Of a stretch of DNA of 59,033 nucleotides, positions 1 to 59,033 are shown one piece after another. Position numbers and translations under genes: made by a program. The stretch is taken from NCBI GenBank assembly GCA_036172245.1, contig JAYWIR010000103.1:124001-183033 (forward strand). Direction: 5' to 3'. Source of the stretch: Raillietiella orientalis (taxonomy: Eukaryota). The notes below the pieces were generated by a model. That model saw only the letters and a program-made list of their open reading frames with translations, was not told the DNA's origin and made no database searches. How positions within the stretch are numbered: position 1 is the first letter of the stretch; every line of letters begins with the position of its first letter.

Positions 1-3000
1 CCTCTCCCCGCACCTGACACAATTAGGGTTGACACCCCCCCGCGTCCAGTGGTGTCGGCGGGCGTTGCAAGGAAGCCCCCAATGCAACACCATCAGTGCC
101 GACTGTTGCCACATCATGGGGAGGGTGTGCGAGTCCATGAGCACCGGGGGCCACTCGAGATGTTCCTCTGGAACATCCAGTAGCTCTCCCCAGCGCAACA
201 GTCCATTTGGGGTGGTCCTCGGGGTCGCAGCGTTGGTGAGCTGACCCGTTCTCCAATCCACGATCTTCTTTGCCCTGCTGTCGATCTTGACAGTAACCTC
301 CCATTGTGCCGCGACGTCGCTGCCCAGATGTTCCCGTAGGGTAGGCAGTACCGCAGCAAGGGAGGTTCTTTGTGCCCACGCTCTCCTTCGGGGATTCTCG
401 ATGATTTCTCGGAGCGTGCGGCGGGCATGCGGCCCGAACAGAGCTATTCGCTCGTGTTGCGGGCTCTGCTCCTGAATCATCGCCCACGTGCGGACGGTTT
501 CCTGCAACCAGGCAGGGCCGTTCGCGGGGCGTACGAGGATCCGCGCCGAGTTGTTCTTCACGAGCTTGGCCGCCCTCCGAAGTTGAAGTCCGCAGTGGCA
601 GATGGGGCTTCGGAGTGCAAAGTAGGACGAGAGTCCCGCATTGCCGGTGGCCCGCTCGACGAGGAGACGTGCAGGGAGGCACCAAGGGGTGCACCAATTT
701 CCTGCCATAAAGGCAACAACTCGGAACTGGAGCTGTAGCTCCAGCCGCTCCAACGTCAGGAGGCCCAGACCACCATCCCGAAGAAGAGCGCACAAGTCCG
801 AAAGACGGACTCGGGGCCTCCCTCTGCCCCAAAGGGCGATCCTCAGGAGGTCCTTCGTCCTCTTCTTTGACTCCGCTGAGGGGGGGCAAACAAAAAGCAA
901 GGGGCGAAGGAGGGGGGCCGCAAACGCGTTCCACGCCGCGGCCCGTTCCTGCAGGTAGAACCTGCCGTCCTGGAACGGGCCGATCGCCGCCTGAGCCTTC
1001 TGAAGGCAGCCGGACCACGCTTCCGCAGGGGAGTACTCCCCCAACGGCACACCAAGGTACTTGAAGTACCTCACCGTGGGGATCCCCAAACGGACCCAGT
1101 CCTGCTGCCCTGCCCACGCCGCTCCGACTGGCATTACGGACGACTTCGCCCTGTTCACCGTCAGTCCTGTTCCACGACTCAGCAGGTCGAAGAAGTCCTC
1201 GACCGCCGAGGCCGGGGTGGACATAGGCCGCAGCAGCAGAAGATCGTCCGCGTACGCCGAAACCGCAGGCGTACCGGGGCAATCGCACGGCAGGTGCGCA
1301 AGAGTCTCCCTATACGCTCTCAGCACCAATTCGAAAAAGGCGCTAAAGAGCAGGGGGCTCAGGCTGTCTCCCTGCCGTATGCCGCGTCGCACCGGTACTC
1401 CGTGCACGGTTTGCCCGCTGAAAAGAACATTAATGAGCGCGTCGCGCCAGCTGGAGCGCAGGTAGGCCAACAAAGAGGCCGGGAAGCCCAAGCGTTCCAG
1501 AAGCTCCAGCAGGAGATTCTGGTCGACGCTGTCGAATGCTTTACGCAAGTCGACAGCGACCGCAAGGGCTCCCTTCCCCACCCAACCGTTCCGTCTCCCG
1601 CCAACGGACGCACCGGAATTCCGGCTGCTCAATAAGCCCCTTCCTTGTTGGAGCTCTAACCATGTGGAAGCGTGGAACAGGTTCGCCTCCGTGCTCCGCC
1701 CGGGAACAGCATAAGTCTGTTCCGGGCTGATGAAGATGTTGGCGACCCGTCCCAGGCGCTCTGCCCACATCTTGGCTATCAACTTGGCGTCCGCATTCAC
1801 TATTGTGATGGGACGCCAGTTGTTCATGCTCCTTAGGTCTCCTCCCTTCGGGAGGAGCCGCACCTTTGCTGAACGAAACGAGGTGGGAACGTCACCTGTT
1901 TCACGGATCAGCAAGGTGAGCTGATGTACCAGGGGAGTAAGCTCAGCCGCGAAAGTTTGGTAAAACTCCGCGGGCAGGCCGTCCCCCCTGGAGCCTTCCG
2001 CCTCTTGAGCTTTCCGATGGCCGAGAGGATCTCGTCCATCGTGAAAGGCTCGTCGAGGCTTCTTTTCTCCTCCTCCCCGATCGCTGGAGCACCTTCCGGA
2101 AGCAGAAGTCGTGAGACGTCCCGCTCCGGAGGCGCCCTGGCGTACAGGGAGGAGTAAAATTTTCTTACTATCCCGCGTGTCTGAGCGGGAACCGAGTGCT
2201 CCCGGCCCTGGTCGTCCAGCAAGCTGGCCGATCCGGATTGCCAGGCTTGCCTCTCGGCTCCCGCTCGGTACTCTGCTAACCTGCGCATGTCGGGGGTTCT
2301 CGCGTAACGTCGGGCCTGAAGATAGCACCTTTCGTTACGCGGCCCTTCCCCAAAACCCGCAGGTAGGCGATGCAGGGGGAACTGATCGCAGAACTCCTGG
2401 ACCGACCGCTTGAAGCGGTCCCAGTCCTGAAGTGTCTGCATCCTGAAGCTCCGAATAAACGCGCGGAGGTGCTCCGCCGCGTCGGGAAACTTCAGCCAGT
2501 CCCCTGGCAGACGCCACGCTGACGAGGGGGGGCCCTGGTCGCGCGGACGCACTTCGAACATGATCCGACCATGGTCCGACAGCTCGGATGGTACCTTGCC
2601 GCGCCTGCCCACCCGAGAGCATAGGTGCTGATCAAAGTACACGTGATCGATGCTGCTTTCCATGGCCGTGTCCCCGGCCAACAAGCTGCGCGTGTTCATT
2701 TCTGCGCACAACTCGTTGACGCGGTCGTTCAGTGTATCCGGCGCACCTGAAAGCAGGCGCAGGTTGAAATCACTTGCGATCAGGTGCGCTTTGCGAACTC
2801 CTGCATCGGTCAGCCAATAGCGTCTCAGGGCAAGGTAGAATTCCCTTCTTGCCTTCGCCTTCAACGCGTTATTTCCGCTAGGAGCGTATAGGTTGGTGAC
2901 GACCAGGTCGATAGTGTCGGACCAGCTGAGAGTCAGCTGACCGACGCGACCTGCGTCATCGAACCGAACGTCCTTTATTGCGGTCTCGATGGCTGGCCGA

Positions 3001-3236
3001 AGCAGGAAGGCGACACCGCTTGATTTCGCGGTGCCGCAACGCCACAACAGCCGCCCACCCGAGATCCGTTCGATCTCCCGGGCTTGATCTGCGGAGATCA
3101 CGTGGATCTCCTGCAGCAGCACCAGGTCGAAGGATGCCAGGGTGGCGGCCACGTCACGCCTCTTGCCGTCGTCGCTTAGCCCGTTCACGTTCCAACAGGC
3201 GATCAGAAGACGACGGCGAGAGGCGATTCCCGGCAT
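1..3236 (-). pseudogene. ORF2 of A1 (APE endonuclease, reverse transcriptase, zinc finger), frameshifted
   Basis: EN motifs WNVNG, LQE, NLYAP, SDFN, IDHV and SDH. Frameshift at KAPG(E)DG near 1985. RQGDSLSP and YADD near 1240-1380. RHHWTRGGVNPNCVRCGE at the window edge. Confidence 0.9.
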
Positions 3237-4885
3237 TATGGCTGGGAAAGTGGCGTCGCGGCACCTGCCGCGGGGCAGATGTACGAAAGGTCCATCGGTA
3301 CGAGGACCATCGGAACGAGGACGGAGGCCTCTTCAGGCGCCTGGGGTACCTGTTCGGCCTCCATCCTCACCATCCCCTCCGTGTCCGAGCGTGGAATTCT
3401 CTCGGGCGACGGGTCCCGGGAGTTTCCCACGCTCATGGCACCCTCGCTACCGGAAGCCATCTCTTCCCCTTCGTCGGGGGACACGATCTTCCGGGGCATT
3501 GTGGACTTTCGTCCTGCCTTTTTGCGGGGTGCCGCGAAGATGGATGCTGTTTTTCCGGCCTTCACCTCGGGGTCGGAAGTGGCCGACTCCTGAGGGGAAG
3601 CCGGACGCCTGACGGCCTTCTTGCCAGCCTTGGGGGCAACCGGCTGCAGCGAGGCAGCCAGCTCCTCCGCGGCGCGCTCGAAGGCGACGTCATCGAGCGT
3701 GGGCTCGATGACGGACGCCGCCGCCTCGCTCCCCTCCTTGTTGACTTTGTCAACGGAGGGTTGAGCAGGGGCAGCAGCGAGGTCTTTAGCGCCGCATCCG
3801 TCGATGGCGGGAATCCGCTCTACAACGACGCAGCAGCTTTTAATTTTTTCGCGGCGCAGAGCGGTTTCGCTCCGTTTCGCCACGTTCTTTCCCTTCTTAT
3901 GGGAGTTTTTCTTGGGGTCGACCTTCTGCCACCCTGGCTCTTGACCCTCGCCCTCGACCTTTTCGGCGTTTTTCGCCGAAGTCTCGGGGCTGGCCTTCGC
4001 CTTGGTGACGGAGGTGACCTCCTTAGCAGCAGCACGAGCTGCCAGCTTCTTCCTTTTTTTAGCCGCGCGCTTTCTCGCGTTTTTCGCGGACACGACGCGG
4101 ACTGTGTTTTGGGGGCACACCAGACGGGTGTGCCCCACTTGTTTGCATTGCTGGCACTGCACGCTCGGACACCTCATTTTAAGGTGACCAAAGCTGCTGC
4201 AGCAGCCGCAAAACTTGGGTTTCCCGACGTACCACACGTCAACGGATTCACCGTTGACGGTGAGTTTGTGGGGAAACTCACATCCCTCGCGAACCGTCAC
4301 TCGCGCTGCACCCAGGCCGCCAAGCACCCCGTCGTAATCGACAAAAGGAGTAGGCTTTCCCCACAGCGCGTGGACAGTTGCAAACTTTTCTAATTCGTTC
4401 CGGACGGCCTCCTTCGTCATCCGGAACGTGATACCGGTCAGGTGAATGATCACCGACCGGTCTTCAGTAATGGGGAGAAGCCTCCGGCTGCCCATACTTA
4501 CGGGGGTTCGCAGAAGTCTCTGCGCAAGAGTTGCCTCCTTGCAGATAACTTCCACAAATTGACCCCCGCTTCTGACGGACATAGCCAGAAGCTCCTCTTT
4601 TTGTACACCGAGAACGCGCATCGCCTGCGAAAAGGCGCGCGCGTTCTCAGGAGAATATAAACCGCCTACCTTATATAGAAGGGGTGGGTTATACCCCTCC
4701 TCCAGGTAAGCGCGCATTTCCGCCATAGCCGCTGGCGTAGGTGCCGCAGCCACGGCGTTCCAAGCCCTGGGTAGGGCCGGGGGCGCATCCGTGCTGGCGG
4801 GAGCCTCCACTGATGCGGGAGCCCCCACCTCCATCTCCTCCGGGGGCAATGAGGTCATCACTCCCGGATCCTCACCGGTGGTGGT
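3236..4885 (-). CDS. ORF1 of A1, gag-like nucleic-acid-binding protein with two CCHC zinc knuckles; appears intact
   Basis: MPDTTTGED...; knuckles CGCCSSFGHLKMRC and CQQCKQVGHTRLVC; Lys-rich and Ser/Pro-rich tail; the stop overlaps the ORF2 ATG (TAATG). The 552-aa product implies a start near 4891-4894, so the 5' coordinate is approximate. Confidence 0.85.
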   Translation of the reverse strand, partial: TTTGEDPGVMTSLPPEEMEVGAPASVEAPASTDAPPALPRAWNAVAAAPTPAAMAEMRAYLEEGYNPPLLYKVGGLYSPENARAFSQAMRVLGVQKEELLAMSVRSGGQFVEVICKEATLAQRLLRTPVSMGSRRLLPITEDRSVIIHLTGITFRMTKEAVRNELEKFATVHALWGKPTPFVDYDGVLGGLGAARVTVREGCEFPHKLTVNGESVDVWYVGKPKFCGCCSSFGHLKMRCPSVQCQQCKQVGHTRLVCPQNTVRVVSAKNARKRAAKKRKKLAARAAAKEVTSVTKAKASPETSAKNAEKVEGEGQEPGWQKVDPKKNSHKKGKNVAKRSETALRREKIKSCCVVVERIPAIDGCGAKDLAAAPAQPSVDKVNKEGSEAAASVIEPTLDDVAFERAAEELAASLQPVAPKAGKKAVRRPASPQESATSDPEVKAGKTASIFAAPRKKAGRKSTMPRKIVSPDEGEEMASGSEGAMSVGNSRDPSPERIPRSDTEGMVRMEAEQVPQAPEEASVLVPMVLVPMDLSYICPAAGAATPLSQP

Positions 4886-6129
4886 ATCAGGCATTGCTGC
4901 CTAATCCTCCACCCACACCACGCACAAGCACCAACGGAAATGGAACTCAGGAGCAACGAAAAGACACGTCCGCTCGACGCTCCGGAATCTCCAGGACTGG
5001 GACCTTTTTAAGGAATCGGTCCGCGAGTTCTGTGAGCAGTTCCCCCTGGATCGCCTGCCCCCCGGATTCGGCGAGGGTGCTCGCAACCATCGGGCCTATT
5101 TACAGGCTCGTAGGTACGAGAGAACCCCTAATGTCCGTCGCCTGGCCGAGTACCGCGCCGGGGCCGAACGCCAAGCCTGGCAATCCGGGTCGGCCAGCTT
5201 GCTGGACGACCAGGGCCGGGAATGTTCGTCCCCGGCGTCGGTACGGCATCTCGTGCGGAGTTTCTATTCCTCCCTTTACGCCAGGGAGCCCCCGGATCGA
5301 AACGCCTCTCGGCGCTTGCTTCCGGATGGCGCCCCGGCAATAAGGGAGGAGGAGATGGAAAGCCTCGACGAGCCTTTTACCACCGGCGAAATTCTCGCCG
5401 GTATCAAAAGGCTCAAGAAACGTAAAGCTCCAGGGGAAGACGGCTTGCCCGCGGAGTTCTTTCAGAGCTTCGCGGAAGAGCTGGCACCCCTGCTGCTTAA
5501 GTTGATCAGGCTGATCCGAGACGAAGGCGATGTTCCCGCCTCGTTTCGGTCAGCCAGAGTGAGGCTCCTTCCGAAAGGGGGAGACCTCAGGAATTTAAAG
5601 AACTGGCGTCCGATCACAATCGTGAATACGGACGCCAAGTTGATAGCAGGGCTATGGGCTTCGCGTCTGGGGCAGGTGGCAGAATCCGTAATTAGCCCGG
5701 AGCAGACTTATGCTGTTCCCGGTCGAAGTATGGATGCCAACCTCTTCTTCGCAAGCACATGGGTGCACCTGCAGAGAAGAGAAAAGAAAGGGATAGGGAA
5801 AGTCGGCAACCCAACATTGGGTCCGTTAGCCGGGCTGGGAAGGGACCCCCGAGCGGAGAAAGGGGCCCTAGCGCTCGCAGTCGATCTCCACAAGGCGTTG
5901 GATTTTCACCCGGATTTCGCCGGGGCGTTTATTGTAAAATAAACTTTTACAAAGACGTGCGGTGGCTGGACCATTGCTCCAGCCACGCACGAAGAAACAC
6001 AGAGCCTGCCGGGTCACCGGTTTGCAGACCGGTACGGTCCACCACGGCAGCAGGGGGAAGGGGGAAAAACAAAAAACAAAACAAAAAAGAAAAGAAAAGT
6101 TGGGAGGGTAAGGGAAGGGATCACAGTTG

Positions 6130-9100
6130 CTAGTGGGGCCGTTGCATCCTTTGTAGGATGGCGGCAAGCTCCTTCTGTATTTCTGGATCCAGGTGGGGCC
6201 ATCGGGACGCCCTCCTCAAAAACTGGGAGGCTGGCTGGATGGCACCCTGGTCGCGTAGTCCTCCCGTAGCCTTGCTCAAAGCGGTGACGTTCCCGCGTAG
6301 GCAGCACAAAGCTGCTAACGAGGCCGCTGGCCGACGGGCTTCGGGAACGAAGATGGCTTTCAGGGCGTCCCTGGGGTCGCAGCAGGGGATTCCGATGGCC
6401 GCGGCAAAGCGAAACCAAAGGGGCCGAAGGGCAACACAATCCACTAGCAGGTGGGGGAGGGACTCCCGTTCCCCACACCTGACGCAATTGGGGTCCACCG
6501 CTCCCCAGGTCCAGTGGTGTCGGCGGGCGTTGCAGGGGAGTCCCCAGTGCTGCAACAGGAGAGCCGACTCCTGCCATTTTAAGGGGAGGGCGGAAGTGTT
6601 CATGAGCACCGGGGGCCAATTCAGATGTTCAATGGGAACATCGAGCAGCGCGCCCCAGCGCAGAAGTCCATTGGGAGGCGTACTCGGGGTCGCAGCGTCT
6701 GTTAACTGGCCCGTCTTCCACTCTCCTATCTTCTCCTTTCCGGAGATTGTTACTGTAACCACCCACTTCGCCGCAACATCGCTGTCCAGATCTTCCATCA
6801 GGGAGGGCAGCGCAGCAGCGAGGGGGGTTCTTCCTGCCCACGCTCTCTTCTTTGGATCCTCCAGGATCTCGCGGAGCGTGCAACTTCTGTAACCCCCAAA
6901 CAGGAACCTTCGTTCCTGTTGGGAGCGTTGCATGCCGAACCGTCCCCACGTTCGAACGGTTTCCTGCAACCAGGCACTACCGTTAAACGGGCGACAGGTG
7001 AGCAATCCTGGGTTTTTCCGATACAGCGCAGCCACCCTCCGTAGCTGGAGTCCGCATCGGTTGACGCGGCGACGGAGTGCAAGAAACGACGTCAGTCCCG
7101 TCTTACCGGTGGCTTGCTGGAGAAGGAAACGTGCAGGGACGCACCAACAGGTGCACCACAACTCTGGAACGAGTGCCGACAAGCGGAACTGGAGCTGAAG
7201 CTCCAGCCGCTCCAGCGTCAGGAGGCCCAGACCACCATCCCGACGAGGAGCGCACAAGTCCTTTAAGCGGACTCGGGCCCTCCCGTTGCCCCAAAGGGCG
7301 ATACGGAGGAGGTCCTTTGTCCGCTTTTTAATCCTCTCTGTGGGGAAGCAAACTAAAAGCAGGGGGCGGAGGAGAGGAGCCGCGAACGTGTTCCAAACCG
7401 CGGCCCGTTCAGGCAGGAAAAACCTGCCGCCTCGGAACGGGCCGATCGCCGTCTCTACTTTTTGAAGGCAGCCGGACCACGCTTCCGCAGGGGAGTAGTC
7501 CCCCAACGGCACACGAAGGTACTTCAAATACCTCACCGTGGGGATCCCCAAACGGACCCAGTCCTGCTGCCATGTCCACGCCGCACAAAGTTGCATCACG
7601 GACGACTTCGTCCTGTTCACCGTAAGTCCGGTTCCCCGATGCAGCAGGTCGAAGAACTCCTCGACCGCCGTAGCCGGGGTGGACATAGGGAGCAGCAGCA
7701 GAAGGTCGTCCGCGTATGCTGAAACGGCCGGCGTACCGGCACAATCGTGCGGCAGGTGCGCCAGAGTTCCCCTGTACGCTCTCAGTACCAACTCAAAGTA
7801 GGTACTGAAGAGCAAGGGGCTCAGGCTGTCTCCCTGCCGGATCCCACGCCGCACCGGCACGCCGTGCACCGTCTGCCCGCTGAAAGCAACATTGATGAGC
7901 GCGTCGCGCCAGCAGGAGCGCAGATAGGTCACTAATGAGGCCGGGAAGCCCAAGCGTTCCAAAAGCTCCAGAAGGAGATTCTGGTCGACGCAATCGAATG
8001 CTTTCTGCAAGTCGATTGCGACCGTAAGGGCTCCCTCCCCCACCCGACCATCCAACCCCTTGCCGGCGCACGCACCGGAATTCCGGCTGCGCACCAAGCT
8101 CCTTTCATGTTGGAGCTCTAGCCAGGTGGAAGCGTGGAACAGGTTCGCCTCCATGCTTCGCCCGGGAACAGCATATGTCTGTTCCGGGCTGATGAAGATG
8201 TTGGCAACCCGTCCCAGACGCTCTGCCCAAACCTTGGCCACCAACTTGGCGTCCGCATTCACTATTGTGATGGGACGCCAGTTGTTCATGCTCCTCAGAT
8301 CTCCTCCCTTAGGGAGGAGCCGCACCTTTGCCGAACCAAACGAGGCGGGAACGTAACCTGTTTCTCGTATCAGCAAGGTGAATTGCTGTACCAGGGGGGT
8401 AAGCTCAGCCGCGAAAGTTTGAAAAAACTCCGCGGGCAGGCCGTCCTCCCCTGGAGTTTTTCGCCTCTTGAGCCTTCCGATGGCCGAGAGGATCTCGTCC
8501 ATCGTGAAAGGCTCGTCGAGGGTCTTGCTCTGCTCCTCCCCGATCGCTGGAGTGCCTTCCGGAAGCAGGAGTCGTGAGACGTTCCTCTCCGGAGGTGCCC
8601 TGGCATACAGGGAGGAGTAGTAACTCCGCAGCAGGCCGCGCATTTGGGCAGGTGCCGAGTGCTCCTGGCCCTGATCGTCCAGTAAGCTGGCCGATCCGGA
8701 CTGCCAGGCTTGCCTCAAGGCTCCCGCTTTGTATTCCGCCAGCCTGCGGATGTCGGGGGTCCTGGCGTAACGACAGGCCTGCAGGTAGGCTCGTTCGTTA
8801 CGGACCCCGGTCCCAAAACCCGTAGGTAGGCGGTGCAGAGGAAACTGGTCGCAGAACTCCTGGACCGACCGCTTGAAGCGGTCCCAATCCTGGAGTGTCC
8901 GCAGCCTGAAGCTCCGTATGAACTTGCGGAGATGTTCCGCCGCGTCCGGGAGCTTCAGCCAGTCCCCTGGGAGACGCCACGCTGACGAGGGGGGACCCCT
9001 GTCGCGCGGATGGATCTCGAGGACTAGCGGGCGATGGTCGGACAGCTCGCACGGTAACCTGCCGCGGCTGCCCACGCGAGGGCACAGGTGCTCGTCAAGA

Positions 9101-9699
9101 AACACGTGGTCAATGCTGTCTTCCATCCCCGGTGCACTGGCCAACAGATTACAGGTGTGCACCGCCATGCACACCTCGTTGACCAGGTCACGCTCGGGAT
9201 TCTGCTCATCTGGTTTCAGGCGAACGTTGAAATCGCCTGCAACCAGATGGGCATTCCACACGCCTGCTTCGGTCAGCCAGTCTCGCCGGAGGGCAAGGAA
9301 AAACTCTTTCCTCGCCCTCCTGTTCATCAGGTCCTTGCCGCTCGGTGCGTACACGTTCGTGACGATCAGATCGATCGAGTCGGACCACCTGAGAGTCAGC
9401 TGGCCGACACGACCGTGATCGTCGAACCGCACGCCCCGAGCCGCGGCCTCGACGGCTGGCCAAAGCAGGTAGGCGACACCGCAACTTTTCGCTCTCCCAC
9501 ACCTGTACCATAGCCGCCCTCCGGAGATCCGTTCGATCTCTTGCGCTTGTTCTGCAGAGATCACGTGGATCTCCTGCAGCAGCGCAAGGTCGTAGGACTC
9601 CAGAAGGGCAAATATGTCTCGTCTCCTGCCGGCGTCTGTCATGCCGTTCACGTTCCAAACGGCGATGCGCAGACGACGGCAGGAGGAGATTCCCGGCAT
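6130..9699 (-). CDS. Open ORF2 of B1, 1189 aa: APE endonuclease, reverse transcriptase, C-terminal zinc finger
   Basis: EN motifs WNVNG, LQE, NVYAP, GDFN, IDHVF, SDH. RT motifs PGEDG, NWRPI, DLQKAFD, RQGDSLSP, YADD. Finger CVRCGERESLPHLLVDC. YLG is changed to YLR. Confidence 0.96.
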   Translation of the reverse strand: MPGISSCRRLRIAVWNVNGMTDAGRRRDIFALLESYDLALLQEIHVISAEQAQEIERISGGRLWYRCGRAKSCGVAYLLWPAVEAAARGVRFDDHGRVGQLTLRWSDSIDLIVTNVYAPSGKDLMNRRARKEFFLALRRDWLTEAGVWNAHLVAGDFNVRLKPDEQNPERDLVNEVCMAVHTCNLLASAPGMEDSIDHVFLDEHLCPRVGSRGRLPCELSDHRPLVLEIHPRDRGPPSSAWRLPGDWLKLPDAAEHLRKFIRSFRLRTLQDWDRFKRSVQEFCDQFPLHRLPTGFGTGVRNERAYLQACRYARTPDIRRLAEYKAGALRQAWQSGSASLLDDQGQEHSAPAQMRGLLRSYYSSLYARAPPERNVSRLLLPEGTPAIGEEQSKTLDEPFTMDEILSAIGRLKRRKTPGEDGLPAEFFQTFAAELTPLVQQFTLLIRETGYVPASFGSAKVRLLPKGGDLRSMNNWRPITIVNADAKLVAKVWAERLGRVANIFISPEQTYAVPGRSMEANLFHASTWLELQHERSLVRSRNSGACAGKGLDGRVGEGALTVAIDLQKAFDCVDQNLLLELLERLGFPASLVTYLRSCWRDALINVAFSGQTVHGVPVRRGIRQGDSLSPLLFSTYFELVLRAYRGTLAHLPHDCAGTPAVSAYADDLLLLLPMSTPATAVEEFFDLLHRGTGLTVNRTKSSVMQLCAAWTWQQDWVRLGIPTVRYLKYLRVPLGDYSPAEAWSGCLQKVETAIGPFRGGRFFLPERAAVWNTFAAPLLRPLLLVCFPTERIKKRTKDLLRIALWGNGRARVRLKDLCAPRRDGGLGLLTLERLELQLQFRLSALVPELWCTCWCVPARFLLQQATGKTGLTSFLALRRRVNRCGLQLRRVAALYRKNPGLLTCRPFNGSAWLQETVRTWGRFGMQRSQQERRFLFGGYRSCTLREILEDPKKRAWAGRTPLAAALPSLMEDLDSDVAAKWVVTVTISGKEKIGEWKTGQLTDAATPSTPPNGLLRWGALLDVPIEHLNWPPVLMNTSALPLKWQESALLLQHWGLPCNARRHHWTWGAVDPNCVRCGERESLPHLLVDCVALRPLWFRFAAAIGIPCCDPRDALKAIFVPEARRPAASLAALCCLRGNVTALSKATGGLRDQGAIQPASQFLRRASRWPHLDPEIQKELAAILQRMQRPH

Positions 9700-9713
9700 T
9701 ACTGCTGGGAAGA

Positions 9714-11375
9714 TTAAGGTGTGGGGGAGCCCTCCTCTTGCGAGGCGGGCGGGATGTCCATGGGGGTTTCGGCCTTCTCAGGCACCTGAGGCACCTGTTC
9801 GGCCTCCACCCCCTCCATCCCCTCCGTGTCCGTGCGTGGGAGTCTCTCGGGCGACGGGTCCCGAGAGTTTCCCACGCTCATGGCACCCTCGCTTGCGGAA
9901 GCCATCTCTTCCCCTTCGACGGGGGAGACGAGCTTCCTTGGCTTTGTGGACTTACGTCCAGCCTTCTTGCGCGGTGCCGTAGAAACGGAGGCTGCGGTTC
10001 CGGCCTCCACCTCGGGGTCGGAAGTGGGGAACATCTGAGGGGAGGCCGGACGCCTTACGGCCTTCTTGCCAGCCTTGGAGGGTTCTGGCTGCAAAGAGGC
10101 TGCCAGCTCCTCCGCGGCTCGCGCGAAGGCTACGTCATCGATGGTGGTGTCGATAACGGACGCCGCCGCCGGTTCGCTCCCCTCGCTGTTGTCTGTGTCA
10201 ACAGAGGGGAGTTCGTCGGTAGCGGCGAGTTCGTTCCGGCAGCGTTCGGCAACATCGAGAACGCGTTCGACAACGACGCTGCACTCTTTAATTATGGCGC
10301 GACCCTGCTCTTTCTTCTTCTATTGGTAGGCGATTTTCTTTTCCATCCTCCTCTCCTTCTTTGATTTTTTGGCTGTTGCCACTTGCCACTCAGTCTCCTG
10401 GCCGGCTCCCTCAACTTTTTCCGCGTTGGTCGCCGGGGTCACGGGTGCGGCCTGGGTCTTGGGCGCGGGTGGCACAGCCTTCGCGGCAGCTTTCGCCTCC
10501 AGTCTTTTCTGCAGAAGCCGGGCGCGTTTTTTAAGGTTTCTCTTGGAAACCACCCGCACTGCTGCTTTTGGGCACACCTCCCTCGTGTGGCCCATTGTGC
10601 CGCATACTTGGCACTGCACATTGGGACACCTCTTTTTGAGGTGGCCCGACGTATTGCAGAAGCCACAGTATTTCGGCTTCCCCCCATACCAGAGGTCGAC
10701 GGTTTCGCCTTCGACCACCAGTTTGTGGGGAAGAGTGCAGCCCTCCCGAACGGTCACGCGCGCAGCAGTGAGGCCGTGTTGCAGCCCCGTGTAGTCCTCG
10801 AAAGGACTAACTTTCGTCCACTGCGCGTGGACCGTTCCAAACTGTTCCAAAGCGGCGCGAACCTGTTCTTTGCGCATTCGCGCGGTCACGCCTAACAGGT
10901 GGACCACCATGCTGCGGTCCGCCGTATTGGGGAGAAGCCTGCGCGTCCCCATCACAACGGTGGTTTTAAGCAGTCGTTGGGCCAGCTCTGCATGTTTGCA
11001 GATGACCTCAACGTACTGACCCCCGCTGCGGAAGGTCATAGCGCTGAGCTCCTCCTCTTTCACATCGAGAGCGCGCATGCCCTTCGAGAAGGCGCGCGCG
11101 CTCTCTAAAGAATATAAATTGCCTACCTTGTAGAACAATGAGGGGTTGTACCCCTCCTCTACATAGGCCGACAATTCCGCCGCGGCTGCAGGCGATGGCG
11201 CCGACACACCGGCGCTTCACGCCCGCGCTGCAGCAGGGACCGATCCTGTGGGGGCGCATGCCCCCACCTCCATCTCCTCCGGGGGCGACGTTGCTGCCGC
11301 CCCCTGGCTCTCCATCGCCTCTGGGGGCGGCGTTGCCGCTGCCCCCTGGCCATTCCTGGTGCTCGCGTCAGGCAT
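9714..11375 (-). pseudogene. ORF1 of B1 (CCHC knuckles) with two in-frame nonsense codons
   Basis: Collinear with the intact B2 ORF1. TGG>TGA at ~11217 and a TAG at ~10320. Knuckles CGFCNTSGHLKKRC and CQVCGTMGHTREVC. Confidence 0.9.
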
Positions 11376-13449
11376 TGCTGCCTGATCGACCACCGAACCA
11401 CACGACGCTTCCACTGGGAGAGACTTCCTGGCACGAGGAGCACCGAGAAAACACGTCCACCCTAGAGCGCACAAGGCGTTCGACTGTGTAGCCCAGAAAC
11501 TTCTCTTGGAGCTCCTGGGTCGCATGAGCTTTCCACCCTCCCTGATCAACTACCTGCGCTCCTGCTGGCGCCATGCCATAATTTCCGTCTTTTTCAGCAG
11601 TCAGAAGGTGCATGGCGTACCGGTGCGGCGGGGCATCAGGCAGGGAGATAGCCTGAGTCCCCTGCTCTTCAGCACCTACTTTGAGTTGGTGCAGACTTCT
11701 TCGAGCTGCTCAGCCGTGGGACCGGACTGCAGGTCAACAGGGCGAAGTCGTCGGTGGTGCCAGTAGGTGCGGCGTGGGCAGGGCAGCAGGACTGGGTCCG
11801 TCTGGGGATCCCCACGGCGAGGTGCTTCAAGTACCTTGGTGTGCCGTTGGGGGACTACTCCCCTGCGGAAGCGTGGTCCAGCTGCCTCCAAAAAATCGAG
11901 ACGGCGATCGGCCCGTTCCTGGAAGGCAAGTTTCACTTGCCGGAACGGGCCGCGGTTTGGAACGCCTTCGCGGCCCCCATCCTCCGCCCCTTGCTTTTTG
12001 TTTGCTTCGCCCCCGTGGAATCAAAAAAGCGGACTAAGGACCTTCTCCGCATAGCTCTTTGGGGCAAGGGGAGGCCCCGAGTCCCACTGAAGGACTTGTG
12101 CGCTCCGCGTCGGGACGGCGGTCTTGGCCTCCTGACGCTGGAGCGCGTGGAGAAGCAGCTGCGGTGGCGAACCCTCGCCATCGCAGCGAAGATGTGGAGC
12201 ACCCCTTGGTGCACTCCGGCCCGCCTCCTGGCCAGCCGTGTGTCCCGGTGCGATGGACTCGCTTCTTTTCTTCTGAGCCGTGGCCGGAAGATGCGAAGAT
12301 GCGGCCTACTGCTCGGGCGCATGGCAACATTGGCCAAGGAGAACAGCTGGATGGTTTGCTGCCCCGCCAACTCCCCCGCCTGGCTGGAGGAGAATATTGG
12401 AACGTGGGCAGTAGTTAACCAGAGAAGCCACGAGACGTGGAATCGTCTCCGATGCAGCCCCTACGCCCGCTGCACGCTGCGGAATCTCCTGGAGAGTCCA
12501 GCAAGATGCACGTGGGCAGAGACGACCTGCCTAGCTACGGCGCTGCACTTCCTAAGGAGGGCACTTCACCGCACTCGGACGCCAAGGTGGCAAGTCTCCT
12601 GCTGCATCGAGGGACGCGAGAAGTTGATCAGCGGCTGGATAACAGGAGAACTGGCCGACGCCACGACCCCGAGGGTCCAGCCGCGAGGATTATTAAGATG
12701 GGGCGAGCTGCTCGCCATCCCCAGGGATGAGCTGAAGTGGCCCCCGGTAATAAAGGAATCCAGGATCCTGCCCCTCAAGTGGCAAGATTCGGCGTTGGTT
12801 TTGTTGCACTGGGGTCTACCCTGCAACGCGCGCCGCTTCTACTGGACGAGGGGAGCTGTGGATCCTGCGTGTGCCATGTGGGGGGAGCGGGAGTCGCTTC
12901 CCCACCTTATTGTGGATTGTGCTGCCCTCCGACCCCTTTGGGAACGGTTCGGGACGACCCTCGGGCTCCCTACGGGCAGCAACCCCAGAGACGTTCTTCG
13001 GCCCCTCCTCGTGAAGGACGCACTGCAGCCAGCCGCAGCCATCGCAGCCTTGTGCTGCGTCTGTGGCTTCGTGGGGGCATGGAGCGACGCCAACAACGAA
13101 GGAGTGGGTCCACAGGCGAGGGATGTCATCCCGTATGCCAAACGCTTCTTGCGAAGAGCTGCCGGATGGCGCCAACTGGGGAATATGCAGACTGACCTCG
13201 AGGGCTTCGTTCGACGGATGGGCCCTCCCCACAGCGACCAGTGATCCCTTCCCTGCCCTCCAGCTTCTTTTTGTTTGTTTCTTTTTATTTTACTTTTTGT
13301 CTTATCCCCATCCCCCTTCGCTGTCGGGGAGTGCCACGCCGGGCTGCGTCCCGGTGTCCCGACAGGTCCTGTGTTTACGGCCGTGGTGGGGCCTTGTACC
13401 ACGCATGGAAAGTTTATTAATAAACGCCCCGGGCGTACCCGGGTGATAA

Positions 13450-16183
13450 CGCCGATTCCCCGGAACAGACGTTGCACAGGGAACTGTTTGCAGAACTCCC
13501 GGACCGAGTCCTTAAATTGGTCCAAATCCGCGAGACTCTGGAGGCTGACGCCTCGCAGGAATTCGCGAAGATGTTCTTTCGCTCCTGACAGGCGCGTCCA
13601 GTCCCCTGGCATACGCCAATCCCTGGATGGCGGTCCCTTGTTGCGCGGGCGCATCTCGAAAACTAACCGGGAATGGTCCGACAGCGTCGATCCAAGTGTC
13701 CCTCGTTTTCCGACCCGTGTGCACAGGTCTTCGTCGAGGAAGACGTGGTCCACGCTGCTGACCATCCCGCTTATTTCTGTCAACAAGTTGCGCGCGCGCA
13801 TGGCGGCGCACAACTCGTTGATCGCGTTACCCTGTGCTCCGGGCTGATCTGAGAGCAGACCGACGTTGAAATCCCCTGCTATCAGATGCGCCTTTCGCAC
13901 GTCCGCGTCCACCAGCCATTCGCGCTTCAAGGTTTCCAGTAACGCGTTGCGCTGCTGGTATCCCTGTTTACCGCTAGGAGCGTACACATTGGTGACGATG
14001 AGGTCGATCGAATCGGACCATCTGAGAATCAGTTGGCCGATCCGTCCGTCGTCCCCAAAGCGCACTCACTTCACGGCCGCGTTAATGGCTGGCTTTAGGA
14101 AGAACGCGACCCCACAAGTGTTGCGGGCGCCGCATCGCCAGTACAACCGCCCTCCCGCAATCGTTTCGATCTCCTGGGCGTCTTTTGCGGTGATCACGTG
14201 GATCTCCTGCAAAAGTACCAGGTCGAAATCTCGCAAGGTGGCGGCTGTATCTCGTCTGTTTCCGTCGTCGCGCAGCCCGTTAACATTCCAACTGGCCGCG
14301 CGGATCCGACGGCGACAGGCGAGTCCAGGTGTTATTCCTGGGAACCTGGCGGTGGAGCTCCCGCCACCTTTTGGGGCGGGTCGCTGGACGGGGTTGGCGT
14401 CTTGCCCACCAACTCCCCATCCTTCTTTCGTGCCGACGTCTCCGGCTGCCCGTGCGAAGGGGGTGTTGTTCGTACCTGTTGGCCCACATCCATTGGTGCG
14501 GGTGGTTCAGGTTCGGCGGTTTCAGAGAGCATTGCTGACCCCTGGTTACCCTCCTCCATTGGAGTCGCCTCCTCGTCGGCTTCCGCACGTGGGTGATGCC
14601 CGACTTGGGCTCCCACGCTGCCATCCACTGGTTCTTCCACCATTGCATCCCCCTCGCGCGGAGGCGGAATGCACCTTCGGGGTTTCTGGGATTTTCGCCC
14701 CGCTTTCCTTGGTGGTGCTTCCGCAGAGGAGGATGCACTTCCGGCCTCCCGGTCCGACTCACCTGCGGGGGCCACTTTAGCCGCTGCCGGCCTACGCAAC
14801 CCCTTTCGCGAAGGGTTCTCGCGTTCGGCAAGCGTTGCCGCAAGCTCCTCGGCGGCCTTCTCGAAGGCTGCCTCCTTGGTTTCGGCGATTTTGTCGTCCG
14901 GCTGACCCTCTTCGCAAACGGGGGGTGGGTTTTCGCGCGCATTCTTCGCGGCAGGAAGATCGATCGAAGCCGTATTGCCTCCGGTGGTGTCGGCGGGAAC
15001 GTCAATGCGCTACAGCGTAACCGTGCATTCTCGGAGAGTTTCTACGCGCGACACGGATTGAGCTTTTGTTCCGGCCGCCGCCTTCTCTCCTTTCTTCGGG
15101 ACATGCTTGTCCTTTTTTTCTTTTTTGGCTTTGACTAGCTGCCAGCCCTGTTCACCCTCTGCGGTTTCGGGAAGGTTTTTCTCCGATGCCGCGCTTGGAG
15201 CTTGGGTTATTGGCACCTTTTCTCGGCCAGTTTCACGGTTTTCTAATTTTTCTTTTCCCGCGCGTTTCGCTTGCGCCTTTTTGGCGGCCGAGGAAATTGG
15301 GGTGGGGCGTTTAGGGCACACGCGACGGACGTGTCCCTTCTCCCCGCACAAGTAGCATACGATGTTCGGGCACCTCTTACGGATGTGTCCGACCGCATCG
15401 CAGTAGCCGCAATACCGTGGCTTGCCAGCATACCAGAGGTCTACTGGTTCTCCCGCGACCTCAAGTTTGTGGGGTAGCTTCGCTTCGTTTTTTGGGGTTA
15501 CGCGTGCCGCAGGAGGCCCCGAAGTGGCGTCCGTAGCCCTCAAAGATTGTGGGCTTCGGCCACAGCGCGTGTACGTCCCCGTACTTACTTAATTCTGCTT
15601 TTACGGCAGTGCGCGTCATGCGCTTGGATATTCCTGTCAAGTGGACCACTACCGAGTGGTCCATTGACACCGGGAAGATCTTACGGCCGTCCATGATCAG
15701 CGGGGTATTTATAAGGCGATCGGCTAGGCTGATGCTCTTGCACACCAGCTCAACCCGCTGCGCCCCGCTGAGCACGCACAGACCGTCCAGATCTTCCTCA
15801 CGGACATTAGCATTTTGTAGCGCTCTGCTGAAAGAGCGCGCTGTGTTTCCTTCAAACAAAGGGCCTACCTTGTATACAAGCGATGGCTTGTATTCAGAGG
15901 ACCGATAGGCGGCTTCCTCGGCCATGGCCTCCGCACTGGGGGCGGCGACCATTTCACTCCAAGTCTTCGCCGGCTGCGAAGACGTTCCAGGGACTATTGC
16001 CCCCATAGATGTAGGTCCTGTGGTAGGACTTGCCTCCCCCACAACCACATCCATCGCGGTGTCCTCTGGCACGGCTGCCATCGGACACCGACGACCCACA
16101 CTTAACACCTGACTACACTAAAAAAACTCCGGTTGCTTCCCAGACAGGCGTTGGCGGAGCGACCAAAAGACACGTCCACCCAC
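13450..16183 (-). mobile_element. Non-LTR retrotransposon C, 5' half (frameshifted ORF1 16081-14332; EN domain 14332-13450); inserted antisense into F
   Basis: 5' end gtgggtGGACGTGTCTTTTGG. Knuckles CGYCDAVGHIRKRC and CYLCGEKGHVRRVC. EN motifs WNVNG, NVYAP, GDFN, SDH. Cut by the 3' end of D at RLFRGIG. Confidence 0.9.
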
Positions 16184-19165
16184 ACCGGCTTTCTGCGAAG
16201 GCGTGAGGAACGACAGGAACTATCTCCAGGCCCCTGGTTTCTCCAACAAGCCCGACGTCCGTCGCCTGGCGGGAATCAAGGCTGGAGCGGAGAGGCAGGC
16301 CTGGCAATCTGGGCCTGCCTGCTTGCTGAATGAAGGCCAGGAGCACTCATCTCCAGCGCAGGTTTGCCGCATGCTGCGGGATTTTTATTCCTCGCTTTAC
16401 GCGATGAGACCACCAGAGCGCACCTCTGCGCAGCGCCCGCTGCCAGAGGGTGCTCCCGCGTTAAAGGAGGAAGAAATAAACATGTTCCTCCAAGAATTCA
16501 CGATGGCGGAGATAATCTCCGCCATCAGAAAAATGAAAAAACACAAAGCACCAGGGGAAGACGGCCTGCCAGCTGAATTCTACCAACACTTTGTGCCAGA
16601 GCTGGCTCCCCTGGTTGTAAAATTATGTATGCTGATTCGTGAACGTGGGGATGTCCCCAACTCGTTCCGGTCAGCTAGAGTACGTCTCCTTCCTAAGGGA
16701 GGAGACTTGCGCAACGTTGGCAACTGGCGTCCCATCACTGTAGTGAATGCGGACGCAAAGTTGCTCGCCAAACTCTGGGCTGAGCGTCTGGGACGGGTAG
16801 CGGCTTCCGTGGTCAGTCCGGAACAGACATACGCTGTTCCCGGACGAACCATGGAGGCCAACATGTTCCTCGCCAGCACATTCTGGCAGTTCAAACAACG
16901 CGAGGCGCAGCTACGTCGGGAAACTCCAGAACTCTCTATTGACAGGGGGGAGGGAAGCTGGGAAGAAGATACGGCGCCTAAAGCCCTTGCGGTCGCAGTC
17001 GATTTGCGTAAAGCTTTCGACTGCGTCTACCAGGAGCTCCTTCTGGAGCTCCTGGAACGCTTGGGATTTCCGGCCGTCTTCCTGGCCTACCTGCGCTCCT
17101 GCTGGCGCTTCGCGTTCATTAATATTGATTTCAGCGGCCCGCACGTGTTCGGCGTGCCGGTGCGGCGAGGCATCCGGCAGGGTGACAGCCTCAGCCCCCT
17201 GCTCTTCAGCATCTACTTTGAGTTGGTGCTGAGAGCATACAGGGAGACTTTGGCAACTCTGTTGAGCTCGTGTCTTGGCACGCCTGCCGTGTCGGCCTAT
17301 GCCGACGATCTTCTGCTCCTGCTTCCCGGGTCCACCCCGGCATCGGCGCTCGAGGATTTCTTCGAGTTGCTATACCGTGGGACAGGCCTCCAGGTAAACC
17401 GGACGAAGTCGTCGTTGCTTTTCACCGACTCGACGAGGGCCGGACGGTCGGACTGGATCCGCTTGGGGATCCCCACGGGCAGGTACATCAAGTACCTTGG
17501 CGTTCCGTTGGGGGACTTCTGCTCTGCAGAAGCCTGGTCCGACCGTCTACAAAAGGTGGAGCTGGCGATCGGCCCGTTCCGGGACGGGAAGTTTCACTTA
17601 CAGGAACGGGCAACGGTATGGAACGCTTTCGCAGCCCACCTCCTTCGCCCCCTACTTTTTGTGTGCCCTTCCCCTTATCAAATTAGGACACGGACTAGAG
17701 GCCTTATACGGAAAGCCCTCTGGGGCAACCGGAGGCCCCGCGTCCGGCTCAAAGACTTGTGCGCTCCACGCAGGGACGGTGGACTTGGTCTCCTGACGTT
17801 GGAGCGCATGGAGCGACAGCTCCAATTCAGAAAACTTGCCCTTGTGGCAAAGTTCTGGACAGCACCCTGGTGTGCACCCGCAAGACTCCTTGCTCACAGG
17901 GCAACCGGCTGCATCGGATTGACTTAAATCTTGGTAGCCAACGAACGCAGCCTGAACCATTGTGGTTATCAGCTGCGGGATTTGGTTGCCCTGCTGAGAA
18001 ACAACCCTTGGATCTCCTGCATCCCAGCGGACTGGACTACCTGGCTTCAGGAGTCCGTTTCCGCATGGGCGAAGATCAATGGCACTAGCGATGAGGACTT
18101 GTCCTGCCTCCGCAGAGGGAGGCACGCTGGTCAGCCACTCCAGGAGATCGTTTCCAACCCACGGAAACTTCTGTGGGCTTCCTTCACCCCCCTTGCCCAT
18201 TGCTGCCCTCCCTCGGGGAAGTTCGGGACAGCCACCAAGAGGCATCATGGGAAGTGTCCTGCCTCATCGGAGGCAGGAAAAAATCAATGAAGGCGTGGAC
18301 GCCGAGGGAACTAGCGGACGCTAGTACCCCGAGTTTCCCGCCGAACGGACTTTTACGCTGGGGCGCGCTGCTCGGTATAACTCCGGAGGAGGTGAAATTG
18401 CCCCCAGCGTCATGGAAGAACGGCACCTTTCCCCTGCAGTGGCAGGAAACGGCGTTGCTTCTGCTCCACTGGGGACTTTTAAGCAGAGCACGCCTGTCTC
18501 GCTGGACATCGGGGAATGTGGATGCTAGTTGTGCAGAGTGCGGGGAAAGGGAGACCTTCCTTCACTTGATTCTGGAGTGTGTTGCCCTCCGCCAAATGTG
18601 GGACAGAATCTCGTCGATCCTCAACATTCCGGAGGGTGACCCGAAAAACTTATTCAGACGCCTCCTGACGCGAGATGGCTTGCCAGCCTACGGTAGCGTA
18701 ATAGTGTTCTGCGGCATACGCGGTACCCTGGAGAAGTGGACCGCGTCTAGGAGAGGAAGGACCAGCCGGAATGCCATCCACTGGGCAGCGATCTCCTTGG
18801 AGAAAGCGTGCCGTTGGCGCCGACTTCGAAAACATTTGCCGGCACGTGTTCGCATCCGTGACCGGATGCAAAGGCCTGCTCACGGCGCACCATGATCCCC
18901 TCCCTCGCTCCCCCTTCCCAAAAACATTGCCCTCCAGATGTTTTTCTTTTTTGGTTTTGTTTTCTTTTTATTTTTCCCGCCCCGGCGCCAGTGAAGGACC
19001 TTATCGGTCTGCGGGTCGGTAAGGACAAGTGCTACTGAAGTTCTCTACTGAACTTCTGACGTCCTAAAAAAAAAAAGAAAAACTTTTAAGAACAAAGACT
19101 TTATAAAAAAATTTTGTAAGCTCAAAAGTTTAGTAATAAAAGCCCCGGCTTACCCGGGTGAAAAA
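16184..19165 (+). mobile_element. Non-LTR retrotransposon F, RT to 3' end (ORF2 to 18895 with a stop at 17927 and a frameshift near 18230)
   Basis: 574-aa ORF with PGEDG, DLRKAFD, RQGDSLSP, YADD and YLG. Finger CAECGERETFLHLILEC. 3' end AATAAAAGCCCCGGCTTACCCGGGTGAAAAA. Confidence 0.92.
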
Positions 19166-21235
19166 CCTGCGACAAGAGACCTGAAACCCACGTCTCCCCA
19201 ACCCATGGAGGTGGGGTCATTCCCCACCACAAAATCAGCCCCCGCCACTCCGGCGAGGGCTTGGAATAAAGTGGCCGCGGCGGATCTGCCGGACGTGGCC
19301 GCCGAAGTGCAGGCCTACATAAAGGAGGGCTACAACCCAGCCCTCCTTTAAAAGGTAGGAAATCTTTATTCACCGCTTACAACGCGGAAATTTGTTAACG
19401 CCATCCGTAGGATAGGAATCTCTGACGAGGAGATTCTTGCTTCTCGATTCGGAGCGGCGGGCAGTTCGCGGAGCTGATCTGCAAAGATGCAGCGCTCACA
19501 CACAAACTGCTCTGCACGCCCGTTCCGTTCGAAGGGCGGAATCTCCTCCCAGACACGGTGGATCACTCTATGGTGATCCACCTCACGGGTACAACGGTGC
19601 GGATGACCGATGAAGCCATCCGCACTGAAATCAACAAATTCGCGGAGATATACGCGATGTGGTCAAAGCCCAACGCCTTTACTTATCGAGGAGCATTCAA
19701 TGGGCGAGTGGCCGCGCGCGTAACTCTCCGCGAAAACAAAGAACTTCCTTACAAGCTTGAAGTCAACGACGAGCTCGTTGATATCTGGTACGTGGAGAAA
19801 GAAAAGTACTGTGGACTGTGCAACACATTTTGGCATCTGAAAAAGAGAAGCCGGGACGCCACATGCCCAACCTGCGGCGCGAAGGGACACTCTAGTGCTG
19901 TGTGCACGAAAAACGCCGCTACAACGCCTGAAACCCCTATTTTAAAAAAAGGGAAGCAGGCAGAAAACAAACCAAACAGTGAAGAACAGACAAACTCAGA
20001 AGAAGCCGAACAAAAGGAACAGGAGAATCAAAAGGAGACTTCTGAACCAACCGTCGGCGAGGAAGGCTCAAAACTAGTCGCAACCTAAAGAACAAAAAAT
20101 CCAAATGCTAGTAATGAAAAAACAAAAAAATCCACAAATCAGAACGCTAGGAAGCCGAAAAAAACAGCGAACGGCGAAAAAAAAATTACGCCTCGAGAAA
20201 TAACAAAGGAATGCCGCGTTAACATCGAGCGCGTTCCGTCGATCGAACGTCGATCGGCAAACGCGACTCCCGTAACCGTCGCGAACGCCGCGGAACCGCC
20301 GCAGGAATCCTGCGACAAGAACGTGAGCAGCAGCGACGAGTAAAACTTCGCGAAGGCGGCGGAGGAACTCGCGGCCATCTTAATGCAGCCGCCTAAGCCT
20401 GCAGAGAAGGCCGTCAGACGTCCGGCGGAAGCCAAAGGACCGGAAACCTCCGAGTCCGAGGCGGAAGGTGGAAACGCTCCCACCGTCGCCCTCCCGAAGA
20501 GGTAGGCGGGCCGGAAGTCCCGCAACCCTATGCGCGTCGCTCCCCCTCAGGCTGAGGAGGAGGAAATGCGCTCGGGTAGCGAGGAGGCGATGTCCGCGAG
20601 GTCGCGGTATCCCTCCGTGGAAACCGCCCGGTCCGATCTTCCGATCGACCTCAGTCCGCCTACCGACGCTCCGGTCGTTGCGGAAACGCCGTCCATGCAG
20701 GTGGACATCGACCAGCCGCCTCTCGAGCAGGAGGCGGCTACACAATCGCCACCACCATCATTAGCATGATGCGTGGAATCGCCTCTTGCCGGCAGCTGCG
20801 TATAGGCTGTTGGAATGTAAACGGGCTGCGTAGCGAAAGCAAGAGGCGCAGCGTGGCCGATACCCTGCGACCTTTCGACTTGGCACTTCTCCAAGAGGTT
20901 CACGCCCTCAAAGGAGAGGACGTCCAGGAGATCGAGAGGCTCACTGGGGGAACTCTACTTCTGAGATGCGGTAGAGACCACTCCCGTGGAGTGCCCCTCC
21001 TGCTGAAGATCGCCGTATAAAGGCAGTGCGTAGTGTAACTTTCGACGATGAAGGTCGAGTTGGGCAAATTGTCCTGAAGTGGTCCGACTCGATCGACCTA
21101 GTGGTCACGAACGTATACGCGCCCTGCAGCAGACACAGGTGCGGAGAATGCACTGCGTTCTTCAAAGCCCTGCGGCGAGACTGGTTGGCCGAAGCCGGCG
21201 TGCGGCGGGCGCACCTGATAGCAAGAGACTACAAC

Positions 21236-24200
21236 CGAGTGAGGATGTGTTTTTCTTCGCTCTCGTCTCCAGGCTTTCAATCGCTTCATCCTGGTGTCGC
21301 GCATTTTGACGACGATGTCGATCCAACCCGAAGCTACTGAAGTTGGAGGAACAGTATAGGGATCTGTAATCGCAAGACCGACGGCCGCCTCCACTTCGCC
21401 TTGCTCGCCAATGGCGATCAGTTTTGCTGACGTTGCTGCCGCGGCAGCCGTCAAAGGGGGAGCACTCGACGATTCAGAGTTGCGATCATACGTAGCTCAG
21501 GGCTATAGACCCGCTCTCCGATAAAAGGTAAGTTTCTTTCTGGGTTTGACGGGAATCAGTTCAACGATGAACTGACCCGTGTTAACGTGCGGGAGAAGGA
21601 CCTCCTCGCCATTATGCCTTTAAAGGATATGGGCTATTTCAAAGTGCGTTGCAAAGACGCTGCACTTGTGCAACGCTTGATGCGCACCCCGTTGTCGATC
21701 CGTGGCCAGAAGGTCTTCCCGGCCGCCATGGACGACTCATTCGTGGCGGAGATTTTCGACATCGAGTCGGAAATCTCGGATATTGATATTCGGAACGCGT
21801 TGGCGAAATTCGCCACGGTCCATGCGCTGTGGAGGGTGCGTAGCAACCTCAACGACTTCCCGTCCATACACAGCGGAGTCGCTGGAGTCCGGCTTAGAAT
21901 GCCGGACCGCCGTCTGCTGCCCACCAAACTACAGGTGAAAGACACGGTCGTTTACCTTTGGTTCGTGGGCAAAGTAAGAACGTGCGAGCAATGCGGGAAG
22001 GAGGGGCATTGTTTGGATAAATGCCCCTCCGGAAAATGCCGTTATTGCAAGCTTTCCGGGCACCAATTAGGAAATTGCCCCGATCTTTTGCGAAAAAAGG
22101 CAGCCGCGTAGCTTCGACGGACGAAAAAAAAGCGGAAAAAAATCAAAATTTCTCGAAAAACCCGGAAAACGCGCGGCAGAAATCCCGCAAAAACGCGAAG
22201 CGGAATGCCGCCCCAAAGAAGCGGGAGTCCTCGCACTCGAAGCCCCGCGCGCCCGATCTCGCGGCAGGGGAGCCCGAAAAGAAAGGGTGCGGGGAATCCG
22301 GGGCAATGGTAAGTCCCCCCAGGCGCAATACGGGACCCGCCGAAGCACGCACGACTCTATCGGAGTCCGAGCAACCGGCAGGGGCGTCAATGGACAACGG
22401 CGGTAAGGACACTCGCAGTACCGTCAGATCCATTCCTTCACCATCTTTAGTGGCGGAGAAGCCCAAAACAGGTAAGAAGGGTTGTGCCATGCCGACTTCG
22501 ATAGTCAACAAAATAAAATCCGCGCCGCGGTCAAACGCCGCGGAAGCGGAGAAATATTCCACATCGTCACAATCGGAGAGTAAGCTCTCGACTGAAGCGG
22601 ACGCGATTCCTACGAAGGGGTTTAAAGCCCCAAGGAAGGCAGCGCCGATGGCGAGCGTGTCGGAGTCATCGGAAATGCTCGCGTCCAAAGACGCGGGCGC
22701 CTCCAATGATGGCAATGGCGCATCAACGGTGGTAAAAGGGAGCGGAAAAATAAACAAAGCTCCAAAAAACTCACCACAACCTACATCCACGGCTCCAAGT
22801 GAAGGGAGGAAACTCCGTGAAGTTACGAAGACTTCCGCGAAGGTTCCACGTGGAACTGCGCGTAACAACGCGGACATCGCGTGTGCCGGGAAGGAATTCG
22901 TTACCAACAGCGACGCTATGGTTACGGGAAATGACGACAGGACTTCTGTCAAATTAGCATAGCCTGCCACTTCTTCGCGGAAGGCCGAAACTCGATCGAG
23001 CATCGGCCAAGCGGACCCCGAAACGGAGGCCGTCCCGATAGCCGAGACGAGGATAACTCGTTCCAAAGCGTGTGCGCGCCGATCTAAAGTAGGCAGCCAG
23101 CGAACGCTTCCAGCGAAACAACCCGAGGTCTCCACGAAACCCGACGGGGTCAAGCATGGCGTGGAGGCGTTACATGCATGTAGCACGACGAAGGAGGGTG
23201 GCGACCGCGCCCTCCAGCCGATCGTGCTGCTCGCCGTCCACTCGGAGGATAAAGCGAGCAAAAAGCCGCCGCCTTCCCAGCAGTAATGCGGGGAATCGCG
23301 TTTTCCCGTAGTATGTCCGTCGCGTGTGGAACGTGAACGGACTCCAGAACGACGAGAAGAGGCAGTTAGTAGCCAACGCCCTGCGCGCCTTCGACATCGT
23401 GCTCCTCCTGGAGATTCACGTAATCTCCGATGAGCAGGCAGCCGAAATCGAGAACCGCGCAGGCGGAACGCTACATGGCGGTGTGACGACGCCCACACGT
23501 GCGGCGTCGCGTTCCTCGTAAGAGGAAAAATGGCGAAAGCGGTGCGTGGTGTTCGTTTCGACGACGAAGGACGGTTAGGCCAACTTGTCATCAAATAATC
23601 GGAGTCCATCGATTTCGTCGTTAGAAACGTCTAGGCGCCGAGTGGCTCTCGCTACCTCGAAGAAAGAGTAGCTTTCTTTGGTGAGGTGCAGAGCCACTGG
23701 CTGAACAACTCCGGCCTCCAAGTGGCGCACCTCGTCACGGGGGACTTTAACGTCCGTCTGCTCTCCGACGATTCGAGCCGCCCCAGGGAGCGCGCGCTTC
23801 CCATCGAGATGTGCACGTCGGTGCCCGCCGTCAACTTCATGGTCAGCGAACCAGGAATGGAAAGATCGCTCGATCACGTTTTCCTCGACGAAAACCTCCA
23901 TTCACGTGTGAGTAGGAGAGGAAGATTGTTGACTGAGCTTTCTGACCAACACAGGTTGGAGTTTGAGATCTTTCCGCCAGGCAAGGGGCCTCCGTTGCAA
24001 AACAGGAGGATGCAGGCGGATCGGCTTAGCCATCCGGAGGCTGCGGAGCATCTACGTGAACACCTACGAGGCTTCGCCATTCAAGAACTCGCGGACTGGG
24101 ACAACCTCAAAAGATCTGTCCGCGAGTTCTGCTGCCAATTCCCCTTGCACCGGCTTCCACGCGGTTTCGGAGAGGGCGTGGCCAACAGTAGAGACTTTCT

Positions 24201-25688
24201 GCAGGCCCGCACGTTTTCGAGACGCGCGGATGTCGGGCGTCTCGCAGAGTACAAGGCGAGGGCCGAGCGCCAGGTCTGGCAGTCCGGAGCAGCATGCCTG
24301 TTGGACGACAAGGGCCAGGAATGTTCGGCCCCAGCCGAAGTACGCCGCATTGTGAGACGCTACTACTCCTCTCTGTACGCGGAATCCCAGACGGAGGATA
24401 TTCTTTCTGAGATACTCCTGTCTCAGGATGCTCGTGTTGTCGGCAAGGAGGAACGCGAACGTCTCAACGAGCCCTTCACGCCGGATGAATTCTCTTCCGT
24501 CATTGCTGGGCTGAAGAGACGAAAGGCGCTAGGAGGATTTCTTCGACCTCATTCGTCGGGGAGCGGGCGTGAGCGTGAACAGAGAGAAGAGCGTGGTCGT
24601 TCCTGTGGGTACGTCGTGGGAGGGGCAGTCCGACTGGATCCGCCTGGGGATCCCCACGGGCGGGTACTTTAAGTACCTTGGCGTTCCGTTGGGCGCTTTC
24701 GGCGCAGCCGAAGCGTGGGCGGACTGTCTTCAGAAAGCAGAGTTGGCCATCAGCTCGTTCTTTAACGGCAAGTTTACCTTGCAGGAACGGGCGACTATAT
24801 GGAACACCTTTGTGGCCCCCCTCCTCCGTCCCCTGTTTTTTGTTTTGGACCCCCCCTATGCGGCAAAACCGCGGGCTAAGCGCCTGCTCAGGAACGCTCT
24901 CTGGGGTCCGGCGAGATCCAGGATCCGCCTTAAAGATTTCGTTGCTCCGCGTCGGGATGCTGGTTTGGGCATCCTGACAATGGAGCGAATCGAACTGCAG
25001 GTGCAGTTCCGAGTGCTGGCACTGTGTGCTCAGCTTTGGACATCTCCCCTGTGTGTGCCTGCACGCATTCTCCAGCGGAGATGCGCCGGCAGCGGAGCAC
25101 TGCTCTGGCTTTTGCGGGGCACCCAATACAGGAAGCGAGGTTTTGGGCTTTCATTGCGGCAGTTGAGCTCACTTCTGGAAGCCCATTCGTGGATCTTCTG
25201 CCGCCCAATGAACTTCGAAGCTTGGCGGCAGGAGTTTGTGGAATCCTGGGCAACGTTCCAAGGAATGCTCCCTGAAGCTCTTTGCCCACTGCGCCATCTT
25301 CTTCCGCGATCTTTGGAAGAAGTACTGCAGGACGAGGTGATGTTTTCTATACATTGATCACCGGTTACCGCTGAGCAGCGGCCAACCTGTGATCAATGTC
25401 GTACCCTCCATGAAGTCATTTTTGTGTTTTCTATTGACACCCGCGTCCCCATTGGCACCGGAACATTTCAGGTTCTCCCCGTTTGAATCCCCGTGAGTAC
25501 GGAGCCTAACTAAGGACCCGTTACCATTCCCTCCAGTTTTTCTGTTTTCGTTTGTTCTCCGCTTATTCCTCCCATGTTGCTGGCGGTTTGTTTACCAGGC
25601 CTGCGTGCCGGTAATTTCTCTCTGTTTCCTGTCAATCTGTTGGTTGGGGAGATTGTTTCTGACCGGTTAATTGTGACCGGGTGAAAAA
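21236..25688 (+). mobile_element. Divergent non-LTR retrotransposon H, both ends present, degenerate, RT core deleted; sense insertion at the GDFN motif of G
   Basis: 5' end cgagtgaGGATGTGTTTTTC. ORF1 ~21315-23286 with CEQCGKEGHCLDKC and CRYCKLSGHQLGNC. TAATG at 23284-23288. EN motifs WNVNG and GDFN. Deletion near 24530. 3' end CCGGGTGAAAAA. Confidence 0.88.
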
Positions 25689-25997
25689 TTTCAATCTACG
25701 GACGGAAACACAAACCCACTGAAGGCCCTTCGTCGTATACACAAAAGGTGAGATAACCGCAGTTAAAGCATTCTAGGGTGCACCATGTCGGACTTGGATA
25801 TCTGACTGATAGGTAGACTCTGTGGTGTACTTGAGCATGTTTAGCATGCTATGCAGTTGCAGTACAATTTGAAGAGCTGGGGGTATATGTATGATGTGCT
25901 TCATGCATGTTGGTCTAGGGTGGCGGGAAGGGCTAATCACTCTGTGATAATACCTAATGTTCTATTTGTTTTTGCAGGTATTGTTGCCTGATTGGTG

Positions 25998-27250
25998 ATG
26001 GCAGCGGCAAGTGAAGACATGTCAGCAACTTTTGAGGAATACAGCTCCAGCTTGCCGGACCTCGATGGTGACATCGAGATAGGGCTTACAACTGGAACAG
26101 ACATAGCCCTCCCAGAAGACCGCCGGTTCCCTGTGTATCAGCCTACAAATTCCCGAGCCACGATTAAGAACATTCGTGCCTCGGCTAACGGATGGTTATA
26201 CAGTGCCAAGCACTTTAAGGATGCCCAGCTTCCGCTCATGTTTAATGGCATATACGCACTGCTGACATACGACTTAATCCGATTCCGCTCGGTGAATGGT
26301 AACCTGATTCCGGATGGTGACTGGAAACCGACCACCCAGCATTACCATATGACACACACACAGAGGACGGCTAGTCAGTCTTTGCTCAACCAACAAACTG
26401 CGACCAACCGCATTGTAGTGATGGTGGCTACCATGGTTTCTTGGTGGCTCACCAATCATAATACCGGGGTGAAGAAAGATAGTTCAAGAGGAGCAGGGTA
26501 TGCACTAAAAGTGTCGCGCTCTCTGTTTGCCCGCACGCCACTTCCCGAAGAAAAGGGGATGGACATCGCCCATACCCTCGGTCACTATTGAAGTACCCTG
26601 AGTATCATGGAGCTGGCCGGATTCACGCATAAAATTCCATCTGTATCGATAGAAATCCAAGGACCCCCTTTTAAACCTATATCCATTTCACAGAATGCGC
26701 TCCTTAGATTCTTGTCCCCTCCAGCTGCTAAGCACAGGCATGCTGTGGCGTACCAGGCTTTTAAACGGCTTGTAAATTGGGCACAGGCGGCAAATTGTCC
26801 GGAGATAGAAAACATGCTATTTCTGGGCGAGGCGTACGCCGAGATAATGCTTAATTTCAAGCATTATCATATTGGGGCAAAGCACATAACTGGACAAGCT
26901 AGTACAAACTTCAGCGATGCTGATGCAGACGCTACTCTCGGACGACTGGGCTCATTTATGCTGAACGTCTACCCAAAATCAACACTATGCCTCTCGCCCC
27001 ATATGTCGCAGCAGGCCGTGGAATCAAAAGAGAACCCCTCTCCTGAATGGGACGCATTCTGTGCAAAGGTCCCAAAGGAGCTGTCTTGAAAACCAATCGA
27101 GATGATATATCCAAACCTGGGGACAGACAAATTTCGGAAATCAGAACAAAACTCTATGAGGCAATTAGGACATTTGAACACAAAATGCCTGGTGTGGCAA
27201 GCGGGAGGCAGCATGAAGACATTGTTCCAGCAGCTGAGCCTATGCATTGA
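25998..27250 (+). pseudogene. Endogenous viral element: Qinviridae-like (negative-strand RNA virus) nucleocapsid/structural protein with one stop (26589-26591) and one frameshift (~27075)
   Basis: Motif series WWLTNHNTG, HTLGHY*ST, LRFLSPPAA, YHIGAKHITG, STLCLSPH. It matches my recollection of qinvirus segment-2 proteins (NHHTG, GHW.ST, LR...PAG, YH.GA.YLTG, TL..SP). No search was run. Confidence 0.72.
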
Positions 27251-27414
27251 GTGCTCACTGGATGATACTCAGACATATAATTTATGTGAGAAATTGACGA
27301 AGATGATAAGATTACAACTAAAGCTTCTTGTATGTTTTGTGTGTAATTATTTGTGTGTAATCTTAGGTAGGAGTAGTTGAAACAAAGGTTTTGGTTTACG
27401 ATGGCGTGGCGACT

Positions 27415-28926
27415 TTTCGCAGCGAAAGAGCGGGCTAAACGTCTGCTCAGAAACGCCCTCTGGGGACCGGGAAGATGCAGGATCCGCCTGAAAGATTTGG
27501 CGGCACCACGTCGGGATGCTGGTTTGGGCATCCTGACAATGGAGCGAATCAAACTGCAGGTGCGGTTCCGAGTGCTGGCACTGTGTGCTCAGCTATGGAC
27601 ATCCCCCGTGTGTGCCTGCACGCATTCTCCAGCGGAGATGCGCCGGCAGCGGAGGACTGCTCTGGCTTTTGCCGGGCACCCAATACAGGAAGCGAGGTTT
27701 TGGGCTTTCATTGAGGCAGTTGACCGCACTTCTGGAGGCCCATTCGTGGATCTCCTGCCGCCCAATGAACTTCGAAGCTTGGCGGCAGGAGTCTGTTGAA
27801 TGCTGGGCAGCATTCCAAGGAATGCGCCCTGAAGATCTTCACCCCCTGCGCCATCTTCTTCAGCGAACTTTGGAAGAAGAAATGCAGCACGAGGTGTAGT
27901 TTTCTACCCTGGCTGCCACGCCTCTCGCCGCAGCGCTGTCTGCCCTCAGGGCAAGAAACGACAGTTGCCAACCGGCGAGGTGAGAGGTTTGCTGCACGAT
28001 AGCGGGAGAAACGAAACTCCTTGGAGCCGGACGCCGCCACTCCTCGTTCTGATGCAAAGGGACTCCTCCGGTGGGCAGAACTTGGTGTCACCCCCGAAGA
28101 ACTTGTAGTCCCTCCACAGTGTACAGACAGTTCTCTGCTCCCCCTTGCTTCGAAACAAGCCGTGCTGCTTTTCGTTCACTGGGGTTTTCAGTGCAACGAG
28201 CGCTGGCATCGTGTCTCCGGGGGACTCGCAAATGCGAACTGCGTTCGGTGAGTGACGACGGAGTCGATCCCGCACCTACTTCTGGACTGCGGTGTCCTAC
28301 AAAGACCTTGGCGAAGGCTGGCAGCAGCACTATCGCATCCCGTGGACACCGCAAGAGACTTGCTGCGACGATTCTTCACGCCGAGCGGACTGTCTACAAG
28401 CGCAAGGATTGCAACCATCGGTTGCATACGCGCCATAGTTTCAGCCCGTCAGGCGCTGGTAATCAACGGGCAGCATCAACAGGTGGTCGGCAAGGCAGCC
28501 TCCTATATGGAAGCGGCCGCCAGATGGCCTCAATTGACCAAGGACATAAAAAACGATCTCGCCGGCATACAACGTCGGTTTACAGACGCTACCTAGCAGC
28601 GCACCCGGTGACCCTTTCCCCTCGCTCCCATCGGTTTTTTTTTTCTTTTTTTTCCCACTTCGGTCCTCTTAGGCTCCGGAACGTTCTAGGTGCTCTCCCT
28701 TGTAAATCTCCGTGAGTACCGAGCCTCACCAAAGACCCGTCACCCTTCCCTCCAGAGTTTGTGTGTTTGTATTGTTATCCCTTTACTCTCTCAATGTTGG
28801 CAGCGGTTAGTTCACCAAGCCTGTGTGCCGGTAACTTCTCTTTGTTCCTTATCGTTTCTTTGCTTGGGGACATCGTCCTTGACCGGTTTATTTAAAATAA
28901 ACGCCCCGGCGTGACCGGGTGATAAA
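27415..28926 (+). mobile_element. 5'-truncated H-family retrotransposon J, directly fused to the 3' end of the qin-like insert
   Basis: AAKERAKRLLRNALWG... is highly similar to H 24860-25340. ORF2 ends at 28596. 3' end AATAAACGCCCCGGCGTGACCGGGTGATAAA. Confidence 0.9.
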
Positions 28927-29343
28927 TTTCAACCTCCGCCTGCTGTCAGGTGATGCCCACGCACAGGAGCGGACGGCCAACGAATTGTGCGCTGCCATGC
29001 GCACGCGCAACTAGTTGGGTGATCTCCCGGGAATGGTCAACAGCATCGACCACGTTTTTCTGCATGCTGCCGTGTCCCCAAGGGTCCTAAACGGGAGAGT
29101 TGCGTCGACGCTGTCGGAGCATTCCCGGCTGATATTCGAGGATTGCCCGAGCGACAAAGGACCCCCTTCCAGGGCGTATGTCTGCCTGGGGACTGGACGC
29201 GACCCTCAGGTACGAAAGAACACCTTCGCCAATTCCTGAGAGGCGTCACCCTCCAGAATCTCGCTGACTGGGAGCTTTTTAAGGCCTCGGTCCGGGAGTT
29301 TTGCGAGGAGTTCCCCTTGCACCTCCGCCCCCCTGATTCGGGG

Positions 29344-30028
29344 TTTCCACCCGGGTATGACCGGGGCGTTTATTGAAAAAATAAAACTCTACAAGACGTG
29401 GTACGAGGCTCCACTAACGGCCTAACAACACCGGACCCGCCGGGACGCAGCCCGCCGTGACTCCCCTCGGCAGTGGAGGGGGATGTGGGCGAAAACAAAA
29501 AATAAAATAAAAACAAAGAAAAAACAAAAAGAGTTTGGAGGGGAAGGGATCACATTCCACTGGGAGGAGGGTCCAACCTTCGCAGGATTCCCTCGAGGTC
29601 CATCAGCATTGAACCCAGCTGGGGCCATCCTTTAGCTCTCCGCATGAAGCAGACCGCATAAGGGATGACATCCCTCTCGATAGCGTCCAATCCTTCGTCG
29701 CATGCATCGCTCCAGGCCGCCACGATGCCTCCGATGCAGCACAGTGCTGCCACGGCTGCGGCTGGCTGCAGGGCGTTACGCACGAAGAGATGACGGAAAA
29801 CGTCTCTGGGTTGGCTGTCCACCTGGAGCCCGAGGATCGTCCCGAACCGTTCCCATAGGGTTCGGAGGGCAGCACAGTCAACAAGTAGGTGGAGGAGCGA
29901 TTCCCGCTCCCCACACCTTGCACACTCAGGCCTTACACTTCCCGCGTCCAGTGGAAGCGGCGCGCGTTGCAGAGTAAACCCCAGTGCAACAGTAGCAGCG
30001 CCGACTCTTGCCACTTCAGGGGGAGAAG
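29344..30028 (-). mobile_element. 5'-truncated retrotransposon E (D/K-like 3' end) with a 12-bp TSD, antisense in G
   Basis: TSD CCTGATTCGGGG at 29332-29343 and 30029-30040. Finger CARCGERESLLHLLVDC. Terminal hairpin present. Confidence 0.93.
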
Positions 30029-30585
30029 CCTGATTCGGGGACGGGGTCCGTAACGAACGGGCATATTTGCATGCCCGCTATTACGGAAGGACCCACAATG
30101 TCCGTCGCCTGGCAGAGTACCGAGCCGGGGCGGAGCGCCAAGCCTGGCAATCCGCGTCGGCCAGCTTGCTGGACGACCAGGGCAGGGAGCACTCGGCCCC
30201 GGCCGCGAAGCGCAACCTCGTGCGGAGATTTTATTCCTCCCTTTACGCCAGAGCCTCCGCGGAGCAAGACGCCTCCCGGCGCATGGTTCTGGCTGGTGCC
30301 CCGGGAATAGGGGAGGCGGAGAAGAAAAGCCTCGACGAGCCTGTTACGACCGGCGTAATTCTCGCCGGGATTAAAAGGCTGAAAAGGCGGAAAGCACCAG
30401 GGGAGTACGGCCTGCCCGTGGAGTTTTTCCAATGCTTCGCGGCAGAGTTGGCACCACTGGTGCTTCAGTTGACAAGGCTGATCCGAGACGAAGGTGATGT
30501 TACCGCCTTGTTTCGGTCAGCCAGGGTGAGGCTCCTTCCCAAGGGAGGAAACCTCAGAGAGCTCAGCAACTTGCGTCCGATAAAT

Positions 30586-30870
30586 ATGGAAGCCACACAT
30601 AGTAGAAGAATCTGTAAGTCATACCAAGGATATGGATTTTGTGCATATAGTCACCACTGTTGATACACACATAACTACGGAGATGCAACTCTTGAAAGTA
30701 TTGCAGCAATGTTAGACTATATAATAGGCAATATGAGGGAAATAAGACACAATGTGTGTAACATATCTCGAAGATATAGTATATATGATTACCTGGATGC
30801 CAGGAGAGCAAGATCGATGAGTAAAGCCTCTAGAAGTTACCAACATCAAGACATTAAGAAAAAAAAATAA
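30586..30870 (+). pseudogene. Small (~94 aa) CCCH zinc-finger ORF with one internal stop, ending in ATTAAGAAAAAAAAA; putative retrocopied mononegavirus mRNA
   Basis: MEATHSRRICKSYQGYGFCAYSHHC*YTHNY gives C-x8-C-x5-C-x3-H. The frame stays open after the TGA at 30661-30663 to the TAA at 30868-30870. Confidence 0.6.
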
Positions 30871-30949
30871 AAAATTCCCGAGTTGCACTTAGCGTACCAA
30901 GTGATCTGGTTTCTGACGTCTGTACAGTCTACTCCCTAGAATTGAAATC

Positions 30950-32220
30950 CACAGATCCAGTATGCGCTGCTTCATCCCTGGTCCCCATCGGCACGTGCCA
31001 CAGGATAGCGGCGCTCCCTTTTACGTTTGAGGTGCTCTATCCCCCGGCAGCCCTCATCCGGTCCTCCTGTTCCCCTATTTTTTGGAAAACCTCACACGGT
31101 CAGACTGCCGAAAATGCTATGTATCGCAGAATCTTCTCCGAACCCCTCTCAACTCATTGCACTTCGTGTGCATCCTGTGTGGTATTAGTTTTGACCATTC
31201 CCATCTTCTCAAAACCCATTGCAAAGCGAAACACTCAGGTGCTGGCAAATATGCTTATTCAACTGGCAATTCTTCATGCAGAAAGATTTTCGCCCCTCTG
31301 TTCGACTGTCGCTCGCCTACTAATCCCAATGGCCACTCCTCTTCCCTTCACCCTCCAGAACACAGCCCCAAGATTGATTCCTCCATTCCTTCCTTCATGG
31401 AAAATGAAGAGGCGTTCCAACGTCTCTTTAAGGATTTTCAGGAAAAACTTGCACCTAAGCCCAGCCCTATAGATGACCAAAGTCTTCATAAATCCACTCC
31501 CTCATACTCGGACATCTTCGCGTGAACCAAAAGTTTTCCTCAAGGAAACTCCTCAAACTTCTTGCCGCACTGGATGCAGAACTACTACTCTGCAGCGATG
31601 ATCACAGCTGAGCATATCTCTCCCCCCCAGCTCGCTGCTACTCCTTCCCCGATCGGATGACAAAGTTCGAGGCGTCTCCATTCCCTCTTCAACGAAGTTT
31701 GATGATTCTTACTTGGTTACCTCCATCACAGCTCACGACGCCCTTTCGCCTCTCCTAAACAATCGTGTATACAACTCAACTCCCCGCTCCTCTTGGATTA
31801 CAGAATGCTCTGAGTCCAAGAATTTCACCCTTCCTGAGAAAAACGGTCCCCCAAGATTCCAAATCAAAGTCTCAACCTACCTTTAACATTCCCCTATAGC
31901 CACTTCTTCCTGACTTTCTCCTTTTTATGACCTGCGACGCCTGACCTCCTTTCCTCTTTCAAGAGCGAAACAACGCGTGGGTGCAGCCATTCAATTGCTT
32001 GATAACCTTTTCAACTCCACCCGACAGCTGGTGGGCTCCACCCACCTGACTTATCTAATTCCACCATCAAGTCAGGTTATACCAGCTACAACATCTGGAA
32101 GCCCTCATTGCTTTCCGAATAATTCAAGTCCTTCACGATAAGGACTTTCGCCAGAAACCGCGTTGCCTATGAATTTCCCACGGGATCGGTTACTCAGCAA
32201 TCTTGGTAATAAGTATTACC
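30950..32220 (+). pseudogene. Decayed C/T-rich coding sequence with a C2H2-like finger; origin unknown, possibly RNA virus
   Basis: CILCGISFDHSHLLKTHCKAKH in ORF 31082-31525. Further open stretches follow (RSDDKVRGVSIPSSTKFDDSYLVTSITAHDALSPLLNNRVY). Strong pyrimidine strand skew unlike the flanks. Confidence 0.4.
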
Positions 32221-32221
32221 C

Positions 32222-32940
32222 AGATTGCATCTCGAACGGAGCAGAGGAACCCCTGAACAAGCTGAACAATACTGCCAAAAGGAAGACGAAAATCCATGGA
32301 CTTACGGAACACTACAACTACAATCCAAGAAATCAATACATAAACAGGTAAACTTTCTAATATTTCAATATAAAAATCTTGCATTTTCAGATGCAACAAT
32401 AGATATTAGATGGCAGGAGCGAAAAATGGATATGGAGAGAAAAACCCGAGATATACGACAAACAGGCTATTTGTAACTGATAGCATTAGATTTATTAAAT
32501 ACTTCCAAACAGACTCCATGGAATTAAAACAACTTCAAATATGGCAAAAAAACCTTTTAGACATATCAAAAGACCCCAGCGACAGAGGTAACCACTGGTA
32601 CAGCAACTGCCAAGGAAACTCCGGGAAAACCACTATCGCAAAGCACATTTATCTCAACTACGAAGCACTATATCTCAACTACGACGCACTATATCTCAAC
32701 AACTGCAAAAAAACAGACGCATCATATATGTACGCAGGAAAAAGATAACAAGCATCGACCTTACAAAAGATGTCCAGGAACTCATAAACTACGGACTGAT
32801 TGAATCCATCAAAAATCATCTATGCTCCACCAAATACCAAGGACACTTTGAAATGTTCTCCCGTCCCCATGTAATTATTTTTGCAAATACCGACCCCAAC
32901 TATGAAAACACGTCATCTGATAGATGGATTGTACTTATGA
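32222..32940 (+). pseudogene. rep: Endogenous CRESS-DNA-virus Rep fragment (HUH motif III plus SF3 helicase) with a 43-nt intron at 32348-32390
   Basis: HLERSRGTPEQAEQYCQKE (motif III). Walker A GNSGKTT. Walker B region IDL, then INYGLIESIKN...TKYQG. Motif C HVIIFAN. Arg-finger region SDRW. Contains stops and frameshifts. Confidence 0.88.
32649..32700 (+). repeat. 21-bp tandem duplication inside the Rep relic (YLNYEAL-YLNYDAL-YLN)
   Basis: atctcaactacgaagcactat atctcaactacgacgcactat atctcaac. Confidence 0.9.
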
Positions 32941-32959
32941 CATCTGCCAAACCATCGTC

Positions 32960-34200
32960 CACCAACAAACCACGAGGAGTTCGTAGCAGTCCTTGCACGC
33001 ACACAATGACAAGTTCAGGAAACGAGCAAGCATCCAGTTTATGGAAGACTATCGACCGAAACTCCAAGCGGATACCTTCGAGGAAATGGACGTCTCCATC
33101 GGACAACTGAAGAGCTAAACTCTGACAAATGAGCCGGTGACCACTAGTGGACTTGGATTGCTTGGTAACCTCGCATGGGAAGAGGTTAAACTCGTCAGGA
33201 TATGTGATTCAGCATTGAGTAAGAACGCCTTATATCGTGTGAAACTGTAGATGCAACTGTAGATGCAACTCTTAAAGTCACAGCTGACACCTGTATATAC
33301 CAGCTTCATCTTAAGTGACCGACAATCTAATAGATTTGCCAATTATAACATCGATCAGTCAATCGTTTCAGCTCCTATCAACTTGAAACCTGACGACGGT
33401 AATTAATGGTACTGGCCAATTCACACGTGACAATAGGCGCTACACCGTTTGTTTCGACGTCCTGTGTGCTGTATGAGTTGATAGACCCTTCACGTGAATG
33501 TGTTACAGCGACACCCGAAAAGAGAGCGCGCCCTGAGTGTGCCGTGGAAGTTGTTGCTAAGAAACCCGATTCATTTGTGGTTACCTTCAACAACATCAGA
33601 AAGACTGTGGTAGCTTTGACAGATGCGACCATGGCCATTGACCATAGTAATATTTTGAAGTGAACCCGCTTCCTAACGCCGTTTTCATCAACCATTTGTT
33701 GATGAATCCAGATGAGATAATGCCAGATATGATTACAGATCGAGAGCTGCAATTGTTACGATCAACCGTCAATTCTCTCTACGGTAAGTTTCCCCATCTA
33801 ACTGAACTAATTACTCTCGAAAAGAAAACTCATTCCAACTAGTTAAATCCTTTACTGATTTACAGTTGGTTACGACTGTAGAAAACATTCCCTACATTTG
33901 TAATCTATTCAGTATGACTGAAGATTTCTATTCCGCTGGTCCAGTCACTGATCAAGTAGGAGCGGTTGGACTTTTGAGCTAAGCCGGCGAATGCTCAGAG
34001 TTTAACAACAGTTACAGTCGCCTTGCAGCTTGCATCACATTTCGTTCAGTGACTTCCCAAACCGATTTGGTTATCTATGGAGGACAATGGCTAATGCCAT
34101 CCTCTCGCGTCATTAAGGAGGAACAGGTTTATGTTTTCAACCAGAGGGAAGATTGCATAATCCGCGGTAAGTCCACAGCAAACCTAGGCGGTTGCAATCT
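32960..34200 (+). pseudogene. Decayed coding sequence of unknown, possibly viral capsid, origin
   Basis: Long nearly open + frames: HNDKFRKRASIQFMEDYRPKLQ...GLGLLGNLAWEEVKLVR...; NAVFINHLLMNPDEIMPD...; NLFSMTEDFYSAGPVTDQVGAVG...YGGQWLMP. No recognised motif. Confidence 0.35.
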
Positions 34201-34499
34201 GTTTTTCTCCTGCACGTGGGTCGAGCTGCGGCGAAATAGGTGCTAGGTGTATCCGGAAAAAGGAAACTCCAGGTGCGGCAAACGCAATGATATTGAAACG
34301 CCTACAAATCTTGCAAAAAAGGAAAGAATACAGAAAGATTCTAACGAGGCATACATTAATATACCGTTAATGAAGAAACTCTAAAAAAACTGCCATAGGG
34401 ATGCACATCAAGCGTAATTCTGACGCTCTGACCGTAAATCTGATCGAGTACCTGGATTCTGGATCCCGGCCACAAAACCTTAAGTGGACCTTCCCCGGA

Positions 34500-34870
34500 T
34501 AGTTTGTCTTCGTTAGCTTTCTTGCAGCTTTCTCAAGCATCTCTCACTGCCTTGGTCGGGCTTCGCAGTATATCTGTGAGCTCCGCCGCTTTTTTGAAGG
34601 CGTTTCTCTCGCTTTGCTGCGCAACTTCCCTTCTGTTGGCACAGCGAGCGGAAGTGTTTTCCAGTCACTGCATTTAATCCGCTGATTTTGTTCTTTTCCG
34701 ATGTGCTCGTTTTTGACAACCCCAAGACGAAAAAGACTCTGGATAAAACTGCTTCGGTCCCCGAGGTGGGCAACTCTTTTGTCTATGGGTGAGGACGTAC
34801 ACTCCAGTCGCTGCCGCTGCGACAGCACACGCATGGACCGACAGCCCTGAGCTATAGGTGTATATAGCAA
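34500..34870 (-). pseudogene. Highly decayed retrotransposon ORF1 relic
   Basis: IAQGCR (compare YVAQGYRP in H), SFIQSLFRLGV, RIKC, and AFKKAAEL...KAVR (compare AFERAAEELAA...KAVRRP in A). Confidence 0.45.
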
Positions 34871-34939
34871 ATGACTACAAGCCTGTACTCAGGTATACGA
34901 TTTCACCTCACGACAGAACATCTTTGGCAGCCAATTCGG

Positions 34940-35470
34940 GAGTTTCAAAGAATCAGTTGAGCTCCCTCATACTCATAAGCAGGTCGGCCACATAAGCGAA
35001 ATGCTGTTCTGTTGTCTATGCCCACCCTATCGGCTAAACTCGAAAACTTTTTCGAGCTCATCCATCGAGGTACAGGCGTTAATAGGGGCAAGAGTGTGGT
35101 CGTCCCAGTGGGTGCGTCGTAAGAGCGGCAGAACGACTGGATCTGTCGAAGTATCCCCACAGGCCGCTACTTCAATTACTCTAGATTTTGGGGGCGAGAT
35201 TTCTGTGTAGCGGAAGTGTGATCACTGTCTTCAAAAGGCTGAAATGTCTCCCGGTCCGTTCCTCGAAAGCAAGTTCTTGCCAGCGCGGGTCACCATCTGC
35301 AACAATTTTGCTGCTGCTCTCCTACGCCACTTGTTTTTTCTTCGCCCGCCCCCATACTCGGTGAAGATCCAAGTGCAGCGTCAATTAGGGAAAGCCCTGT
35401 GGGGCGCTGCAAAGTCCCGGATCCGCCTCAAGGACTTCCTGATGCCGCGTCCGGTGGCATCCTTATTGTA
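34940..35470 (+). pseudogene. Decayed H-like RT C-terminal fragment
   Basis: ENFFELIHRGTG..NRGKSVVVPVG...DWI and KALWGAAKSRIRLKDF. Confidence 0.8.
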
Positions 35471-38400
35471 GACATTGTACACAGAACCTCAGAATACTGA
35501 AGGATTCTTAAATCGCTTTTTACTGCGGGATTCAGCGTCGCCTGGTTCCGTAATCGCAACATTACTGTGTGATCTCCATAATCGCGTGATCCATGCCGAA
35601 GAAAACACAATATGCATTTTGTTATTCCCTTCCTGAAAACAGTAACGCGATGATCCCAACAGAGATGTCGTAAGAAAGTGTATGCTGACATGCTGCAGTT
35701 CCCTTCCCTTCGCCCGCAAATTACAAAAACACCTTCAATCATTTTTTCCTTTATTTTCCCTACATTCGTTACTGCAGTAACCTTGCTAATTGATAGCGGG
35801 CAGAATATTATCGGCTTTGTTGTTTGCAGCTGTTTTCATTAAACGTGCTTAACATCACCTCATGAAAGGAACAAGACTCGCATCTCTACAAACGTTTTTT
35901 CATCACTCCGCAAGCGAAGAGAAACTAATTTGTTTCGCTTTAATGTGAGGATACTGGTTTTTGTGATAGCCAGAATGAGAAAGAACTATGGATGTCGACA
36001 CTAGAGGAAGCTTTTCCCCTTAAGACCACAGATATTAAAAGATCCACCCATCGAAGAACCGTCTTTTGCAAAGACGCTATAGAGCAAGGTAGATGCGAAA
36101 GGTAGCCAAAGCAGAAGTTTGTAACCCGAAAACCTACTCATAAAAACCTTGCTTACGACATAATTTTGACAGGTTACACGTGACGATTCGAAGTAGGAAA
36201 GTTCCAGATTGAAAAGGAAGCTTTCGAGACTGTAGGTCTTGAGTGAGGACAGGGCGTGAAGTCGGCTACAAAACTGTAGTTACTTCTCAGCTCCTATCAC
36301 GATCGAGGGACGCAAGCTCCTCCAATGTATAATAGAGCTAGCGTCCCTCGCCCAGTGACAGCACCTTACCAAAATGGTGGAGATGGGCAAGAGTACTATT
36401 CATAGCTACAGTATTTGACACAGTGCAGGTAGGTCAAAGCAAACTTGTTCCCTGGTTTCGAGGATCTTTTCAACGGTTTGACGTATATCTAATGAAGTTT
36501 ACCCAAAAATTTGAGATGGGAACTGAATTTGTCTGTAGATCTGTGGTTTGTGTGCACGCTAAAAGCCAAAGTTTTCACCAGATGTGGCTAAACTTCATGA
36601 TTAAGTACCTCAATATTATTTCATGGTTACAATAACAAGCGCCACACAAACCTTCCAAAAAACGCAAGGAAAAGCCAAACGCACAAAGCTCCAAAAGACA
36701 ACGAATACTAATGCCAAGCATCTGCAAAACTATCTTTAGAACTCAGCAAGGGAGAATGAGACTGCTTTGTTTTGATACAAGTACCGCGGAGAAACATCTC
36801 ACCAAGGTTGCATAATTGTACAATCTACACATCAAAAATAACTCCTCTTCAGTTAAGAGAGCAAAGACGTGACAAAAAAAATGGAATTCCTAATGACTCT
36901 GGAAGTATCCGAAACCACTAGAAATGAACTCGTGAAAAAGCTGGCAATCCACAGCTTGCAAAGGATTACTTTCTCGAAATAGAACGTAAACCTATAAGCC
37001 ACTGTAGCACTACTGTGCGCTCCGTGTCGTGCACAGAAAATGAACGATATTAAGTTCTATATTGCGATCTAAGAAATGGCCAAGACTAGACTATTTAGGT
37101 TCGAGGTCCGAAAACCTGATCGAATACTTTGCATTCCGTTCATGAAGATCTACGCGATCTTTCTTTGGCAACGCGTCACTCAAACCTGAACGAAAGTTGC
37201 AAAGCAGTAAATTTTCCAAAATGCATGACTGCATCAGGAATCTTTCCTAGTTATCCATAAAGAGCTTTAAATAGTTCCAACGAACACAAACGATTTCAAA
37301 GAGGCGAAGATCGCTTAAGGATCTTAAATAATTGGTCACTTGAACAATATCACTTCTCAGTGGACAAAATTCTGGGCACAGCATTTTTCGTGACGGAAAC
37401 ATTTTCAAAACAAACTTCAACACTACTACATCTCCTTTCAGACACCTTTGACTTTCAGTCTTTCTTACCCAAACTCCACATACTTCCTGTGGAACCTATC
37501 ATTTCAGTCAAGTTTTTATCCTATTTCACCGAAACTATATGAACTGTATGAAGCTCCATTTCTTAAGGATCGATTTACCTATCAGATACTGGACGCAGAA
37601 CATGTGCATGAACAAAGTCTAATATAAAACAAAGCACACACTATACATCCCTACTTGTGCTCAATATACAATAATTTGAATACCTTACTTTTTATCAATT
37701 TCCGAGTGAACAATATGACATATTGAAGCTGAAGGTTAACAGATTTCAGTAAACCAAACATAGTGCTTAACTACATTCCAGTCATTTTGGAAGGCATGAA
37801 CGAGTATTCTCTATTCATCTGTGGTTCGTGATTTCAGAAATACTGTTGACAATGTAGCGAAAATCTATGCAATGTGCGAGTAGACATTACATAATAACAG
37901 TACATTTGTTCTTTATTATCATCGTCTGTGCGTGCATGCGGTTGAGGATCTTGACTCGATATGAATACACTCCAACATGAGTCGGAGGCGATAGACGCTC
38001 TGAATTTCTAAATACAATTGTTCGATAAGACGTTTAGAATGGATAAATGTAAAATCTGAGTTCTGGGAAAACTTAATTGATACAATTAAATGTGCATGGA
38101 TCCAAAACTATTGATCTCTTTTATAAAGCAGTTACAGGTACATAGTATGCAAACTTGCTTGAATAGTTTGTGGTTCTTTCACATAAAAGAACGAAATGAT
38201 TTCGTCCTGCGGAAAGACCGGGCTCCTCAGGATGAGTTCGTGCCCACATGTAGAACAGGACCAATTGCTTCAGTGTCTCAACCTCCAGACACAATTCTTA
38301 CCGTTTTTTCCAGTTCCGTTAATCGGAAGACAAAGTCTAGGAATGTAAAACTCATGACCTGCAGAAATTGAGAAATCTGATACACGATGCAATTATATTG

Positions 38401-41400
38401 ATGAAAACATTTTTAGCAATTGCACGGAAGATATAATACCGCTGTGTTGTTGCGAATCATATAGTCCTGAGCATACCGAACTGTACGGATGACATTCATA
38501 AAAAAAAAAGCTTAAGTTTATACTATTCAATGAAATTAAATTGAAGGAAATTAAATTGTTTTAAGTCGGCTGCAAAACCGTGCCAAATTTCTATTCTTTT
38601 TGCAGCAGACTAGGAAAACAATCCATCACGTAACGTGACAACAGGTGTTTCACTACGTAAATTCAAAACAAGGTAATTAAATGTTGAGTATGTATAACAA
38701 TTTTTCTAGTTGAATCGTCCTTCGACATCTCTTTGGAAGACCAGGAAAGTGCTGTTATTTCTGCAACACTCGTAAAATTGGACAACTAAGAGCAAAATGG
38801 TAGTACAGCGGAACTAGACTGCTGCTACACAACAAATACAAATGGCTCACTCTGTGATCCACTCATAGGGTACCTCTCATCCAACAACGCAGACCACCAA
38901 CAGCTGTTTGGAACTGCTGGACAGCGTTGACGCATCATTAGACAACCAAGATGCCAATGTTTAGAAATGGCACTCATAACCTAAGTGAAGATCACAACTT
39001 ACGTAAGGGAACTTGAGAATATCAGACAACTTCCCGTGGAAAAAACATAAATGAAAGTTTACGCTAGTTCAAAGAGTTGACATTAGAACAGAGGCCCAGC
39101 CTTGGATTGGCCCTTACATGTGGGTTCTAGGAACATTCTTGTGCACATACATTTCCCATGGATTCAGCGTCAAAAGGAAACTTCAAGTGTTGATTCCATA
39201 GGTTATCGCGACCGCAGAAGATACTGACTAACAAGGAACAAGAGACAATATTGAACGCATTCCTGAATGACAACAATCACGACCGCACCATTTGTTAAGC
39301 CACGTGCAGGGCAATAACCGATTATAAGGAGTTATCTAGAGAAGGTAGGAAGGTTGAAATCGAAAATGTATGCACAAGACGTCTTGCTGATGGAGAACTG
39401 TTACGAGCACTTATTACGTTTCGACTGAGCTATACTTCCATAGGAAACTTTAGTCATTTTGAAAACGCGGTGCCAGTCTTCGTTTCAAATTACTAATTGC
39501 TTAATGCGACAAAATATATAATTTTTTCGAGACAAAAACAATTACATTTCAGGTCATTTATCTCAGTATTTTAATCCAGGAAATGGTTCTTACCATAACC
39601 TGACAATTCACTACCAGGATGGCCGCAGTAGTGGAAAAACCTTTGCAATCAGGCTTGCCAGAGGCTCCAGATTATATATTGTGGCATGGCATTAGCTGTG
39701 TCCAATACCTGTTGCGTATCCTTTATTCATTAATAAATTAATGAAATATGGAGATCACTATGAAAATGAGCGTATGAACATTTTTGCCTTATTTGCCCTT
39801 ACTAGTACACAAAATCGGAAAAAGGGAAACCGACTTCCCTTTACAAACAGAAATACCATGACTATAGAAATAACAGACGTACTATGTAGCTCTCATCCAC
39901 TGTGCATTCATGCTTACAGAGGTCATGTGCATAAACAAAACCAGCTTATGGACATCTACTAAAATTTGCAGTGGTATATCAATGAATGGAGACAAAACAG
40001 CTTTAAATTACCAAGTGGAGGAAAGTTTTCACTGAAGGTGGAAGCAAATTAACGAATACTTAAATATGCACCTGACTAAGAAAAATTCGATATACTGAGT
40101 ACTACGGCCTTTCGGGAAACAATGCAGGATAGTAACAAACGTACAAAGTGACTAAACAAGTGCGTTCAGTAGAATAAAAGAAAAAAGAGCGGAAGGTGCC
40201 ATCAGTTTCCAGTTTTAAAGTTCGGATAGTAAAGATCAAGGTCTAATCCTGTCATTATAACAAATGCCGATTAGTTAAAAAGAAAAAATGACCTCAAAAC
40301 ACACCGGGTGGAATCCAAATACCATATATTATATTCCACTGACAAAGTCTTTAAAATGCTGCGAAACGTAAACACACCTAAAACGGAAATGACCCTGAGA
40401 GTGATTACATTGGTATATGATGCACTTTGGAATTATAAAATGTGCACAACTACACTGCGCAAGCACACAGAAGCTTACTGAAATACTGAATACACTGTGA
40501 CAGTCAATGGGTGAGGACGATAGTGCAGACAAATTTATGAAATAGGTAACTGCCAACACCTGTTTATCATTCATTTTATAATCTAATAAATAAGTATAAT
40601 GTAATTATAAACATAAATTATACATCGAAAAATGACAGAGCGTTAATAACTGAATTCTAACTGTTTTGTTTACATCCCTGCAATCAAATGTGATTAATTT
40701 GTTTACTGGCATTCCACCGAGATAAGCGATTAGTTCATTTGTTGATTCACATTTCTGAAGACCACATCAAGTTGCATCTTGAATGATCTGCTTCAAATAC
40801 GGAGCAAAAGATCGTGTTCCAATAAGTTCCATGGTAAGCGACTTTACCACGGATGTCGCAAAGAACACTGCTAAAATGAAACCAACTTGCGAAAGCCGTG
40901 CTTTCCTACTGTAGACTTTTGACAATGTTAAAGATACCAATTTAAGAGATTACCGAAAAACTTTGCCTTAGTCATCACACTTTAGAACTGTGAAACAAGA
41001 AAAGTACTGCTTAGGCCATGTGAATTTAAAGTTTCGTGCTTGGCATCCTAGTTATTAGGAGAGCATCAATCATGGATACAATGCGGAGTACCACTCAGCA
41101 TAGTACTTCGATGCTTTAGACATATAAGTCTAGTAGAATACCTCGGGGTAAAGAATTACACAAATAAGAGAATGGCAACCATATAACCAAAATTAACTAC
41201 TAGCACTCATGGTGCAATAGCAACAAACTCTTATGTACTCACCAACTAGGTTACTGTACTGTTACCCCTACGCGTTTGCATTTACTTCCTAAGTAGCCAA
41301 TTAGACATTATAGAGTAGAACTGCAGTTTGAATTCCTTGAGAAAACACACACACATAAGATAACTTTCGGGCACTTTAGACATATCTATATATATCTACA

Positions 41401-41993
41401 TGGTCCTCTTCACCATCATACCAATACAACTCCTACTCAACAACACTTGATAAGGACAAAATTATTAGATGTTTAAAAGTGTTTTGCTAAAACGAGTCAT
41501 TTGATGTATAAAAGTGATGGAATTCAGTGCACCAAAACTATTGTTAGAAGAACAGTTCAAATTGGATATTCTTACGTAAGAATAATTCTTCACTACGGTA
41601 TATATTAAACTTCACCACATTTCTGGGAAACCATGCTATAGCTTAAACCAACTCTTGACCTGATCATGTCTGTGATCAAATGAACACATCATACACGAAT
41701 AATACATGAATAGCTGGGTATTCACATATTGATCATGCATTAAAATCAAAATATCTCCTTTCTACCTGATGAGTCCACAATATAGAAAGACTACAACTCA
41801 TCCCTGAACAAAAATTTATTTTCTCACTAGTAGTGAAGGGGCATTACAAATTATGAGCACATAGTTGCAAGAGAATTTTTTTCGTAGAAAGGAGATATTT
41901 TGGGGCACAAACAAATTAAAAGCACAAGAGAACTTGAAAAAATGCCAAAATTCTTACCTTTAAAAGATATTCTGCATATGTATTCTAATGCTT

Positions 41994-44545
41994 CTATTTT
42001 TTTAATGCTATTTTGTGATGCAAATAAGATATAAACCATGGTTTCCAGCTAACAGGTGTCATATGGCAAGGTACTATTACATCTGAATGATTAACCTTTA
42101 AATCACAGTACAGTTGCTGACAGAGTGAAGCTATAATGCGTGCTCGATCAAACAGAAAATCTTCATCAATATCTTCAAACATTTTGTATTTTTTCCAGAG
42201 TAACATATCCATAAGATGGACAAGAACCCTCAGAAGTGATAATTTCATCGTTCCTGTTCTGCTGTCATCACTTAGGGAAAGGAAATAGATCAAATCATCT
42301 ACATCCATTGTAGTTGCAATGTGACTTAACACTTGTCTATCTTGATTACTACTCAGTAAAACATTAATAGTGGGATCAGATTTCAGCTTTGCTAAGATGA
42401 AACTAATATTTTGAGAGAGCTGAACTTTCTTCTCTGCTTGAGTTAAACTTTCTGCTAAAGAGGAATCCTGAATAATGGAAGAATTACAAGGTTCATTTGT
42501 TTTCAGGTGATCCTGAGTGCATGTTGCATTTTGAAGACTTTGTGCTTTAGCGTTTGCCAGGTGGGAAGGACCTGTTTCAGAAGGATTAACTGAACTCTGT
42601 GAACAATTTCCCATATCATCTTTTGTTCCCTTATTTAGCAACGCATTCAGTAATTTACTTGAGGATGACTCCTGGAGCAAACAACTATTGGAAGCATCAC
42701 ATACAGAGGAATTGTTCACACTTTCACACTTTTGCTTCTTTGTACATGGAACCAAAGAAGGTTCAATGCATTGCATTAAGTCACTGACAGTGGAAGAGCA
42801 TCTTTCACTATCATAACAGTGATCATGCCACAGAGACTTCTCAGCTGATTCTACTGAAAAACTATCCATACATTTTGCTGGAGAGGCATGACCTTTCTTA
42901 ACTGAAGATAAGTTTTCGAGATTTACATCACCTTTCTCATTATTTTTAATCACCACTTTCTGAGGATACATCTGCTTTGCCATATCTAAGCCCTTTGCAT
43001 CATTACTGCCACCTTTACAAGAAACATCTTTTTTTTTTGAAATACCAAGTTTGGGTTCTGTTTCTTTAGGAATACTCTGGGAAATGGCTTCATCACCGCA
43101 TGCCTTGTCACTACTGTTTAACAAAGACATTAGCTCTGGATACAGCACACAAAGACCATCTAGCAGTGTGATTATACATTCTGGAATAGTATTTGTCAGA
43201 GTCGTGCATGAATTACTAGCATCAATAAGGCCAGAAACCACATCATTTTTTGCATTTTTCAGGTTCGTGAGTTTCTCCTTAGCATTCAGCCACACATTCA
43301 ACTGCTCATCTGCTTTGGCTTCTGCATTCTGGCAGGTAAACTGTAAGGACTCCTGACAACCACTTAGCAACTGAGCAACTTTCTGGCACTTAGAAAATTG
43401 TCTTTTTGCTTCCAAATAAACATGTTCCAATGTTTTGATCCTTTTTTGAATCTGCAATCTTTGATGCAAATTCTTCTGAATCTGCAAAGACTTCTTTTTG
43501 GTTTTCTTAATTTCTTTGCATACATTCCTCAAATTAGATTTGTATTCCTTTTGCAAGTTTTCTAAGATAGTATTATTTTCCATACATTGCTTAAATTCTG
43601 AAAGTAAATCCTTTCCAAAAATTTCTTCCTGATTAGCAGCATTGAACTGAACTGTTGAAAGACATGCATTGAGATCTCCAGTTTCAGAATTCCTTACTGA
43701 AATACAATGGAGACAATGCACATATGTTTTCTTTTTGTTAAATACCTGTCAGCTGGTTTTTAGTATTGCTACCCACAACATTCAAAGTATCCAGCTGTTT
43801 CTTTGGCTCACTGGATTCCTTTGCTGCAACAATTTTATTTTCAGCATAGGGTCTTCTGTAACCAGATGCATTCTGCTTTTTTGGTTTTTCGGATTTCTGT
43901 TCTGTAGGCCAAGCAATCAGCATAGTGTTTACCTCTCTGCATAAATCGGAGGCCAATCCACATGCAGACTTAGCCTCACTAGGTATTGCATGTGTACTTT
44001 CTGTAATTTCAGGCACAAACTTTGAAATATCGTTAGCTGAATTCTGTGCTTGCATCACAGCAGCACATGGAACAGTATCCTTAGAACCAGATCTAAGGGA
44101 GCTGGTTCTAAAGGCATTAATTTGAGTACTTTCTTTGGCTGGAAATACACACTTGGAATTTTAAATGCTGGCTTAAGCACTGACCAACTGTTAACAAAGT
44201 AGCATCCTCAGAGGAAGCACTTATAATTTCAGTGATCTTTTCCTGTCTTCGGGTATCTCCTTCAGAAACGTTAATATCATCATAGCAAAAAATAGTGGAT
44301 TCACAGTCACTATCATCACTCAACACAACTATTTCAGGAGAATCTAGAAATAATACTTCTAAAGTGAATTGTACTTGTCATCAAATTAGATATTGTCAAA
44401 ATTTACTTAATCAAAATGCAACTTAAACATTCCACAACTACTGAAAAAAACAGCTGAATGTACCAGATGTTTCCGAAGATAGGCATTCCTTGGGAGACAT
44501 TTTCACATCTGCTGAGGAGAAGTTTGATGCTGCACTCAATTCCCC
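41994..44545 (-). CDS. Host multi-exon gene of unknown function (coiled-coil and Ser-rich regions); partial model with exons ~44545-44464, 44343-44185, 44138-43746, 43696-~42040 and probably more exons on both sides
   Basis: GT-AG introns 44463-44344, 44184-44139 (GTCAGT...TTCCAG) and 43745-43697 (GTATTT...TTTCAG) join the ORFs in frame. SIM-like EIVVLSDDSD. Lys/Gln/Glu heptad-like region. Further donor/acceptor pairs near 41960-41710. Confidence 0.8.
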
Positions 44546-47500
44546 TTCAGTAATTATCATTTTGCTAAAACTTATACACATATTATTAATTACTTAAATA
44601 TAGTAAATGTTCTTAAGAGATTTCCGCACACACTATACACATGCAATCTAAAATGAAGGAAATCAAATAATCACTGCATTGATAAGTGTGCATTTCAGCT
44701 GATGTGTAGAAAGTAGAAAAGAAAGTAGTGAAAGTAGAAAGTAGCAACATATAAGATGACCAGCTATCCACTGAGAGTTTTGCAAATTATACCATAATGT
44801 ACATACCTCTCTAAGCACTATTTAAAATTGAAATTTGTCCACACAACAGCTCTTTGTACAAAAAGGAGCATTATAAGACTATGATTAAGATACTTGCTTT
44901 TTGTCTAAAAAGATTATATTACAGTAGTTGTTTAACAGCACTGTGCACTTTCATTTTATTAATACATAGTGCTGAAAATGCAAATTTACTTTTTTGACAA
45001 ATCAATTAAGGTACGAAAAAATCTCAACAATGAACCACTTCAAAAGATCTCAGTGTATGCATGCAGCTAAAGTTTAAACCTAATTACAATACACCCCATA
45101 CATGTAATTGTATTAAGAAACAGAAACTCCAAAAATCAGACAGACCACAAAGGAACTTTGGGGAAAAAAGTCATTTGAAAACCCTCTTATTTCTGGAGAA
45201 GGTGTCATGCACAGAAGAGAATTTCATGATGACAAATATTAAGCCCTAATTTTTAATCTCATAAACTGAATGGCAACACTTGAAATTCACTTTGATCACC
45301 ATTTCAGTTATCATAAAATACATTAACACTAGAAATCAATTCCCTATTAGACACCTGAAACACAACAAACTTAATAAAGCTATTGCTGACAAGCTTTGTA
45401 TCACTGTTTACTGATTACTCATATTGATTACAACCACCAAATTGACTGAAAAAATTGATTAACACTATAGACTTCTAAAGTTTGCCATTTAACAACATAA
45501 TGCCCAACCTTGTCTCAAGAAAACTTTCCCATCAGCCTTCTATTTTAAATACATGCCTCATATACGCTGCAGCATTACAAGATGCCTAACAGAATGCAAT
45601 AACATGCCAAGTAATAAATCAAACAGAAACACCTTATAATGAATAAACCTGTCAAGTCAGATTTCATAAACACACTGTACTTCACAGTTTCCATTTGATA
45701 TTACAAGCAGCTTGCAAAACCGTTGTCACAGTAAGCTTGAATTTATCTTTTTCCTATGTTTTTCTACATATCTAAATCATGTTTCAAAACCTAATAAAAA
45801 TAACACAGAAAAGCTAAACTTTTTGTCATTGCAACACCTATGCCTAGAAGCTATTAATCACTTGGAATATTTTCTGCTTTAATTCACGTCTCTGTCCTGT
45901 ATGTTTTCATTATAATACCCTTCGAATCTGGTTCAATGAATTCTTCGTCATACTTCTTTGAATCAGTGATCCATGGATAAACAACTGTCAATAAGCAACT
46001 AAATTTTATGATCCAAAACGATTGCATGGTTGCTTGTCATCTTCAATTACTCGCAATGTGAGCCAAGTTTGTCGCGTAATTAAAATACACATATTGAAAA
46101 TGAAGAATGATAAATTTTACAATGCTACTGGGATCAAAGCTGGCCCGAAGTTAATAATACTTTGATATTCCAATCATATGAAACTAAGCATTAGCAGTAG
46201 TTTCCTTTTAAATTTAAAAAATATTATGTATCATAAACAATTCAAGAATTTCACAACACAATTCGAATACGAAGTTGGTTGCAACATTAAGCTATCATGC
46301 AGTAGTTATCTTTTCACGTGATATACCCATTGAAACACTGATTTATAGAAACTATATGCCAAAAATTCAAAACAAACATAGTGCAACATTTCACCCCAAA
46401 ATAAACCGCTTAGGCTTATGGATACCTAACTTATCTTTAACAAGAACTACTATTAAGATGACGGGTTTTTTGAAAATACACGTGACCGATGTGTTTGGCA
46501 TTCGCTTAACATTAAGGTTGCATAGTGGGTACATTCACATCCATATATTAAATAATTCGCTGCATATTTACCAGATATTATATCAGCATGAAACCTGCAT
46601 AGCCTCTTTCTCTTTCCAAGCTTGGTTATTGGGTACAACACATTGAGCAAACCACGAGAGGAAGCACAATGGCGGCCGTCTCGCTGGATGGGCGGCTACT
46701 GGAATAGCGGCGCCAGAGGTGGCGTCATCTGCGCCGCGTTCCAAACCCGCGGAACTATTGTTGCGTGCTGCGGGGAAGCGGCTCGCGGACCGACCCCCGT
46801 CCTCCCAACAATGGGCCCAAATCAGAGTGCCAAACCTTTCTCCTGCCTCGATGCGAGGTCTGTTGTTGTTTTTTTCTTTCAATGAGCGATAACTTATTGC
46901 GGAGGAAAACGACTCTTGTAGGGACGAACAGCTGCAGAGAACTTCCCTCTTGCGATACCGAGCTCGGAGACGAGGAGGCCAGGCTCCAAAGTGAGGTTTC
47001 AGAAGCTTCCGAGGCCAGACTTCACGTTTCGCAATTTTCTAATTCGAGGGTCACCTTTTCTTCCCACCAGGAAATTTAGAACTTTCATGTGTGTGTTGCT
47101 GTGATTCTACCTTTTACCGTAGTTATGCCTCAGTTTATGTCGTGATGTAGGCAGTTTCCGTTTAAACGCCACATGTACATTAGTGCAGCAACAGAATTTC
47201 CACTCCAAGCCCCTCAAATTCCTTCTCTACGTGGATTTTCATAAATAACGATCTCCTTTCGCTGTCATTATTTACAATTTGGCATCCAAAATGCTCACTG
47301 TTCAAAGGGTAGGACAGTTAGAACTTTCAGAGGTGCACAAAAATATGTGCATTTTGAAGCATGTTTAAACAGATGATCAATAAGTCGGTCAATTCTTTGC
47401 AAATGCTTTCTTCGCTCTGGGCTTTTAAATTCGATAGAATATTTTGATTCCTTGTGTTTCATTTTGAAGGACGAATTAATGAAGCATGGCGAAGAATTTG

Positions 47501-47713
47501 AATTCTATAACATGCACAGTAATGAAGAATTAGCAGAAATGCCAAAAAGAAATTTAAAAATATAAACATTTCTCATGGAAGAGTGATTTCGGGACAAAAA
47601 CTCTTTACTCAAATCATGATTCCATACATTCTGAACCCTGCAAACCCTAGAACATCTCCATTGGTAGCAAAACAATCGTACGGTGTCCATTTGACTGAAC
47701 TTATCCGAGTAAT

Positions 47714-47990
47714 TCATTAACACCCGGATGTGCCGAATCATTTATTTAAAAAAATAAAAACACAATTATATTTTCTTGTGGTGAACCCAAGAAGTCACCA
47801 TATTACAACAGCTTGCTGGCTGCAGGTGCAAAGACCTGCGAGATCCATCCAGCGCGGGGGGTGGGAATAAAGTAAACAAAAAGAAAGAAAAGGTGAAACG
47901 TGAGCAGGGGAGAAATAGCTAGGAGTGGAGAGAATGGAAAAGGGATCACACTGCACGCTGGGCGGTCCTCTAGAGGGGACGGTGGGCGAT
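47714..47990 (-). mobile_element. Isolated decayed 3' UTR of the same retrotransposon group
   Basis: The minus strand reads GTGATCCCTTTTCC, a pyrimidine tract, stem-loops, then AATAAATGATTCGGCACATCCGGGTG. Confidence 0.7.
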
Positions 47991-48749
47991 GCAGTCCATG
48001 AGAAGGATGTCTCTTTCTCCCCTCACCGGTAAAAAAGGGCATTCACACTTTCAAGTGTCCAGTGAGTGAGACACGCCTTGCACGGGAGATTCAACGGAAT
48101 GATAAACACATTTAATGTATTGATCTAAGAGAGTGGTTAATATTGAAAACAAGGACTTTGTAAATGTTTTGTGTGGCACAAGTCTTTGGTAGCTGGTTTT
48201 CAAAGCTTGCCAAAGGAGACAAAGATACAAATGTTTCTAAATTATCCTAGTTACCGTTCGTAATCACTTACAAAAATGGGAAGGATTCAAAGTAAAATTA
48301 AGAACTGGAGACCATGAACATTTTCCAGGTTTATACGATGTGCAATGTCATTTTACCCCTAAAAGTTGAATTCATTGGATCCTGAACAATATTTAGCTCT
48401 GAATGTAGCATTAATATTTAATATTGATTCTTGTCCTCACGTAAGCTGGGTCTTGGGTGATACAAAGAATTCCATCTGACAAATGTTTGAATAAGTCCAA
48501 CTTATGGGGAACCTTTGACATAATATGTATTTATGAGTTACTGATACTCTGAAAAATTCTAGAAGCTTATTCCTTAACAGTCACAGTTGTTGGGTTTGGT
48601 TATGTGATTCGAAATGTGAACTTCGATGTATTCTGAAAGTGCTTAGAATAACGCCATGAATAAAAGTATCTCCACCTCTTCCAAGGTGTGGACATAAATC
48701 AGTCAAATTAAATCAAAGCACGAGTTAAAAATTGTATCAAACTTCTAAA

Positions 48750-49620
48750 ATCAGTGATGAACATTCCCCATAAGATGGACGGCCGGAAGGTATTCCCTGT
48801 GACGTTGGACAATTCCTTGATTGTGCACCTCACAGGTTCACTCTTCGGATGGGACGCACCGCCGTCCACGAAGAGCGGAAGAGGCATGGTACCGTGCACG
48901 CGATGTGGACGAAACCCGATGTTTTCTGGAGCAACAACATATTTTTCAGCGGGATGGCTGCAGCGCGTGTCACAGTACACGAAAACGGTGAGCTTCCGCA
49001 CAAACCAGACTTCAGCAACGAAAACGATGACGTCTGGTACGTGAATAAGCCCAAGTACTGCGGGCATTGCGATGCCACCGAGCACCTTTAGCAGGGGTGC
49101 CTGCATGTCAAATGCCACCACTGAGGCGAAAAAGGCCACCTTAAAAAGATGTGCCCAAAACGCGCATCTCCGATGCCCCCTGCAGCGAAAAAAGCGCAGG
49201 CAAAACGGGCGGGAGAACTAGAAAGATAAAATGCAAAGAAGACTGGGCGAAAGCAGCAGCCGGTCCTTCAAGCTCCCAAGGAACTTCAGAGAAAGAAATC
49301 TCCGACTAAACGGGAGAGCAGAAGGAGGAATGGTGTAACACAAAAAAGTTAAGAATTCTTCGAAAGAAAAAACGCTTCCGAAAGAGGAGAAAACTGCGAC
49401 AGACGAACATAAAAAATAGAAGCCGCGCCTCGAAAAACTCGCAGAATGTCCGATTGCCTTTCAAACCGTGGAGACAAACGTTACCGCTACGAGGGGAGGA
49501 ATCATCCCTCTCGCTTCCGTCAAAGCTGCGGTCCCCGAAAACGAATCATCTGTTCAAACAGGGGGTGAGCCACTGGACGCGCTCGGCGAAATCGAGGACA
49601 TCGAATTCGAGCAGGCGACG
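48750..49620 (+). pseudogene. Decayed C-like ORF1 (element M), outermost host of the right-hand nest
   Basis: MDGRKVFPVTLDNSLIVHLTG; AARVTVHENGELPHK; WYVNKPKYCGHCDATEH; IEFEQAT at the junction. Confidence 0.85.
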
Positions 49621-51669
49621 TTGCCACACGGATACGCCGGGACGTTTATTCAAACTCTCCGCATCGTCACGAAAACATGTGGTACAAGGCTCTACTAACA
49701 GCAAATATTTAGCACGACCTGCCGGGACACCGGGACGCAAACGCGTGTGACTCTACTTTGCAGTAAAAGGAGTAAGGAGAAAACGCACAAAAAAATATAA
49801 CAAACAAAATAAAGAAAAAAAGTTTATAGGTTCGAGAAGAGATCACTGACCACTAAGAGGAGGGTCCATCCTTTGCAGGATGCCCTCGAGGTCTTTCTTT
49901 TTTCCACCCAGCTGGGGCCATCCGGTAGCTCTGTGAAGGTAGCGAACAGCATACGGGATGACGTCCCTCTCGTTGGCGTCTTCATCTTTGGCTTCACTCC
50001 AGGCCGTTACAATTCCACGGATGCAGCAAAGTGCTGCCAGGGCTGCGGCTGGCTGCAGGGCGTCTTGCACGAAAGGAAGGCGGTAAACGTCTCTGGGGTT
50101 GCCGCCAGCCGGTATCCCAAGGGTCGTCCCGAAACATTCCCAGAGGGGCCGGAGGGCAGGACTGTCCACTATCAGGTAAGAGAAGCGCTCTTCCTCCACG
50201 GACCTGGCACACCCAGGGATTACTCTTCTCCTCGTCCAGTGAAAGCAGAGGACGTTGCAAAGTAGATCACAATGCAACAACAGGAGCGCGGACTCTTGCC
50301 ACTTGTGGGGGACGATCCTGGAACCATTCAATAGCAGGGTAACTTCAGTCATCCATCGCGATGCCAAGCAGCTCGCCCCATCTACAAAGTCCACGCGGAA
50401 GGAAACTCGCGGTAGTGGCATCCGCAGTTCTTCCATAGTCCACAAGCTTATCTTCTTCTCCCTGCTCCGATCCGATAGGAGACTTGAAACTTTATCGCCA
50501 GCGTCTGACGGGAGCTATCCATAGGAAGGGAAGCTCCGGAGCTCAAGGAGTGGTCTCTGCCGAAGTGCGACTGGCAGAAAATGCTGGCAGTTCCAGTAAT
50601 TACCTCCATAGTAATTCAGATTCGCCCACGTGATAACGGATTCCTCCAGCCAGGCGGAAGAGTAGGCGCGCTGCAAACCATCCAGCCGTTGTATTTCAGC
50701 GTTTCCATGCTTCCAGAGAGAAGACCACATCTTCTCATCTTCCGGACGTGGCACAGAAGATAAGGCGAAACTCCCTGCGTCCTGGAAACACGGTTGTCCA
50801 GAAATCGGGCCAAAACGTACCATAGGGTGCTTCAAAACTTCGCTGAGATGGCCAAGGTGCGCCGTCGCAGTAGCATCTCCAAGCGCTCCAACGTCAGGAG
50901 GCCAAGACCTCTGTCCCGACGCGGAGAGCACAAGTCCTTCAGAGACACACTAGGCCACCCGCTGTCCCAGCGGGCGATGCAGAGTATGTCCTTAGTCCTC
51001 TTCTTCAACTGGCAAACAAAAGCAGGGAACCGAGAATAAAGGCCGCGAACGGGTTCTAAACCGAGTCCCGTTACGGAAGAAGGAATTTGCCTTCCAGGAA
51101 GGGGCCGATCTCCAGCTCTCCTTTTTCGAGACTACCTGACCAGGCTTCTGCGAGACAGAAGCCACCCAACGGGAGGCCCAGGTATTCCAGGTACCTGGAC
51201 GTGGAAATCACAAGCGGAACCAGTCAGACCGTCGGAAGCACGTCGCACCAACCACTACCACCAACGACTTCGCCTTGTTCACCCGCAGTCCTGTTCCACG
51301 GCTTAGCAGAACGAACATGTCCGCGACAGCGCATGCATGGGCAGACATGGTCAACATCAGCAGAAGATCGTCAGCGTAATCTGCTACGGCGGGCGCACCG
51401 GGGCACGAGCTCGGCAAGGCAGCCAAAGTCACCCTGTATGCTCTTAGCATCGACTCAAAGTAGGCGCTGAAGAGCAGGGGACTGAGGCTATCACCATACC
51501 GTATGGACCGCCGCTCCACCAGGCCGTACGTGGTTTGTCCGCTGAAGGAGACGGTAAATATTGCATGGCGCCAGCAGGAGCGCAGCTATGTGATAAAGAT
51601 GTGTGGGATGACCATGCCACCTAGGACCTCCAGCAGGAGATCGTCGTCCACGCAGTCGAACGCCTTGCG
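49621..51669 (-). mobile_element. Decayed retrotransposon K (D-like), from RT KAFDC to 3' end; antisense in M and host of B2
   Basis: RKAFDCVDDDLL, RYGDSLSP, YADD, ...LQRMDPPLSGQ. 3' end AATAAACGTCCCGGCGTATCCGTGTGGCAA. Confidence 0.9.
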
Positions 51670-51690
51670 TGCTCCAGGGTGGACGTGTTT
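51652..51690 (+). promoter_or_regulatory. Putative composite Inr + DPE core promoter of B2 (equivalents at A1 4998/4971, B1 11485/11458, C 16204/16177, A2 57859/57886)
   Basis: gcAgtc (A at 51654, in host K) and GGACGTG starting at 51681, which is +28, the canonical Inr-DPE spacing. Confidence 0.65.
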
Positions 51691-54600
51691 TCTCGGTGCT
51701 CCTCGTGCCAGGAAGTCTCCCCCAGTGCAAGCGTCGTGAAGTTCGGTGGTCGATCAGGCAGCGATGCCTGACGCGACCACCAGGGATGGCCAGAAGGCAG
51801 CGGCAAGGCCGCCCCCAGAGGCAATAGAGAGCCAGGGGGCGGCGGCAACGTCGCCCCCAGAGGCGATGGAGGTGGGGGCATCCGCCCCCACAGAATCGGT
51901 CCCCGCTGCAGCGCGGGCGTGGAGCGCAGTTGTGTCGGCGCCATCGCCTGCAGCCACGGCGGAATTGTCGGCCTATGTAGAGGAGGGGTACAACCCCTCA
52001 TTGTTCTACAAGGTAGGCAATTTATATTCTTTAGAGAGCGCGCGCGCCTTCTCCAAGGGTATGCGCGCTCTCGATGTAAAAGAGGAGGAGCTCAGCGCTA
52101 TGACCATCCGCAGCGGGGGTCAGTACGTTGAGGTCATCTGCAAACAAGCAGAGCTGGCCCAACGACTGCTTGAAATGCCCGTGGTCATGGGGACGCGCAG
52201 GCTCCTCCCTATTACGGCGGACCGCAGCATGGTCGTCCACCTGTTAGGTGTTACCGCGCGGATGCGCAAGGAACAGGTTCGCGCCGCGTTGGAGGAATAC
52301 GGAACAGTCCACGCGCAGTGGACGAAAGTTAGTTCTTTCGAGGACTACACGGGGCTGCAGCACGGCCTCACTGCTGCGCGCGTGACCGTTCGGGAGGGCT
52401 GCACTGTTCCCCACAAACTGGTGGTCGAAGGCGAAACCGTCGACCTCTGGTATGTAGGGAAGCCGAAATACTGTGGCTTCTGCAATACGTCGGGCCACCT
52501 CAAAAACAGGTGTCCTAATGTGCAGTGCCAAGTATGCGGAACCATGGGACACATCAAAGAGGTGTGCCCTAAAGCAGCAGTGCGGGTGGTTTCCAAGAGA
52601 AACCTTAGAAAACGCGCCCGGCTTCTGCAGAAAAGGCTGGCGGCGAAAGCTGCCGCGAAGGCTGTGCCACCCGAGCCTAAGGCCCAGACCGCACCCGAGA
52701 CCCCGACGAACAACGCCCAACAAGTCGAGGGAACAAGCCAGGAGCCTGGGTGGCAGGTGGTTACGGCCAAAAAATCAAAGAAGGAGAGGAGGATGGAGAA
52801 AAAGCCCGCGTACCGCCAGAAAAAACAGCAGGCAAGAGAGCATATAAAAGAATGCAGCGTTGTCGTCAAGCGTACTCCCGATCGCTGCGAAAAAGAACTC
52901 GCCGCGACCGACGACAACCCCTCTGTTGACTCTGTCAAGAGCGAGGGGAGCGAGCCGGCGGCGGCGTCCGTCATCGACACCACCATCGATGGCGTAGCCT
53001 TCGCGCGAGCCGGGGAGGAGCTGGCAGCCTCGTTGCAGCCAGAACCCTCTAAGGCTGGCAAGAAGGCCGTAAAGCGTCCGGCCTCCCCTCAGGAGTCACC
53101 CACTTCCGACCCCGAGATGGAGGCCGGAAGCGCAGCCTCCGTTTCCACAGCACCGCGCAAGAAGGCTGGACGTAAGTCCACAAAGCCAAGGAAGCTCGTC
53201 TCCCCCGACGAAGGGGAAGAGATGGCTTCCGCAAGCGAAGGTGCCATGAGCGTGGGAAACTCTCGGGACCCGTCGCCCGAGAGACTCCCACGCACGGGCA
53301 CGGAGGGGATGGAGGGGGTGGAGGACGAACAGGTGCCTCAGGTGCCTGAGAAGGCCGAAACCCCCATGGACATCCCGCCCGCCTCGCAAGAGACGGGCTC
53401 CCCCACACCTTAATCTTCCCAGCAGTAATGCCGGGAATCTCCTCCTGCCGTCGTCTGCCCATCGCCGTTTGGAACGTGAACGGCATGACAGACACCGGCA
53501 GGAGACGAGACATGGCCGCCCTTCTGGAGTCCTACGACCTTGCGCTGCTGCAGGAGATCCACGTGATCTCTGGAGTACAAGCGCAAGAGATCGAACGGAT
53601 CTCCGGAGGGCGGCTATGGTACAGGTGTGGGAGAGCGAAAAGTTGCGGTGTCGCCTACCTGCTTCGGCCAGCCTTCAAAGCCGCGGCTCGGGGCGTGCGG
53701 TTCGACGATCACGGTCGTGTCGGCCAGCTGACTCTCAGGTGGTCCGACTCGATCGATCTGATCGTCACGAACGTGTACGCTCCGAGCGGCGCGAACCTGA
53801 TGACCAGGAGTGCGAGGAAAGAGTTTTTCGTTGCCCTTCGGCGAGACTGGCTGACCGAAGCAGGCGTGCGGAATGCCTACCTGGTTGCAGGCGATTTCAA
53901 AGTTCGCCTGAAACCAGAAGGGTAGAATCCCGAGCGTGACCTGGTCAACGAAATGTGCATGGCGGTGCACACCTGGAATTTGTTGGCCAGTGCACTGGGG
54001 ATGGAAGACAGCATTGAGCACGTGTTTCTTGACCAGCACCTGTGCCCTCGCGAGGGCAGGCGCGGCAAGTTACCGTGCGAGCTGTCCGACCATCGCCCGC
54101 TAGTCATCGAGATCCATCCGCGCAACAGGGGCCCCCCTCGTCAGCGTGTCGTCTCCCAGGGAACTGGCTGAAGCTCCCGGACGCGGCGGAACATCTCCGC
54201 ACGTTCATACGGAGCTTCAGGCTGCGGACACTCCAGGATTGGGACCGCTTCAAGCGTTCGGTCCAGGAGTTCTGCGACCAGTTTCCTCTGCACCGCCTAC
54301 CTACGGGTTTTGGGACTGGGGTCCGTAACGAACGAGCCTACCTGTAGGCCCGTCGTTACGCCAGGACCTCCGACATCCGTAGGCTGGCGGATTACAAAGC
54401 GGGAGCCTAGAGGCAAGCCTGGCAGTCCGGACTGGCCAGTTTGCGGGACGATCAGGACCAAGAGCACTCGGCACCCGCCCAAATCCGCGGCCTGCTGCGG
54501 AGTTACTACTTCTCCCTGTATGCCAGGGCACCTCCAGAGAGGAACGTCTCACGTCTCCTGCTTGCGGAAGGCTCTCCAGCGATCGGGGAGGAGCAGAGAA

Positions 54601-54888
54601 AGACCCTCGACGAGCCTTTCACGATGGACGAGATCCTCTCGGCCATCGGAAAGTTGAAGAGTCTCCAGGCTCCAGGGGAGGACGGCCTGCCCGCGGAGTT
54701 TTACCAAACTTTTGCGTCTAAACTTACCCCCCTGGTACAGCAAATCAGCTTGCTGATACGCGAAACAGGTGACGTTCCCGCCTCGTTTCCTTCGGCAAAG
54801 GTGCGACTCCTCCCTCAGGGAGGAGACCTGAGGAGCATGAACAACTGGCGTCCCATGACAATAGTGAATGCGGACGCCAAGTTGCTGG
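51670..54888 (+). mobile_element. Retrotransposon B2, 5' part (ORF2 53428-54888 with stops and frameshifts), interrupted by L
   Basis: Closely similar to B1 through the 5' UTR, ORF1 and EN. Ends at NADAKLL. Confidence 0.94.
51764..53413 (+). CDS. Intact ORF1 of B2 (two CCHC knuckles)
   Basis: MPDATTRD...; CGFCNTSGHLKNRC and CQVCGTMGHIKEVC; uninterrupted frame. Confidence 0.92.
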   Translation: MPDATTRDGQKAAARPPPEAIESQGAAATSPPEAMEVGASAPTESVPAAARAWSAVVSAPSPAATAELSAYVEEGYNPSLFYKVGNLYSLESARAFSKGMRALDVKEEELSAMTIRSGGQYVEVICKQAELAQRLLEMPVVMGTRRLLPITADRSMVVHLLGVTARMRKEQVRAALEEYGTVHAQWTKVSSFEDYTGLQHGLTAARVTVREGCTVPHKLVVEGETVDLWYVGKPKYCGFCNTSGHLKNRCPNVQCQVCGTMGHIKEVCPKAAVRVVSKRNLRKRARLLQKRLAAKAAAKAVPPEPKAQTAPETPTNNAQQVEGTSQEPGWQVVTAKKSKKERRMEKKPAYRQKKQQAREHIKECSVVVKRTPDRCEKELAATDDNPSVDSVKSEGSEPAAASVIDTTIDGVAFARAGEELAASLQPEPSKAGKKAVKRPASPQESPTSDPEMEAGSAASVSTAPRKKAGRKSTKPRKLVSPDEGEEMASASEGAMSVGNSRDPSPERLPRTGTEGMEGVEDEQVPQVPEKAETPMDIPPASQETGSPTP

Positions 54889-57880
54889 TTGCCACCCGGT
54901 AACGCCGGGGCGTTTATTAAAAATTCTCTATGATTCGTGGTACGAAGCCCCACTACGGCCAACTCAGCTGGACCTGCCTGGTCGCCGGTACGCTGACCGG
55001 CGCGACTCTCCTCGGCAGCGGAAGGGGGTGGGAGAAAAAAAAAAAAGAAAAATAAAACATAAAAACAAAAAGATTCTGGAGGGTTGGGGAGGGATCACTG
55101 ACCACTCGGAGGAGGGTCCATCCTTCGCAGGATGCCCTCGAGGTCCGTCCGTATAATTCCCAGGTGGGGCCATCTGGTCACAATCCGCAGGTAGCGGACT
55201 GAAAGTACAACGGCATCCCTGTCGTGGCTCGGTCTTCTGACGTTGCTCCAGCACGTAAGAATCCCGCGTACGCAGCTAAGTGCAGCCAGAGTAGCGGCTG
55301 GACGCAGGGCATCATGCACGAACAGAACCCGTAAAACGTCTCTGGGCTGGCTGCCCTCCTGGATCCGTATGGAGGCACGAAGAAGTTCCCACAGGGGTCG
55401 GAGGGCAGCACGATCAACAAGGAGGTGGGGGAGCGTTTCCCGTTCCCCAAACCTGATGCAGGTAGGATCTACTCGACCCCTGGTCCAGTGGTGGCGGCGT
55501 GCGTTGCATGGTAGGCCCCAATGCAACAACAGAAGCGCCGACTCCTGCCACTTCAGGGGTAGGATCCTAGAACCAATTAATACCGGGGGCCACTTTAGGT
55601 CATCCGGCTGGATGCCGAGTAGCTCACCCCATCTCTGAAGTCCTCTCGGCTGGACACTAGGGGTACTGGCGTCCGCCAGTTCACCCGTGGACAAGACGCT
55701 GATCAACTTCTCCTTGCCTGCGATGCGGCAGGAGACTTGCCACCTACTCTTGCGGGTGCTGGAGAGCGCCCTCCTCAGGAAGGGCCTCGCCGTAGCTACG
55801 GGGGTTTCTCTGCCCACGTGCTTCTCGCGGGACACTGGAGTATCTTCCGCAGAGTGCAGCGAAAATAGGCGCCGCGTCCCAGGCAGTTCCACATCTCCCC
55901 GTTCTTCTGGTTTATCTTCGCCCACGTGCCAGCTGTTTCCTCCAGCCATGCGGAGGAGTTGGCGGGGCTGCATACCATCCAGCCGTATTTCTTAGCCAGA
56001 GTTGCCATTCGTCCCAGGAGAAGTCCGCATCTCTTGATCTTCCTGCGACGGCACAGAAGATAGGACGCGAGACCCTCCGTCCCGGATACACGGCTGGCAA
56101 GGAGTCGGGCCGGAACGCACCAAGGGGTGCTCCATAACTTCGCTGCGATGGCGAGGGTTCGGAAGCGCAGCTGAATCTTTACTCGCTCCATCGTGAAGAG
56201 GCCGAGACCGCCATCCCGACGTGGAGCACACAAGTCCTTCAACGGGACTCGGGGCCTCCCTCTTCCCCAAAGGGCAATTCTCAGGAGGTCCTTCGTCCGT
56301 TTTTTCAACTCTCTGGGGACCGAACAAACAAAAGCTGGGGGCGGAGGATAGAAGCCGCGAACGCGTTCCATACCGCGGCCCGTTCCGGAAGGAGAAACTT
56401 GTCTTCCATGAACGGGCCGATCGCCGTTTCCACTTTTTGGAGGCAGCCGGACCACGCTTCCGCAGGGGAGTAGTCCCCCAACGGCACAGCAAGGTACTTC
56501 AAGCACCTCGCCGTGCGGATCCCCAAGCGGACCCAGTCCTGCTGCCCTGTCCACGTCGCTCCAACTGGCAACACTGACGACTTCGCCCTGTTAACCTGTA
56601 ATCCAACCCCACGGTTAAGCAGGTGGAACAAATCTCCGACCGTCTTCGCCGGGGTGAACATAGGTAAGAGGAGCAGAAGATCGTCGGCATACGCCGCTAC
56701 GGCTGGCGTGCCGGGGCACGAGCTCGGCAAGGGGGCCAAAGTCACCCTGTACGCTCTCAGCACCAACTCAAAGTAGGTGCTAAAGAGCAGGGGACTGAGG
56801 CTGTCGCCCTGCCGTATGCCCCGCCGTACCGGCACGCCGTACGCCATTTGACCTCTGATTGAGATATTGATCAGCGCGCTGCGCCAGCAAGAGCGCAGGT
56901 GGGTCAGTAGGAAGGGAGGGAAGCCCATGCGTCCCAGGAGATCAAGCAGGAGATCCTGGTCCACGCAGTCAAACGCTTTATGCAGATCGACTGCGATCGC
57001 TAGGGCTCCCTTACCCACCTGGGAGTCCTGTCCCTGCCCGGCTGACGCCCCCAAAGCGGGGCTGCCAATCCTTCTCTCTTCCTTTTCTTCATTACTCTGC
57101 ACATGAAACCATGTGCTCGCGAAGAACAGGTTGGCCTCCATACTTCGCCCGGGAACAGCGTAAGTCTGCTCCGGGCTAATTATGGAATTGGCTACCTGTC
57201 CCAGACGCGAAGCCCACAGTCCGTCGATCAACTTGGCGTCCGTGTTCACAATTGTGATCGGACGGCAGTTGCTGAGTTTCCTGAGGTCTCCTCCTTTCGG
57301 AAGGAGCCTCACTCTGGCTGACCGAAACGAGGCGGGTACATTGCCTTCATCTCGGATCAGCCTTGTCAACTCAAGCACCAGGGGTGCCAACTCTGCCGCG
57401 AAGCATTGAAAAAACTCCGCAGGCAGGCCGTCCTCCCCTAATGCTTTCCGCCTCTTGAGCCTACTGATACCGGCGAGAATTTCGCCGGTGGTAAAAGGCT
57501 CGTCGAGGCTTTCTTTCTCCTCCTCCTATTGCCGGGGCACCGTTCGGAAGCAACCGCCGAGAGGCATCTTGGTCCGGGGGCGCCCTGGCGTAAAGGGAGG
57601 AATAATAACGCCGCAGGAGGTTCCGTATTCTAGCCAAGGCCGAGTGCTCCCGGCCCTATCGTCCAGCAAGCTGGCCGATCCGGATTGCCAGGCTTGACGT
57701 TTGGCCCCGGCTCGGTACTCTGCCAGGCGACGGACATTGGGGGTCCTCGCGTAACGACGGGCATACAAGTACGCTCGTTAATTACGGATCCCATCTCCAA
57801 ATCCCCGGGGCAGGAGGTGCAAGGGGAACTCCTCGCAAAACTCGCGGACCGAGGCCCCAGTCAGCGTGATTGCAGAGCGT
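54889..57880 (-). mobile_element. Retrotransposon L (D/G-like), linker-RT-zinc finger-3' UTR, frameshifted; antisense in B2 and host of A2
   Basis: DLHKAFD, RQGDSLSP and YADD in ORF 56305-57390. C-terminus ...RMDPPPSGQ at 55095. 3' end AATAAACGCCCCGGCGTTACCGGGTGGCAA. Confidence 0.92.
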
Positions 57881-59033
57881 CGAGCGGACGTGTCTTTTCG
57901 TTGCTCCTGAGTTTCATTTCCGTTGGTGCTTGTGCTTGGTGTGGGTGGAGGATTAGGCAGCAATGCCTGATACCACCACCGGTGAGGATCCGGGGGCGAT
58001 GACCTCATTGCCCCCGGAGCAGATGGAGGTGGGAGCTCCCGCATCAGTGGAGGCTCCCGCCAGCACAGATGCGCCCCCGGCCCTACCCAGGGCTTGGAAC
58101 GCCGTGGCTGCGGCACCTACGCCAGCGGCTATGGCGGAAATGAGCGCTTACCTGGAGGAGGGGTATAATTCACCCCTTCTATATAAGGTAGGCGGTTTAT
58201 ATTCTCCCGAGAACGCGCGCGGCTTTCCGCAGGCGATGCGCGTTCTCGGTGTACAAAAAGAGGAGCTTCTGGCTATGTCCGTCGGAAGCGGGGGTCAATT
58301 CGTGGAAGTTATCTGCAAGGAGGCAACTCTTGCGCAGAGACTTCTGCGAACCCCCGTAATTATGGGCAGCCGGAGGCTTCTCCCCATTACTGAAGACCGG
58401 TCGGTGATCATTCACCTGACCGGTATCACGTTCCGGATGACGAAGAAGGCCGCACGGAACGAATTAGAAAAATTTGCAACTGTCAACGCGCTGTGTGGAA
58501 AGCCCACTCCTTTTGTCGATTACGACGGGGTGCTTGGCGGCTTGGGTGCAGCGCGAGTGACGGTTCGCGAGGGATGTGAGTTTCCCCACAAACTCACCGT
58601 CAACGTTGAATCCGTTGACGTGTGGTACGTGGGGAAACCCAAGTTTTGCGGCTGCTGCAGCAGCTTCGGTCACCTTAAAATGAGGTGTCCGAGCGTGCAG
58701 TGCCAGCATTGCAAACAAGCGGGCACACCCGTCTGGTGTGCCCCCATAACACCTTCCGCGTCGTGTCCGCGAAAAACGCGAGAAAGCGAGCGGCAAAAAA
58801 GAGTAAGTAGCTGGCAGCTCGTGCTGCTGCTAAGAAGATCACATCCGCCACCAAGGCGAAGGTCAGCCCCGAGACCCCGGCGAAAAACGCCGAAAAGATC
58901 GAGGGCGAGGGTCAAGAGCCAGGGTGGCAGAAGGTCGATCCCAAGAAAAACTCCCATAAGAAGGGAAAGAACGTGGCGAAACGGAGCGAAACCGCTCTGC
59001 GCCGCGAAAAAATTAAAAGCTGCTGCGTCGTTG
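57881..59033 (+). mobile_element. Retrotransposon A2, 5' UTR and ORF1 (ATG 57963, frameshift ~58720), runs off the window
   Basis: Near-identical to the reverse complement of A1 4976-3830. Confidence 0.94.

Follow-up and report, generated by a model that had tools for sequence, protein, structure and literature searches.

The window, meaning the whole 59,033-nt stretch of Raillietiella orientalis DNA that was analysed, is a nest of GC-rich L1/Tx1-like LINEs (Table 1), and two of the families in it, A and B, home to fixed antisense-strand codons in the ORF2 of their relatives. It is proposed, tentatively and at somewhat under an even chance, that these elements use a split promoter, in which the element would bring a downstream promoter element (DPE) and a C-A at the edge of the target, in the ORF2 of a rival LINE, would serve as the initiator (Inr); the cDNA would anneal to the next target, and one 27-nt geometry would thus couple expression, homing and 5' joining.

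B1 is the only copy with both ends visible, the 3' ends of A and C lying outside the window; its ORF1 is broken, and its 3' end carries AATAAA, a GC hairpin and a short A tail. Its host H1, interrupted by B1, is capped at the left by the 5' end of A1, and the H1 3' end lies antisense inside C. Copy F lies between the two identical 12-nt copies of its target-site duplication (29332-29343 and 30029-30040). The arrangement is mirror-like, with minus-strand A1 and B1 in the left part of the window and plus-strand B2 and A2 in the right.

Table 1. Elements, hosts, duplications and 5' junctions in the window.
Feature	Coordinates	Strand	Description
Element A1	1..4982	-	ORF1 3236-4900 intact, 554 aa; ORF2 frame-broken, continues past window edge
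A1 5' junction	4960..4999	-	C-A 4999/4998; putative upstream target copy 4998-4983; leader 4982-4972; DPE-like box 4971-4960
Host H1	4983..13449	+	ORF2 ~aa 297 to 3' end
B1 duplication, 3' copy	5889..5904	-	H1 codons H-K-A-L-D plus T; 14/16 match to 11470-11485
Element B1, complete	5905..11469	-	ORF2 6130-9777 intact, 1215 aa (APE, RT, zf-RVT)
B1 5' junction	11447..11486	-	C-A 11486/11485; duplication 5' copy 11485-11470; leader 11469-11459; box 11458-11447
Element C	13450..16188	-	5' end to ORF2 aa ~326; cut by H1 3' end
C 5' junction	16166..16205	-	C-A 16205/16204; H4 sequence to ~16189-16186; short leader; box 16177-16166
Host H4 (carries C)	16189..19165	+	ORF2 aa ~316 to 3' end
E 5' end	21236..21254	+	sense in host D; leader 6-7 nt; box GGATGTGTTTTT; T at -27
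Copy F, 5'-truncated	29344-30028; with duplications 29332..30040	-	antisense in host D, G-F-G codons
Host H3 (carries B2)	49621..51669	-	ORF2 aa ~590 to 3' end
B2 5' junction	51653..51692	+	C-A 51653/51654; target copy 51654-51669; leader 51670-51680; box 51681-51692
Element B2	51670..54888	+	5' end to ORF2 aa ~513; cut by H2 3' end
Host H2 (carries A2)	54889..57874	-	ORF2 aa ~304 to 3' end; KAFDC site uninterrupted
A2 5' junction	57858..57897	+	C-A 57858/57859; target copy 57859-57874; leader 57875-57885; box 57886-57897
Element A2	57875..59033	+	5' UTR and ORF1; continues past window edge

In Pfam, ORF2 matches Exo_endo_phos (7e-9) and RVT_1 (4e-21), with a zf-RVT match (E 1.3e-3) below the cutoff of that family; its best solved relative is human L1 ORF2p (5e-45, versus 2e-13 for R2), so that the jockey-type LINEs cited in the earlier note give way to an L1/Tx1-like comparison. 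Two CX2CX4HX4C motifs (CCHC knuckles) are readable in the ORF1 translations, for which profile and homologue searches returned no Pfam match and no homologue. The nearest database proteins are 22-35% identical, except for one 71% fragment. With a putative CCHC ORF1 and an ORF2 of APE, RT and zf-RVT domains, the elements appear to be L1/Tx1-like LINEs; A and B are the closest families (~71-75% ORF2 identity). The 5' UTR is only ~100 nt long, and the box described below is the sole strongly conserved 5' block in it. The elements have a CpG observed/expected ratio of 0.92-1.03, against 0.75 for the AT-rich host part, and transitions of the CpG type account for 6/46 and 28/232 mismatches; the host thus shows no vertebrate-like CpG decay. 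The DPE consensus used here is that of the fly, and the host's own DPE use may differ; the L1-like ORF2 counts against the proposal, and we know of no DPE report for the L1-like clade.

The target codons named in the earlier note proved correct: family A enters at GAC-TGG (D-W of LQDWD) and family B at GAC-TGY (D-C of KAFDC). The site of C is a third target, the GTG of G-V-R-N, where the H4 codons read A/P-F-C-E-G-V. At A1 the host H1 reads LRNLQDWD (4983-5003, plus strand), and host homology may extend into the leader as far as 4980. Target specificity, also claimed before, is borne out by the two families with two copies, since A (2/2) and B (2/2) each sit at one and the same nucleotide in diverged hosts; C is a single copy. 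The bodies of A1 and A2 are 96.0% identical and their flanks 82.5% (77.7% over the 200 nt closest to the element, where there is also an indel of 11 nt), while the bodies of B1 and B2 are 92.7% identical and their flanks 74.9%. Because the flanks are far more diverged than the bodies, the copies of each pair are independent insertions.

The sequence GGACGTGTYTTT, at one mismatch or fewer, is found six times in the window, where 0.52 matches are expected and none of 100 shuffles gets to six. Five of these had already been located in the earlier note (4971-, 11458-, 16177-, 51681+ and 57886+); the sixth, GGATGTGTTTTT at 21243+, is the 5' end of copy E, which is inserted in sense orientation. In 5/5 antisense junctions the first G of GGACGTGTYTT has, at a distance of exactly 27 nt on its upstream side, an A that itself follows a C, as had been stated, and the five hexamers (ccAgtc, ccAgtc, acAgtc, gcAgtc and tcAcgc) were reported exactly; the three different targets likewise stand, and they set the number of independent sites at three, not five. 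At the single sense junction, that of E, the C-A is absent (1/1) and T occupies -27. The GGACGT of all five antisense copies matches in full both the fly DPE consensus RGWYVT and the older RGWCGTG form, and the GGATGT of E also fits RGWYVT. The C-1/A+1 of the target lies at exactly the distance required by a DPE, for which the consensus and the strict one-nucleotide spacing relative to the initiator are as described in PMC5580651. CAGTC in the A and B flanks agrees with 5/6 positions of the fly Inr TCAKTY (-2 is not T), and the C hexamer TCACGC, a poor match to it, with 3/6 (TCA only).

The flank positions common to the families are -30, -28, -27 and -24 (C.CA..C). Every full-length copy begins 6-11 nt upstream of the conserved GGAYGTGTYTT box, so that an earlier figure of 5-12 nt holds approximately; host homology stops at -12 in B, leaving an 11-nt leader in both copies, at -12 to -9 in A and at about -12 to -8 in C. 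The intervening sequences differ, as had been noted: between families the 11-nt leaders have nothing in common except a G at -4 (+24). Since the leaders are unconserved and the box and flank columns are shared, conservation falls at the positions that an Inr and a DPE would occupy and not at the first base of the element, and the 11 nt between target and box fit a spacer better than a start site. For three random antisense-ORF2 sites, the chance of C-A at one preset offset is 3.4e-4, that of a common C-A at any of 34 offsets is 1.0e-2, and that of CAGTY, CAGTY and CA at one preset offset is ~3e-7. A tabulation of C-A at -28/-27 for the 29 RGWCGTG sites on both strands of the window found it at 5/5 element 5' ends and at 1/24 of the other sites.

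From these motifs and their spacing, we give close to an even chance to the box being a true DPE, with Pol II starting in the duplicated target. In the proposed split promoter, the box would act as a DPE-type downstream core promoter element and the element would have lost its own initiator, so that TFIID would position Pol II at the C-1/A+1 that spans the outer edge of the upstream duplication copy, 27 nt upstream of the box, and insertion at a cognate site alone would give a complete promoter. Such a transcript would have the 16-nt target copy at its 5' end, and the complementary cDNA would match the 16-nt staggered overhang of the next homologous target and reach exactly to the first nick; a junction made in this way would show no seam, and the 16 nt would be read as host sequence. 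An annealing step is required by this model because A1 and A2, whose bodies are 96% alike, disagree at 6/16 positions in the 16 nt that precede them, which indicates that the stretch derives from the host and was not carried along. The earlier note expected some 20 nt of target sequence to be carried on the RNA; none is visible, either at A1 and A2 or at E, the sole full-length copy at a non-cognate site, where the codons of host D run to -7 upstream of the box, so that with T at -27 there is no 16-nt target-derived extension.

Transcription might instead begin at or near the first base of the element, ~11 nt upstream of the box, which we regard as unlikely, though far from negligible. The box would then be a binding site positioning the start, much as a YY1 site at ~+13 positions the start of human L1, C.CA..C would be a motif that related APE endonucleases recognize or nick, and 27 would be merely a fixed ~16-bp stagger plus the 11-nt leader. 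This account draws on B1, across which the H1 reading frame is duplicated, with HKALD at the left and HKAFDC at the right. The duplication measures 15-16 bp, and its two copies (5889-5904 and 11470-11485) locate the first-strand nick to within 1 nt of the -27 A at their outer edge, so that 27 equals the duplication (~16) plus the leader, and a nick motif with a fixed stagger can explain the same conservation with no promoter role. The shared flank columns straddle that nick, and the APE endonucleases of site-specific LINEs are described as reading ~10-12 bp around it (PMC7265360); CAGTC is found in both A and B, the two closest families, copy ends are precise within each family, and the non-cognate E begins within a few nt of where the leader would start. 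Against an internal start, it requires three coincidences (a box that is a full DPE, a nick motif that is Inr-like, and the exact Inr-DPE distance) with a joint chance well below 1e-4, the first leader bases are unconserved between families, and other insertions in the nest have no CA at the duplication edge (GT/CCCC in F, GG/CC in H2). Duplication lengths, moreover, vary in the nest (12 in F, ~7-10 in E, 15-16 in B1), which means that a fixed 27 is no general mechanical constant. The 5' copy of the B1 duplication carries the family-consensus TTC-GAC, as B2 does, and the 3' copy, in the same host, TTG-GAT; this is weakly consistent with an RNA origin of the 5' copy, as the split promoter would have it.

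Improbable in our estimate is that the elements are promoterless, their RNA coming from read-through of the host element or of sequence around it and being cut at the 5' end, perhaps by an HDV-like ribozyme of the kind known from R2 or L1Tc. The very short 5' UTR would suit such co-transcription, as would the reliance of site-specific LINEs such as R2 on transcription from the flank described in PMC4494074, but no Rfam ribozyme was found at gathering thresholds in the whole window or at E-values up to 10 in the 5' regions of A2 and B2, the 5' regions fold no better than shuffles (z -1.5 to +0.2), and the CA at -27 is left unexplained. Very improbable is that the junctions are not independent or not insertions at all, a single ancestral junction having been spread by segmental duplication, or head-to-head joints having arisen by twin priming, with the spacing inherited or accidental. 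The mirror-like layout of the window would be expected from such a history, which is largely refuted by the gap between flank and body identity in both pairs; the KAFDC site is uninterrupted in H2 and carries B1 in H1, and B1 is flanked on both sides by host sequence and the duplication. Nor are A1 and H1 two halves of one RNA, since their ORF2 coordinates overlap and their families differ. For the split promoter we counted the box match, the spacing, CAGTC, the unconserved leaders, the short 5' UTR, the homing, the CpG-retaining host and, weakly, the 5' duplication copy of B1; against it, the nick-site coincidence, the small number (three) of independent sites, the poor C hexamer, the host-derived 16 nt of A1 and A2, the L1-like ORF2 and E. 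The interpretation from which we started is supported in part.

If transcription starts in the duplicated target, these LINEs would clearly exemplify a core promoter that comes together through integration alone, and a copy would be live solely where it had landed on the reverse-transcriptase gene of a rival. The endonuclease nick site, 5' end joining and promoter survival through retrotransposition, usually treated apart, would be linked, and short 5' transductions would be predicted in off-target copies. The promoter claim aside, LINE families here home with nucleotide precision to the antisense strand of conserved ORF2 codons in related LINEs, and such self-targeted nesting disables competitors and leaves host genes intact.

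The Drosophila LINEs jockey, Doc, G, I and F, which have an internal Inr and DPE, resemble the present elements in their short 5' UTR, RGWCGTG-type box and A+1 at 27 nt upstream; in them, however, the element itself supplies the initiator with its first bases, whereas +1 to +16 here would be target DNA, and the ORF2 here is L1/Tx1-like, not jockey/I-like. Transcription starts of Bombyx TRAS1 were reportedly mapped by Takahashi and Fujiwara (1999) in the telomeric repeats that immediately precede the element, which would make TRAS1 the closest known parallel to transcription starting within the target. TRAS1 and SART1, both site-specific APE-type LINEs, are listed with a DPE-type motif in PMC4748587, and their endonuclease is described as reading ~10-12 bp around the nick (PMC7265360); they differ in belonging to the R1 clade and in having a simple-repeat target, the target here being a coding site of another LINE. 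In the 'promoting in tandem' of HeT-A, as described in PMC4700185, a neighbouring retrotransposon copy supplies the promoter, as is proposed here, but there the whole promoter lies in the 3' UTR of the upstream copy in head-to-tail arrays, whereas here the neighbour would give the initiator only and the nesting is head-to-head (antisense). Target-dependent expression is also known from R2 and R1, which according to PMC4494074 are co-transcribed with the rDNA and whose target-derived RNA ends are thought to help precise integration (citing Eickbush and Fujimoto); R2 depends on Pol I read-through and a ribozyme, and the Rfam search found no ribozyme in the present elements. The Tx1 clade, as described in the same source, shares with them an L1-like ORF2 with a C-terminal zinc motif, apparent CCHC knuckles in ORF1 and homing to repeats that include transposons, Tx1 inserting in the Tx1D piggyBac element and Keno in U2 genes; the difference is that the targets here are antisense-strand codons of the elements' own relatives.

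Stop-to-stop open reading frames and tblastn searches, with the single intact ORF2 and a pair of intact ORF1s as queries, revealed a nest of related non-LTR retrotransposons of ~60% G+C on either side of an AT-rich region (31-49.6 kb; 33-47% G+C). ORF2 (1215 aa) contains an APE endonuclease and a reverse transcriptase, with a weak zf-RVT match under the Pfam cutoff, and its closest solved relative is human L1 ORF2p (5e-45) versus R2 (2e-13). Its matches in one database search are 22-25% identical; an exhaustive search returned one fragment of 71% identity and all else at no more than 35%. ORF1 (~555 aa) has no Pfam match and no homologue in a word-based database search, and two CX2CX4HX4C knuckles are readable in its translation. 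On the basis of the ORF2 domains, the L1 relative and the ORF1 knuckles, we classify the family by sequence as L1/Tx1-like and not as jockey-like. In the elements the CpG observed/expected ratio lies at 0.92-1.03, compared with 0.75 for the AT-rich part, and 12-13% of mismatches are CpG-type transitions; this lack of CpG decay in the host speaks against a vertebrate. AATAAA, a GC-rich inverted repeat (CCCCGG..CCGGG), TGR and an A tail of 2-5 nt are common to all seven of the 3' ends visible; the arrangement resembles a 3' recognition hairpin of the stringent type, nearly devoid of poly(A). The 5' UTR is ~100 nt, and a DPE-like motif near the element 5' end (the box) is its sole strongly conserved 5' block. 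Predicted folds of all families place the ORF1 AUG in a hairpin loop; the small hairpin (CAGGCAGC-AUG-CCUG) is conserved.

The copies A1, A2, B1, B2 and C lie antisense in the ORF2 of older host LINEs (A1 and B1 in H1, A2 in H2, B2 in H3, C in H4), and two further copies, E and F, lie in the host D. C (-) is interrupted by the 3' end of H1 and itself interrupts H4 (+); on the right side, B2 (+) lies within H3 (-) and is cut by H2 (-), which A2 (+) adjoins. Eight of the ten insertions with readable host orientation are antisense, the exceptions being E and H4, with H3 outside the count. Twin priming or inversion of one RNA was rejected for the pairs C+H4 and A+H1, whose overlapping parts differ in sequence, and A1 runs through the region covered by H1. 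A 300-nt direct repeat inside E (92% identical, 2.5 kb apart) is an internal duplication or an additional nested fragment. The AT-rich island holds a 584-aa open frame that matched no Pfam family and drew no homologue from the word-based search, and eight other ORFs of the island had no Pfam match.

Coordinates of the LINE copies, their junctions and other features
Feature	Position	Strand	Remark
H1	3' end at 13449	+	from ORF2 aa ~297
B1	5905-11469	-	splits H1 at KAFD
A1		-	adjoins left end of H1
F			5'-truncated, perfect 12-nt duplication, in D
E			sense insertion in D, ~7-10 nt duplicated
B1 duplication, upstream copy	11470-11485		
B1 duplication, 3' copy	5889-5904		
B2 5' flank	51654-51669		
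Box of E	21243	+	GGATGTGTTTTT
Hot-region insertion	13450		H1 in C, antisense
Hot-region insertion	16189-16204		C in H4, antisense
Hot-region insertion	29332-29343		F in D, antisense
Hot-region insertion	4983-4998		A in H1, antisense
Hot-region insertion	57859-57874		A in H2, antisense
3' end	5905-5933	-	
3' end	13419-13449	+	
3' end	19135-19165	+	
3' end	28896-28926	+	
3' end	29344-29374	-	
3' end	49621-49650	-	
3' end	54889-54918	-	
ORF1-start hairpin	57951-57972	+	predicted fold
ORF1-start hairpin	51753-51770	+	predicted fold
ORF1-start hairpin	homologous positions in A1, B1, C		predicted folds
A site in B ORF2	8881-8895	-	GAT-TGG
A site in B ORF2	54231-54245	+	GAT-TGG
RGWCGTG site in H3 3' UTR	49713-49719	-	GGTCGTG, hexamer ACACGC
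Direct repeat in E	25045-25344 and 27602-27901		
AT-rich island	31000-49600		
584-aa open frame	41994-43748	-	

Over 1150 nt the bodies of A1 and A2 share 96.0% identity, and their flanks 82.5% over 900 nt, falling to 77.7% with an 11-nt indel in the nearest 200 nt; for B1 and B2 the values are 92.7% and 74.9%. Since the flanks are more diverged than the bodies, A twice and B twice hit an identical nucleotide position in older hosts that differ from each other, and the KAFDC site is filled in H1 and empty in H2. The five antisense junctions are three independent target sites. Five antisense insertions of four families fall within ~100 nt of the ORF2 linker between endonuclease and reverse transcriptase (aa ~297-333), a hot region that extends beyond the two exact sites of the earlier note. 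At the A site, the ORF2 of the B family itself has GAT-TGG and is therefore without the CAGTC of the H-family hosts used by A; B is possibly immune to A insertion.

The 12-mer GGACGTGTYTTT, with at most one mismatch, has six matches in the window versus 0.52 expected, and at least six were found in 0 of 100 shuffles. Five fall exactly on the box coordinates of the earlier note, and the sixth is at the head of E. Read in element orientation, a CA whose A lies exactly 27 nt 5' of the first G of the box (position -27) is present at 5/5 antisense junctions, where the hexamers are exactly as first written; E has T at -27. The reading of CAGTC as the antisense of GAC-TGG within LQDWD at the A site, and of GAC-TGY within KAFDC at the B site, holds, and the CA of the C site is antisense to the TG of the codon GTG within G-V-R-N. 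CA makes up 6-7% of dinucleotides, and the chance of meeting it at three random antisense-ORF2 sites is 3.4e-4 for a preset offset and 1.0e-2 for any of 34 offsets. The flanks have columns -30, -28, -27 and -24 in common (chance of four shared columns within 7 nt, 1.1e-2). The window has 29 RGWCGTG sites in all; CA stands at -28/-27 in 5/5 of those at element 5' ends and in 1/24 of the rest. The CA signal at -27 is more than chance, the whole inference drawing on the six full-length 5' ends of a single window. The one non-junction site with this CA, in the H3 3' UTR, is probably a chance match, 1/24 being about the background rate. A degenerate-box scan of metagenomes for further copies gave two loci, both unrelated chance matches on prokaryotic-looking contigs.

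Target-primed reverse transcription has its first-strand nick at what becomes the outer edge of the target-site duplication, on the side of its upstream copy. B1 has the H1 codons H-K-A-(L/F)-D on both sides, as a duplication of 15-16 bp with two mismatches; its upstream copy begins at the -27 A, or one base later, and extends to -12; an 11-nt leader and then the box follow. The -27 A thus coincides with the duplication edge in B1, a new fact by which 27 = 16 + 11. B1 is the one copy with direct evidence of the nick position. Host homology runs from the -27 A to between -12 and -9 in A and reaches between about -12 and -8 in C, extents that are compatible with a B1-like geometry for these two families, whose 3' ends lie outside the window. 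Neither H1 nor F was kept as a 3'-junction marker of the C nick: after realignment the F nick is 6 nt off, and that of H1 depends on the placement of a two-codon gap. The upstream copy in B1 is closer to the B2 5' flank (TTC-GAC) than to its own 3' copy (TTG-GAT), which is compatible with derivation from RNA and fits two later mutations as well.

We tentatively propose that the box is a true DPE, that Pol II starts in the duplicated target, and that a putative promoter is thereby split, with the DPE in the element and the Inr in the target. The box is a perfect fit to RGWYVT and also to the older form RGWCGTG. A DPE is described as functioning only with A+1 exactly 27 nt 5' of its first base, a shift of 1 nt in the Inr-DPE spacing costing several-fold activity (PMC5580651). 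Apart from a G at -4, the three leaders (A, B, C) have nothing in common, so that conservation sits at the would-be Inr and DPE and not at the element's first base. An MTE was rejected as a general feature of the leaders: by eye on the junction sequences, the A leader matches CSARCSSAACGS at 8/12 positions and the B leader at 4/12. Under the split arrangement, transcription would start precisely at the first duplicated base, and the cDNA end of the RNA would anneal to the overhang (16 nt) at the next target with homology, abutting the first nick; this inferred annealing would explain the seamless junctions and the 16 nt that read as host. Three observations count against the proposal or its corollary. 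The C hexamer is a weak Inr. In E, which alone among the full-length copies lies at a non-cognate site, host sequence continues to -7 without extension. Within the 16 nt, A1 and A2 differ at 6/16 positions, so this segment does not simply travel along on the RNA, as the earlier note had supposed.

Alternatively, the -27 CA could be an endonuclease nick motif, with transcription starting at the leader and the box serving as a positioning site, for which the YY1 site of human L1 is an analogue. A constant stagger and a constant leader add up to 27, A and B are sister families with CAGTC common to both, and APE endonucleases of site-specific LINEs are described as reading ~10-12 bp around the nick (PMC7265360). 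However, the DPE consensus in the box, the Inr-like nick motif and the exact distance would then all be accidents, and other nest copies are without CA at the duplication edge and without the 16-bp stagger; we regard this explanation as somewhat less probable than the split promoter. Read-through transcription followed by processing is improbable, since no ribozyme was found (Rfam; whole window and the A2/B2 5' regions) and the 5' folds are unremarkable. That duplication or joining artefacts produced the paired junctions is hardly credible, the flanks of both A and B being far less alike than the bodies.

Takahashi and Fujiwara are said to have found in 1999 that TRAS1 starts within telomeric repeats 5' of the element. 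Target-dependent transcription is described for R2 and flank-driven SINEU, as is the homing of Tx1-clade elements into another transposon (PMC4494074), and the HeT-A promoter sits in the upstream copy (PMC4700185). The open-access literature searched yielded no core promoter whose DPE belongs to the element and whose Inr belongs to the target, a coding site of a rival LINE. Dependence of transcription on the target or neighbour, as proposed here, is already known from R2, SINEU and HeT-A; what could well be new is a putative promoter that takes its Inr from the coding site of a rival LINE and its DPE from the element.

Follow-up and report, generated by a model that had tools for sequence, protein, structure and literature searches.

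Do LINEs that land within other LINEs recognize a defined target there, and can that target be the coding sequence of their own relatives? The question is raised by a stretch of 59,033 nucleotides of Raillietiella orientalis (contig JAYWIR010000103.1, positions 124,001 to 183,033; hereafter, the window), in which two elements of one family lie antisense at the same reverse transcriptase (RT) motif in two diverged host elements. Target-specific LINEs are known for rDNA, snRNA genes, tRNA genes, microsatellites, telomeres and one DNA transposon. A description of LINEs homing to ORF2 of related LINEs was not found in the literature searched, the scope of which excluded Repbase Reports and the original Zepp papers. 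On the evidence of this one 59-kb window, we consider it likely that the elements are target-specific L1/Tx1-like LINEs that are aimed at ORF2 of related LINEs, at discrete sites and in antisense orientation.

On their predicted APE and RT domains, the elements are APE-type L1-like non-LTR retrotransposons. In the Pfam comparison, ORF2 matches Exo_endo_phos over residues 40-248 (36.2 bits, cut-off 24.5) and RVT_1 over residues 489-734 (76 bits, cut-off 29.6); zf-RVT reaches 19.7 bits in ORF2 (cut-off 27.5) and zf-CCHC 15.1 bits (cut-off 20.8), and the ORF1 translation contains two CX2CX4HX4C strings. When scored against solved structures only, the nearest relative is human L1 ORF2p (E 5e-45, versus approximately 1e-12 for R2 proteins). 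Relatives of ORF2 reach 21-33% identity, and the best named ones are plant L1-like proteins (21-27%). All seven 3′ ends in the window carry a hairpin followed by TGAnAA-like bases without an A run, and the poly(A) tail typical of L1 proper is absent from each of the seven; the z-scores of the hairpins are weak (-0.2 to -2.1). The 5′ terminus region contains ..GGACGTGTYTTTC.., and a terminal AAC rule for the 3′ ends was dropped because the duplication flanking the insertion R shows that the C belongs to the target. The marks of target-primed reverse transcription are target duplications (11 bp for the insertion B1 and 12 bp for R) and the 5′ truncation of R (approximately 685 bp). The window had no match in Rfam, and database searches with a 584-aa frame at 41994-43748 were also without a match. 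We read the window as two nests, which would contain at least six diverged lineages of one L1-like non-LTR retrotransposon group. Their probable common plan is an ORF1 with two CCHC knuckles, an ORF2 with an APE endonuclease, an RT and a zinc-binding tail, and a conserved 3′ hairpin with a short A-rich end and no poly(A).

Host D is interrupted by B1, a full-length L1-like LINE of 5570 bp on the minus strand (5900..11469). The upstream part of D (plus strand, 4977..5899) extends from a site that we call alpha to a site gamma and ends with one copy of CACAAGGCGTT (5889-5899); the downstream part (plus strand, 11470..13449) starts with the other copy (11470-11480), and its 3′ end at 13449 abuts element E at a site beta. 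The two copies are exact and represent an 11-bp target duplication, one copy on each side of B1. The bare count of this motif is not significant (at least three matches in 16 of 100 shuffles); the evidence lies in its placement. The duplication covers the codons H-K-A-F of RT motif A, where KAFD aligns with ...SIDAEKAFD... of human L1 ORF2p, and the frame of D is intact (V-D-L-H-K-A-F-D-C-V) when B1 and one copy of the duplication are taken out in silico. Across B1, tblastn follows D over residues 284-595 and then 591-664, and an internal deletion lies in the downstream part at approximately 11691-11694. B1 itself has an ORF1 at approximately 9717-11396 with one in-frame stop, an open ORF2 of 1215 aa on the minus strand (6133-9777) with APE, RT and a weak zf-RVT match, and a 3′ end with a hairpin and without poly(A).

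The second insertion at gamma is B2 (plus strand, 51670..54888), which comprises the 5′-most 3.2 kb of an element of family B and has an open ORF1 (51740-53410). Its host K (minus strand, 49621..51669) extends from site gamma to its 3′ end, which sits antisense within U, a probable ORF1 remnant (48739-49620). In the sense direction K begins at 51669-51659 of the minus strand with CGCAAGGCGTT, a one-mismatch version of the sequence duplicated around B1, and the junction in host sense consists of the B2 5′ end followed by CGCAAGGCGTTCGAC. The alignment of B1 (sense 2-3232) with 51671-54888, at 92.3% identity, starts at the first bases of the elements; therefore, the junctions in D and K coincide to the nucleotide and share one orientation. 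The 3′ junction of B2 lies beyond the window, and a target duplication at gamma is seen for B1 only. The preliminary description had placed B1 in D between target duplications at the H-K-A-F codons and the 5′ junction of B2 at the same position in K. The exact duplication and the restored frame of D uphold the first placement; the second is confirmed at 51670, where the 5′ end of B2 meets K at the equivalent nucleotide, likewise in antisense, and the host peptides quoted there are correct on translation.

Sites alpha and beta are both located between the endonuclease and RT domains. At alpha, element A (minus strand, 1..4976), whose 3′ side is cut by the window start, abuts D with its full 5′ end at 4976 and is antisense to D. 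Element N of the same A/N family (plus strand, 57881..59033, present from its 5′ end up to where the window stops) lies antisense in element M, and its insertion point there matches that of A in D to the nucleotide. M is D-like (minus strand, 54889..57880, from site alpha to its 3′ end) and is itself antisense in B2, which it cuts at 54888. Both joints fall between ...GTCCGCTCG and ACGCTC..., and ACGCTC occurs in both hit copies and in none of the six unhit copies. Three events fall at beta, namely D in E, R in Q/S and E in F. Element E (minus strand, 13450..16188, from its 5′ end to site beta) hosts D and is itself antisense in element F (plus strand, 16189..19165, from site beta to its 3′ end). 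Host Q (plus strand, 28933..29343) ends with CCTGATTCGGGG at 29332-29343, the first copy of the 12-bp duplication that flanks R; R (minus strand, 29344..30028) is a 5′-truncated antisense insertion, and the second copy follows at 30029-30040. In the alignment, the interruptions of E and Q fall in a single column, and the downstream part of F starts 9 nt before it. Although D has ATTCGGCG at beta, as does the hit copy E, no insertion occupies D there. A, N and E resemble B2 in that their 3′ junctions lie beyond the window.

Within the window, 12 nesting events were counted, seven of which fall at alpha, beta and gamma. Five pairs coincide within 5 nt on the same strand, as against 0.065 expected (Poisson P approximately 9e-9). 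Nine of 11 nestings are antisense (two-sided binomial approximately 0.07, calculated by hand), the two sense arrangements being H..P in G/Q and F next to G, and the nests are four levels deep on both sides of the window. Gamma is hit in both copies that carry AAGGCGTTC (AAG GCG TTC) and in none of the four copies that do not (Fisher P approximately 0.07, by hand), and we write the target as AAGGCGTTCGAC and the contrasted variant as AAAGCATTCGAT. Gamma is thus supported, within the window, as a preferred target. The four unhit copies (A, B1, F and M) retain K-A-F-D with the codons AAA GCA/GCT/GCG TTC/TTT, and GGCGTT is absent from the B1 sense strand. As a sufficient target motif GGCGTT was rejected, because the window contains 48 copies and most of them are unoccupied. 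No motif is common to all sites: M entered B2 after ..CTGG, and alpha has no GGCGTT within the presumed duplication. The primer strand ends in G at seven of eight 3′ junctions (seven in the window and one in a contig).

These observations divide the earlier proposal that the RT catalytic motif of relatives is the target, a site that the victim could not easily mutate. The preferred site indeed lies in motif A, but insertions also recur at two or more other sites. The supposed immutability is not supported: the unhit copies retain the amino acids with synonymous changes, and synonymous escape is therefore available to the host. Moreover, two of the three recurrent sites are outside the catalytic motifs.

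We propose that integration proceeds by target-primed reverse transcription, with related copies preferred and with few host ORF2 positions entered, in antisense orientation. The insertions of B1 in D and B2 in K are gamma events at the K-A-F codons of RT motif A (AAGGCGTT), and those of A in D and N in M are two events at alpha. The host sense strand would be nicked just 3′ of the duplicated stretch, after ..GGCG(TT) at gamma and after ..TTCGGSG at beta; the 3′-OH at the nick would prime on the A-rich RNA end, and a second nick 9-12 bp upstream would give rise to the target duplication. Because the primer would be the 3′-OH of the host sense strand on the A-rich RNA end, the antisense orientation would be fixed. 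As the most likely basis of site choice we favor recognition of the sequence by the ORF2 protein that each element encodes, as in other target-specific APE LINEs, with lineages differing in preference, and we give this source of specificity slightly less than an even chance.

Alternatively, the site may be specified by the flank. The host flank of a read-through transcript would anneal to the homologous nicked site, each lineage would inherit its site from its source copy, and endonuclease specificity would not be needed. Such homing would account for sites that differ by family, for the constant antisense orientation and for the choice of conserved ORF2 stretches, and it would suit elements that have no poly(A) and end directly at host sequence. 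According to the available part of PMC4494074, co-transcripts of the target aid the precise junctions of R1 and R2, and target co-transcription is said to strengthen R2-type and R1-type targeting. However, D in E has a 3′ flank unlike that of R in Q, and the hosts are 25-30% apart, such that only short stretches could pair. We consider guidance by the flank possible but rather unlikely as the sole explanation. The probability that remains for site choice belongs to protein recognition and flank guidance together, or to another cause.

A looser form of targeting is improbable in our view. LINE islands might be entered for chromatin or replication reasons with a loose preference for nicking after G, and the recurrent sites would then be merely the best nick sites in a small target space. 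The prevalence of G at the end of the primer strand (seven of eight 3′ junctions) agrees with this account, as does the lack of a long motif common to alpha, beta, gamma and the site of M in B2; Zepp and ZeppL also form nests for which the available parts of the sources describe no site rule (PMC3446292, PMC8226300, PMC9940879). However, each element offers hundreds of G-ending positions, over which a loose preference would scatter the insertions, whereas the observed recurrence follows family, with B twice at gamma and A/N twice at alpha (chance approximately 9e-9). Furthermore, hit and unhit copies are split by one or two synonymous bases.

Twin priming, by which each head-to-head junction would be the inversion of a single insertion and not a nesting, is a very improbable general explanation. 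E corresponds to positions 1 to approximately 2660 in inverted orientation and lies directly before F, which corresponds to approximately 2648 to the end, and this layout is the one expected from twin priming, by which the E-F junction may have arisen, although the overlap between the two elements is mismatched at four of nine positions. The arms of the B2-K, N-M and A-D junctions come from different lineages (N is 96% and M 76% identical to A), A overlaps the range of D, and B1 and R are each a complete insertion flanked by a duplication.

The divergence of inserts and hosts bears on whether the two gamma events are independent. The K2P distance is 0.079 between B1 and B2 (bootstrap 0.070-0.090) and 0.385 between D and K (bootstrap 0.353-0.425), and the bootstrap ranges of insert and host do not overlap; similarly, A and N are 0.041 apart, compared with 0.21-0.29 for their hosts D and M. 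In the first 210 nt past the duplication, D and K are 74% identical, which is not above more distant stretches, and this flat similarity near the junction leaves no room for a conversion tract. B1 thus entered D independently of the entry of B2 into K, and the inserts are far younger than the hosts. The preliminary description had favored this view over segmental duplication and had named equal divergence of flank and insert as the sign of an ancestral duplication; the two distances are unequal. One ancestral host-plus-B composite that was segmentally duplicated, or a transfer of B between hosts by gene conversion, would explain the identical junction nucleotide and orientation in nests that are repeat-rich and prone to rearrangement, but it is made extremely improbable by the gap between host and insert distances, by the absence of a rise in similarity near the junction and by the differing neighbors, since A at alpha in D has no counterpart in K. 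Between B1 and B2, dN/dS amounts to 0.36 for ORF1 and to 0.53 for residues 260-513 of ORF2, which indicates that part of the divergence accrued in active lineages; the value of 1.13 in ORF2 residues 1-263 rests on few synonymous changes.

According to the available parts of PMC4640811 and PMC4494074, the Tx1 and R1 clades include target-specific APE LINEs with transposons among their targets. Like the Tx1-clade LINEs described there (such as Tx1L of Xenopus, inserted in the DNA transposon Tx1D, and Keno, inserted in U2 snRNA genes), the present elements are L1-related, carry an APE and occupy a defined site of a multicopy target in a fixed orientation. In that clade a transposon can be the target, whereas here the target would be the ORF2 coding sequence of a related LINE, and several lineages, several sites and recursive nesting with alternating orientation set the window apart; this comparison concerns targeting and not phylogeny. 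The elements also resemble Zepp and ZeppL of Chlorella, Coccomyxa and Chlamydomonas, which are GC-rich L1-type LINEs with copies nested in one another (PMC3446292, PMC8226300, PMC9940879, in the parts available). Unlike the present elements, no same-nucleotide or antisense rule is stated for Zepp or ZeppL in those parts. Zepp and L1-1_CR end in (A)n (note to Table 3 of PMC3747384, available in part), whereas the present elements do not, and they are flanked by AT-rich DNA that includes a CpG-poor block, a setting unlike that in Zepp-bearing green algae. As with R1 and R2 in 28S rDNA, for which the available part of PMC4494074 describes target-primed reverse transcription, lineages coexist by means of distinct fixed sites in one multicopy target. 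However, the target of R1 and R2 is a host gene and not another retrotransposon, R2 has a restriction-like endonuclease, and the match of ORF2 here to R2 proteins is much weaker than its match to L1 ORF2p.

If confirmed genome-wide, a fixed target in the coding sequence of relatives would constitute a new kind of safe haven, provide a concrete mechanism for the growth of LINE nests and islands, and offer a natural case of competition among transposon lineages, which could be followed through the hit and escape alleles at synonymous sites. These APE-type enzymes, which apparently tell apart targets that differ by one or two bases, would be suited to the study of how LINE endonucleases read DNA. 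All of these prospects are drawn from one window. A bolder reading, which we regard as doubtful, is LINE-on-LINE hyperparasitism: lineages would each home to a fixed short ORF2 sequence of their relatives, including RT motif A, and thereby disable them, and synonymous variation of their own copy would confer self-immunity (AAA GCA TTC in B1 and another alpha sequence in A). If this were true, an arms race would be expected at synonymous sites, and islands of alternating orientation could supply double-stranded RNA to silencing pathways.

Contigs of a public run, X1, were compared with window positions 1-20000, and readings were taken from six of 103 loose ends. One contig matches D as far as 5899 and continues with six unmatched letters, which are too few to read. 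The joints found in this comparison reflect only the homology of A and B1. A loose end at 4977 presents the empty alpha site of a D-like copy, in which ...GAGAGGCGTC is followed directly by ACG.... At 9536, another loose end reveals a further antisense 3′ end, the tenth antisense case.

The two copies of the B family, B1 and B2, are nested in two different LINE hosts, D and K, respectively. B1 (5900-11469, minus strand) is flanked on both sides by exact copies of CACAAGGCGTT, and the insertion site, here called gamma, interrupts ..V-D-L-H-K-A-F / D-C-V-A-Q-K-L-L-L-E.. in the peptide of host D. B2 starts at 51670 on the plus strand, and host K adjoins it on the left on the minus strand, reading CGCAAGGCGTTCGACTGC.. 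at the junction, which encodes R-K-A-F-D-C-V-D-D-D-L-L-L-E. The alignment of B1 and B2 starts at the first base of each; therefore, both junctions fall between the same two nucleotides in the same antisense geometry. The proposal of the preliminary description that both copies entered antisense at one host position is thus confirmed by 5′ junctions that are identical to the nucleotide, with an exact duplication for B1. The KAFD of the hosts aligns with ..SIDAEKAFD.. in human L1 ORF2p, and we take this stretch to be RT motif A and the Asp of ..ID.. to be a catalytic residue. The 3′ junction and duplication of B2 are out of view because B2 breaks off at 54888, where another LINE, M, has inserted with its 3′ end at the junction.

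The same description favored independent insertions rather than one duplication, and the divergence values support it: K2P is 0.079 between the inserts (3219 aligned nt, bootstrap 0.070-0.090) versus 0.385 between the hosts past the duplication (1896 aligned nt, bootstrap 0.353-0.425). Moreover, the first 210 aligned nt of D and K (K2P 0.32) are no closer than the remainder, so a conversion tract beside the insert is absent. Twin priming is ruled out for the junction of B2 and K, as K is 69% identical to B1 over the common range and B2 is 92% identical. The dN/dS between B1 and B2 is 0.36 for ORF1 and 0.53 for ORF2 residues 260-513, which indicates that part of the divergence arose under selection in active lineages and fits an origin of B1 and B2 from two different source copies. 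For the endonuclease portion of ORF2 (residues 1-263; 6133-9777 vs 53350-54138), the value of 1.13 includes only about 9.5 synonymous changes and could reflect noise, with relaxed or diversifying change of the targeting domain as another candidate reading.

Within this one window, recurrent nesting at the same position extends past this pair to two further sites, alpha and beta. At alpha, elements A (1-4976, minus strand) and N (57881-59033, plus strand), which belong to one family, have full 5′ ends in hosts D and M, respectively, and share the junction ..GTCCGCTCG/ACGCTC... A and N are 96% identical (K2P 0.041), versus a K2P of 0.21-0.29 for D and M. The sequence ..CCTGAGAGGCGTC/ACG.. in a contig of the public run X1 is the empty alpha site of a D-like copy. 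At beta, the 3′ end of D adjoins E (junction 13449/13450), the 5′ end of E adjoins F (16188/16189), and the 5′-truncated R (29344-30028), in host Q/S, is bordered by CCTGATTCGGGG, a duplication of 12 bp. An alignment of ten host sequences places the cuts in E and Q at a single column, with the downstream part of F beginning 9 nt earlier, an offset expected from a 9-nt duplication; the junction of E and F could instead be a twin-priming inversion. Among 12 nesting events counted, five coincident pairs (≤5 nt apart, same strand) were seen versus 0.065 expected (Poisson P ~9e-9).

Occupied and unoccupied copies differ at these sites. At gamma, the occupied D and K read AAG GCG TTC GAC, and the unoccupied copies read AAA GCA TTC GAT (B1), AAA GCA TTC GAC (A), AAA GCT TTC GAC (F), and AAA GCG TTT GAC (M), with identical amino acids encoded in all six. 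A synonymous change therefore suffices to alter the motif, and the suggestion that the victim cannot easily mutate this site is not supported. ACGCTC lies directly past the alpha junction in the occupied D and M and in none of six unoccupied copies (B1, B2, A, E, Q, and T). GGCGTT is absent from the B1 sense strand. Small as the numbers are, these sequence contrasts fit recognition of approximately 8-12 specific bases, and they suggest that the target of a lineage is missing from its own copies. GGCGTT alone is ruled out as the signal, as the window holds 48 copies, mostly empty. No single motif covers all sites among the junctions within the window; M entered B2 at ..GTTGCTGG/. Host D reads ATTCGGCG at beta, the same as the occupied copy E, yet D is intact there.

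Antisense nestings account for nine of 11 in the window, which is a small count: B1 in D, B2 in K, A in D, N in M, D in E, E in F, R in Q/S, M in B2, and K in U. Consequently, the strand alternates over four levels in both nests (F, E, D, then A and B1 on the left; U, K, B2, M, N on the right). A tenth antisense case corresponds to 9536 (B1 sense position 1934, in the endonuclease region): in an X1 contig, a B-like copy is fused there to the 3′ end of another element (..CCGGGTGAGAA). The two sense arrangements are F head-to-tail with G and a 7.7-kb block, H to P, between host parts G (ending at 21235) and Q (starting at 28933). This block (21236-28932) comprises three pieces, all sense to the host: H/T1, a deleted element with a full 5′ end (ending at ~25694, ..GGGTGAAAAATTTCAA); approximately 1.7 kb of non-LINE DNA; and P (27425-28932), a 5′-truncated related copy with the same tail as H/T1. 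It could stem from a single insertion that brought along a 3′ transduced flank, or from two events. At 24534, T1 lacks ORF2 residues ~443-706, and the gap takes out the gamma site and the site of M in B2. Relative to B1, host D is missing approximately 127 nt of RT at 11691-11694 (B1 sense 3683 to 3811). In host S, the LINE match ends abruptly at 30585-30600 (..CGTCCGATAA/ATATGG..), approximately 27 nt short of the point at which M entered B2, and AT-rich DNA follows. A 3′-truncated LINE is not a product of TPRT; the left nest therefore ends at a deletion or rearrangement.

P0001, the ORF2 product of B1, exceeds the Pfam cut-offs for Exo_endo_phos and RVT_1, with a weak zf-RVT match, and among solved structures it is closest to human L1 ORF2p (E 5e-45), with R2 proteins far behind. 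ORF1 in B2 is 557 aa long with two visible CCHC-like strings. All seven 3′ ends in the window carry ..AATAAACGCCCCGG-loop-CCGGGTG.. and then a few A-rich bases, with poly(A) absent; a 3′ hairpin is predicted in all six folded ends, with weak z-scores. Every visible 5′ end in the window shares ..GGACGTGTYTTTC...

Insertions are either full length or 5′-truncated, with duplications of 11 bp and 12 bp, and several junctions are visible on one side only. In every case, the upstream part of the host sense strand connects through its 3′ end to the 3′ end of the element, and this host strand terminates in G at seven of eight junctions (window and X1 contig). We propose that the host sense strand would be nicked at the 3′ end of this upstream part, the host 3′-OH would prime cDNA on the A-rich end of the RNA (whose terminal AA could pair with the target TT at gamma), and the second strand would be cut 9-12 nt upstream of the nick. 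Our first choice is that the element's own ORF2 protein would recognize the site, by analogy with Tx1-clade and R1-clade APE elements as portrayed in parts of PMC4640811 and PMC4494074. A serious alternative is that the read-through flank of the transcript guides insertion, which would account for both the retention of the source-copy site within each lineage and the use of conserved ORF2 stretches. Another idea, in which the nick falls on the sense strand displaced in a host copy that is transcribed or bears an R-loop, would also yield antisense insertions but by itself leaves single-nucleotide recurrence unexplained.

Recognition by the ORF2 protein would have precedents: according to the sections consulted, target-specific APE LINEs are already known, including Tx1L, which targets another transposon (PMC4494074, PMC4640811), and their targets comprise rRNA, spliced-leader, tRNA, and snRNA genes, transposons, microsatellites, and telomeres (PMC4640811). 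Zepp and ZeppL form nests, as in the window (PMC3446292, PMC8226300, PMC9940879); however, the portions of these accounts that we used give no site or orientation rule, unlike the recurrent sites here. Our literature search, with most subscription journals and Repbase Reports outside its scope, found no description of LINEs homing to fixed ORF2 positions of related LINEs.

Approximately 40 of the 59 kb of the window consist of related LINE fragments on both strands (tblastn with P0001, blastn with B1), located at 1-30.6 kb and 48.7-59 kb and separated by an AT-rich stretch (GC 0.35-0.45). Within this stretch, an RT fragment that is old and AT-shifted (35006-35450, plus strand; 33-45% identity to B1 residues 694-845) indicates that LINEs of the same group were present locally well before the current nests. 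The stretch also contains a CpG-poor block (41000-46000; observed/expected 0.23 versus 0.8-1.2 everywhere else in the window, LINEs included) with an ORF of 584 aa (41994-43748, minus strand), for which no homologues were detected. This block resembles a methylated gene body within surroundings that are otherwise unmethylated, and the CpG pattern hints at an invertebrate-type genome. At 32410-33110 (plus strand), two overlapping frames with a P-loop-like ..GNSGKTT.. and a ..PHVIIFAN.. string have weak AAA and STAND matches (E 0.03-0.07) and may represent the decayed NTPase or helicase gene of a different mobile element.

Follow-up and report, generated by a model that had tools for sequence, protein, structure and literature searches.

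An L1-like retrotransposon family of Raillietiella orientalis most likely homes, in antisense, to one site in the ORF2 of related elements

In a stretch of 59,033 nucleotides from Raillietiella orientalis (contig JAYWIR010000103.1, positions 124,001 to 183,033; hereafter the window), two young copies of one L1-like family, A1 and A2, start at the identical base within two older and distinct but related elements, D and L, and lie on the strand opposite to both. Judged from the sequence, family A most probably targets a single fixed position in the coding sequence of its relatives, and we assign a probability of about 0.7 to the reading that young L1-like lineages use target-primed reverse transcription to enter the ORF2 of sister lineages, in antisense and at sites specific in sequence.

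The L1-like non-LTR retrotransposons of the window lie nested in one another and have zinc knuckles in ORF1 and, in ORF2, an APE endonuclease, a reverse transcriptase (RT) and a C-terminal zinc-binding region. The Pfam families Exo_endo_phos and RVT_1 matched in A1 and in B1, a copy of the sister family B in which zf-RVT also matched weakly at the C-terminus, and the best solved relative was human LINE-1 ORF2p (E = 5e-45); the order within ORF2, an N-terminal apurinic-type endonuclease and then the reverse transcriptase, is that of APE-type (L1-like) elements. A database search with the ORF2 of B1 returned 15 distant matches of 21-30% identity and the protein atlas matched unnamed RT clusters, while a protein search with the ORF1 of A gave no match and an Rfam search over the window found nothing. 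All of the 3' ends in the window (7/7) read AATAAA...CCCGG-loop-CCGGG-TG and then just 2-5 A; the elements stop ~20 nt past the AATAAA signal, at a conserved short hairpin. None of the seven has the poly(A) or simple-repeat tail that is usual in L1 proper, and the tails have a 'stringent' look.

A1 (1..4976, minus strand) has a complete 5' end, an 82-nt leader, a 554-aa ORF1 with zinc knuckles and an ORF2 coding for the APE endonuclease and RT that is broken across two frames near 1932-2025; it leaves the window at the left, ~0.56 kb short of its expected 3' end (length judged against B1). A2 (57881..59033, plus strand) has the same 5' end as A1, shows a one-base indel relative to it near 58722, and leaves the window at the right inside ORF1. 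The 5' end of A1 is base 4976, and D follows from 4977 with ACG CTC CGG AAT CTC CAG GAC TGG GAC (TLRNLQDWD); that of A2 is base 57881, and L follows from 57880, on the minus strand, with ACG CTC TGC AAT CAC GCT GAC TGG (TLCNHADW). Each copy is thus head to head with a related L1-like element, and both hosts start at the same codon (T-L-x-N) of the linker between endonuclease and RT. The window has exactly two occurrences of an 18-mer that bridges the junction, one at 4965-4982 (minus) and one at 57875-57892 (plus), against an expectation of 0 in shuffled sequence. The preliminary description had quoted the two junction strings and placed A in antisense at this linker site in D and in L; both strings are present verbatim, and the placement is exact to the base.

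Counted along the intact copy B1, the A site lies at about ORF2 residue 290, and hence in the linker, since the Pfam matches of B1 place the endonuclease at 40-248 and the reverse transcriptase at 489-734. The 5' end of A matches the start common to B1, B2 and E (GGACGTGT.TTT..CG.TGCTCC; five matches in the window); the 5' ends of A are therefore complete, and the position of the junction on the host side reflects the target and not truncation. The uninterrupted site that had been reported in G was found at 29242-29274 (plus strand), where GGC GTC ACC CTC CAG AAT CTC GCT GAC TGG GAG encodes GVTLQNLADWE and the equivalent of both A junctions falls between 29247 and 29248. The first six bases of the A site are ACGCTC in both occupied hosts; the six unoccupied copies that cover the site have ACCCTC (G), AGCCTC (E), GCCATT (M), AGGATG (A1) and AGGCTG (B1 and B2). 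G is the closest relative of D and L, and its A site is empty even though just one of these six bases differs from theirs. The few copies in the window cannot define the recognition sequence of A, but the difference between occupied and unoccupied sites hints indirectly that target specificity may be set by the endonuclease. Position and orientation of the junction are the same in 2/2 A copies in the window, a very small sample in which both copies run off the window ends; that the rule extends to the whole family would be an extrapolation from these two.

The two insertions are independent events. A1 and A2 are identical at 1107/1153 positions (96.0%), whereas their flanks in D and L agree at 746/912 (81.8%; Fisher p = 2e-26); in bins of 100 bases, identity is 92-99% within A and 70-90% outside, and the break falls at the junction, with an 11-bp indel ~30 bases beyond it. 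D, L and the empty G are about equally distant from one another (81-84%), and the grouping of D with L has a support of only 0.27. Moreover, the B1 insertion that splits D is absent from L, and the 3' ends of the two hosts lie in different elements, that of D in E and that of L in B2. Duplication of a single block made up of A and its flank, an alternative set out beforehand, is contradicted by the identity step at the junction, the equidistance of D, L and G, and the different hosts. Separate as they are, A1 and A2 look like fairly recent, full-length insertions into older copies of the D/L/G lineage.

The preliminary description had seen in A a second family with its own address, and its sister family B (83-86% nucleotide identity with A) indeed has a different one: its copies in the window (2/2) lie in antisense at KAFD, a motif of the RT, one in D and the other in K. 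B1 (5904..11469, minus strand) is a full-length copy of 5566 bp with both reading frames open and an ORF2 of 1215 aa, flanked by CACAAGGCGTTGGAT and CACAAGGCGTTCGAC. Both halves of D are present around it: the left part (4977..5903, plus strand) runs from the T of T-L-R-N-L-Q-D-W (~ORF2 residue 290) to KAFD and has as its last 15 bases (5889-5903) the left copy of a 15-bp target duplication, 13/15 identical, and the right part (11470..13449, plus strand) runs from KAFD to the 3' end of D (...CCCGGGTGATAA), is 82.7% identical to L over 707 nt, and bears a 127-bp deletion at ~11692 in which the YADD region is gone. B2 (51670..54888, plus strand) is cut at ~ORF2 residue 513 by the 3' end of L; its 5' end adjoins K (49621..51669, minus strand), which starts beside it at CGCAAGGCGTTCGAC, at the same base as in the junction of B1 with D, and which ends 3' in antisense within an ORF1 remnant. 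The first 1000 nt of B2 match B1 at 932 positions (932/1000), against 166/222 in the hosts. The B site reads CAAGGCGTTCGAC in the two occupied hosts and varies in four unoccupied copies (A1, B1, L and F). A 220-bp antisense piece of RT, through which the BLAST alignment of B1 with B2 had run, was rejected as part of the 5' end of B on reading the sequence, because it continues host D after the 15-bp duplication and is ~75% identical between the two loci.

A further site, at PGFG ~75 bp downstream of the A site, is used by three elements: D in E, E in F and H in G. E (13450..16184, minus strand) is cut by the 3' end of D at ...GGGGAATCGGCG, and its own 5' end adjoins F, again at the PGFG site. 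H (29344..30028, minus strand), a 5'-truncated element of 685 bp, lies in antisense in G between the copies of a perfect 12-bp duplication (12/12), CCTGATTCGGGG, at 29332-29343 and 30029-30040. L (54889..57880, minus strand) shows no break between T-L-C-N-H-A-D-W (~residue 290) and its 3' end (...CCGGGTGGCAA), which lies in antisense in B2. Although L and D share a lineage, L occupies another site in its host (about residue 513 of B2), so that a lineage does not keep strictly to one address. The elements form the nesting chains F<E<D<(A1, B1) and K<B2<L<A2. Antisense are 9/11 mapped junctions between elements (p = 0.065) and 5/5 addresses (p = 0.06), a bias that is weak when taken alone; the two junctions in sense orientation are the 3' end of F beside I and the 3' end of N beside G. 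Separately, a sense-strand joint recurs at ~ORF2 residue 706 in two other copies.

An insertion of A could proceed as follows. The machinery of A would recognise a particular sequence at the linker site and nick the sense strand of the host about a dozen bases downstream of the observed junction; the freed host 3' end would then prime copying of the A RNA, beginning at the 3' end of the RNA, and a second nick, between GTC and ACG, would fix the 5' junction. By these steps A, too, would presumably make a target duplication. The ORF2 of the victim would be split. Sister lineages would act likewise at fixed positions of their own (KAFD in the RT for B, PGFG in the linker for D, H and E), and the insertions of all of them would build the nest.

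Other explanations of the shared junction deserve consideration. It is conceivable, although unlikely, that A finds its site by nucleic-acid homology and not through a re-tuned endonuclease: transcripts or cDNA ends of A that carried a few antisense flank bases from the host of the parent copy could pair with the same place in another host, and the address would be inherited from the location of the parent, much as has been proposed for co-transcribed R1/R2. A and B are 83-86% identical and yet have different addresses, which is more easily achieved through location than through protein change, and all five addresses are antisense; in addition, target-specific integration can be reinforced when element and target are transcribed together (Kojima 2015, PMC4494074). 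However, identity between the A1 and A2 loci falls within about six bases of the 5' junction, with no carried-over flank visible there, the 3' ends of the elements have no host-derived tail but end with the hairpin, then GTG and 2-5 A, and none of the primer ends (..TTGGAT, ..TTCGGGG, ..ATCGGCG, ..TTGCTGG) pairs with the element 3' end. Much less probable is that the junction is one old event seen twice, either because a block of A and host was duplicated in inverted orientation or because a D-type element bearing A was retrotransposed whole, with the A parts homogenised later by gene conversion. The two arms of the window are similar in order (A, a host of the D/L type, B, then a host), and the A copies form an inverted pair at the window ends; against this, divergence is 4.0% in A and 18.2% in the flank and changes abruptly at the junction, the empty G is about as close to D and to L as these are to each other, and D and L end in different hosts. 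Gene conversion tracts would also have to end at the identical base in both copies. The junctions with B also differ in kind, as residue 595 of D meets the 3' end of B1, whereas the 3' end of L meets residue 513 of B2.

The roles may also be reversed, with D and L as copies cut short at a recurrent 5' stop and attached to the very start of pre-existing A elements, or the pairs may be chimeras from an inversion resembling twin priming, in which, for L1, an inverted upstream segment is joined to a downstream segment cut at its 5' end. The head-to-head topology is like that of such products, and recurrent breakpoints do exist in the window, as at the sense joint near residue 706 in two other copies. 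We regard this as very improbable: A and host are ~73-74% identical across the whole RT region, so the two segments cannot derive from one RNA; A is younger than its hosts; the identical host base would have to be linked to the start of an intact A in two separate events; and plain nesting in the order of the two chains accounts for every junction. As for a regional hot spot, with A merely preferring the repeat cluster and hitting the same base twice by chance, the window consists almost entirely of related LINEs, so that insertions into LINEs are expected under any rule. By our own arithmetic, however, a second copy placed at random in a host of ~5.6 kb would share base and orientation with the first in about 1 case in 11,000, and a like coincidence recurs for B (2/2) and at the PGFG site (three junctions); coincidence is accordingly the least credible account. 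Insertion of A at a sequence-specific site in the ORF2 of its relatives remains our preferred reading.

The LINE cluster has ~60% GC, and a 17-kb AT-rich stretch, including a CpG-poor segment of 3 kb, lies between its arms; a 584-aa ORF of the AT-rich part gave no match in a protein search, and repeat-induced point mutation was rejected as the cause of the stretch, as the dinucleotide indices do not fit. Public collections were scanned with a 22-base motif, the 5' end common to A and B. It was found at two loci in metagenomes and four in prokaryote genomes, all of them chance matches in bacterial-looking DNA without ORF2 homology, and gave 0 matches in viral contigs. One DNA sequencing run holds 0.07 of the sampled words, and no RNA sequencing run containing them was listed. 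Over 40000-59033, the DNA run provides short contigs (~200-370 bases), most of them 85-95% alike and one, in the AT-rich part, a perfect match. Among the joints and loose ends listed (6 of 183 loose ends) none falls at 57880/57881, and the run speaks neither for nor against the junction.

Classical site-specific LINEs such as R1/R2 and TRAS/SART combine a base-exact target, a fixed orientation and a short fixed target duplication, and their targets are multicopy genes of the host or telomeric repeats. Here, by contrast, the target is the reading frame of another retrotransposon, which the insertion destroys. A target-specific LINE is marked by independent copies that share position and orientation, and such sharing was found for 2/2 A copies, a very small sample. 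The Tx1 group offers a close parallel in habit: Tx1L inserts in the DNA transposon Tx1D, the crocodilian Tx1-Mar in Mariner-N4_AMi, and Tx1-8_Crp and Tx1-4_AMi in LTR retrotransposons (Kojima 2015, PMC4494074). As in the window, these are APE-type LINEs at a fixed position in another transposon family, related lineages have different targets and some lie opposite to the orientation of the target; their specificity is ascribed mainly to the endonuclease (PMC4494074). The targets of Tx1 are DNA transposons, LTR elements, RNA genes and microsatellites, whereas here they are the linker and RT coding sequence of sister LINEs, and several lineages parasitise one another in a chain. The likeness to Tx1 concerns the targeting habit; the nearest database proteins are just 21-30% identical, and none of the matches bears the name of Tx1, Keno, Kibi or Koshi.

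Nested clusters are known from Zepp and ZeppL, L1 LINEs of green algae that form centromeric clusters in Coccomyxa and Chlamydomonas (Blanc 2012, PMC3446292; Craig 2021, PMC8226300). In those accounts, Zepp elements are L1-type LINEs that target existing copies and form nested, GC-rich clusters (61% GC, against ~60% here), and insertion into copies of the same group within a localised cluster is what we find. Zepp nests are, as summarised, tandem arrays made up mostly of 5'-truncated 3' ends (PMC8226300), whereas most members here are long or full-length, 9/11 junctions are antisense, and A1, A2, B1, B2 and E retain their 5' ends. By these summarised descriptions, the base-exact, lineage-specific sites also set the window apart, as does its AT-rich stretch of 17 kb between the arms, unlike the algal genomes with Zepp. 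Cnl1 of Cryptococcus prefers to insert within its own copies and forms nested arrays (Gusa 2023, PMC9942834); these are described as tandem (same orientation), subtelomeric and of a single family (PMC9942834). Here A and B are antisense, their hosts are of a different lineage, and several lineages have separate addresses. The open-access literature searched contained no precedent for LINEs homing in antisense into the ORF2 of their relatives; one may exist in print.

A more far-reaching idea, which we put forward only tentatively and consider somewhat doubtful, is that these sister LINEs form a guild of mutual hyperparasites with heritable, base-exact addresses in ORF2 (T-L-x-N, PGFG and KAFD), always antisense, each insertion killing a competitor. 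If so, addresses would have shifted between lineages that are still ~85% identical, and the guild would provide a natural series of re-targeted APE-type endonucleases or point to an as yet unknown guiding step. Should the rule fail genome-wide, an ordinary nested repeat cluster and a striking coincidence remain. Target-specific LINEs serve as models of how retrotransposons choose their sites and as starting points for programmable gene insertion; close lineages that strike one another's coding sequence at distinct, base-exact positions would be a compact natural comparison for the specificity of APE-type elements and, since B1 looks intact, a directly testable one. The arrangement would also show transposon competition, because each insertion disrupts the ORF2 of a rival, and would supply a simple growth rule for nested clusters of LINEs, such as occur at certain algal centromeres.

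Related non-LTR retrotransposons fill nearly all of the GC-rich parts of the window (G+C of about 60% at both ends, 1–31 kb and 50–59 kb). Their long ORFs match Pfam Exo_endo_phos, an endonuclease of the apurinic type, and RVT_1, a reverse transcriptase (RT). The ORF2 of B1, one of two copies of family B, is complete at 1215 residues, and its C-terminus weakly matches zf-RVT. The closest solved protein to ORF2 is human LINE-1 ORF2p (E = 5e-45); in the protein collection, even the nearest relatives of ORF2 show just 21–30% identity. In A1, one of two copies of the sister family A, ORF1 has 554 residues, with CCHC-type zinc knuckles seen by reading the sequence; a database search found no relatives of this ORF1. 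The N-terminal coding part of the family B ORF1 carries a 42-bp unit twice in tandem, in B1 (11268–11350) and B2 (51789–51871) alike; the tandem unit is absent from A.

The two A copies lie at the same base and in the same orientation in two different hosts, the LINE copies D and L. The string that spans the junction occurs exactly twice in the window, at 4965–4982 and 57875–57892, the two occurrences being inverted to each other. A1 has its 5′ end at 4976 and extends leftwards past the window edge, and A2 starts at 57881 and extends rightwards past the other edge; the sample thus comprises two A copies and their 5′ junctions, the 3′ junctions falling beyond the window. Both 5′ starts are identical (CGAGCGGACGTGTCTTTTCG) and, because this start is homologous to those of B1, B2 and another LINE copy, E, both A copies are 5′-complete. 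Both are damaged: the ORF2 of A1 is in two frames, split near 1932–2025, and the ORF1 of A2 carries an indel of one base. Directly outside A1, on the opposite strand, D reads ACG CTC CGG AAT CTC CAG GAC TGG (TLRNLQDW); directly outside A2, again on the opposite strand, L reads ACG CTC TGC AAT CAC GCT GAC TGG (TLCNHADW). The site is unbroken in the related copy G (GVTLQNLADWE, 29242–29274). It falls near residue 290 in B1 numbering, after the endonuclease (residues 40–248) and before the RT (489–734). The junctions, hosts and empty site of the preliminary description were all found where it had placed them. The single related sequencing run (X1) is too fragmented to resolve the A junction, and a scan of metagenome, prokaryote-genome and viral collections for the 5′-end motif returned chance matches or none.

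The preliminary description had proposed that family A inserts antisense at an address of its own, and had named a single duplicated block, A1 and A2 with their flanks, as an arrangement that would speak against this. Duplication of such a block, or retrotransposition of a composite of D with A inside it, predicts equal divergence within and outside A as well as common surroundings, and neither was found. In an alignment of A1 plus D against the reverse complement of L plus A2, identity is high as far as the junction and drops at once beyond it, with an 11-bp indel about 30 bases further. A1 and A2 are identical at 1107 of 1153 positions (96.0%), versus 746 of 912 (81.8%) for D and L (Fisher p = 2e-26); in 100-base bins, identity is 92–99% within A and 70–90% outside. 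In a shared RT segment the pairwise identities are 83.9% (D–L), 81.2% (D–G) and 84.1% (L–G), and the tree is star-like, with a support of 0.27 for D plus L; D and L, both occupied, are thus related no more closely to each other than to G, which is empty. The surroundings also differ, D being split by a full-length B1 and having its 3′ end inside E, and L being unbroken, with its 3′ end inside B2. A1 and A2 are thus not parts of one duplicated block, and within the window the proposed reading is supported, the sister family B having a different site. We assign a probability of roughly 0.7 to independent, site-specific antisense insertion of A; for the family as a whole, the claim of an address is based on two of two A copies and on the parallel behaviour of their relatives.

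This behaviour was followed by mapping every copy against B1 and reading each junction. In the left chain, E (minus strand) entered F (plus), D (plus) entered E, and A1 and B1 (both minus) entered D; in the right chain, K (minus) lies in an ORF1 remnant (plus), B2 (plus) in K, L (minus) in B2 and A2 (plus) in L. For two insertions, both flanks can be read in the window. B1 (5904–11469) lies between CACAAGGCGTTGGAT (5889–5903) and CACAAGGCGTTCGAC (11470–11484), a 15-bp target duplication inside the RT motif KAFD of D, and H (29344–30028) lies in G between two copies of CCTGATTCGGGG, a perfect 12-bp duplication (29332–29343 and 30029–30040). The duplications on both sides of B1 and H point to target-primed reverse transcription as the route by which these elements enter one another. 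At 51660–51680 the 5′ end of B2 adjoins K, at the KAFD base that B1 also uses in D, and identity again steps at the junction (932/1000 within B versus 166/222 in the hosts). With both reading frames open, B1 may be an active element. Some 75 bp downstream of the A site lies a further shared position, the PGFG site, where D ends in E (3′ end, 13440–13460), E begins in F (5′ end, 16178–16199) and H has both its ends in G (29332–29343, 30029–30040). The site of L in B2 (near residue 513) and that of K in ORF1 are each represented by one case.

Orientation is antisense at 9 of 11 assignable element-to-element junctions. The sense exceptions are at 19160–19175, where I comes after the 3′ end of F on the same strand and sets in close to the start of its ORF1, and at 28920–28930, where G comes after the 3′ end of N, again on the same strand, and sets in at the DFN motif of the endonuclease (about residue 182). 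Same-strand joints are also found inside D (11690–11696) and inside another copy, M (24530–24536); their right sides start at the same place, at about ORF2 residue 706 (..FFE/FFD..), and the sequence missing at the joint amounts to 127 bp in D, the YADD catalytic motif among it, and to about 790 bp in M. The shared position may be one where deletions repeatedly end, or one at which copies are repeatedly truncated on their 5′ side. Two copies of a 490-bp RT segment lie in direct orientation 2.56 kb apart (24860–25349 and 27419–27906; 90% identity), a local duplication in the older, more decayed middle of the cluster.

The two LINE arms are separated by an AT-rich stretch of about 17 kb (32000–49500; G+C 33–47%). 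Its segment at 42–45 kb is strongly CpG-poor (observed/expected 0.17, against about 0.9–1.0 in the LINEs) and has an excess of TpG/CpA. An ORF of 584 residues (41994–43748, minus strand) has no Pfam family above threshold and no relative in the database, and one contig of X1 matches 43786–44099 without any difference. The CpG-poor segment looks like methylated unique host DNA, perhaps with a long exon; repeat-induced point mutation is a poor fit to the data as the origin of the stretch.

All seven 3′ ends in the window (5904–5962, 13390–13449, 19107–19165, 28867–28926, 29344–29401, 49621–49680 and 54889–54948) stop about 20 bases past AATAAA, at a conserved hairpin of 5 bp, after which come GTG and no more than two to five A residues (AATAAA(C)GCCCCGG-loop-CCGGGTG), and none has a poly(A) tail. 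The hairpin is invariant among the seven copies and hence gives no covariation evidence. From this pattern, what the RT recognises would be a specific 3′ structure rather than a poly(A) tail. In the mechanism that we propose, the A machinery would nick a D/L-type ORF2 on its sense strand, 12–17 bases or so downstream of the junction seen; the freed 3′ end would prime cDNA synthesis, starting at the 3′ end of the A RNA, and the second nick would fall between GTC and ACG. By likeness to Tx1L, R1 and TRAS (Kojima 2015, PMC4494074), the choice of site would be set by the endonuclease. The main rival for this step, in which the site is chosen by pairing with a carried-over flank, appears unlikely, no such flank being visible at either end.

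Target-specific insertion and self-nesting are also features of known systems. Tx1-group LINEs are described as inserting at fixed positions in transposons of other types, both DNA transposons and LTR elements (PMC4494074), Zepp and ZeppL as L1 elements that target existing copies and build clusters of nested copies in the form of tandem arrays of 3′ ends (PMC3446292, PMC8226300), and Cnl1 as inserting into itself in tandem orientation (PMC9942834). Unlike these, the nest in the window has sister LINE lineages as its targets, at coding positions of their ORF2; it involves several lineages with a separate site for each, and its orientation is nearly always antisense. Our literature search did not find this combination described, although the primary Zepp papers may report similar rules.

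Occupied and unoccupied copies of the sites differ in sequence. The B site reads CAAGGCGTTCGAC in the two occupied hosts and AAAGC(A/G/T)TT(C/T)GA(C/T) in the four unoccupied copies that cover it (A1, B1, L and F). At the A site both occupied hosts have ACGCTC, and the six unoccupied copies have ACCCTC (G), AGCCTC (E), GCCATT (M), AGGATG (A1) and AGGCTG (B1 and B2). Small as these numbers are, the variants fit recognition of a specific sequence; they would also keep A and B from inserting into themselves. A and B are sister lineages with 83–86% identity in the compared RT segment, and their sites differ; the address has thus shifted between lineages that lie a short evolutionary distance apart.

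Follow-up and report, generated by a model that had tools for sequence, protein, structure and literature searches.

LINEs that insert at specific sites are natural models for programmable RNA-templated insertion, and the endonucleases of L1-type elements are usually regarded as loosely specific. R1, TRAS/SART and the Tx1 group all combine an APE-type endonuclease with the placement of independent copies at the same target nucleotide in a fixed polarity, and the Tx1 group is placed inside the L1 clade (PMC3747384). The targets of these elements are repeats of the host genome (rDNA, telomeric repeats, snRNA/tRNA genes or another transposon), usually with one site per family. The family described here, found in a 59-kb stretch of DNA that was analysed over its whole length (the window), shares these three properties, but its target is the coding sequence of its own family, which it enters at no fewer than four sites.

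Nesting of LINEs within their own kind is best known from Zepp of Chlorella and Coccomyxa and ZeppL-1_cRei of Chlamydomonas. Like the window family, these are L1-type LINEs that are GC-rich relative to their surroundings and form nested clusters; in the accounts consulted, there is one such cluster per chromosome, at the centromere. The same accounts mention no fixed nucleotide target and no inverted polarity, in which they differ from the window family. Compared by description, the 3' ends also differ, since Zepp carries a poly(A) tail (PMC3747384, as far as consulted) and the window family a hairpin followed by 2-5 A. The AT-rich surroundings and the large public run X1 (see below) suggest that the host in this case may not be a green alga. 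Cnl1 of Cryptococcus is likewise self-nesting; however, its nesting is described as being 'in tandem orientation' near telomeres, whereas insertions of the window family are mostly inverted (9/12, including all three at the site discussed below) and recur at fixed ORF2 nucleotides.

Position-specific nesting has also been reported in the human genome. Levy, Schwartz and Ast (2010; PMC2836564) describe an Alu-in-Alu hotspot at position 133 and clustering of nested insertions with an orientation bias. These hotspots track weak L1 endonuclease sites beside A-rich tracts and favour the sense orientation, with 21,559 sense and 9,899 antisense insertions of L1 in L1. In contrast, the site described here is GC-rich, lies in coding sequence and receives inverted inserts. 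The literature searched, which did not include the original Zepp papers (PMC1169995, PMC169880) or supplements, contained no account of a LINE that uses fixed target sites in its own ORF2 in antisense orientation.

Composition of the nests

The window contains two nests of L1-like non-LTR retrotransposons, five levels deep, the members of which are designated by letters (Table 1). The gene content of the family consists of ORF1 and an ORF2 encoding an APE endonuclease, a reverse transcriptase and a putative C-terminal CCHC region. The intact 1189-aa ORF2 of element B served as the reference for all ORF2 positions given below. In Pfam searches this protein matched PF03372 (Exo_endo_phos) at aa 14-222 (E 6.9e-9) and PF00078 (RVT_1) at aa 463-708 (E 4.2e-21), both above the cut-off and in the order N-terminal APE-type endonuclease, then reverse transcriptase. 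The match to PF13966 (zf-RVT; 19.8 bits, E 0.0013) was under the 27.5-bit cut-off, and a C-x2-C-x7-H-x4-C string was seen in the translated ORF2. When ORF2 was compared with PDB sequences, among which only clades with solved structures can show up, the best match was human LINE-1 ORF2p (E 4.7e-45), with R2 proteins at 1e-12 to 1e-13. Judged by its sequence, the family is an L1-like non-LTR retrotransposon. No tRNA or Rfam matches were found in the window, and no relatives were found of a 575-aa ORF within its AT-rich block.

The 3' terminus, as read by eye, is a CCCGG/CCGGG hairpin, after which come GTG and 2-5 A-rich bases; a long 3' poly(A) run was looked for at the 3' ends in the window and none was found. 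The 3'-terminus pattern had four matches in the window compared with 0 expected (100 shuffles), and three more 3' ends, which are more diverged, were recognised by eye. At the other end, the motif GGACGTGT was present at five element starts, with one stray match at 15327, and the core of the 5' end of C, GGGTGGACGTGT, is common to copies B and H. The 3' end of F, ...CCCGGGTGAAAA(A), adjoins ORF1 of element P in sense orientation, and the F/P boundary may be placed at 19164 or 19165 because the A run cannot be told apart from the base with which P starts.

The 3' end of D was located in C, as stated in the original prediction. D itself most probably forms the 3' portion of a longer element, X, which would be composed of the segments 4972-5902, 11470-11692 and 11693-13449 and would have lost aa 638-680 internally. 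On this reading the left nest is F > C > X > {A, B}; the right nest reads U > J > H > L > K. Within the nests the polarity alternates from level to level through repeated antisense insertion. Internal rearrangements or deletions are also present, as seen at the joins of X part 2 to D and of R to S, both at aa ~680. The 3' end of L breaks into element H at aa ~491, and element Q-R-S sits in sense at aa ~157 of P, followed by a short host piece, V, from 25689.

Table 1. Elements and host segments, with their coordinates in the window
Feature	Position	Strand	Basis or remark
Host X part 1: ORF2 aa ~263-569; A 5' end adjoins left edge	4972..5902	+	tblastn, alignment, junctions
Element B: full-length reference, antisense in X at aa ~567	5903..11469	-	ORF 6130-9699; Pfam; junctions
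Host X part 2: ORF2 aa ~565-638; runs straight into D at aa ~680	11470..11692	+	tblastn, junctions
Element D: ORF2 aa ~680 to stop, 3' UTR, 3' terminus	11693..13449	+	tblastn aa 681-1189 at 11694-13232
D, 3'-terminus pattern	13419-13445	+	0 mismatches
Element C: 5' UTR, ORF1, ORF2 aa 1 to ~297	13450..16184	-	tblastn ORF2 aa 2-300 at 14329-13439; left edge hosts D; 5' end antisense in F
C, ORF1	16033-14641	-	left edge hosts D; 5' end antisense in F
C, 5' motif GGACGTGT	16177	-	motif match
Element F: ORF2 aa ~293 to 3' terminus	16185..19164	+	tblastn aa 290-965 at 16173-18209, aa 959-1188 at 18188-18877
Element Q-R-S: full 5' end, own 3' end, internal deletion aa 417-680	21236..25688	+	tblastn, junctions
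Element T: ORF2 aa ~790 to 3' terminus; sense join to G, aa ~157	27419..28925	+	tblastn, 3' end by eye
Host G left: ORF2 aa ~157-297, ends in left duplication copy	28926..29343	+	tblastn aa 156-241 at 28925-29179
Host G left, second match: aa 243-307	29182-29394	+	tblastn; alignment overruns junction
Element E: ORF2 aa ~1049 to stop, 3' UTR	29344..30028	-	tblastn aa 1049-1188 at 29972-29565
E, 3'-terminus pattern	29348-29374	-	0 mismatches
Host G right: right duplication copy to ORF2 aa ~478-491	30029..30624	+	tblastn aa 295-491 at 30034-30624
Element H: 92% identical to B; 5' end antisense in J, aa ~567	51672..54888	+	tblastn, identity, junctions
Element L: 3' terminus antisense in H; K 5' end adjoins at aa ~263	54889..57885	-	tblastn, 3' pattern, junctions

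Three insertions at the R-L-P-x-G-F-G motif

The R-L-P-x-G-F-G motif lies at ORF2 aa ~297. The original prediction was that three antisense inserts (D, E and C) had struck three different hosts (C, G and F, respectively) at this one homologous position, and both the alignment and the individual junctions bear this out. The 3' end of D meets host C at 13449|13450. The plus strand at 13419-13449 is the 3' terminus of D, AATAAACGCCCCGG-N6-CCGGGTG-ATAA, and from 13450 the ORF2 of host C follows in reverse complement. This ORF2 breaks off with ...CGG GGA ATC GGC G, the sequence after which the junction had been expected. The 3' end of E meets host G at 29343|29344, where the plus strand up to 29343 is the ORF2 of G, ending ...CCC TGA TTC GGG G, and from 29344 is the reverse complement of the family 3' terminus. 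Host G picks up again, in register, at 30029, and E is flanked by the target-site duplication CCTGATTCGGGG (29332-29343 and 30029-30040; 12/12 identical), as had been claimed. The 5' end of C, foreseen near 16184, meets host F at 16184|16185: position 16184 is the first 5' base of C (minus strand TGTGGGTGGACGTGT), and the plus strand from 16185 reads CCG GCT TTC TGC GAA, which is the ORF2 of F. Element C is thus both attacker and victim at this site, and both roles, insertion into F and interruption by D, are seen on a single contiguous segment.

Ten pieces belonging to nine copies were aligned with MAFFT, and in this alignment C and G end at one shared column. Host F starts 13 columns (13 nt) upstream of that column, an offset that fits a 12-14 bp duplication; if the TGT bases are those of the host, the offset is 13-16. 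In the window, D-into-C is known by its 3' junction only and C-into-F by its 5' junction only, and all junctions are read from the assembled sequence alone. The site is interrupted exactly in three of the nine copies that span it; it is unbroken in host X part 1 and in element L. Inspection by eye gave a hint of a preference within the site, as three of the four copies with TC-N-G-S-G before the nick are occupied compared with none of the five others (B and H are close relatives).

Other recurrent sites and comparison with a uniform model

Two further sites were each hit twice in antisense, namely aa ~263 (A into X, and K into L at the same column) and aa ~567, at the motif K-A-F-D (B into X, and H into J); B in X is flanked by a 14-bp duplication carrying one mismatch. 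Two or three junctions at aa ~157 are in sense orientation, as is the insertion of F into P. The antisense polarity stated in the original prediction therefore applies to all three inserts at the G-F-G site but is not universal. Polarity is fixed per site (always antisense for aa ~263, ~297 and ~567 and always sense for aa ~157), the behaviour expected of an asymmetric recognition sequence. The idea that each subfamily has a site of its own was rejected, because L and E are equally close to D although only E shares its site, L having inserted at aa ~491.

The proposed clustering of breakpoints was compared with a uniform model within the window alone, a sample of one 59-kb stretch and about 12 events. 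The model placed 11 events on a 5,560-nt element in two orientations with a tolerance of 3 nt (2,000,000 trials) and gave a mean of 0.035 coincident pairs. Five were observed, three of them at the G-F-G site, and the uniform model was rejected.

The degenerate 9-mer that the three junctions share, CSCMGAWWS, was found at 18 positions in the window compared with 18.2 expected by chance, and five of these 18 matches are the G-F-G site itself (the two duplication copies in G, and one match each in C, F and the unoccupied X). Because it occurs at chance level, a short motif alone does not account for the precision of insertion. No motif common to the different sites could be extracted when the nick sites of the window were aligned in host sense and in insert sense. 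What does recur is a loose T-T-C/G shortly before the nick, which is not claimed as a motif.

Independence of the insertions and alternative explanations

The three insertions at the G-F-G site are separate events. We consider it likely that the nests were built by an L1-like family integrating via target-primed reverse transcription at a few fixed sites in sister copies. If, instead, one ancestral insertion had been spread by segmental duplication or gene conversion, the shared junction would simply have been inherited. The identities of D to E (77%) and of host C to host G (75%) fit an old composite that was duplicated, and there are long inverted similarities between the two ends of the window. 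As inserts and hosts are about equally diverged, identity alone cannot separate the events, and the argument rests on the insert lengths and the duplication of E. Element E is 685 bp long, 5'-truncated and flanked by its own perfect 12-bp duplication, whereas D spans 1,757 bp without interruption (at least 1.76 kb) and contains an open frame of 496 aa, which means that neither junction was copied from the other. Moreover, C is the host in one junction and the insert in another. At the other two antisense sites, identity is much higher between the inserts than between the hosts (A/K 95% compared with 82% for X part 1/L; B/H 92% compared with 75% for X part 2/J), which is predicted by independent homing and not by segmental duplication. 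The nest topologies on the two sides of the window are also unlike, and inheritance of a single junction is accordingly quite improbable. The idea that the two window ends are one inverted segmental duplication was rejected, as identity varies between 75% and 95% from segment to segment and the order of nesting is not the same.

Self-specificity and inverted polarity would both follow automatically if the transcripts of the family paired with the template strand of a sister copy (R-loop) and the displaced coding strand were nicked wherever it is accessible and primed reverse transcription. Such RNA guidance agrees with the nick always lying on the host coding strand, with the lack of a DNA motif common to the sites and with the fact that only sister copies are targeted. 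It also agrees with the orientation of the events, 9/11 of which are antisense (9/12 when a sense junction later found at aa ~157 is included), but this excess is not significant (9/11, binomial p 0.065). The repeated sense insertions at aa ~157 and that of F into P run against it, and strand displacement alone predicts no single-nucleotide precision across hosts that are 66-75% identical; we regard RNA guidance as improbable. It is very unlikely that the junctions arose from wrong joining of repeat copies in the assembly, or from recombination between inverted copies instead of insertion. Repeats do abound in the region, and the joins at aa ~680 show that rearrangements or deletions do occur in it; however, such processes would join homologous internal positions, whereas here, at every junction, a complete 3' or 5' terminus meets an internal position of the host, with a perfect 12-bp duplication at one junction pair and a 14-bp one at another. 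Coincidence without site preference, to which the small sample might lend itself, is extremely unlikely, as under the uniform model the probability of three or more pairs is 5e-5 and about 7e-5 triples are expected.

A proposed model of insertion into sister copies

Under target-primed reverse transcription at fixed sites, the coding strand of the older copy would be nicked within the codon next to G-F-G, directly behind its first base (5'-...TTC GGN G^A...-3'). From the 3' OH released there, copying of the incoming RNA would be primed, starting at the RNA 3' terminus, and the opposite strand would be cut 12-14 bp away, which would generate the duplication. The new copy would end up inverted relative to its host, and repeated rounds would produce nests of alternating polarity. 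The order of the two nicks is the one that we infer, the specificity would presumably be supplied by the element's own APE-type endonuclease, and the conserved coding motif would keep the target alive across diverged subfamilies.

Two 3' junctions at the same aligned nucleotide, and one 5' junction displaced by the length of a duplication, make it likely that new copies are targeted to members of their own family and do not land at random; each of these junctions pairs a true element terminus with an internal host position. If homing holds, the family would be a compact system for studying DNA recognition by an APE-type endonuclease or by some other part of ORF2p. It would also be a case of a transposon securing a permanent target in a constrained coding motif of its own kind, and would explain event by event how nested LINE islands such as the Zepp clusters of algal centromeres arise. 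Every insertion destroys the ORF2 of the host copy, which leads to the idea of competition between subfamilies.

A broader reading, which we hold tentatively and with some doubt, is that this L1-type lineage is a homing element for its own coding sequence, which uses a few ORF2 sites in fixed polarity and forms Zepp-like islands, possibly building centromeres or heterochromatin, in what may be a non-algal genome. If this were true, the G-F-G motif would be required in every functional copy, so that the target could not mutate away, each new copy would disable its host copy while gaining a safe landing place, and the process would build GC-rich islands of alternating polarity.

Relatives outside the window

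No close relatives were found in public contigs. Of the words that make up copy B, a third are present in the public run X1. Contigs of this run that match B are short, the eight pieces listed measuring 197-366 bases; none spans B, and among the six loose ends listed of 238, none lies at a site of interest, which neither supports nor contradicts the hotspot. The 3'-terminus pattern had no match in metagenome contigs. Its sole match in the contigs of prokaryote genomes (L066) was rejected as due to chance, since the contig encodes a common bacterial enzyme and, behind it, a hairpin resembling a terminator.

In an exhaustive search, the nearest database protein was a 619-aa fragment with 71% identity, and full-length matches were at 35% or less. 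A word-based protein search gave identities of 33% or less, with the strongest matches at 24-27%, and a protein atlas returned only reverse transcriptase clusters without names. A protein-guided scan of metagenome contigs identified 65 loci. The best-segment identity was 22-46% for 63 of them, and the remaining two (L064 and L065) reached 59-64% over a short segment only.

Three insertions at one site in ORF2

Copies and pieces of the L1-like non-LTR retrotransposon family are designated here by letters, and amino acid positions refer to the 1189-aa ORF2 of the full-length copy B. The original prediction held that three antisense insertions, D into C, E into G and C into F, had occurred at one homologous position, the motif R-L-P-x-G-F-G (aa ~297). 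Element D ends at 13449, and from 13450 the plus strand is the reverse complement of the C ORF2, which stops at the junction with ...R-L-F-R-G-I-G plus one base. The left part of G stops at 29343 (...CCC TGA TTC GGG G), the inverted 3' terminus of E begins at 29344, and G is resumed at 30029. The sequence CCTGATTCGGGG is present on both flanks of E, forming the predicted 12-bp target site duplication (12/12 identical). The 5' terminus of C ends at 16184, and F starts at 16185 with CCG GCT TTC TGC GAA.

When ten pieces from nine copies were aligned around the site, the ends of C and G shared one column, after base 1 of the codon that follows G-F-G, as had been claimed for their register. F begins 13 columns before this column (13-16 if an ambiguous TGT, three bases, is host sequence), which is the expected start of the right-hand copy given a 12-14 bp duplication. 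The site is occupied in three of the nine copies and uninterrupted in A, B, H, X1, R and L. The C-in-F and D-in-C junctions lie on one DNA stretch, and C is both attacker and victim. The observation of three interrupted hosts was confirmed, and its interpretation as a hotspot is supported.

E, a 5'-truncated insert of 685 bp, has a duplication of its own, and D extends over 1,757 bp without a break and carries an open frame of 496 aa; therefore, neither junction can be derived from the other. The divergence of inserts and hosts is about equal (D/E 77% identical, C/G 75%).

The proposed clustering was examined within the window against a uniform model (11 events, a 5,560-nt element, either orientation, tolerance of 3 nt). 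The model gave a mean of 0.035 coincident pairs, with a probability of three or more of 5e-5; five were observed, a conservative count because a further aa ~157 junction, recognised later, was left out.

Other insertion sites

Every boundary in the window was read from the assembly sequence, yielding about 12 events in 59 kb.

Insertion sites and 3' termini of the family in the window
Feature	Orientation	Events or positions	Remarks
aa ~157 (D-F-N, GA^TTTCAAC)	sense	21235/21236, 25688/25689, 28925/28926	one 5' and two 3' junctions
aa ~263	antisense	A into X1, K into L	identical 5' junctions; A/K 95% identical, X1/L 82%
aa ~297	antisense	D into C, E into G, C into F	
aa ~491	antisense	L into H	one 3' junction
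aa ~567 (K-A-F-D motif)	antisense	B into X, H into J	B/H 92% identical, X2/J 75%
Decayed ORF1	antisense, probably	J into U	3' junction
ORF1	sense	F into P	
3' termini with inverted repeat		5904-5933; 13419-13449; 29344-29374; 54889-54918	

For B in X both junctions are present, with a 14-bp duplication (one mismatch), and the 5' junction of H in J lies at most 2 nt from that of B. At aa ~263 and aa ~567 the inserts are far more alike than their hosts, as expected from repeated homing. Segmental duplication does not predict such a difference. At aa ~157 the Q 5' end (versus P), the S 3' end (versus the short host piece V) and the T 3' end (versus G1) are all in register, and the duplication, about 7 bp, is shorter; S and T may not have been joined to their hosts independently of each other. 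G ends about 10-30 nt from the aa ~491 site used by L in H, with an abrupt GC drop (30600-30650), and the DNA inserted there is not a family member.

Family characteristics and element termini

The intact ORF2 (6130-9699, minus strand) and a 555-aa ORF1 (51746-53413) were used as tblastn queries. Regions 1-30.6 kb and 48.7-59 kb are mostly tiled by ORF1 and ORF2 fragments on both strands. ORF2 contains an APE-type endonuclease and a reverse transcriptase and matches zf-RVT weakly; ORF1 has weak CCHC knuckles. Among proteins with solved structures, human LINE-1 ORF2p scores best as a relative of ORF2 (E 5e-45; R2 about 1e-12). A protein search returned one fragment at 71% identity, a search of one public run gave short contigs only, and no close relatives were found in the public contig collections searched.

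The 3' terminus of the family reads AATAAACGCCCCGG-N5/6-CCGGGTG followed by 2-5 A-rich bases (4 matches in the window, 0 expected); by eye, a further three or four 3' ends were recognised, all more diverged. At its 5' terminus the family has (GGGT)GGACGTGTYTTT. An inverted repeat, CCCGG ... CCGGG with a loop of 5-6 nt, directly precedes the short A-rich tail and is invariant in every 3' terminus; as the stem never varies, it offers no covariation. It is probably an RNA handle read by the reverse transcriptase. The sole exact match to the 3'-terminus pattern among prokaryote genome contigs (L066), a terminator-like hairpin on a short contig, downstream of a gene for an ordinary enzyme, is a chance match and was rejected as a relative.

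Mechanism of site choice

The junctions have the geometry of target-primed reverse transcription: the insert 3' terminus is joined to the host coding strand, complete events are flanked by a short duplication, and one insert is 5'-truncated. The sites would be chosen by the endonuclease or by some other part of ORF2p that reads DNA. The single fixed polarity of each site fits an asymmetric recognition sequence. However, the window has 18 matches to a 9-mer common to the three junctions, which is the chance level (5/18 being the G-F-G site), and no motif common to all insertion sites within the window was extracted, which counts against a simple recognition motif. Alternatively, RNA-guided targeting via an R-loop would account for the self-specificity and for the antisense excess (9/11 scored events, p 0.065), but it leaves both the sense-oriented site and the single-nucleotide precision unexplained.

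Comparison with known elements

Zepp and ZeppL are described as nested clusters "that target existing copies" (PMC8226300; PMC3446292). The likeness, by description rather than sequence, lies in the self-nesting clusters; unlike Zepp, the window family has no poly(A) tail. Human repeats show nested-insertion hotspots and orientation bias, L1 in L1 favouring sense about 2.2 to 1 (PMC2836564), whereas the window family is mostly inverted. The L1 clade includes site-specific APE-type LINEs, e.g., the Tx1 group (PMC3747384). No LINE with several fixed nucleotide targets in its own ORF2, mostly inverted, was found in the literature searched, whose scope excluded the original Zepp papers and supplements. 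We rate the window family as a self-nesting, site-specific LINE, self-nesting LINEs and site-specific APE-type LINEs being already known.

Nest structure and the intervening region

The bracket structure fits pure nesting, clipped at the window edges: P > F > C > X > {A, B} on the left, which requires D to be the 3' part of X, and U > J > H > L > K on the right. X2 (to aa 638) meets D (from aa 680) with zero bases between (11692/11693), and R (to aa 417) meets S at 24532/24533, the right-hand boundary again being aa ~680. Both joins have the same orientation and the downstream boundary ...AGGAYTTCTTCGA..., with different upstream positions, and may represent internal deletions with a common right-hand boundary. 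One possibility, short of a firm explanation, is a reverse-transcriptase pause or template-jump point at aa ~680.

The ORF2 parts of S and T (24860-25344 and 27419-27901) form a direct repeat, 88-92% identical, and their 3' UTRs are just 75% alike. The AT-rich piece of 1.7 kb between them (about 25720-27400) is unrelated and contains two ORFs with no Pfam match.

GC content is about 60% in the element blocks and only 33-42% at 32-48 kb. Neither tRNA or Rfam matches nor clear Pfam domains were found in the block between the two nests (30625-49600; 33-50% GC), which contains a 575-aa ORF (41994-43721, minus strand) without relatives in a protein search. Short ORFs at 32225-32748 gave a weak, below cut-off match to a viral Rep family (PF02407, E 0.021) and are followed by a P-loop-like GKT motif; they may be a decayed Rep remnant, circovirus-like or Helitron-like.

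Follow-up and report, generated by a model that had tools for sequence, protein, structure and literature searches.

The window, by which we mean the whole stretch of 59,033 nucleotides that was analysed, contains a foreign sequence lodged between two LINE copies, LINE A and LINE J (Table 1). The insert consists of a 302-nt leader, a 1092-nt ORF with similarity to viral nucleoproteins (the N-like ORF) and a 321-nt trailer, and its GC content is lower than those of LINE A (0.552) and LINE J (0.561). A preliminary description of this DNA had proposed that a non-LINE insert begins at 25696 and ends near 27414. Both limits agree with our results. The insert starts directly after the 3' end of LINE A (...GACCGGGTGAAAAATTTCAAT, 25675-25695), and LINE ORF2 homology resumes at about 27410-27415; the 3' limit can be placed to within about 5 nt, positions 27411-27415 being assignable to neither side. 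The trailer had been estimated at about 160 nt, whereas 321 nt actually follow the TGA at 27087-27089. Past this TGA the N frame stays open over a length that was equalled in 8 of 20,000 shuffles, and a Pfam search with the 96-codon tail gave no family. The continuation may be a read-through extension; alternatively, it may indicate that the TGA at 27087 arose secondarily. Inspection of 27381-27420 revealed no A-run, and no repeat flanks 25696-27410 alone.

Table 1. Features of the insert and the surrounding LINEs (positions are those of the window).
Feature	Position	Strand	Remarks
LINE K, 5' part	19289..21235	+	ORF1 19289-20616; ORF2 residues 7-184 at 20703-21235; from tblastn with the ORFs of 6133-11692(-)
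Heptamer copy 1, CTACAAC	21229..21235	+	K-left/A junction
LINE A	21236..25688	+	ORF1 21527-22081; ORF2 residues 40-443 and 706-947 (internal deletion); 3' UTR end ...GGGTGAAAAA
Heptamer copy 2, TTTCAAT	25689..25695	+	TTTCAA perfect against copy 3; similarity extends over 12 nt (to 25700) with 2 mismatches
Qinvirus-like insert, probably S-segment-derived	25696..27410	+	mRNA/antigenome sense, 1715 nt, GC 0.47
Leader part 1	25696..25747	+	52 nt, A/C-rich 5' end
Intron-like stretch	25748..25977	+	230 nt; AAAAG/GTGAGA ... CTAAT ... TTCTATTTGTTTTTGCAG/GT
Leader part 2	25978..25997	+	20 nt, reaching the N start codon
N-like ORF	25998..27089	+	363 codons and TGA stop; one internal in-frame TGA, 26589-26591
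In-frame continuation	27090..27380	+	96 stop-free codons, hydrophobic end, closing TGA 27378-27380
G/T-rich insert 3' end	27381..27410	+	without poly(A)
LINE J, 5'-truncated	27416..28926	+	ORF2 residues ~815-1211 (27416-28581), 3' UTR, tail ...GGGTGATAAA
Heptamer copy 3, TTTCAAC	28927..28933	+	continues into K (CTC CGC CTG ...)
LINE K continuation	28934..29343	+	ORF2 residues ~185-320; ends in the 12-nt TSD CCTGATTCGGGG (29332-29343)

The region around the insert is a nest of LINE copies that are inserted into one another and are 65-90% similar. The preliminary description had spoken of an array; a search of Rfam, which gave 0 matches, and the map of the LINEs point instead to mutually nested elements without an rDNA-like array. 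ORF1 and ORF2 of a full-length APE-type reference copy (6133-11692, minus strand) were used as tblastn queries. Within this full copy, 6133-9777 (minus strand) matched RVT_1 (4.4e-21), Exo_endo_phos (7.2e-9) and, below the cut-off, zf-RVT (1.3e-3). LINEs A, J and K each align to parts of 6133-9777 and, judged by this homology, are APE-type elements. The relatives of LINE ORF2 comprised 9 proteins with merely 21-28% identity. When placed on the same reference ORF, the left part of K extends up to residue 184, where it stops at GDFN-type codons (GAC TAC AAC), and the right part begins from residue 182. The target site duplication (TSD) at the end of the K continuation belongs to a later, inverted LINE insertion, and K resumes at 30029-30624. 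This related LINE inside K has a clean 12-nt TSD following a ...GGGTGGAAA tail, indicating that LINEs of such kind do make TSDs. Elsewhere in the window, no relatives were found for a 584-aa ORF (41997-43748, minus strand), and Pfam gave no family for 27 ORFs in the AT-rich part at 31-49 kb.

LINE J proved to be a 5'-truncated LINE, as previously described, with ORF2 beginning at residue ~815-817. It is homologous to A from 27416-27419 on, with 490 nt at 90% identity, and runs to its normal 3' end; the 3' UTR contains a CCCGG/CCGGG hairpin at 28905-28919. The junction between virus and J is located at 27411-27415.

The N-like ORF suggested in the preliminary description was recovered in 152 tblastn HSPs with 151 relatives, all in one frame and within 25971-27272, and the same relatives gave no N-like match elsewhere in the window. 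The earlier text had also presupposed that the ORF needed repair. No frameshift is present, and the sole defect is the in-frame TGA at 26589-26591, which falls in a conserved alignment column. A single internal stop with no frameshift in 363 codons was counted as a sign of youth. A phmmer search against 1.84 billion representatives gave 249 hits with E-values of 1e-3 or lower, 33 of which were at 1e-30 or lower; the best hit (4.2e-47) displayed 36% identity. A word-indexed protein search returned 1 match among 1904 candidates, and the relatives emerged from the exhaustive HMMER search.

The AlphaFold2 model of the N-like ORF (pLDDT 91.0, pTM 0.85) was compared with BFVD using Foldseek. Eight matches were obtained at E-values of 1e-3 or lower, of which the first seven were qin-like S-segment or nucleocapsid proteins (E 3.7e-20 to 3.5e-12, TM 0.67-0.78, 17-27% identity) and the eighth was from a yue-like virus. 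The first seven derive from Wenzhou, Shahe, Sanxia and Frankliniella qin-like viruses, Beihai sesarmid crab virus 4, Xinzhou nematode virus 3 and one unnamed source. In a structure comparison with 48,161 PDB representatives, the top 10 were all mononegaviral nucleoproteins, with Z-scores of just 5.0-6.3. Foldseek against the PDB gave nothing at E-values of 1e-3 or lower, with pneumo- and paramyxovirus N at about 0.1, and a PDB sequence-profile search gave 0 hits at E-values up to 10. Pfam gave 0 families for the ORF itself, and among 60 members of the N-like family no Pfam family was matched by more than one member. The ESM Atlas contained no usable hit for the ORF, and a query of IMG/VR for closer kin with the relatives P0001 and P0003 gave one spurious 30-residue match only. 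The best hits were viral and not cellular or transposon proteins. These sequence matches, together with the predicted fold, establish the ORF as viral and support the qinvirus-like identity put forward in the preliminary description.

The insert also fits the S segment of Qinviridae (genus Yingvirus) in its length (1715 nt against 1.6-1.9 kb) and in having one N ORF, of ~360-460 codons in the family (ICTV profile, PMC10721934). As the same profile states for the family, its N fold matches qin-like S proteins and, weakly, mononegaviral N (PMC10721934). Unlike a qinvirid S segment, it is DNA in a eukaryotic chromosome, its N is interrupted by a stop, and its leader is intron-like. It further differs from named qinvirids in the low identity of its N (the 17-27% above) and in providing no L segment for placement by RdRp; no L-like sequence was found within the window. 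The phylogenies presented in PMC11108086 and the ICTV profile (PMC10721934) place the family, within Muvirales, by the L-segment RdRp. In a quick tree, the branch of the insert N was long and unplaced and lay among unnamed relatives. Thirteen of 15 related loci are whole RNA-type contigs that measure 1.4-2.2 kb; their leaders range from 8 to 373 nt and their 3' UTRs from 229 to 563 nt. Two related loci are IMG/VR viral contigs. The relatives P0005, P0025, P0036 and P0011 are identical to the loci L014, L015, L004 and L003, respectively.

Whether the segment is whole was examined at both termini, for which the preliminary description had noted partial complementarity. The end-to-end duplex had an energy of -11.2 kcal/mol, a value reached or surpassed by 16% of the window pairs drawn at random and by 74% of the shuffled ends. 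In the complete relative L015, used as a control, the value was -26.6 kcal/mol, with 0.05% and 0.1% as good. Local alignment of the insert ends gave p ~0.1. Panhandle complementarity is therefore at chance level, and wholeness of the segment is not shown by it. On the other hand, A+C makes up 77% of the first 22 nt of the insert, which places them in the top 2.4% of insert windows, and 23% of the last 22 nt, which fall in the bottom 3.5%. The same asymmetry is found in the best-terminated relatives, L008 (1.1% and 0.2%) and L015 (3.6% and 6.5%). The insert ends thus look virus-like in composition only. Comparison with the termini of five relatives (blastn-short; L007, L008, L009, L014 and L015) did not make the insert ends stand out, nor were they singled out when the 13-nt terminus of L015 was aligned to the window with a scoring that was flawed. 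The ICTV profile gives no description of qinvirid termini (PMC10721934). By eye, the C-ACG... followed by an A/C-rich run resembles L014, L015 and L007, a likeness without statistical support.

Concerning the integration site, the TTTCAAT/TTTCAAC bracket noted earlier is real: a pattern of the 21-nt LINE tail plus heptamer has exactly two occurrences, and none of 100 shuffles had two or more. The heptamer flanks virus and J only as a unit (7 nt with 1 mismatch). Together with the sense orientation of the insert, the lack of poly(A) and the truncated LINE directly 3' of it, this arrangement agrees with the proposed chimera and fits LINE co-integration. The heptamer corresponds to a site at the GDFN codons of the LINE K endonuclease gene, and LINE A landed at the same site. 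Copy 3 runs on into K and hence reads as the F-N codons of the GDFN motif of K. Uninterrupted LINE copies read GAT TTC AAC at the site, so that the heptamer would be encoded by the target itself.

Nevertheless, K-left (…GAC TAC AAC) and K-right minus the heptamer (CTC CGC CTG…) join seamlessly into an uninterrupted GDFN-type reading, and the heptamer could for this reason be the tail of LINEs A and J instead of a TSD. The TSD argument for a two-step history would then be lost, but not the chimera, which still fits via serial template jumps. A single event would have built A, virus and J, with the enzyme passing from the nick in K to J RNA, viral RNA, A RNA and finally K-left; TTTCAAY would be the end of the LINE tail, and there would be no internal TSD. 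Consistent with such an event, A and J have the whole tail in common, TTTCAAY included, and the junction between the A tail and the virus is exact to the base. However, the distance from GGGTG to the end of the copy is 4-6 nt, and not 12 nt, in five other LINE copies of the window, the sister LINE in K displays its clear 12-nt TSD, and the uninterrupted copies indicate a target-encoded heptamer. In addition, two low-depth contigs from a DNA run (X1) diverge at 28927 from the tail of J, ahead of the heptamer, although this evidence is weak. We regard a single event of this kind as unlikely.

We also considered an assembly artefact, in which reads stemming from viral cDNA or RNA would have been falsely joined to the repetitive LINE region. 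The similarity among the nested LINE copies would favour such an error, and no sequencing run containing the insert, of DNA or of RNA, was found. X1 (word share of 0.07) covers LINE parts only, including a 151-nt contig identical to 27471-27621; it has no cover on 25724-27417 and is uninformative either way about the insert. On the contrary, both junctions lie within locally unique sequence, and the insert contains both an internal stop and the intron-like stretch of its leader. Moreover, the flanks obey retrotransposition logic (the A tail, the truncated J in the same orientation, the repeated target heptamer), unlike those of a random mis-join. We judge an artefact to be highly improbable.

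The leader harbours a stretch that, in the DNA, is canonical-looking as a spliceosomal intron. Its elements are AG/GTGAGA, a CTAAT 20 nt before the acceptor, at least 12 pyrimidines out of 15, and CAG/G, and all 10 upstream ATGs of the leader fall inside it. With criteria set post hoc, shuffled leaders gave a donor/acceptor pair in 13 of 50,000 cases and a pair plus branch point in 5 of 50,000. Again with post hoc criteria, no other pair accompanied by a branch point occurs in the 118 kb of window strands. Such a donor/acceptor pair is absent in 13 of 13 RNA-contig relatives (22.5 kb, plus strand only). In a genomic copy from another organism (L007), an intact 446-aa N-like ORF is preceded by a 41-nt GTAAGT...TTTCAG stretch that ends 20 nt before the ATG, which fits a host-gene-like source. 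A spliceosomal intron is unexpected in a cytoplasmic RNA virus and counts against viral RNA as the template.

These features are what the main rival explanation draws upon. The captured RNA would be an unspliced transcript of an older endogenous N-like gene, i.e. a domesticated or transcribed endogenous viral element (EVE) with a 5'-UTR intron, taken up by the same LINE through nuclear template switching or through read-through into a J copy behind the gene (5' transduction); later re-mobilisation in trans via the J 3' hairpin may have followed. The report on yue-like viruses of cyst nematodes, which mentions a qin-like RNA2 with a nematode genome protein as its top BLAST match, is in line with a host source (PMC12770441). 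Several points speak against it. Retrocopies usually stem from spliced RNA. J-family LINEs look site-specific for LINE sequence, and a J copy behind an unrelated gene is therefore not expected. The A/C-rich 5' end, the G/T-rich 3' end and the UTR lengths match those of viral segment contigs, and the N-like sequence occurs once only in the window. Furthermore, the yue-like viruses are described as carrying GU-AG introns in both segments (PMC12770441), and yue-like viruses are used as the Qinviridae outgroup in the analysis of PMC11108086 and in a further qinvirus study. The leader intron is thus compatible with a virus and does not exclude one. On balance, we find an origin from a host transcript doubtful.

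Tentatively, the intron may be viral. A qin-like S segment with a leader intron would belong to a virus that is transcribed or replicated in the nucleus, as a viral S-segment intron implies, and its unspliced plus strand would have met the reverse transcriptase of an integrating LINE there. Replication of Qinviridae is listed as unknown in the ICTV profile (PMC10721934). If this reading is true, the locus would preserve, as a DNA 'snapshot', a complete qinvirid segment in unspliced form. It would be the first sign of splicing and a nuclear phase in Qinviridae, and a clean natural virus-LINE template switch by a hairpin-dependent, LINE-targeting LINE.

Our preferred reading, to which we assign a probability of about 0.58, is that a LINE reverse transcriptase, while copying J RNA, changed templates and continued on an unspliced, positive-sense qin-like S-segment RNA, giving rise to a near full-length EVE. 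Target-primed reverse transcription would have begun on J-family RNA at a nick in the GDFN-coding site of LINE K, a site that the J-family LINE probably used repeatedly. After about 1.5 kb of J, the enzyme would have left J at about ORF2 residue 815 for the 3' end of the viral RNA, and copied the latter to, or nearly to, its 5' end. The viral template would have been unspliced and not polyadenylated. The cDNA would then have been joined upstream beside LINE A, the occupant of the same site. In the final step, TTTCAA(C) would have been duplicated (two successive insertions), or a single event would have included a further jump onto A RNA. The present copy would be a pseudogene with one internal stop in N. 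We infer a primary template switch, while the copy could also be a re-mobilised chimera that already existed. The difference between the outer heptamer copies, TTTCAAT and TTTCAAC, counts against the template-switch reading, as does the fact that the junctions are known from assembled sequence alone. Also counted against this reading was that the host has no known L segment or cognate exogenous virus.

Most of what is understood about how RNA viruses lacking a reverse transcriptase enter host DNA has been inferred from ancient, degraded remnants. At this locus, the target site, the LINE partner and the two junctions are all legible at single-base resolution. Because the viral portion amounts to nearly an entire segment, the mechanism (a template switch or serial jumps by a LINE enzyme recognising its own 3' hairpin) becomes directly testable. 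The locus also links a qin-like virus with one particular eukaryotic genome; the confirmed Qinviridae hosts named in PMC11108086 are only two trypanosomatid species. The intron-like leader, if viral, would provide new information on where qin-like viruses live in the cell. If the source was instead an older host copy, the locus would still show a virus-derived gene spread by a LINE.

A search of titles and abstracts in a limited literature collection found no description of a qinvirid-derived EVE or of a virus-LINE template-switch EVE, and we compared the locus with known systems. U6-L1 and other chimeric retrocopies of snRNA or mRNA with LINEs arise by template switching during target-primed reverse transcription. 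As in U6-L1, a foreign RNA in sense orientation is joined directly to the 5'-truncated 3' part of a LINE, with no poly(A) between. In U6-L1 chimeras one target duplication flanks the whole; here the TTTCAA repeat flanks virus and J, or alternatively is LINE tail. The locus differs from U6-L1 in that the foreign RNA is viral and ~1.7 kb long, and in that the LINE carries a conserved 3' hairpin in place of a poly(A) tail and targets a fixed site within other LINEs.

Endogenous bornavirus-like N elements are trans-mobilised mRNAs with a poly(A) tail and their own TSD. We examined whether the insert could be a poly(A)-dependent retrocopy of this type and rejected the possibility: neither a poly(A) nor a TSD of its own, independent of J, is present at 25696-27415. 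For these elements and other nonretroviral EVEs, viral mRNA is reported to have been copied by LINE machinery (PMC4964890, PMC3205384, PMC2987831). The insert resembles them as a nucleoprotein gene of a negative-strand virus that was presumably reverse-transcribed and integrated by a LINE, and differs in its physical fusion to the LINE and in its qin-like source. With the cyst-nematode yue-like viruses it has in common a canonical-looking GU-AG intron within a segment and a bisegmented Haploviricotina group; the introns described there lie within coding regions and have the support of spliced reads, whereas here a single 5'-leader stretch is seen at the DNA level (PMC12770441). Trypanosomatid tombus-like EVEs beside TATE transposons, for which the authors propose transposon capture, reverse transcription and integration, are likewise RNA-virus fragments captured beside a mobile element (PMC11108086). 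As presented there, these are short, degraded RdRp fragments located beside a DNA transposon, whereas the insert analysed here comprises almost a full segment, joined to a LINE with base-level precision and through definable junctions.

We translated 25998-27089 of the insert with X at a single internal TGA, which gave a nucleoprotein-like (N-like) protein of 363 residues. Pfam recognized no family in this ORF and no common family among 60 N-like family members, a sequence profile search of the PDB gave 0 matches, and the ESM Atlas gave no usable match. An exhaustive HMMER search identified 249 relatives at E<=1e-3, 33 of them at E<=1e-30; these are typically 360-450 residues long, and the best is 36% identical. 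An AlphaFold2 model, with 59 of the relatives as alignment input, was confident (pLDDT 91.0, pTM 0.85). The first seven BFVD matches were S-segment proteins of qin-like viruses (E 3.7e-20 to 3.5e-12, TM 0.67-0.78), several of which are annotated as nucleocapsid or nucleoprotein. They were followed by an insect yue-like virus at 2.3e-5 and then by mononegavirus nucleoproteins at E>0.01. The qinvirus-like identity proposed in the preliminary description is borne out by these seven matches, and best hits to cellular or transposon proteins, which would speak against it, were not found, the top BFVD matches being viral. The ten best chains among 48,161 PDB representatives were all mononegaviral nucleoproteins, with Z-scores of only 5.0-6.3 over 197-253 aligned residues, which are weak alone. 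Two of the qin-like viruses, Beihai sesarmid crab virus 4 and Xinzhou nematode virus 3, have been placed in Qinviridae in the literature.

When 151 relatives were compared with the window by tblastn, 152 of 152 HSPs fell in a single frame at the insert locus and none elsewhere, indicating that the ORF contains no frameshift and that there is no second N-like copy in the window. In a quick tree, the sequence formed a long, unplaced branch within its family. Thirteen of the 15 related loci that we fetched are whole contigs of 1.4-2.2 kb, two of these from IMG/VR. A usable ATG and one ORF of 344-514 codons were present in 10 of 12 analysed contigs, whose leaders span 8-373 nt and 3' UTRs 229-563 nt. 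The qinvirid S segment, itself one of the closest known things to the insert, is 1.6-1.9 kb with one N ORF (ICTV profile, PMC10721934). The layout of the insert is 302 + 1092 + 321 = 1715 nt, and its GC content is 0.47, against 0.55-0.56 in the LINE copies A and J. The ORF is virus-derived and in sense orientation, and the insert is almost certainly an endogenous viral element (EVE) from a qin-like N segment.

The in-frame TGA (26589-26591) falls at an alignment position that is conserved in the family. Beyond the stop of N (TGA, 27087-89), 96 further codons remain open in this frame, as far as 27380, a length equalled in 8 of 20,000 shuffles. The remaining two frames contain 12 and 7 stops. 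This extension (27090-27380) terminates in a hydrophobic run. Three relatives (L001, L003 and L009) have 36-60 in-frame codons behind their N stops, partly hydrophobic, and PMC10496375 describes a Leptomonas qin-like virus with 375 + 231 codons in one frame and a stop between. Judging from the sequence, the extension could be a read-through product.

The window consists of stacked, diverged LINE copies, mostly 55-62% GC, surrounding an AT-rich island at 31-49 kb. The protein of a full-length copy (6133-9777, minus strand) is 1215 residues long and matches Exo_endo_phos, RVT_1 and, weakly, zf-RVT; the ORF1 region of this copy extends to 11692. With its ORF as the tblastn query, we mapped the order of the LINEs on the plus strand; K denotes the target copy holding A and the virus-J unit.

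Features of the LINE nest around the insert
Feature	Coordinates	Strand	Content	Basis
K-left	19289-21235	+	ORF1 19289-20616; ORF2 residues 7-184	tblastn
LINE A	21236-25688	+	ORF1 21527-22081; ORF2 residues 40-443 and 706-947; 3' UTR	tblastn
Insert	25696-~27410	+	between A and J	
LINE J	27416-28926	+	ORF2 residues ~817-1211; 3' UTR	tblastn
K-right	from 28927	+	residues 182-~320	tblastn
LINE fragment, inverted	29344-30028	-	interrupts K	
K, resumed	30029-30624	+		tblastn
LINE 3' hairpin sites	5904-5960 (-), 13405-13455, 19100-19170, 28890-28926, 29344-29400 (-)			sequence conservation

A and J are ~90% identical over 490 nt and have the entire 3' UTR in common, as far as ...GTGACCGGGTGA[A/T]AAATTTCAA[T/C]. 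A 151-nt contig from the DNA sequencing run X1 is identical to J 27471-27621, and many LINE contigs of that run are 85-95% similar, so sequence data already exist for this organism or one very close to it; no contig of the run fell on the insert. The AT-rich island (31000-49000, 33-48% GC) is almost devoid of long ORFs and is flanked by two GC-rich LINE nests (55-63% GC). It contains a 584-residue open frame (41997-43748, minus strand) that matched no Pfam family; none of the candidates scored was a homologue.

Both junctions of the insert, along with the truncation of J and the absence of poly(A), are visible in the assembled sequence. On the 3' side the insert passes into J without an A-run; the earliest recognizable LINE codons of J, compared with seven other copies, start at 27416, and 27411-27415 are not assignable. 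On the 5' side TTTCAAT follows the tail of A, and the insert begins directly behind it. TTTCAAC follows the tail of J and reads on into K as CTC CGC CTG. This repeated heptamer originates in the endonuclease codons of K: uninterrupted LINE copies read ...GGG GAT TTC AAC GTC... at the target point, the GDFN motif, and K-left terminates in a third, slightly different heptamer copy (...GAC TAC AAC, 21229-21235).

The simplest history is two successive insertions into K. A would have inserted at the GDFN site, duplicating ~6-7 nt, and the virus-J unit would then have inserted at the identical site, again duplicating ~6-7 nt. A sister LINE family copy, inverted within K at ~residue 320 (29332-30040), has a perfect 12-nt repeat, CCTGATTCGGGG, on both sides after its ...GGGTGGAAA tail, which indicates that LINEs of this kind do make duplications. 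The A-virus-J block could also have been made in a single reverse-transcription run passing from J RNA to viral RNA to A RNA, with TTTCAAY closing the A/J tail; when the heptamer is counted in this way, K-left and K-right are seamlessly joined. Whether by two insertions or by serial jumps, a LINE enzyme would have copied the viral sequence and integrated it along with J. As to target sites, A and the virus-J unit both occupy the GDFN codons of K (21229-21235, 28927-28933), and the sister family also occupies homologous codons of another LINE copy (13439-14395; site 13400-13480). Insertion at such fixed codons looks like LINE-specific target choice.

The LINE 3' ends carry a conserved hairpin, AATAAACGCCCCGG-N4-6-CCGGGTG (5-6 bp, G+C), 4-10 nt before the end, and no poly(A). 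A is the exception, its first hairpin arm being missing. Folding energies of the hairpins were no better than those of shuffles; they are conserved by sequence only. In 'stringent' LINEs with a conserved 3' hairpin, trans-mobilisation of a hairpin-less RNA is unlikely. Given the hairpin and the lack of poly(A), physical fusion to a LINE tail is the expected route. U6-L1-type chimeras arise by template switch; their architecture is that of the virus-J unit, whereas cargo and LINE type differ. Bornavirus-like N elements involve a gene and an enzyme of like kind, but have their own poly(A) and their own target-site duplication. We found neither on the insert; either would argue against the virus-LINE chimera proposed in the preliminary description. 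The reverse transcriptase would have switched from J RNA to viral RNA, and integration of the insert together with J by a LINE is highly probable. A literature search of limited coverage found no qinvirid-derived EVE and no virus-LINE template-switch EVE described.

The insert had been described as an apparently whole segment with partly complementary ends. Its length and UTRs are compatible with a full S segment, but the complementarity does not exceed chance: the end-to-end duplex is -11.2 kcal/mol, and 16% of randomly drawn pairs of insert windows and 74% of end shuffles did as well. A clearly complete relative, L015, gave -26.6 kcal/mol (0.05% and 0.1%), and the relative L008 gave -19.9. 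An alignment test returned p ~0.1 for the insert versus 0/300 for L015, and searches with the termini of relatives did not single out the insert's ends. In a composition test picked after inspecting the sequence, A+C content was 77% in the first 22 nt (top 2.4% of insert windows) and 23% in the last 22 nt (bottom 3.5%), an asymmetry also present in the best-terminated relatives. As length and UTRs fit, complementarity is at chance level and only end composition is unusual, we regard the copy as near full-length, with putative extreme termini.

Within the leader, 25748-25977 (230 nt) resembles an intron, starting with AG/GTGAGA, carrying CTAAT 20 nt before its end and finishing with TTCTATTTGTTTTTGCAG/GT. 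With criteria set after inspecting the sequence, any donor-acceptor pair occurred in 13 of 50,000 leader shuffles, and one with a branch point in 5 of 50,000. The two strands of the 59-kb window together contain three donor-acceptor pairs, and only this one has a branch point; 13 RNA-contig relatives (22.5 kb, plus strand) contain none. All 10 ATGs upstream of the N start fall within the 230 nt; the other 72 nt are ATG-free and correspond to a typical leader length among relatives. Such a signal should not be present in a cytoplasmic RNA virus. One explanation that remains on our analysis is that the source virus itself may have had an intron. Cyst-nematode yue-like viruses have 1-10 GU-AG introns in both segments with spliced-read support, according to PMC12770441, and yue-like viruses are an outgroup for Qinviridae in PMC10496375 and PMC11108086. 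A nuclear phase of the virus, if true, would put viral RNA at the place of LINE integration. The other explanation that remains is an endogenous source, in which pre-mRNA transcribed from an older N-like gene in the genome would have served as the template. Some support comes from L007, a 64.5-kb genomic contig from another organism, in which an intact 446-codon N-like ORF is preceded by a 41-nt GTAAGT...TTTCAG ending 20 nt before the ATG, and from a nematode genome protein that is the best match of a qin-like RNA2 in PMC12770441. We tentatively favour a viral source, for which the template would be the unspliced positive strand of a virus rather than RNA from an endogenous copy. That the insert is a qin-like N-segment EVE, integrated by a LINE together with J and copied directly from a viral template, has by our estimate a probability of about 0.58. 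From its sequence, the L007 locus is possibly a second, perhaps expressed, qin-like EVE; there (9931-11326), the N-like ORF is followed by a 23-nt tandem repeat.

What the first reader, a model, noticed from the sequence alone, without database searches (positions are those of the whole stretch)
25696..34200. Co-oriented archive of unrelated virus fragments inside the self-targeting LINE array
Seen: up to five non-LINE inserts within 8.5 kb, all sense on +. At least two come from very different virus types (a negative-strand RNA-like N and an ssDNA Rep), and 30586-34200 is an abutting chain with no host spacer. Known: endogenous viral elements cluster with retroelements in arthropod piRNA clusters and can yield antiviral small RNAs. 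Inference: LINEs that home to each other and switch templates would funnel foreign RNA into fixed loci, a possible heritable memory of infection. Function is unproven, and the inserts are decayed.
Basis: inference. Interest (0 to 1): 0.84.

Follow-up and report, generated by a model that had tools for sequence, protein, structure and literature searches.

The report
Two virus fossils beside nested LINEs
Two dead copies of unrelated virus genes (an RNA-virus nucleocapsid and a small-DNA-virus replication gene) lie 5 kb apart in a retrotransposon-rich region, and one carries marks of having been pasted in by a LINE; this is a clean example of a known process, not a shown immune archive.

Summary
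Two of the "up to five" inserts are viral.

- **Nucleocapsid:** 25701-~27415 (+) is a near-complete copy of a qinvirus small segment. Its nucleocapsid ORF (25998-27089) has one internal stop. There are 248 sequence relatives (best E 4e-47). The fold model (pLDDT 90) matches named qinvirus nucleocapsids (E 1e-20 to 1e-11).
- **Rep:** 32219-32936 (+) is a CRESS-DNA-virus Rep pseudogene. It lies in three frames, and the N-terminal third of the protein, which carries HUH motifs I and II, was not detected.
- **Other pieces:** none has a detectable relative.
- **Setting of the "chain":** 30586-34200 is the start of a roughly 18-kb non-repetitive, lower-GC block, not a chain inside the LINE array.

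New result: the qinvirus copy is fused, in the same sense, to a 5'-truncated LINE. The 3225-bp unit is flanked by a 13-nt target-site duplication (11 of 13 identical). It sits at a site in an older LINE where a full-length LINE had also inserted. This supports LINE reverse transcriptase switching template onto viral RNA. Nothing ties Rep to a LINE.

The small-RNA "memory" reading could not be tested: no genome is held and no sequencing runs were listed. Verdict: new members of a known kind, of moderate interest.

The parts
20703..21237 (+). 5' part of an old LINE ('C-full'), ORF2 residues about 7-184. It ends in the endonuclease GDFN-coding site; the first copy of the target, ACTACAACC, is at 21229-21237.
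   Evidence: tblastn with the 1215-aa LINE ORF2; alignment of the site; sequence
21238..25687 (+). LINE A, with its 5' region and ORF1-like part present (21474-22081). ORF2 pieces are at 23324-25258, with internal deletions of about aa 443-706 and 953-1211. The 3' UTR ends in the conserved ACCGGGTGAAAA.
25688..25700 (+). Upstream copy of the 13-nt target-site duplication (ATTTCAATCTACG), homologous to the LINE GDFN site.
   Evidence: 11 of 13 identical to 28926-28938; 5 of 200000 random 13-mer pairs reach that
25701..27415 (+). Qinvirus small-segment-derived DNA in mRNA sense, about 1715 bp. No relative elsewhere in the window.
   Evidence: unique; size within the 1.6-1.9 kb given for qinvirid S segments (PMC10721934); relatives lie on 1.4-2.3 kb contigs
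25998..27089 (+). Nucleocapsid (N) pseudogene of 363 codons. One internal TGA at 26589-26591 and no frameshift.
27416..28925 (+). LINE B, 5'-truncated at about ORF2 residue 817 (start +/- 4 nt), with a complete 3' end (ACCGGGTGATAA at 28914-28925). 27419-27906 is 90.2% identical to LINE A 24860-25349.
28926..28938 (+). Downstream copy of the 13-nt target-site duplication (ATTTCAACCTCCG). It is also the resumption of LINE C-full at the GDFN site.
28926..29341 (+). LINE C-full, middle part (ORF2 residues about 182-333).
29342..30031 (-). LINE D, an inverted 3' part of a LINE inserted into C-full. It is flanked by a perfect 7-nt duplication GATTCGG (29335-29341 and 30032-30038).
30032..30581 (+). 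LINE C-full, next part (ORF2 residues about 321-505). It breaks off abruptly inside the reverse-transcriptase domain.
30582..32218 (.). Unidentified non-LINE DNA. It holds an A-rich tract at 30858-30876, a C-rich stretch at 31000-32199 (GC skew -0.26 to -0.41), and an ORF at 31031-31525 with a C2H2-zinc-finger-like pattern.
   Evidence: weak leads only; no Pfam hit
32219..32936 (+). CRESS-DNA-virus Rep pseudogene. Profile positions 75-130 lie in one frame (32219-32374), 141-215 in a second (32497-32739) and 210-284 in a third (32724-32936). A 21-bp tandem duplication is at 32650-32691. Positions 1-74 (HUH motifs I and II) were not detected.
32937..35005 (.). Unidentified non-LINE DNA downstream of Rep. 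No capsid-like match, and no significant origin hairpin in 33215-33335, the only stretch folded.
35006..35450 (+). LINE F, a small divergent ORF2 piece (residues about 694-845). It is not the continuation of C-full; its only nucleotide match is 66% to LINE A.
35451..48735 (.). Non-repetitive lower-GC block (GC 0.33-0.47). It includes a 584-codon open frame at 41997-43748 (-) with no detectable family.

Best explanation
The region holds two genuine, unrelated, dead endogenous viral elements.

(1) Qinvirus copy. A near-complete copy of a qinvirus small (nucleocapsid) segment was reverse-transcribed and inserted by a LINE. The LINE's reverse transcriptase began on LINE RNA at a nicked target and copied the 3' 1.5 kb. 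It then switched template onto viral plus-sense RNA and copied about 1.7 kb of it. The 3.2-kb chimera was sealed into the target with a 13-nt duplication. The target is an A/T-rich spot (the GDFN-coding site) in an older LINE, next to the 3' end of a full-length LINE that had used the same spot. LINEs here therefore pile into each other, and this one carried viral RNA along.

(2) Rep copy. A CRESS-DNA-virus Rep fragment lies 4.8 kb further on, at the border of a non-repetitive lower-GC block. It is frameshifted, and the N-terminal third of the protein, which carries HUH motifs I and II, was not detected. It carries no LINE junction marks. It most likely entered as DNA by an unrelated event.

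Shown: the identity of both genes, their decay, the nested LINE anatomy and the duplications. Inferred: the template switch itself, the order of the insertions, and how Rep integrated.
For: N identity:
- phmmer against 1.84 billion representatives gave 248 hits at E<=1e-3 and 33 at E<=1e-30. The best was 4.1e-47 at 36% identity over residues 15-345.
- AlphaFold2 on the 59-row alignment gave pLDDT 90.4 and pTM 0.85.
- In Foldseek against BFVD the first 7 rows have E 1.7e-20 to 9.7e-12 and TMq 0.69-0.79. Four are named qinvirus or qin-like; the other three are Beihai sesarmid crab virus 4, Xinzhou nematode virus 3 and an unnamed entry. Three of the 7 are annotated nucleocapsid or nucleoprotein.
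- The best PDB rows are all pneumovirus or paramyxovirus N, but weak (E 0.07-0.1).
- Relatives sit alone on 1.4-2.3 kb contigs: 2 of 2 IMG/VR loci and 15 of 18 JGI loci.
- The insert is about 1715 bp, against 1.6-1.9 kb for qinvirid S segments.

N decay:
- One TGA stop.
- 34 of 47 columns conserved at >=80% are kept, against a median of 91% in homologues.

LINE capture:
- The LINE 3' motif ends at 25687 and at 28925.
- The next 13 nt on each side are 11 of 13 identical. Random 13-mer pairs reach that 5 times in 200000.
- Those 13 nt align to the internal GDFN site of 5 other LINE copies.
- The older LINE resumes exactly there, and its 5' part ends at the same site at 21237.
- A perfect 7-nt duplication flanks the neighbouring LINE D, so duplications are a habit of this family.
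- LINE B starts at about residue 817 directly after the viral part, in the same strand.

Rep:
- A profile of 39 IMG/VR Rep ORFs hits three collinear frames at E 5.6e-7, 1.8e-13 and 3e-22, and nothing else in the window below E 3.
- Motif III (YCxK), Walker A (GKT) and the FAN...DRW stretch are visible in the alignment.
- Pfam Viral_Rep scores E 0.008 on the window piece.
- Viral_Rep is found in 7 of 8 of the IMG/VR ORFs checked.
Against: - The 13-nt repeat could instead mean two independent insertions at the same preferred site, or a short 3' transduction shared by the A/B subfamily. Only these 2 of the 6 LINE 3' ends in the window abut that site.
- LINE A and LINE B are 90% identical in ORF2 but only 72-75% in the 3' UTR. 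A simple history does not explain this.
- There is no poly(A) at the virus-LINE joint, and terminal complementarity of the viral part is not above chance (11 of 15; 376 of 2000 shuffles reach it). Whether mRNA or antigenome was copied is therefore open.
- The chimera may have formed elsewhere and been copied here.
The label 'qinvirus' rests on fold matches at 17-27% identity.
- The IMG/VR Rep set was picked by an 8-residue motif taken from the window. The strongest of the three Rep scores is inflated; the other two do not include that motif.
Confidence: 0.7

Rival explanations
1. One reading: the locus works as a piRNA-cluster-like archive. LINE homing plus template switching deposits viral RNA in one orientation. 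Read-through transcripts are then processed into antisense small RNAs that restrain the cognate viruses.
For: - Two EVEs from different viral realms lie within 5.1 kb in TE-dense DNA.
- One LINE-virus chimera carries a target duplication.
- LINEs are nested: 5 of 6 LINE 3' ends abut other LINE sequence.
- 6 of 8 independent LINE elements between 11.4 and 35.5 kb are on +.
- EVEs in TE-rich piRNA clusters are described for Aedes and ticks (PMC5497376 and PMC6580184, seen only as search listing and abstract starts).
Against: - No small-RNA, transcript or population data could be examined.
- Only 2 viral pieces are verified, and Rep has no LINE joint.
- An orientation count of 6 of 8 is not unusual.
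- N and Rep being on the same strand is a 1-in-2 event.
- Both genes have drifted, as expected without selection, although small-RNA function does not need an ORF.
- The host is unknown, so a PIWI pathway is assumed, not shown.
Confidence: 0.1
2. The viral cDNA was not made by this LINE. Viral DNA made by another reverse transcriptase, or captured at a double-strand break, landed by chance between two older LINE copies in gene-poor DNA where insertions are tolerated. The short repeat reflects LINE site preference.
For: - The GDFN site was used at least twice, so a site preference exists.
- A and B differ in 3'-UTR identity.
- There are 43 nt (25701-25743) and about 70 nt (27347-27415) of unexplained sequence beyond the only inverted-repeat pair near the ends of the insert.
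Against: - The viral part abuts the truncation point of LINE B within a few nt and shares its strand.
- The unit bounded by the 13-nt repeats ends in a complete LINE 3' end, which is the TPRT signature.
- RVT_1 (reverse transcriptase) matches came only from LINE ORFs. No other reverse-transcriptase family was hit among the ORFs scanned: 38 of >=200 aa across the window outside 23.6-43.7 kb, 36 selected ORFs in 23.6-49.7 kb, and 80 of the 89 of >=55 aa in 33.1-49.7 kb.
Confidence: 0.15
3. The Rep fragment and its unidentified neighbours (30.6-35 kb, or the whole 18-kb lower-GC block) belong to one larger integrated DNA element, such as a big DNA virus or a transposon that carries a Rep-like gene. 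They are then not separate captures.
For: - The block is compositionally distinct from the LINEs and is unique in the window.
- The atlas gave C2H2 zinc-finger clusters for ORF 31031-31525, some from Nucleocytoviricota (leads only, recognition 1763, below the 2300 mark).
Against: - 0 of 80 ORFs in 33.1-49 kb have a Pfam family.
- The single IMG/VR hit (E 8e-4 among candidates only) rests on one shared 8-mer in a protein without zinc fingers.
- No terminal repeats were found.
- The lower GC may simply be the host's own composition.
Confidence: 0.08
4. Artefact: viral contigs were wrongly joined to LINE repeats during assembly, or come from contamination.
For: Repeat-rich regions are prone to misassembly. 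No reads could be laid on the window.
Against: - Both genes are broken in ways typical of neutral decay: a stop and lost invariant residues in N, and three frames plus a 21-bp duplication in Rep.
- The joints carry a target duplication that aligns to LINE-internal sequence.
Confidence: 0.03

Closest known systems
Endogenous qinvirus-like elements and other non-retroviral RNA-virus EVEs of invertebrates
   Same: A nucleocapsid gene of a negative-strand RNA virus fixed in host DNA as a pseudogene. Qinvirus-clade EVEs are listed for Machilis (PMC6955108, passages read). Qinvirid genomes have an S segment of 1.6-1.9 kb encoding N (PMC10721934, whole text read).
   Different: Here nearly the whole S segment is present, about 1715 bp with roughly 300-nt flanks on each side of the ORF. 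It is fused to a LINE. PMC6955108 states that no retroposons were found near the basal-hexapod EVEs. The host here is unknown.
LINE-mediated integration of RNA-virus sequences, and L1 'chimeric retrogenes' made by template switching (bornavirus-like N elements with L1 hallmarks; U6-L1 chimeras).
   Same: A foreign RNA copy lies on the 5' side and a 5'-truncated LINE with an intact 3' end on the 3' side, in the same sense. The whole unit is flanked by a short target-site duplication.
   Different: This LINE has no poly(A) tail; it ends in a conserved hairpin-like motif. The target lies inside another LINE at a reused site. The cargo is a segment of a bisegmented virus.
Endogenous CRESS-DNA-virus (circovirus- or nanovirus-like) Rep genes in eukaryotic genomes (recalled; PMC11327096 seen only in a search listing)
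   Same: A Rep with motif III and an SF3 helicase (Walker A, motif C, Arg finger region), degraded by frameshifts.
   Different: The part of Rep carrying HUH motifs I and II was not detected. No capsid gene or origin hairpin lies nearby. The nearest IMG/VR Reps are only 34-46% identical over 49-81 residues in the top rows.
EVE-bearing piRNA clusters of Aedes mosquitoes and ticks (PMC5497376 and PMC6580184, search listing and abstract starts only)
   Same: EVEs from unrelated viruses lie close together in nested-retrotransposon DNA.
   Different: In those papers, as I recall them, the partners are mostly LTR elements and small RNAs were mapped. Here the partner is a non-LTR element and no small-RNA evidence exists.

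Membership tests
Qinviridae nucleocapsid (N) gene / S segment | Full-length sequence similarity to the N family | tested here: met
   248 hits at E<=1e-3, best 4.1e-47, alignments spanning about residues 15-357. The family profile hits both halves of the ORF at 2.9e-53 and 2.8e-48 and nothing else in the window below E 1. The hits themselves are unnamed.
Qinviridae nucleocapsid (N) gene / S segment | Fold like named qinvirus nucleocapsids | tested here: met
   Model pLDDT 90.4. The first 7 BFVD rows have E 1.7e-20 to 9.7e-12 and TMq 0.69-0.79; four are named qinvirus or qin-like and three are annotated nucleocapsid or nucleoprotein. A yue-like row scores 8e-5, and rhabdovirus and nyamivirus N score E>0.01.
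Qinviridae nucleocapsid (N) gene / S segment | Unit of S-segment size carrying N alone | tested here: met
   About 1715 bp with a single long ORF, against 1.6-1.9 kb. Relatives lie on 1.4-2.3 kb contigs.
Qinviridae nucleocapsid (N) gene / S segment | Conserved complementary segment termini | tested here: inconclusive
   One relative (L126) has perfect 13-nt complementary ends. The window's best is 11 of 15, reached by 376 of 2000 shuffles.
Qinviridae nucleocapsid (N) gene / S segment | Intact coding capacity (a live gene) | tested here: not met
   Internal TGA at 26589-26591. 13 of 47 conserved columns are changed, including a Lys that is invariant in 58 of 58 homologues.
CRESS-DNA-virus Rep (HUH endonuclease + SF3 helicase) | HUH endonuclease motifs I and II | tested here: not met
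   Profile positions 1-74 find no match in any frame at E<=10.
CRESS-DNA-virus Rep (HUH endonuclease + SF3 helicase) | Motif III (YxxK) | tested here: met
   Profile positions 75-130 at E 5.6e-7, with YCQK aligned to YCsK. Pfam Viral_Rep E 0.008, 16.9 bits, below the 26-bit cut-off.
CRESS-DNA-virus Rep (HUH endonuclease + SF3 helicase) | SF3 helicase Walker A, Walker B and motif C | tested here: met
   Profile positions 141-284 at E 1.8e-13 and 3e-22; GNSGKT, IDLTKD and IIFAN...DRW are aligned. Pfam RNA_helicase is not detected on the window pieces.
CRESS-DNA-virus Rep (HUH endonuclease + SF3 helicase) | Neighbouring capsid gene and origin stem-loop of a circular genome | tested here: not met
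   674 ORFs from the 124 IMG/VR loci give no hit outside Rep better than E 0.006. DNA fold of 33215-33335 has z -0.30.
LINE (TPRT) chimeric retrocopy | Target-site duplication flanking the whole unit | tested here: met
   13 nt, 11 of 13 identical, at 25688-25700 and 28926-28938; chance 5 in 200000. The alternative of same-site reuse is not excluded.
LINE (TPRT) chimeric retrocopy | 5'-truncated LINE with a complete 3' end on the 3' side, cargo on the 5' side, same sense | tested here: met
   LINE B covers residues about 817-1211 plus the 3' motif at 28914-28925, with the N ORF upstream on +.
piRNA cluster / EVE archive | Abundant strand-biased 24-30-nt small RNAs from the locus | not testable with these tools
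   No sequencing run was listed for 25696-34200 and no genome is held.
piRNA cluster / EVE archive | Dense nested TE fragments with an orientation bias | tested here: inconclusive
   Nesting is clear. 6 of 8 independent LINE elements in 11.4-35.5 kb are on +, which is not a significant bias.
piRNA cluster / EVE archive | EVEs enriched in such loci genome-wide | not testable with these tools
   No genome is held.

The most novel reading that the evidence does not exclude
A LINE family whose endonuclease repeatedly cuts an A/T-rich site in its own coding sequence builds co-oriented stacks. Because its reverse transcriptase switches templates, it seeds these stacks with copies of whatever viral RNA is abundant in the germline. 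The stacks are transcribed and act as a retroelement-written, heritable record that feeds small-RNA defence, including against DNA viruses through their transcripts.
Probability: 0.07. Interest if true: 0.85.

Novelty: new member of a known kind. Interest (0 to 1): 0.42.

Why it matters
How RNA viruses without reverse transcriptase enter host genomes is usually inferred from loose association with retroelements. Here the joints are readable. A near-whole qinvirus segment is fused to a truncated LINE inside a target-site duplication, at a site that LINEs reuse.

That gives a concrete, countable signature: virus plus 5'-truncated LINE plus duplication at the GDFN site. With it, one can ask genome-wide whether this LINE family is the route of entry for EVEs in this host, and whether such loci make small RNAs.

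It also adds a datable fossil for Qinviridae. According to a 2024 paper (PMC11108086, passages read), confirmed hosts of this family are so far only two trypanosomatids.

Tried and rejected
N ORF, searches that found nothing:
- Word-indexed homologue search: none at E<=0.01.
- PDB sequence search with the single ORF and with the family profile: nothing.
- Pfam on the N ORF and on 30 homologues: nothing relevant.
- Atlas on the first half of the N ORF: low recognition (1408), unrelated DUF leads. Rejected.

Rep, searches that found nothing:
- PDB phmmer with single fragments: only chance rows.
- The search for related loci and the word search with the 172-aa fragment: nothing.
- Rep was secured only after fetching IMG/VR genomes by a degenerate motif.

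Other tests:
- Terminal panhandle of the viral insert: not above chance. My first hand count of 12 of 15 was wrong; it is 11 of 15.
- Origin hairpin and 'iterons' at 33240-33263: no significant fold. The 13-nt exact match to 30681-30693 is within chance for a 5.6-kb region by my own rough estimate, about 0.2 expected.
- Capsid search with all ORFs of the Rep-bearing IMG/VR contigs: nothing.
- Unidentified ORFs sent to IMG/VR: one hit seeded by a single shared 8-mer. Rejected after reading the target ORF.
- Rfam on the whole window: 0 matches at gathering score.
- LINE F as the continuation of C-full across the Rep block: rejected. Its only nucleotide match is 66% to LINE A, whereas part E is 81-84% identical to copies that cover the same residues.

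Resources not available:
- Sequencing runs: none was listed, and no RNA holder was listed. This is no evidence either way.
- Whole genome: not held.
- Cluster names: the query could not be made.
- Earlier notes of this scan: nothing relevant.

Full report
**Setting.** The window is eukaryotic. No whole genome is held for it and no earlier notes exist.
- It consists of GC-rich (about 0.60) LINE sequence at 1-30581 and about 48736-59033. Between these lies a lower-GC block (0.33-0.50).
- The LINE has an N-terminal AP-endonuclease, a reverse transcriptase and a C-terminal zinc-binding domain. A complete 1215-codon ORF2 lies at 6133-9777 (-).
- It has no poly(A) tail. It ends in a conserved AATAAACGCCCCGGCG..ACCGGGTGA.AA motif. 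The short form of the motif occurs 6 times, against 1.05 expected.

**Observation check.** I mapped LINE pieces with ORF2 as the tblastn query and looked for everything else with self-blastn and tblastx.
- Inside the LINE-rich part, the stretches that blastn calls unique (14352-16185, 18592-20764, 21236-23266, 27907-28925) are divergent LINE ORF1, ORF2 or UTR by tblastx.
- Only 25701-27418 and 30582-35005 have no kin at all in the window.
- There are therefore two non-LINE islands, not five demonstrable inserts. The second island is simply the beginning of the roughly 18-kb non-LINE block. That block is interrupted by one small divergent LINE piece at 35006-35450.

**The 'N-like' insert is real and is qinvirus-like.**
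- The frame 25998-27089 is open for 363 codons except for one TGA at 26589.
- Pfam, the word-indexed protein search, PDB sequences and the atlas gave nothing.
- The exhaustive phmmer search found 248 relatives (33 at E<=1e-30; best 4.1e-47, 36% identity), mostly 360-450 residues long and aligned end to end.
- None of the 30 relatives checked has a Pfam family, and the family profile finds no solved structure by sequence.
- An AlphaFold2 model from the 59-row alignment is confident (pLDDT 90.4, pTM 0.85).
- In Foldseek against BFVD the first 7 rows have E 1.7e-20 to 9.7e-12 and TMq 0.69-0.79. They are Wenzhou, Shahe and Sanxia qinvirus-like viruses, a Frankliniella qin-like virus, Beihai sesarmid crab virus 4, Xinzhou nematode virus 3 and one unnamed entry. 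Three of the 7 are annotated as nucleocapsid or nucleoprotein. A yue-like virus follows at 8e-5, and rhabdovirus, nyamivirus and paramyxovirus N only at E>0.01.
- Against the PDB the top rows are all pneumovirus or paramyxovirus N, but weak (E 0.07-0.1). This fits the ICTV statement that qinvirid N resembles mononegaviral N (PMC10721934, whole text).
- Relatives lie alone on short contigs of 1.4-2.3 kb: 2 of 2 IMG/VR loci and 15 of 18 JGI loci, the other three lying on 4.5-5.4 kb contigs. One relative (L126) has perfect 13-nt complementary ends.
- Qinvirid S segments are 1.6-1.9 kb. The Anurida qinvirus small segment is 1729 nt (PMC6955108, passages). The window's non-LINE piece is about 1715 bp.
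The more exact label is Qinviridae-like.
- It is a fossil. Besides the stop, it keeps 34 of 47 columns conserved at >=80%, where homologues keep a median of 91%. It has lost a Lys found in 58 of 58 homologues.

**How the N insert got there.** The junctions can be read.
- LINE A ends with ACCGGGTGAAAA at 25676-25687, and LINE B ends with ACCGGGTGATAA at 28914-28925.
- The 13 nt after each end (25688-25700 and 28926-28938) are 11 of 13 identical. Random 13-mer pairs from the window reach that 5 times in 200000.
- These 13 nt are not LINE tail. They align to the internal site that encodes the endonuclease GDFN motif in five other LINE copies.
- From 28926 on, the sequence continues as that older LINE, which I call C-full (ORF2 residues 182-333).
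- The 5' part of C-full (residues 7-184) lies at 20703-21237 and stops within the same site.
- The order is therefore: C-full 5' part | LINE A (21238-25687, with an ORF1-like region) | target copy | viral piece | LINE B from about residue 817 to its 3' end | target copy | rest of C-full.
- This is what two successive target-primed insertions at one spot would leave: LINE A, and a 3225-bp chimera of viral cDNA plus 5'-truncated LINE B. Each would duplicate a few bases of the target.
- A perfect 7-nt duplication around the inverted LINE D, a little further on (29335-29341 and 30032-38), shows that this family makes such duplications.
- The arrangement (cargo at the 5' side, truncated LINE with a full 3' end at the 3' side, same sense, one duplication around both) is that of chimeric retrocopies made when a LINE reverse transcriptase leaves its own RNA for another template (recalled from the L1 literature; not read here).

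**Caveats on the capture model.**
- Same-site reuse by two LINEs, or a shared 13-nt transduction, could mimic the duplication.
- A and B are 90.2% identical over 490 bp of ORF2 but 72-75% in the 3' UTR, which I cannot explain.
- There is no poly(A) at the joint, and terminal complementarity is not above chance. The template (mRNA, antigenome or a partial copy) is therefore unknown.
- The chimera might be a secondary copy of one formed elsewhere.

**Rep.**
- Pfam gave only a sub-threshold Viral_Rep hit (E 0.008) on 32213-32476. Single-fragment searches failed.
- I fetched 124 IMG/VR stretches carrying a degenerate form of an 8-residue motif of the window fragment. Most lie on 2-3 kb contigs, and 7 of 8 ORFs checked carry Pfam Viral_Rep.
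- In tblastn with 58 of their ORFs, the top rows pair a helicase hit with a second, collinear hit in another frame (best summed E 5.5e-21).
- A profile of the 39 ORFs of 250-400 aa matches three frames in order: positions 75-130 at 32219-32374 (E 5.6e-7), 141-215 at 32497-32739 (1.8e-13) and 210-284 at 32724-32936 (3e-22). Nothing else in the window scores below E 3.
- The alignments show motif III, Walker A, Walker B and motif C. The last score is biased by how the set was chosen; the first two are not.
- Positions 1-74 (HUH motifs I and II) are not found.
- There is a 21-bp tandem duplication inside the helicase.
- No capsid-like sequence and no origin-like hairpin in 33215-33335, the only stretch folded, was found nearby.
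- Nothing links Rep to a LINE. The nearest LINE edges are 1.6 kb and 2.1 kb away. C-full breaks off at 30581 inside its RT domain with no duplication or 3' end to pair with. LINE F is not its continuation.

**The remaining pieces.**
- 30582-32218 contains an A-rich tract, a strongly C-rich stretch and an ORF with a C2H2-like pattern. The leads are weak: E 0.04 to PDB zinc fingers and atlas zinc-finger clusters at low recognition.
- 32937-35005 has short ORFs on both strands.
- None has a Pfam family or an IMG/VR relative. The one hit was rejected.
- Calling these pieces viral, sense on +, or 'abutting without host spacer' is not supported. They may be host DNA.

**Interpretation.**
- Best reading (0.7): two independent fossils, one of them a documented LINE-virus chimera at a LINE-in-LINE hotspot.
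- The immune-archive reading (about 0.1) remains possible but untested. No run was listed and enrichment cannot be computed without the genome.
- Two unrelated EVEs within 5 kb does suggest that such TE-dense DNA collects or tolerates insertions. That is what is reported for Aedes and ticks (listings only).

**Novelty.**
- Qinvirus-clade EVEs are in print, and so are LINE-made EVEs and CRESS Rep EVEs (recalled).
- My two searches on qinvirus EVEs listed no paper whose title or abstract start describes a qinvirus-LINE chimera. PMC6955108 reports no retroposons near its EVEs. I did not read those papers in full or open their supplements.
- I rate this as new members of a known kind, with an unusually legible integration scar.

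Noticed in passing
window 20703-30581: One old LINE (C-full) carries three nested insertions: full-length LINE A, the virus-LINE B chimera, and inverted LINE D. Two of them are at the same spot, the GDFN-coding site of its endonuclease domain, which suggests a preferred A/T-rich target inside the LINE's own GC-rich sequence.
   Followed up: partly
window 28926-30036 and 12756-13872 (inverted): A 1.1-kb composite (LINE residues about 182-333 joined to the inverted 3' end of another LINE) occurs twice at 75.5% identity. Either the same LINE-in-LINE junction arose twice or a composite block was duplicated.
   Followed up: no
window 24860-25349 vs 27419-27906; 25445-25672 vs 28663-28892: LINE A and LINE B are 90% identical in ORF2 but 75% in the 3' UTR, while both are about 70% identical to all other copies. 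This could reflect gene conversion or a mosaic origin.
   Followed up: no
window 41997-43748 (-): A 584-codon open frame, Lys/Ser/Asn-rich, in the lower-GC block. No Pfam family and no PDB relative. It may be a host exon or gene.
   Followed up: partly
window 25749-25978, 32348-32392, 33786-33866: Short GT...(T)nCAG intervals that look like small introns. One lies in the leader of the viral insert, one in the Rep linker and one downstream of Rep. This was read by eye only; it could be chance. If the one in Rep is real, it would argue for DNA-level (unspliced) origin.
   Followed up: no
window 33240-33263 (also 30681-30700, 32389-32404): A tandem 12-mer (..ACTGTAGATGCA x2) lies 130 nt after the Rep frame ends, with partial copies upstream. 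It looks like iterons, but there is no significant hairpin beside it.
   Followed up: partly
L125, L126 and other loci: Relatives of the N gene share a terminal word (..AACCACGA[AG]..). L126 has perfect 13-nt complementary ends. The start of the window insert (ACGGAAACAC..) resembles it loosely, and the LINE target copy just before it (..CAATCT) resembles the first bases, hinting at microhomology at the joint. Not tested statistically.
   Followed up: partly
L131, L135, L143 (4.5-5.4 kb metagenome contigs): Three N-family matches lie on contigs longer than an S segment. These could be EVEs in other hosts or a different genome layout.
   Followed up: no
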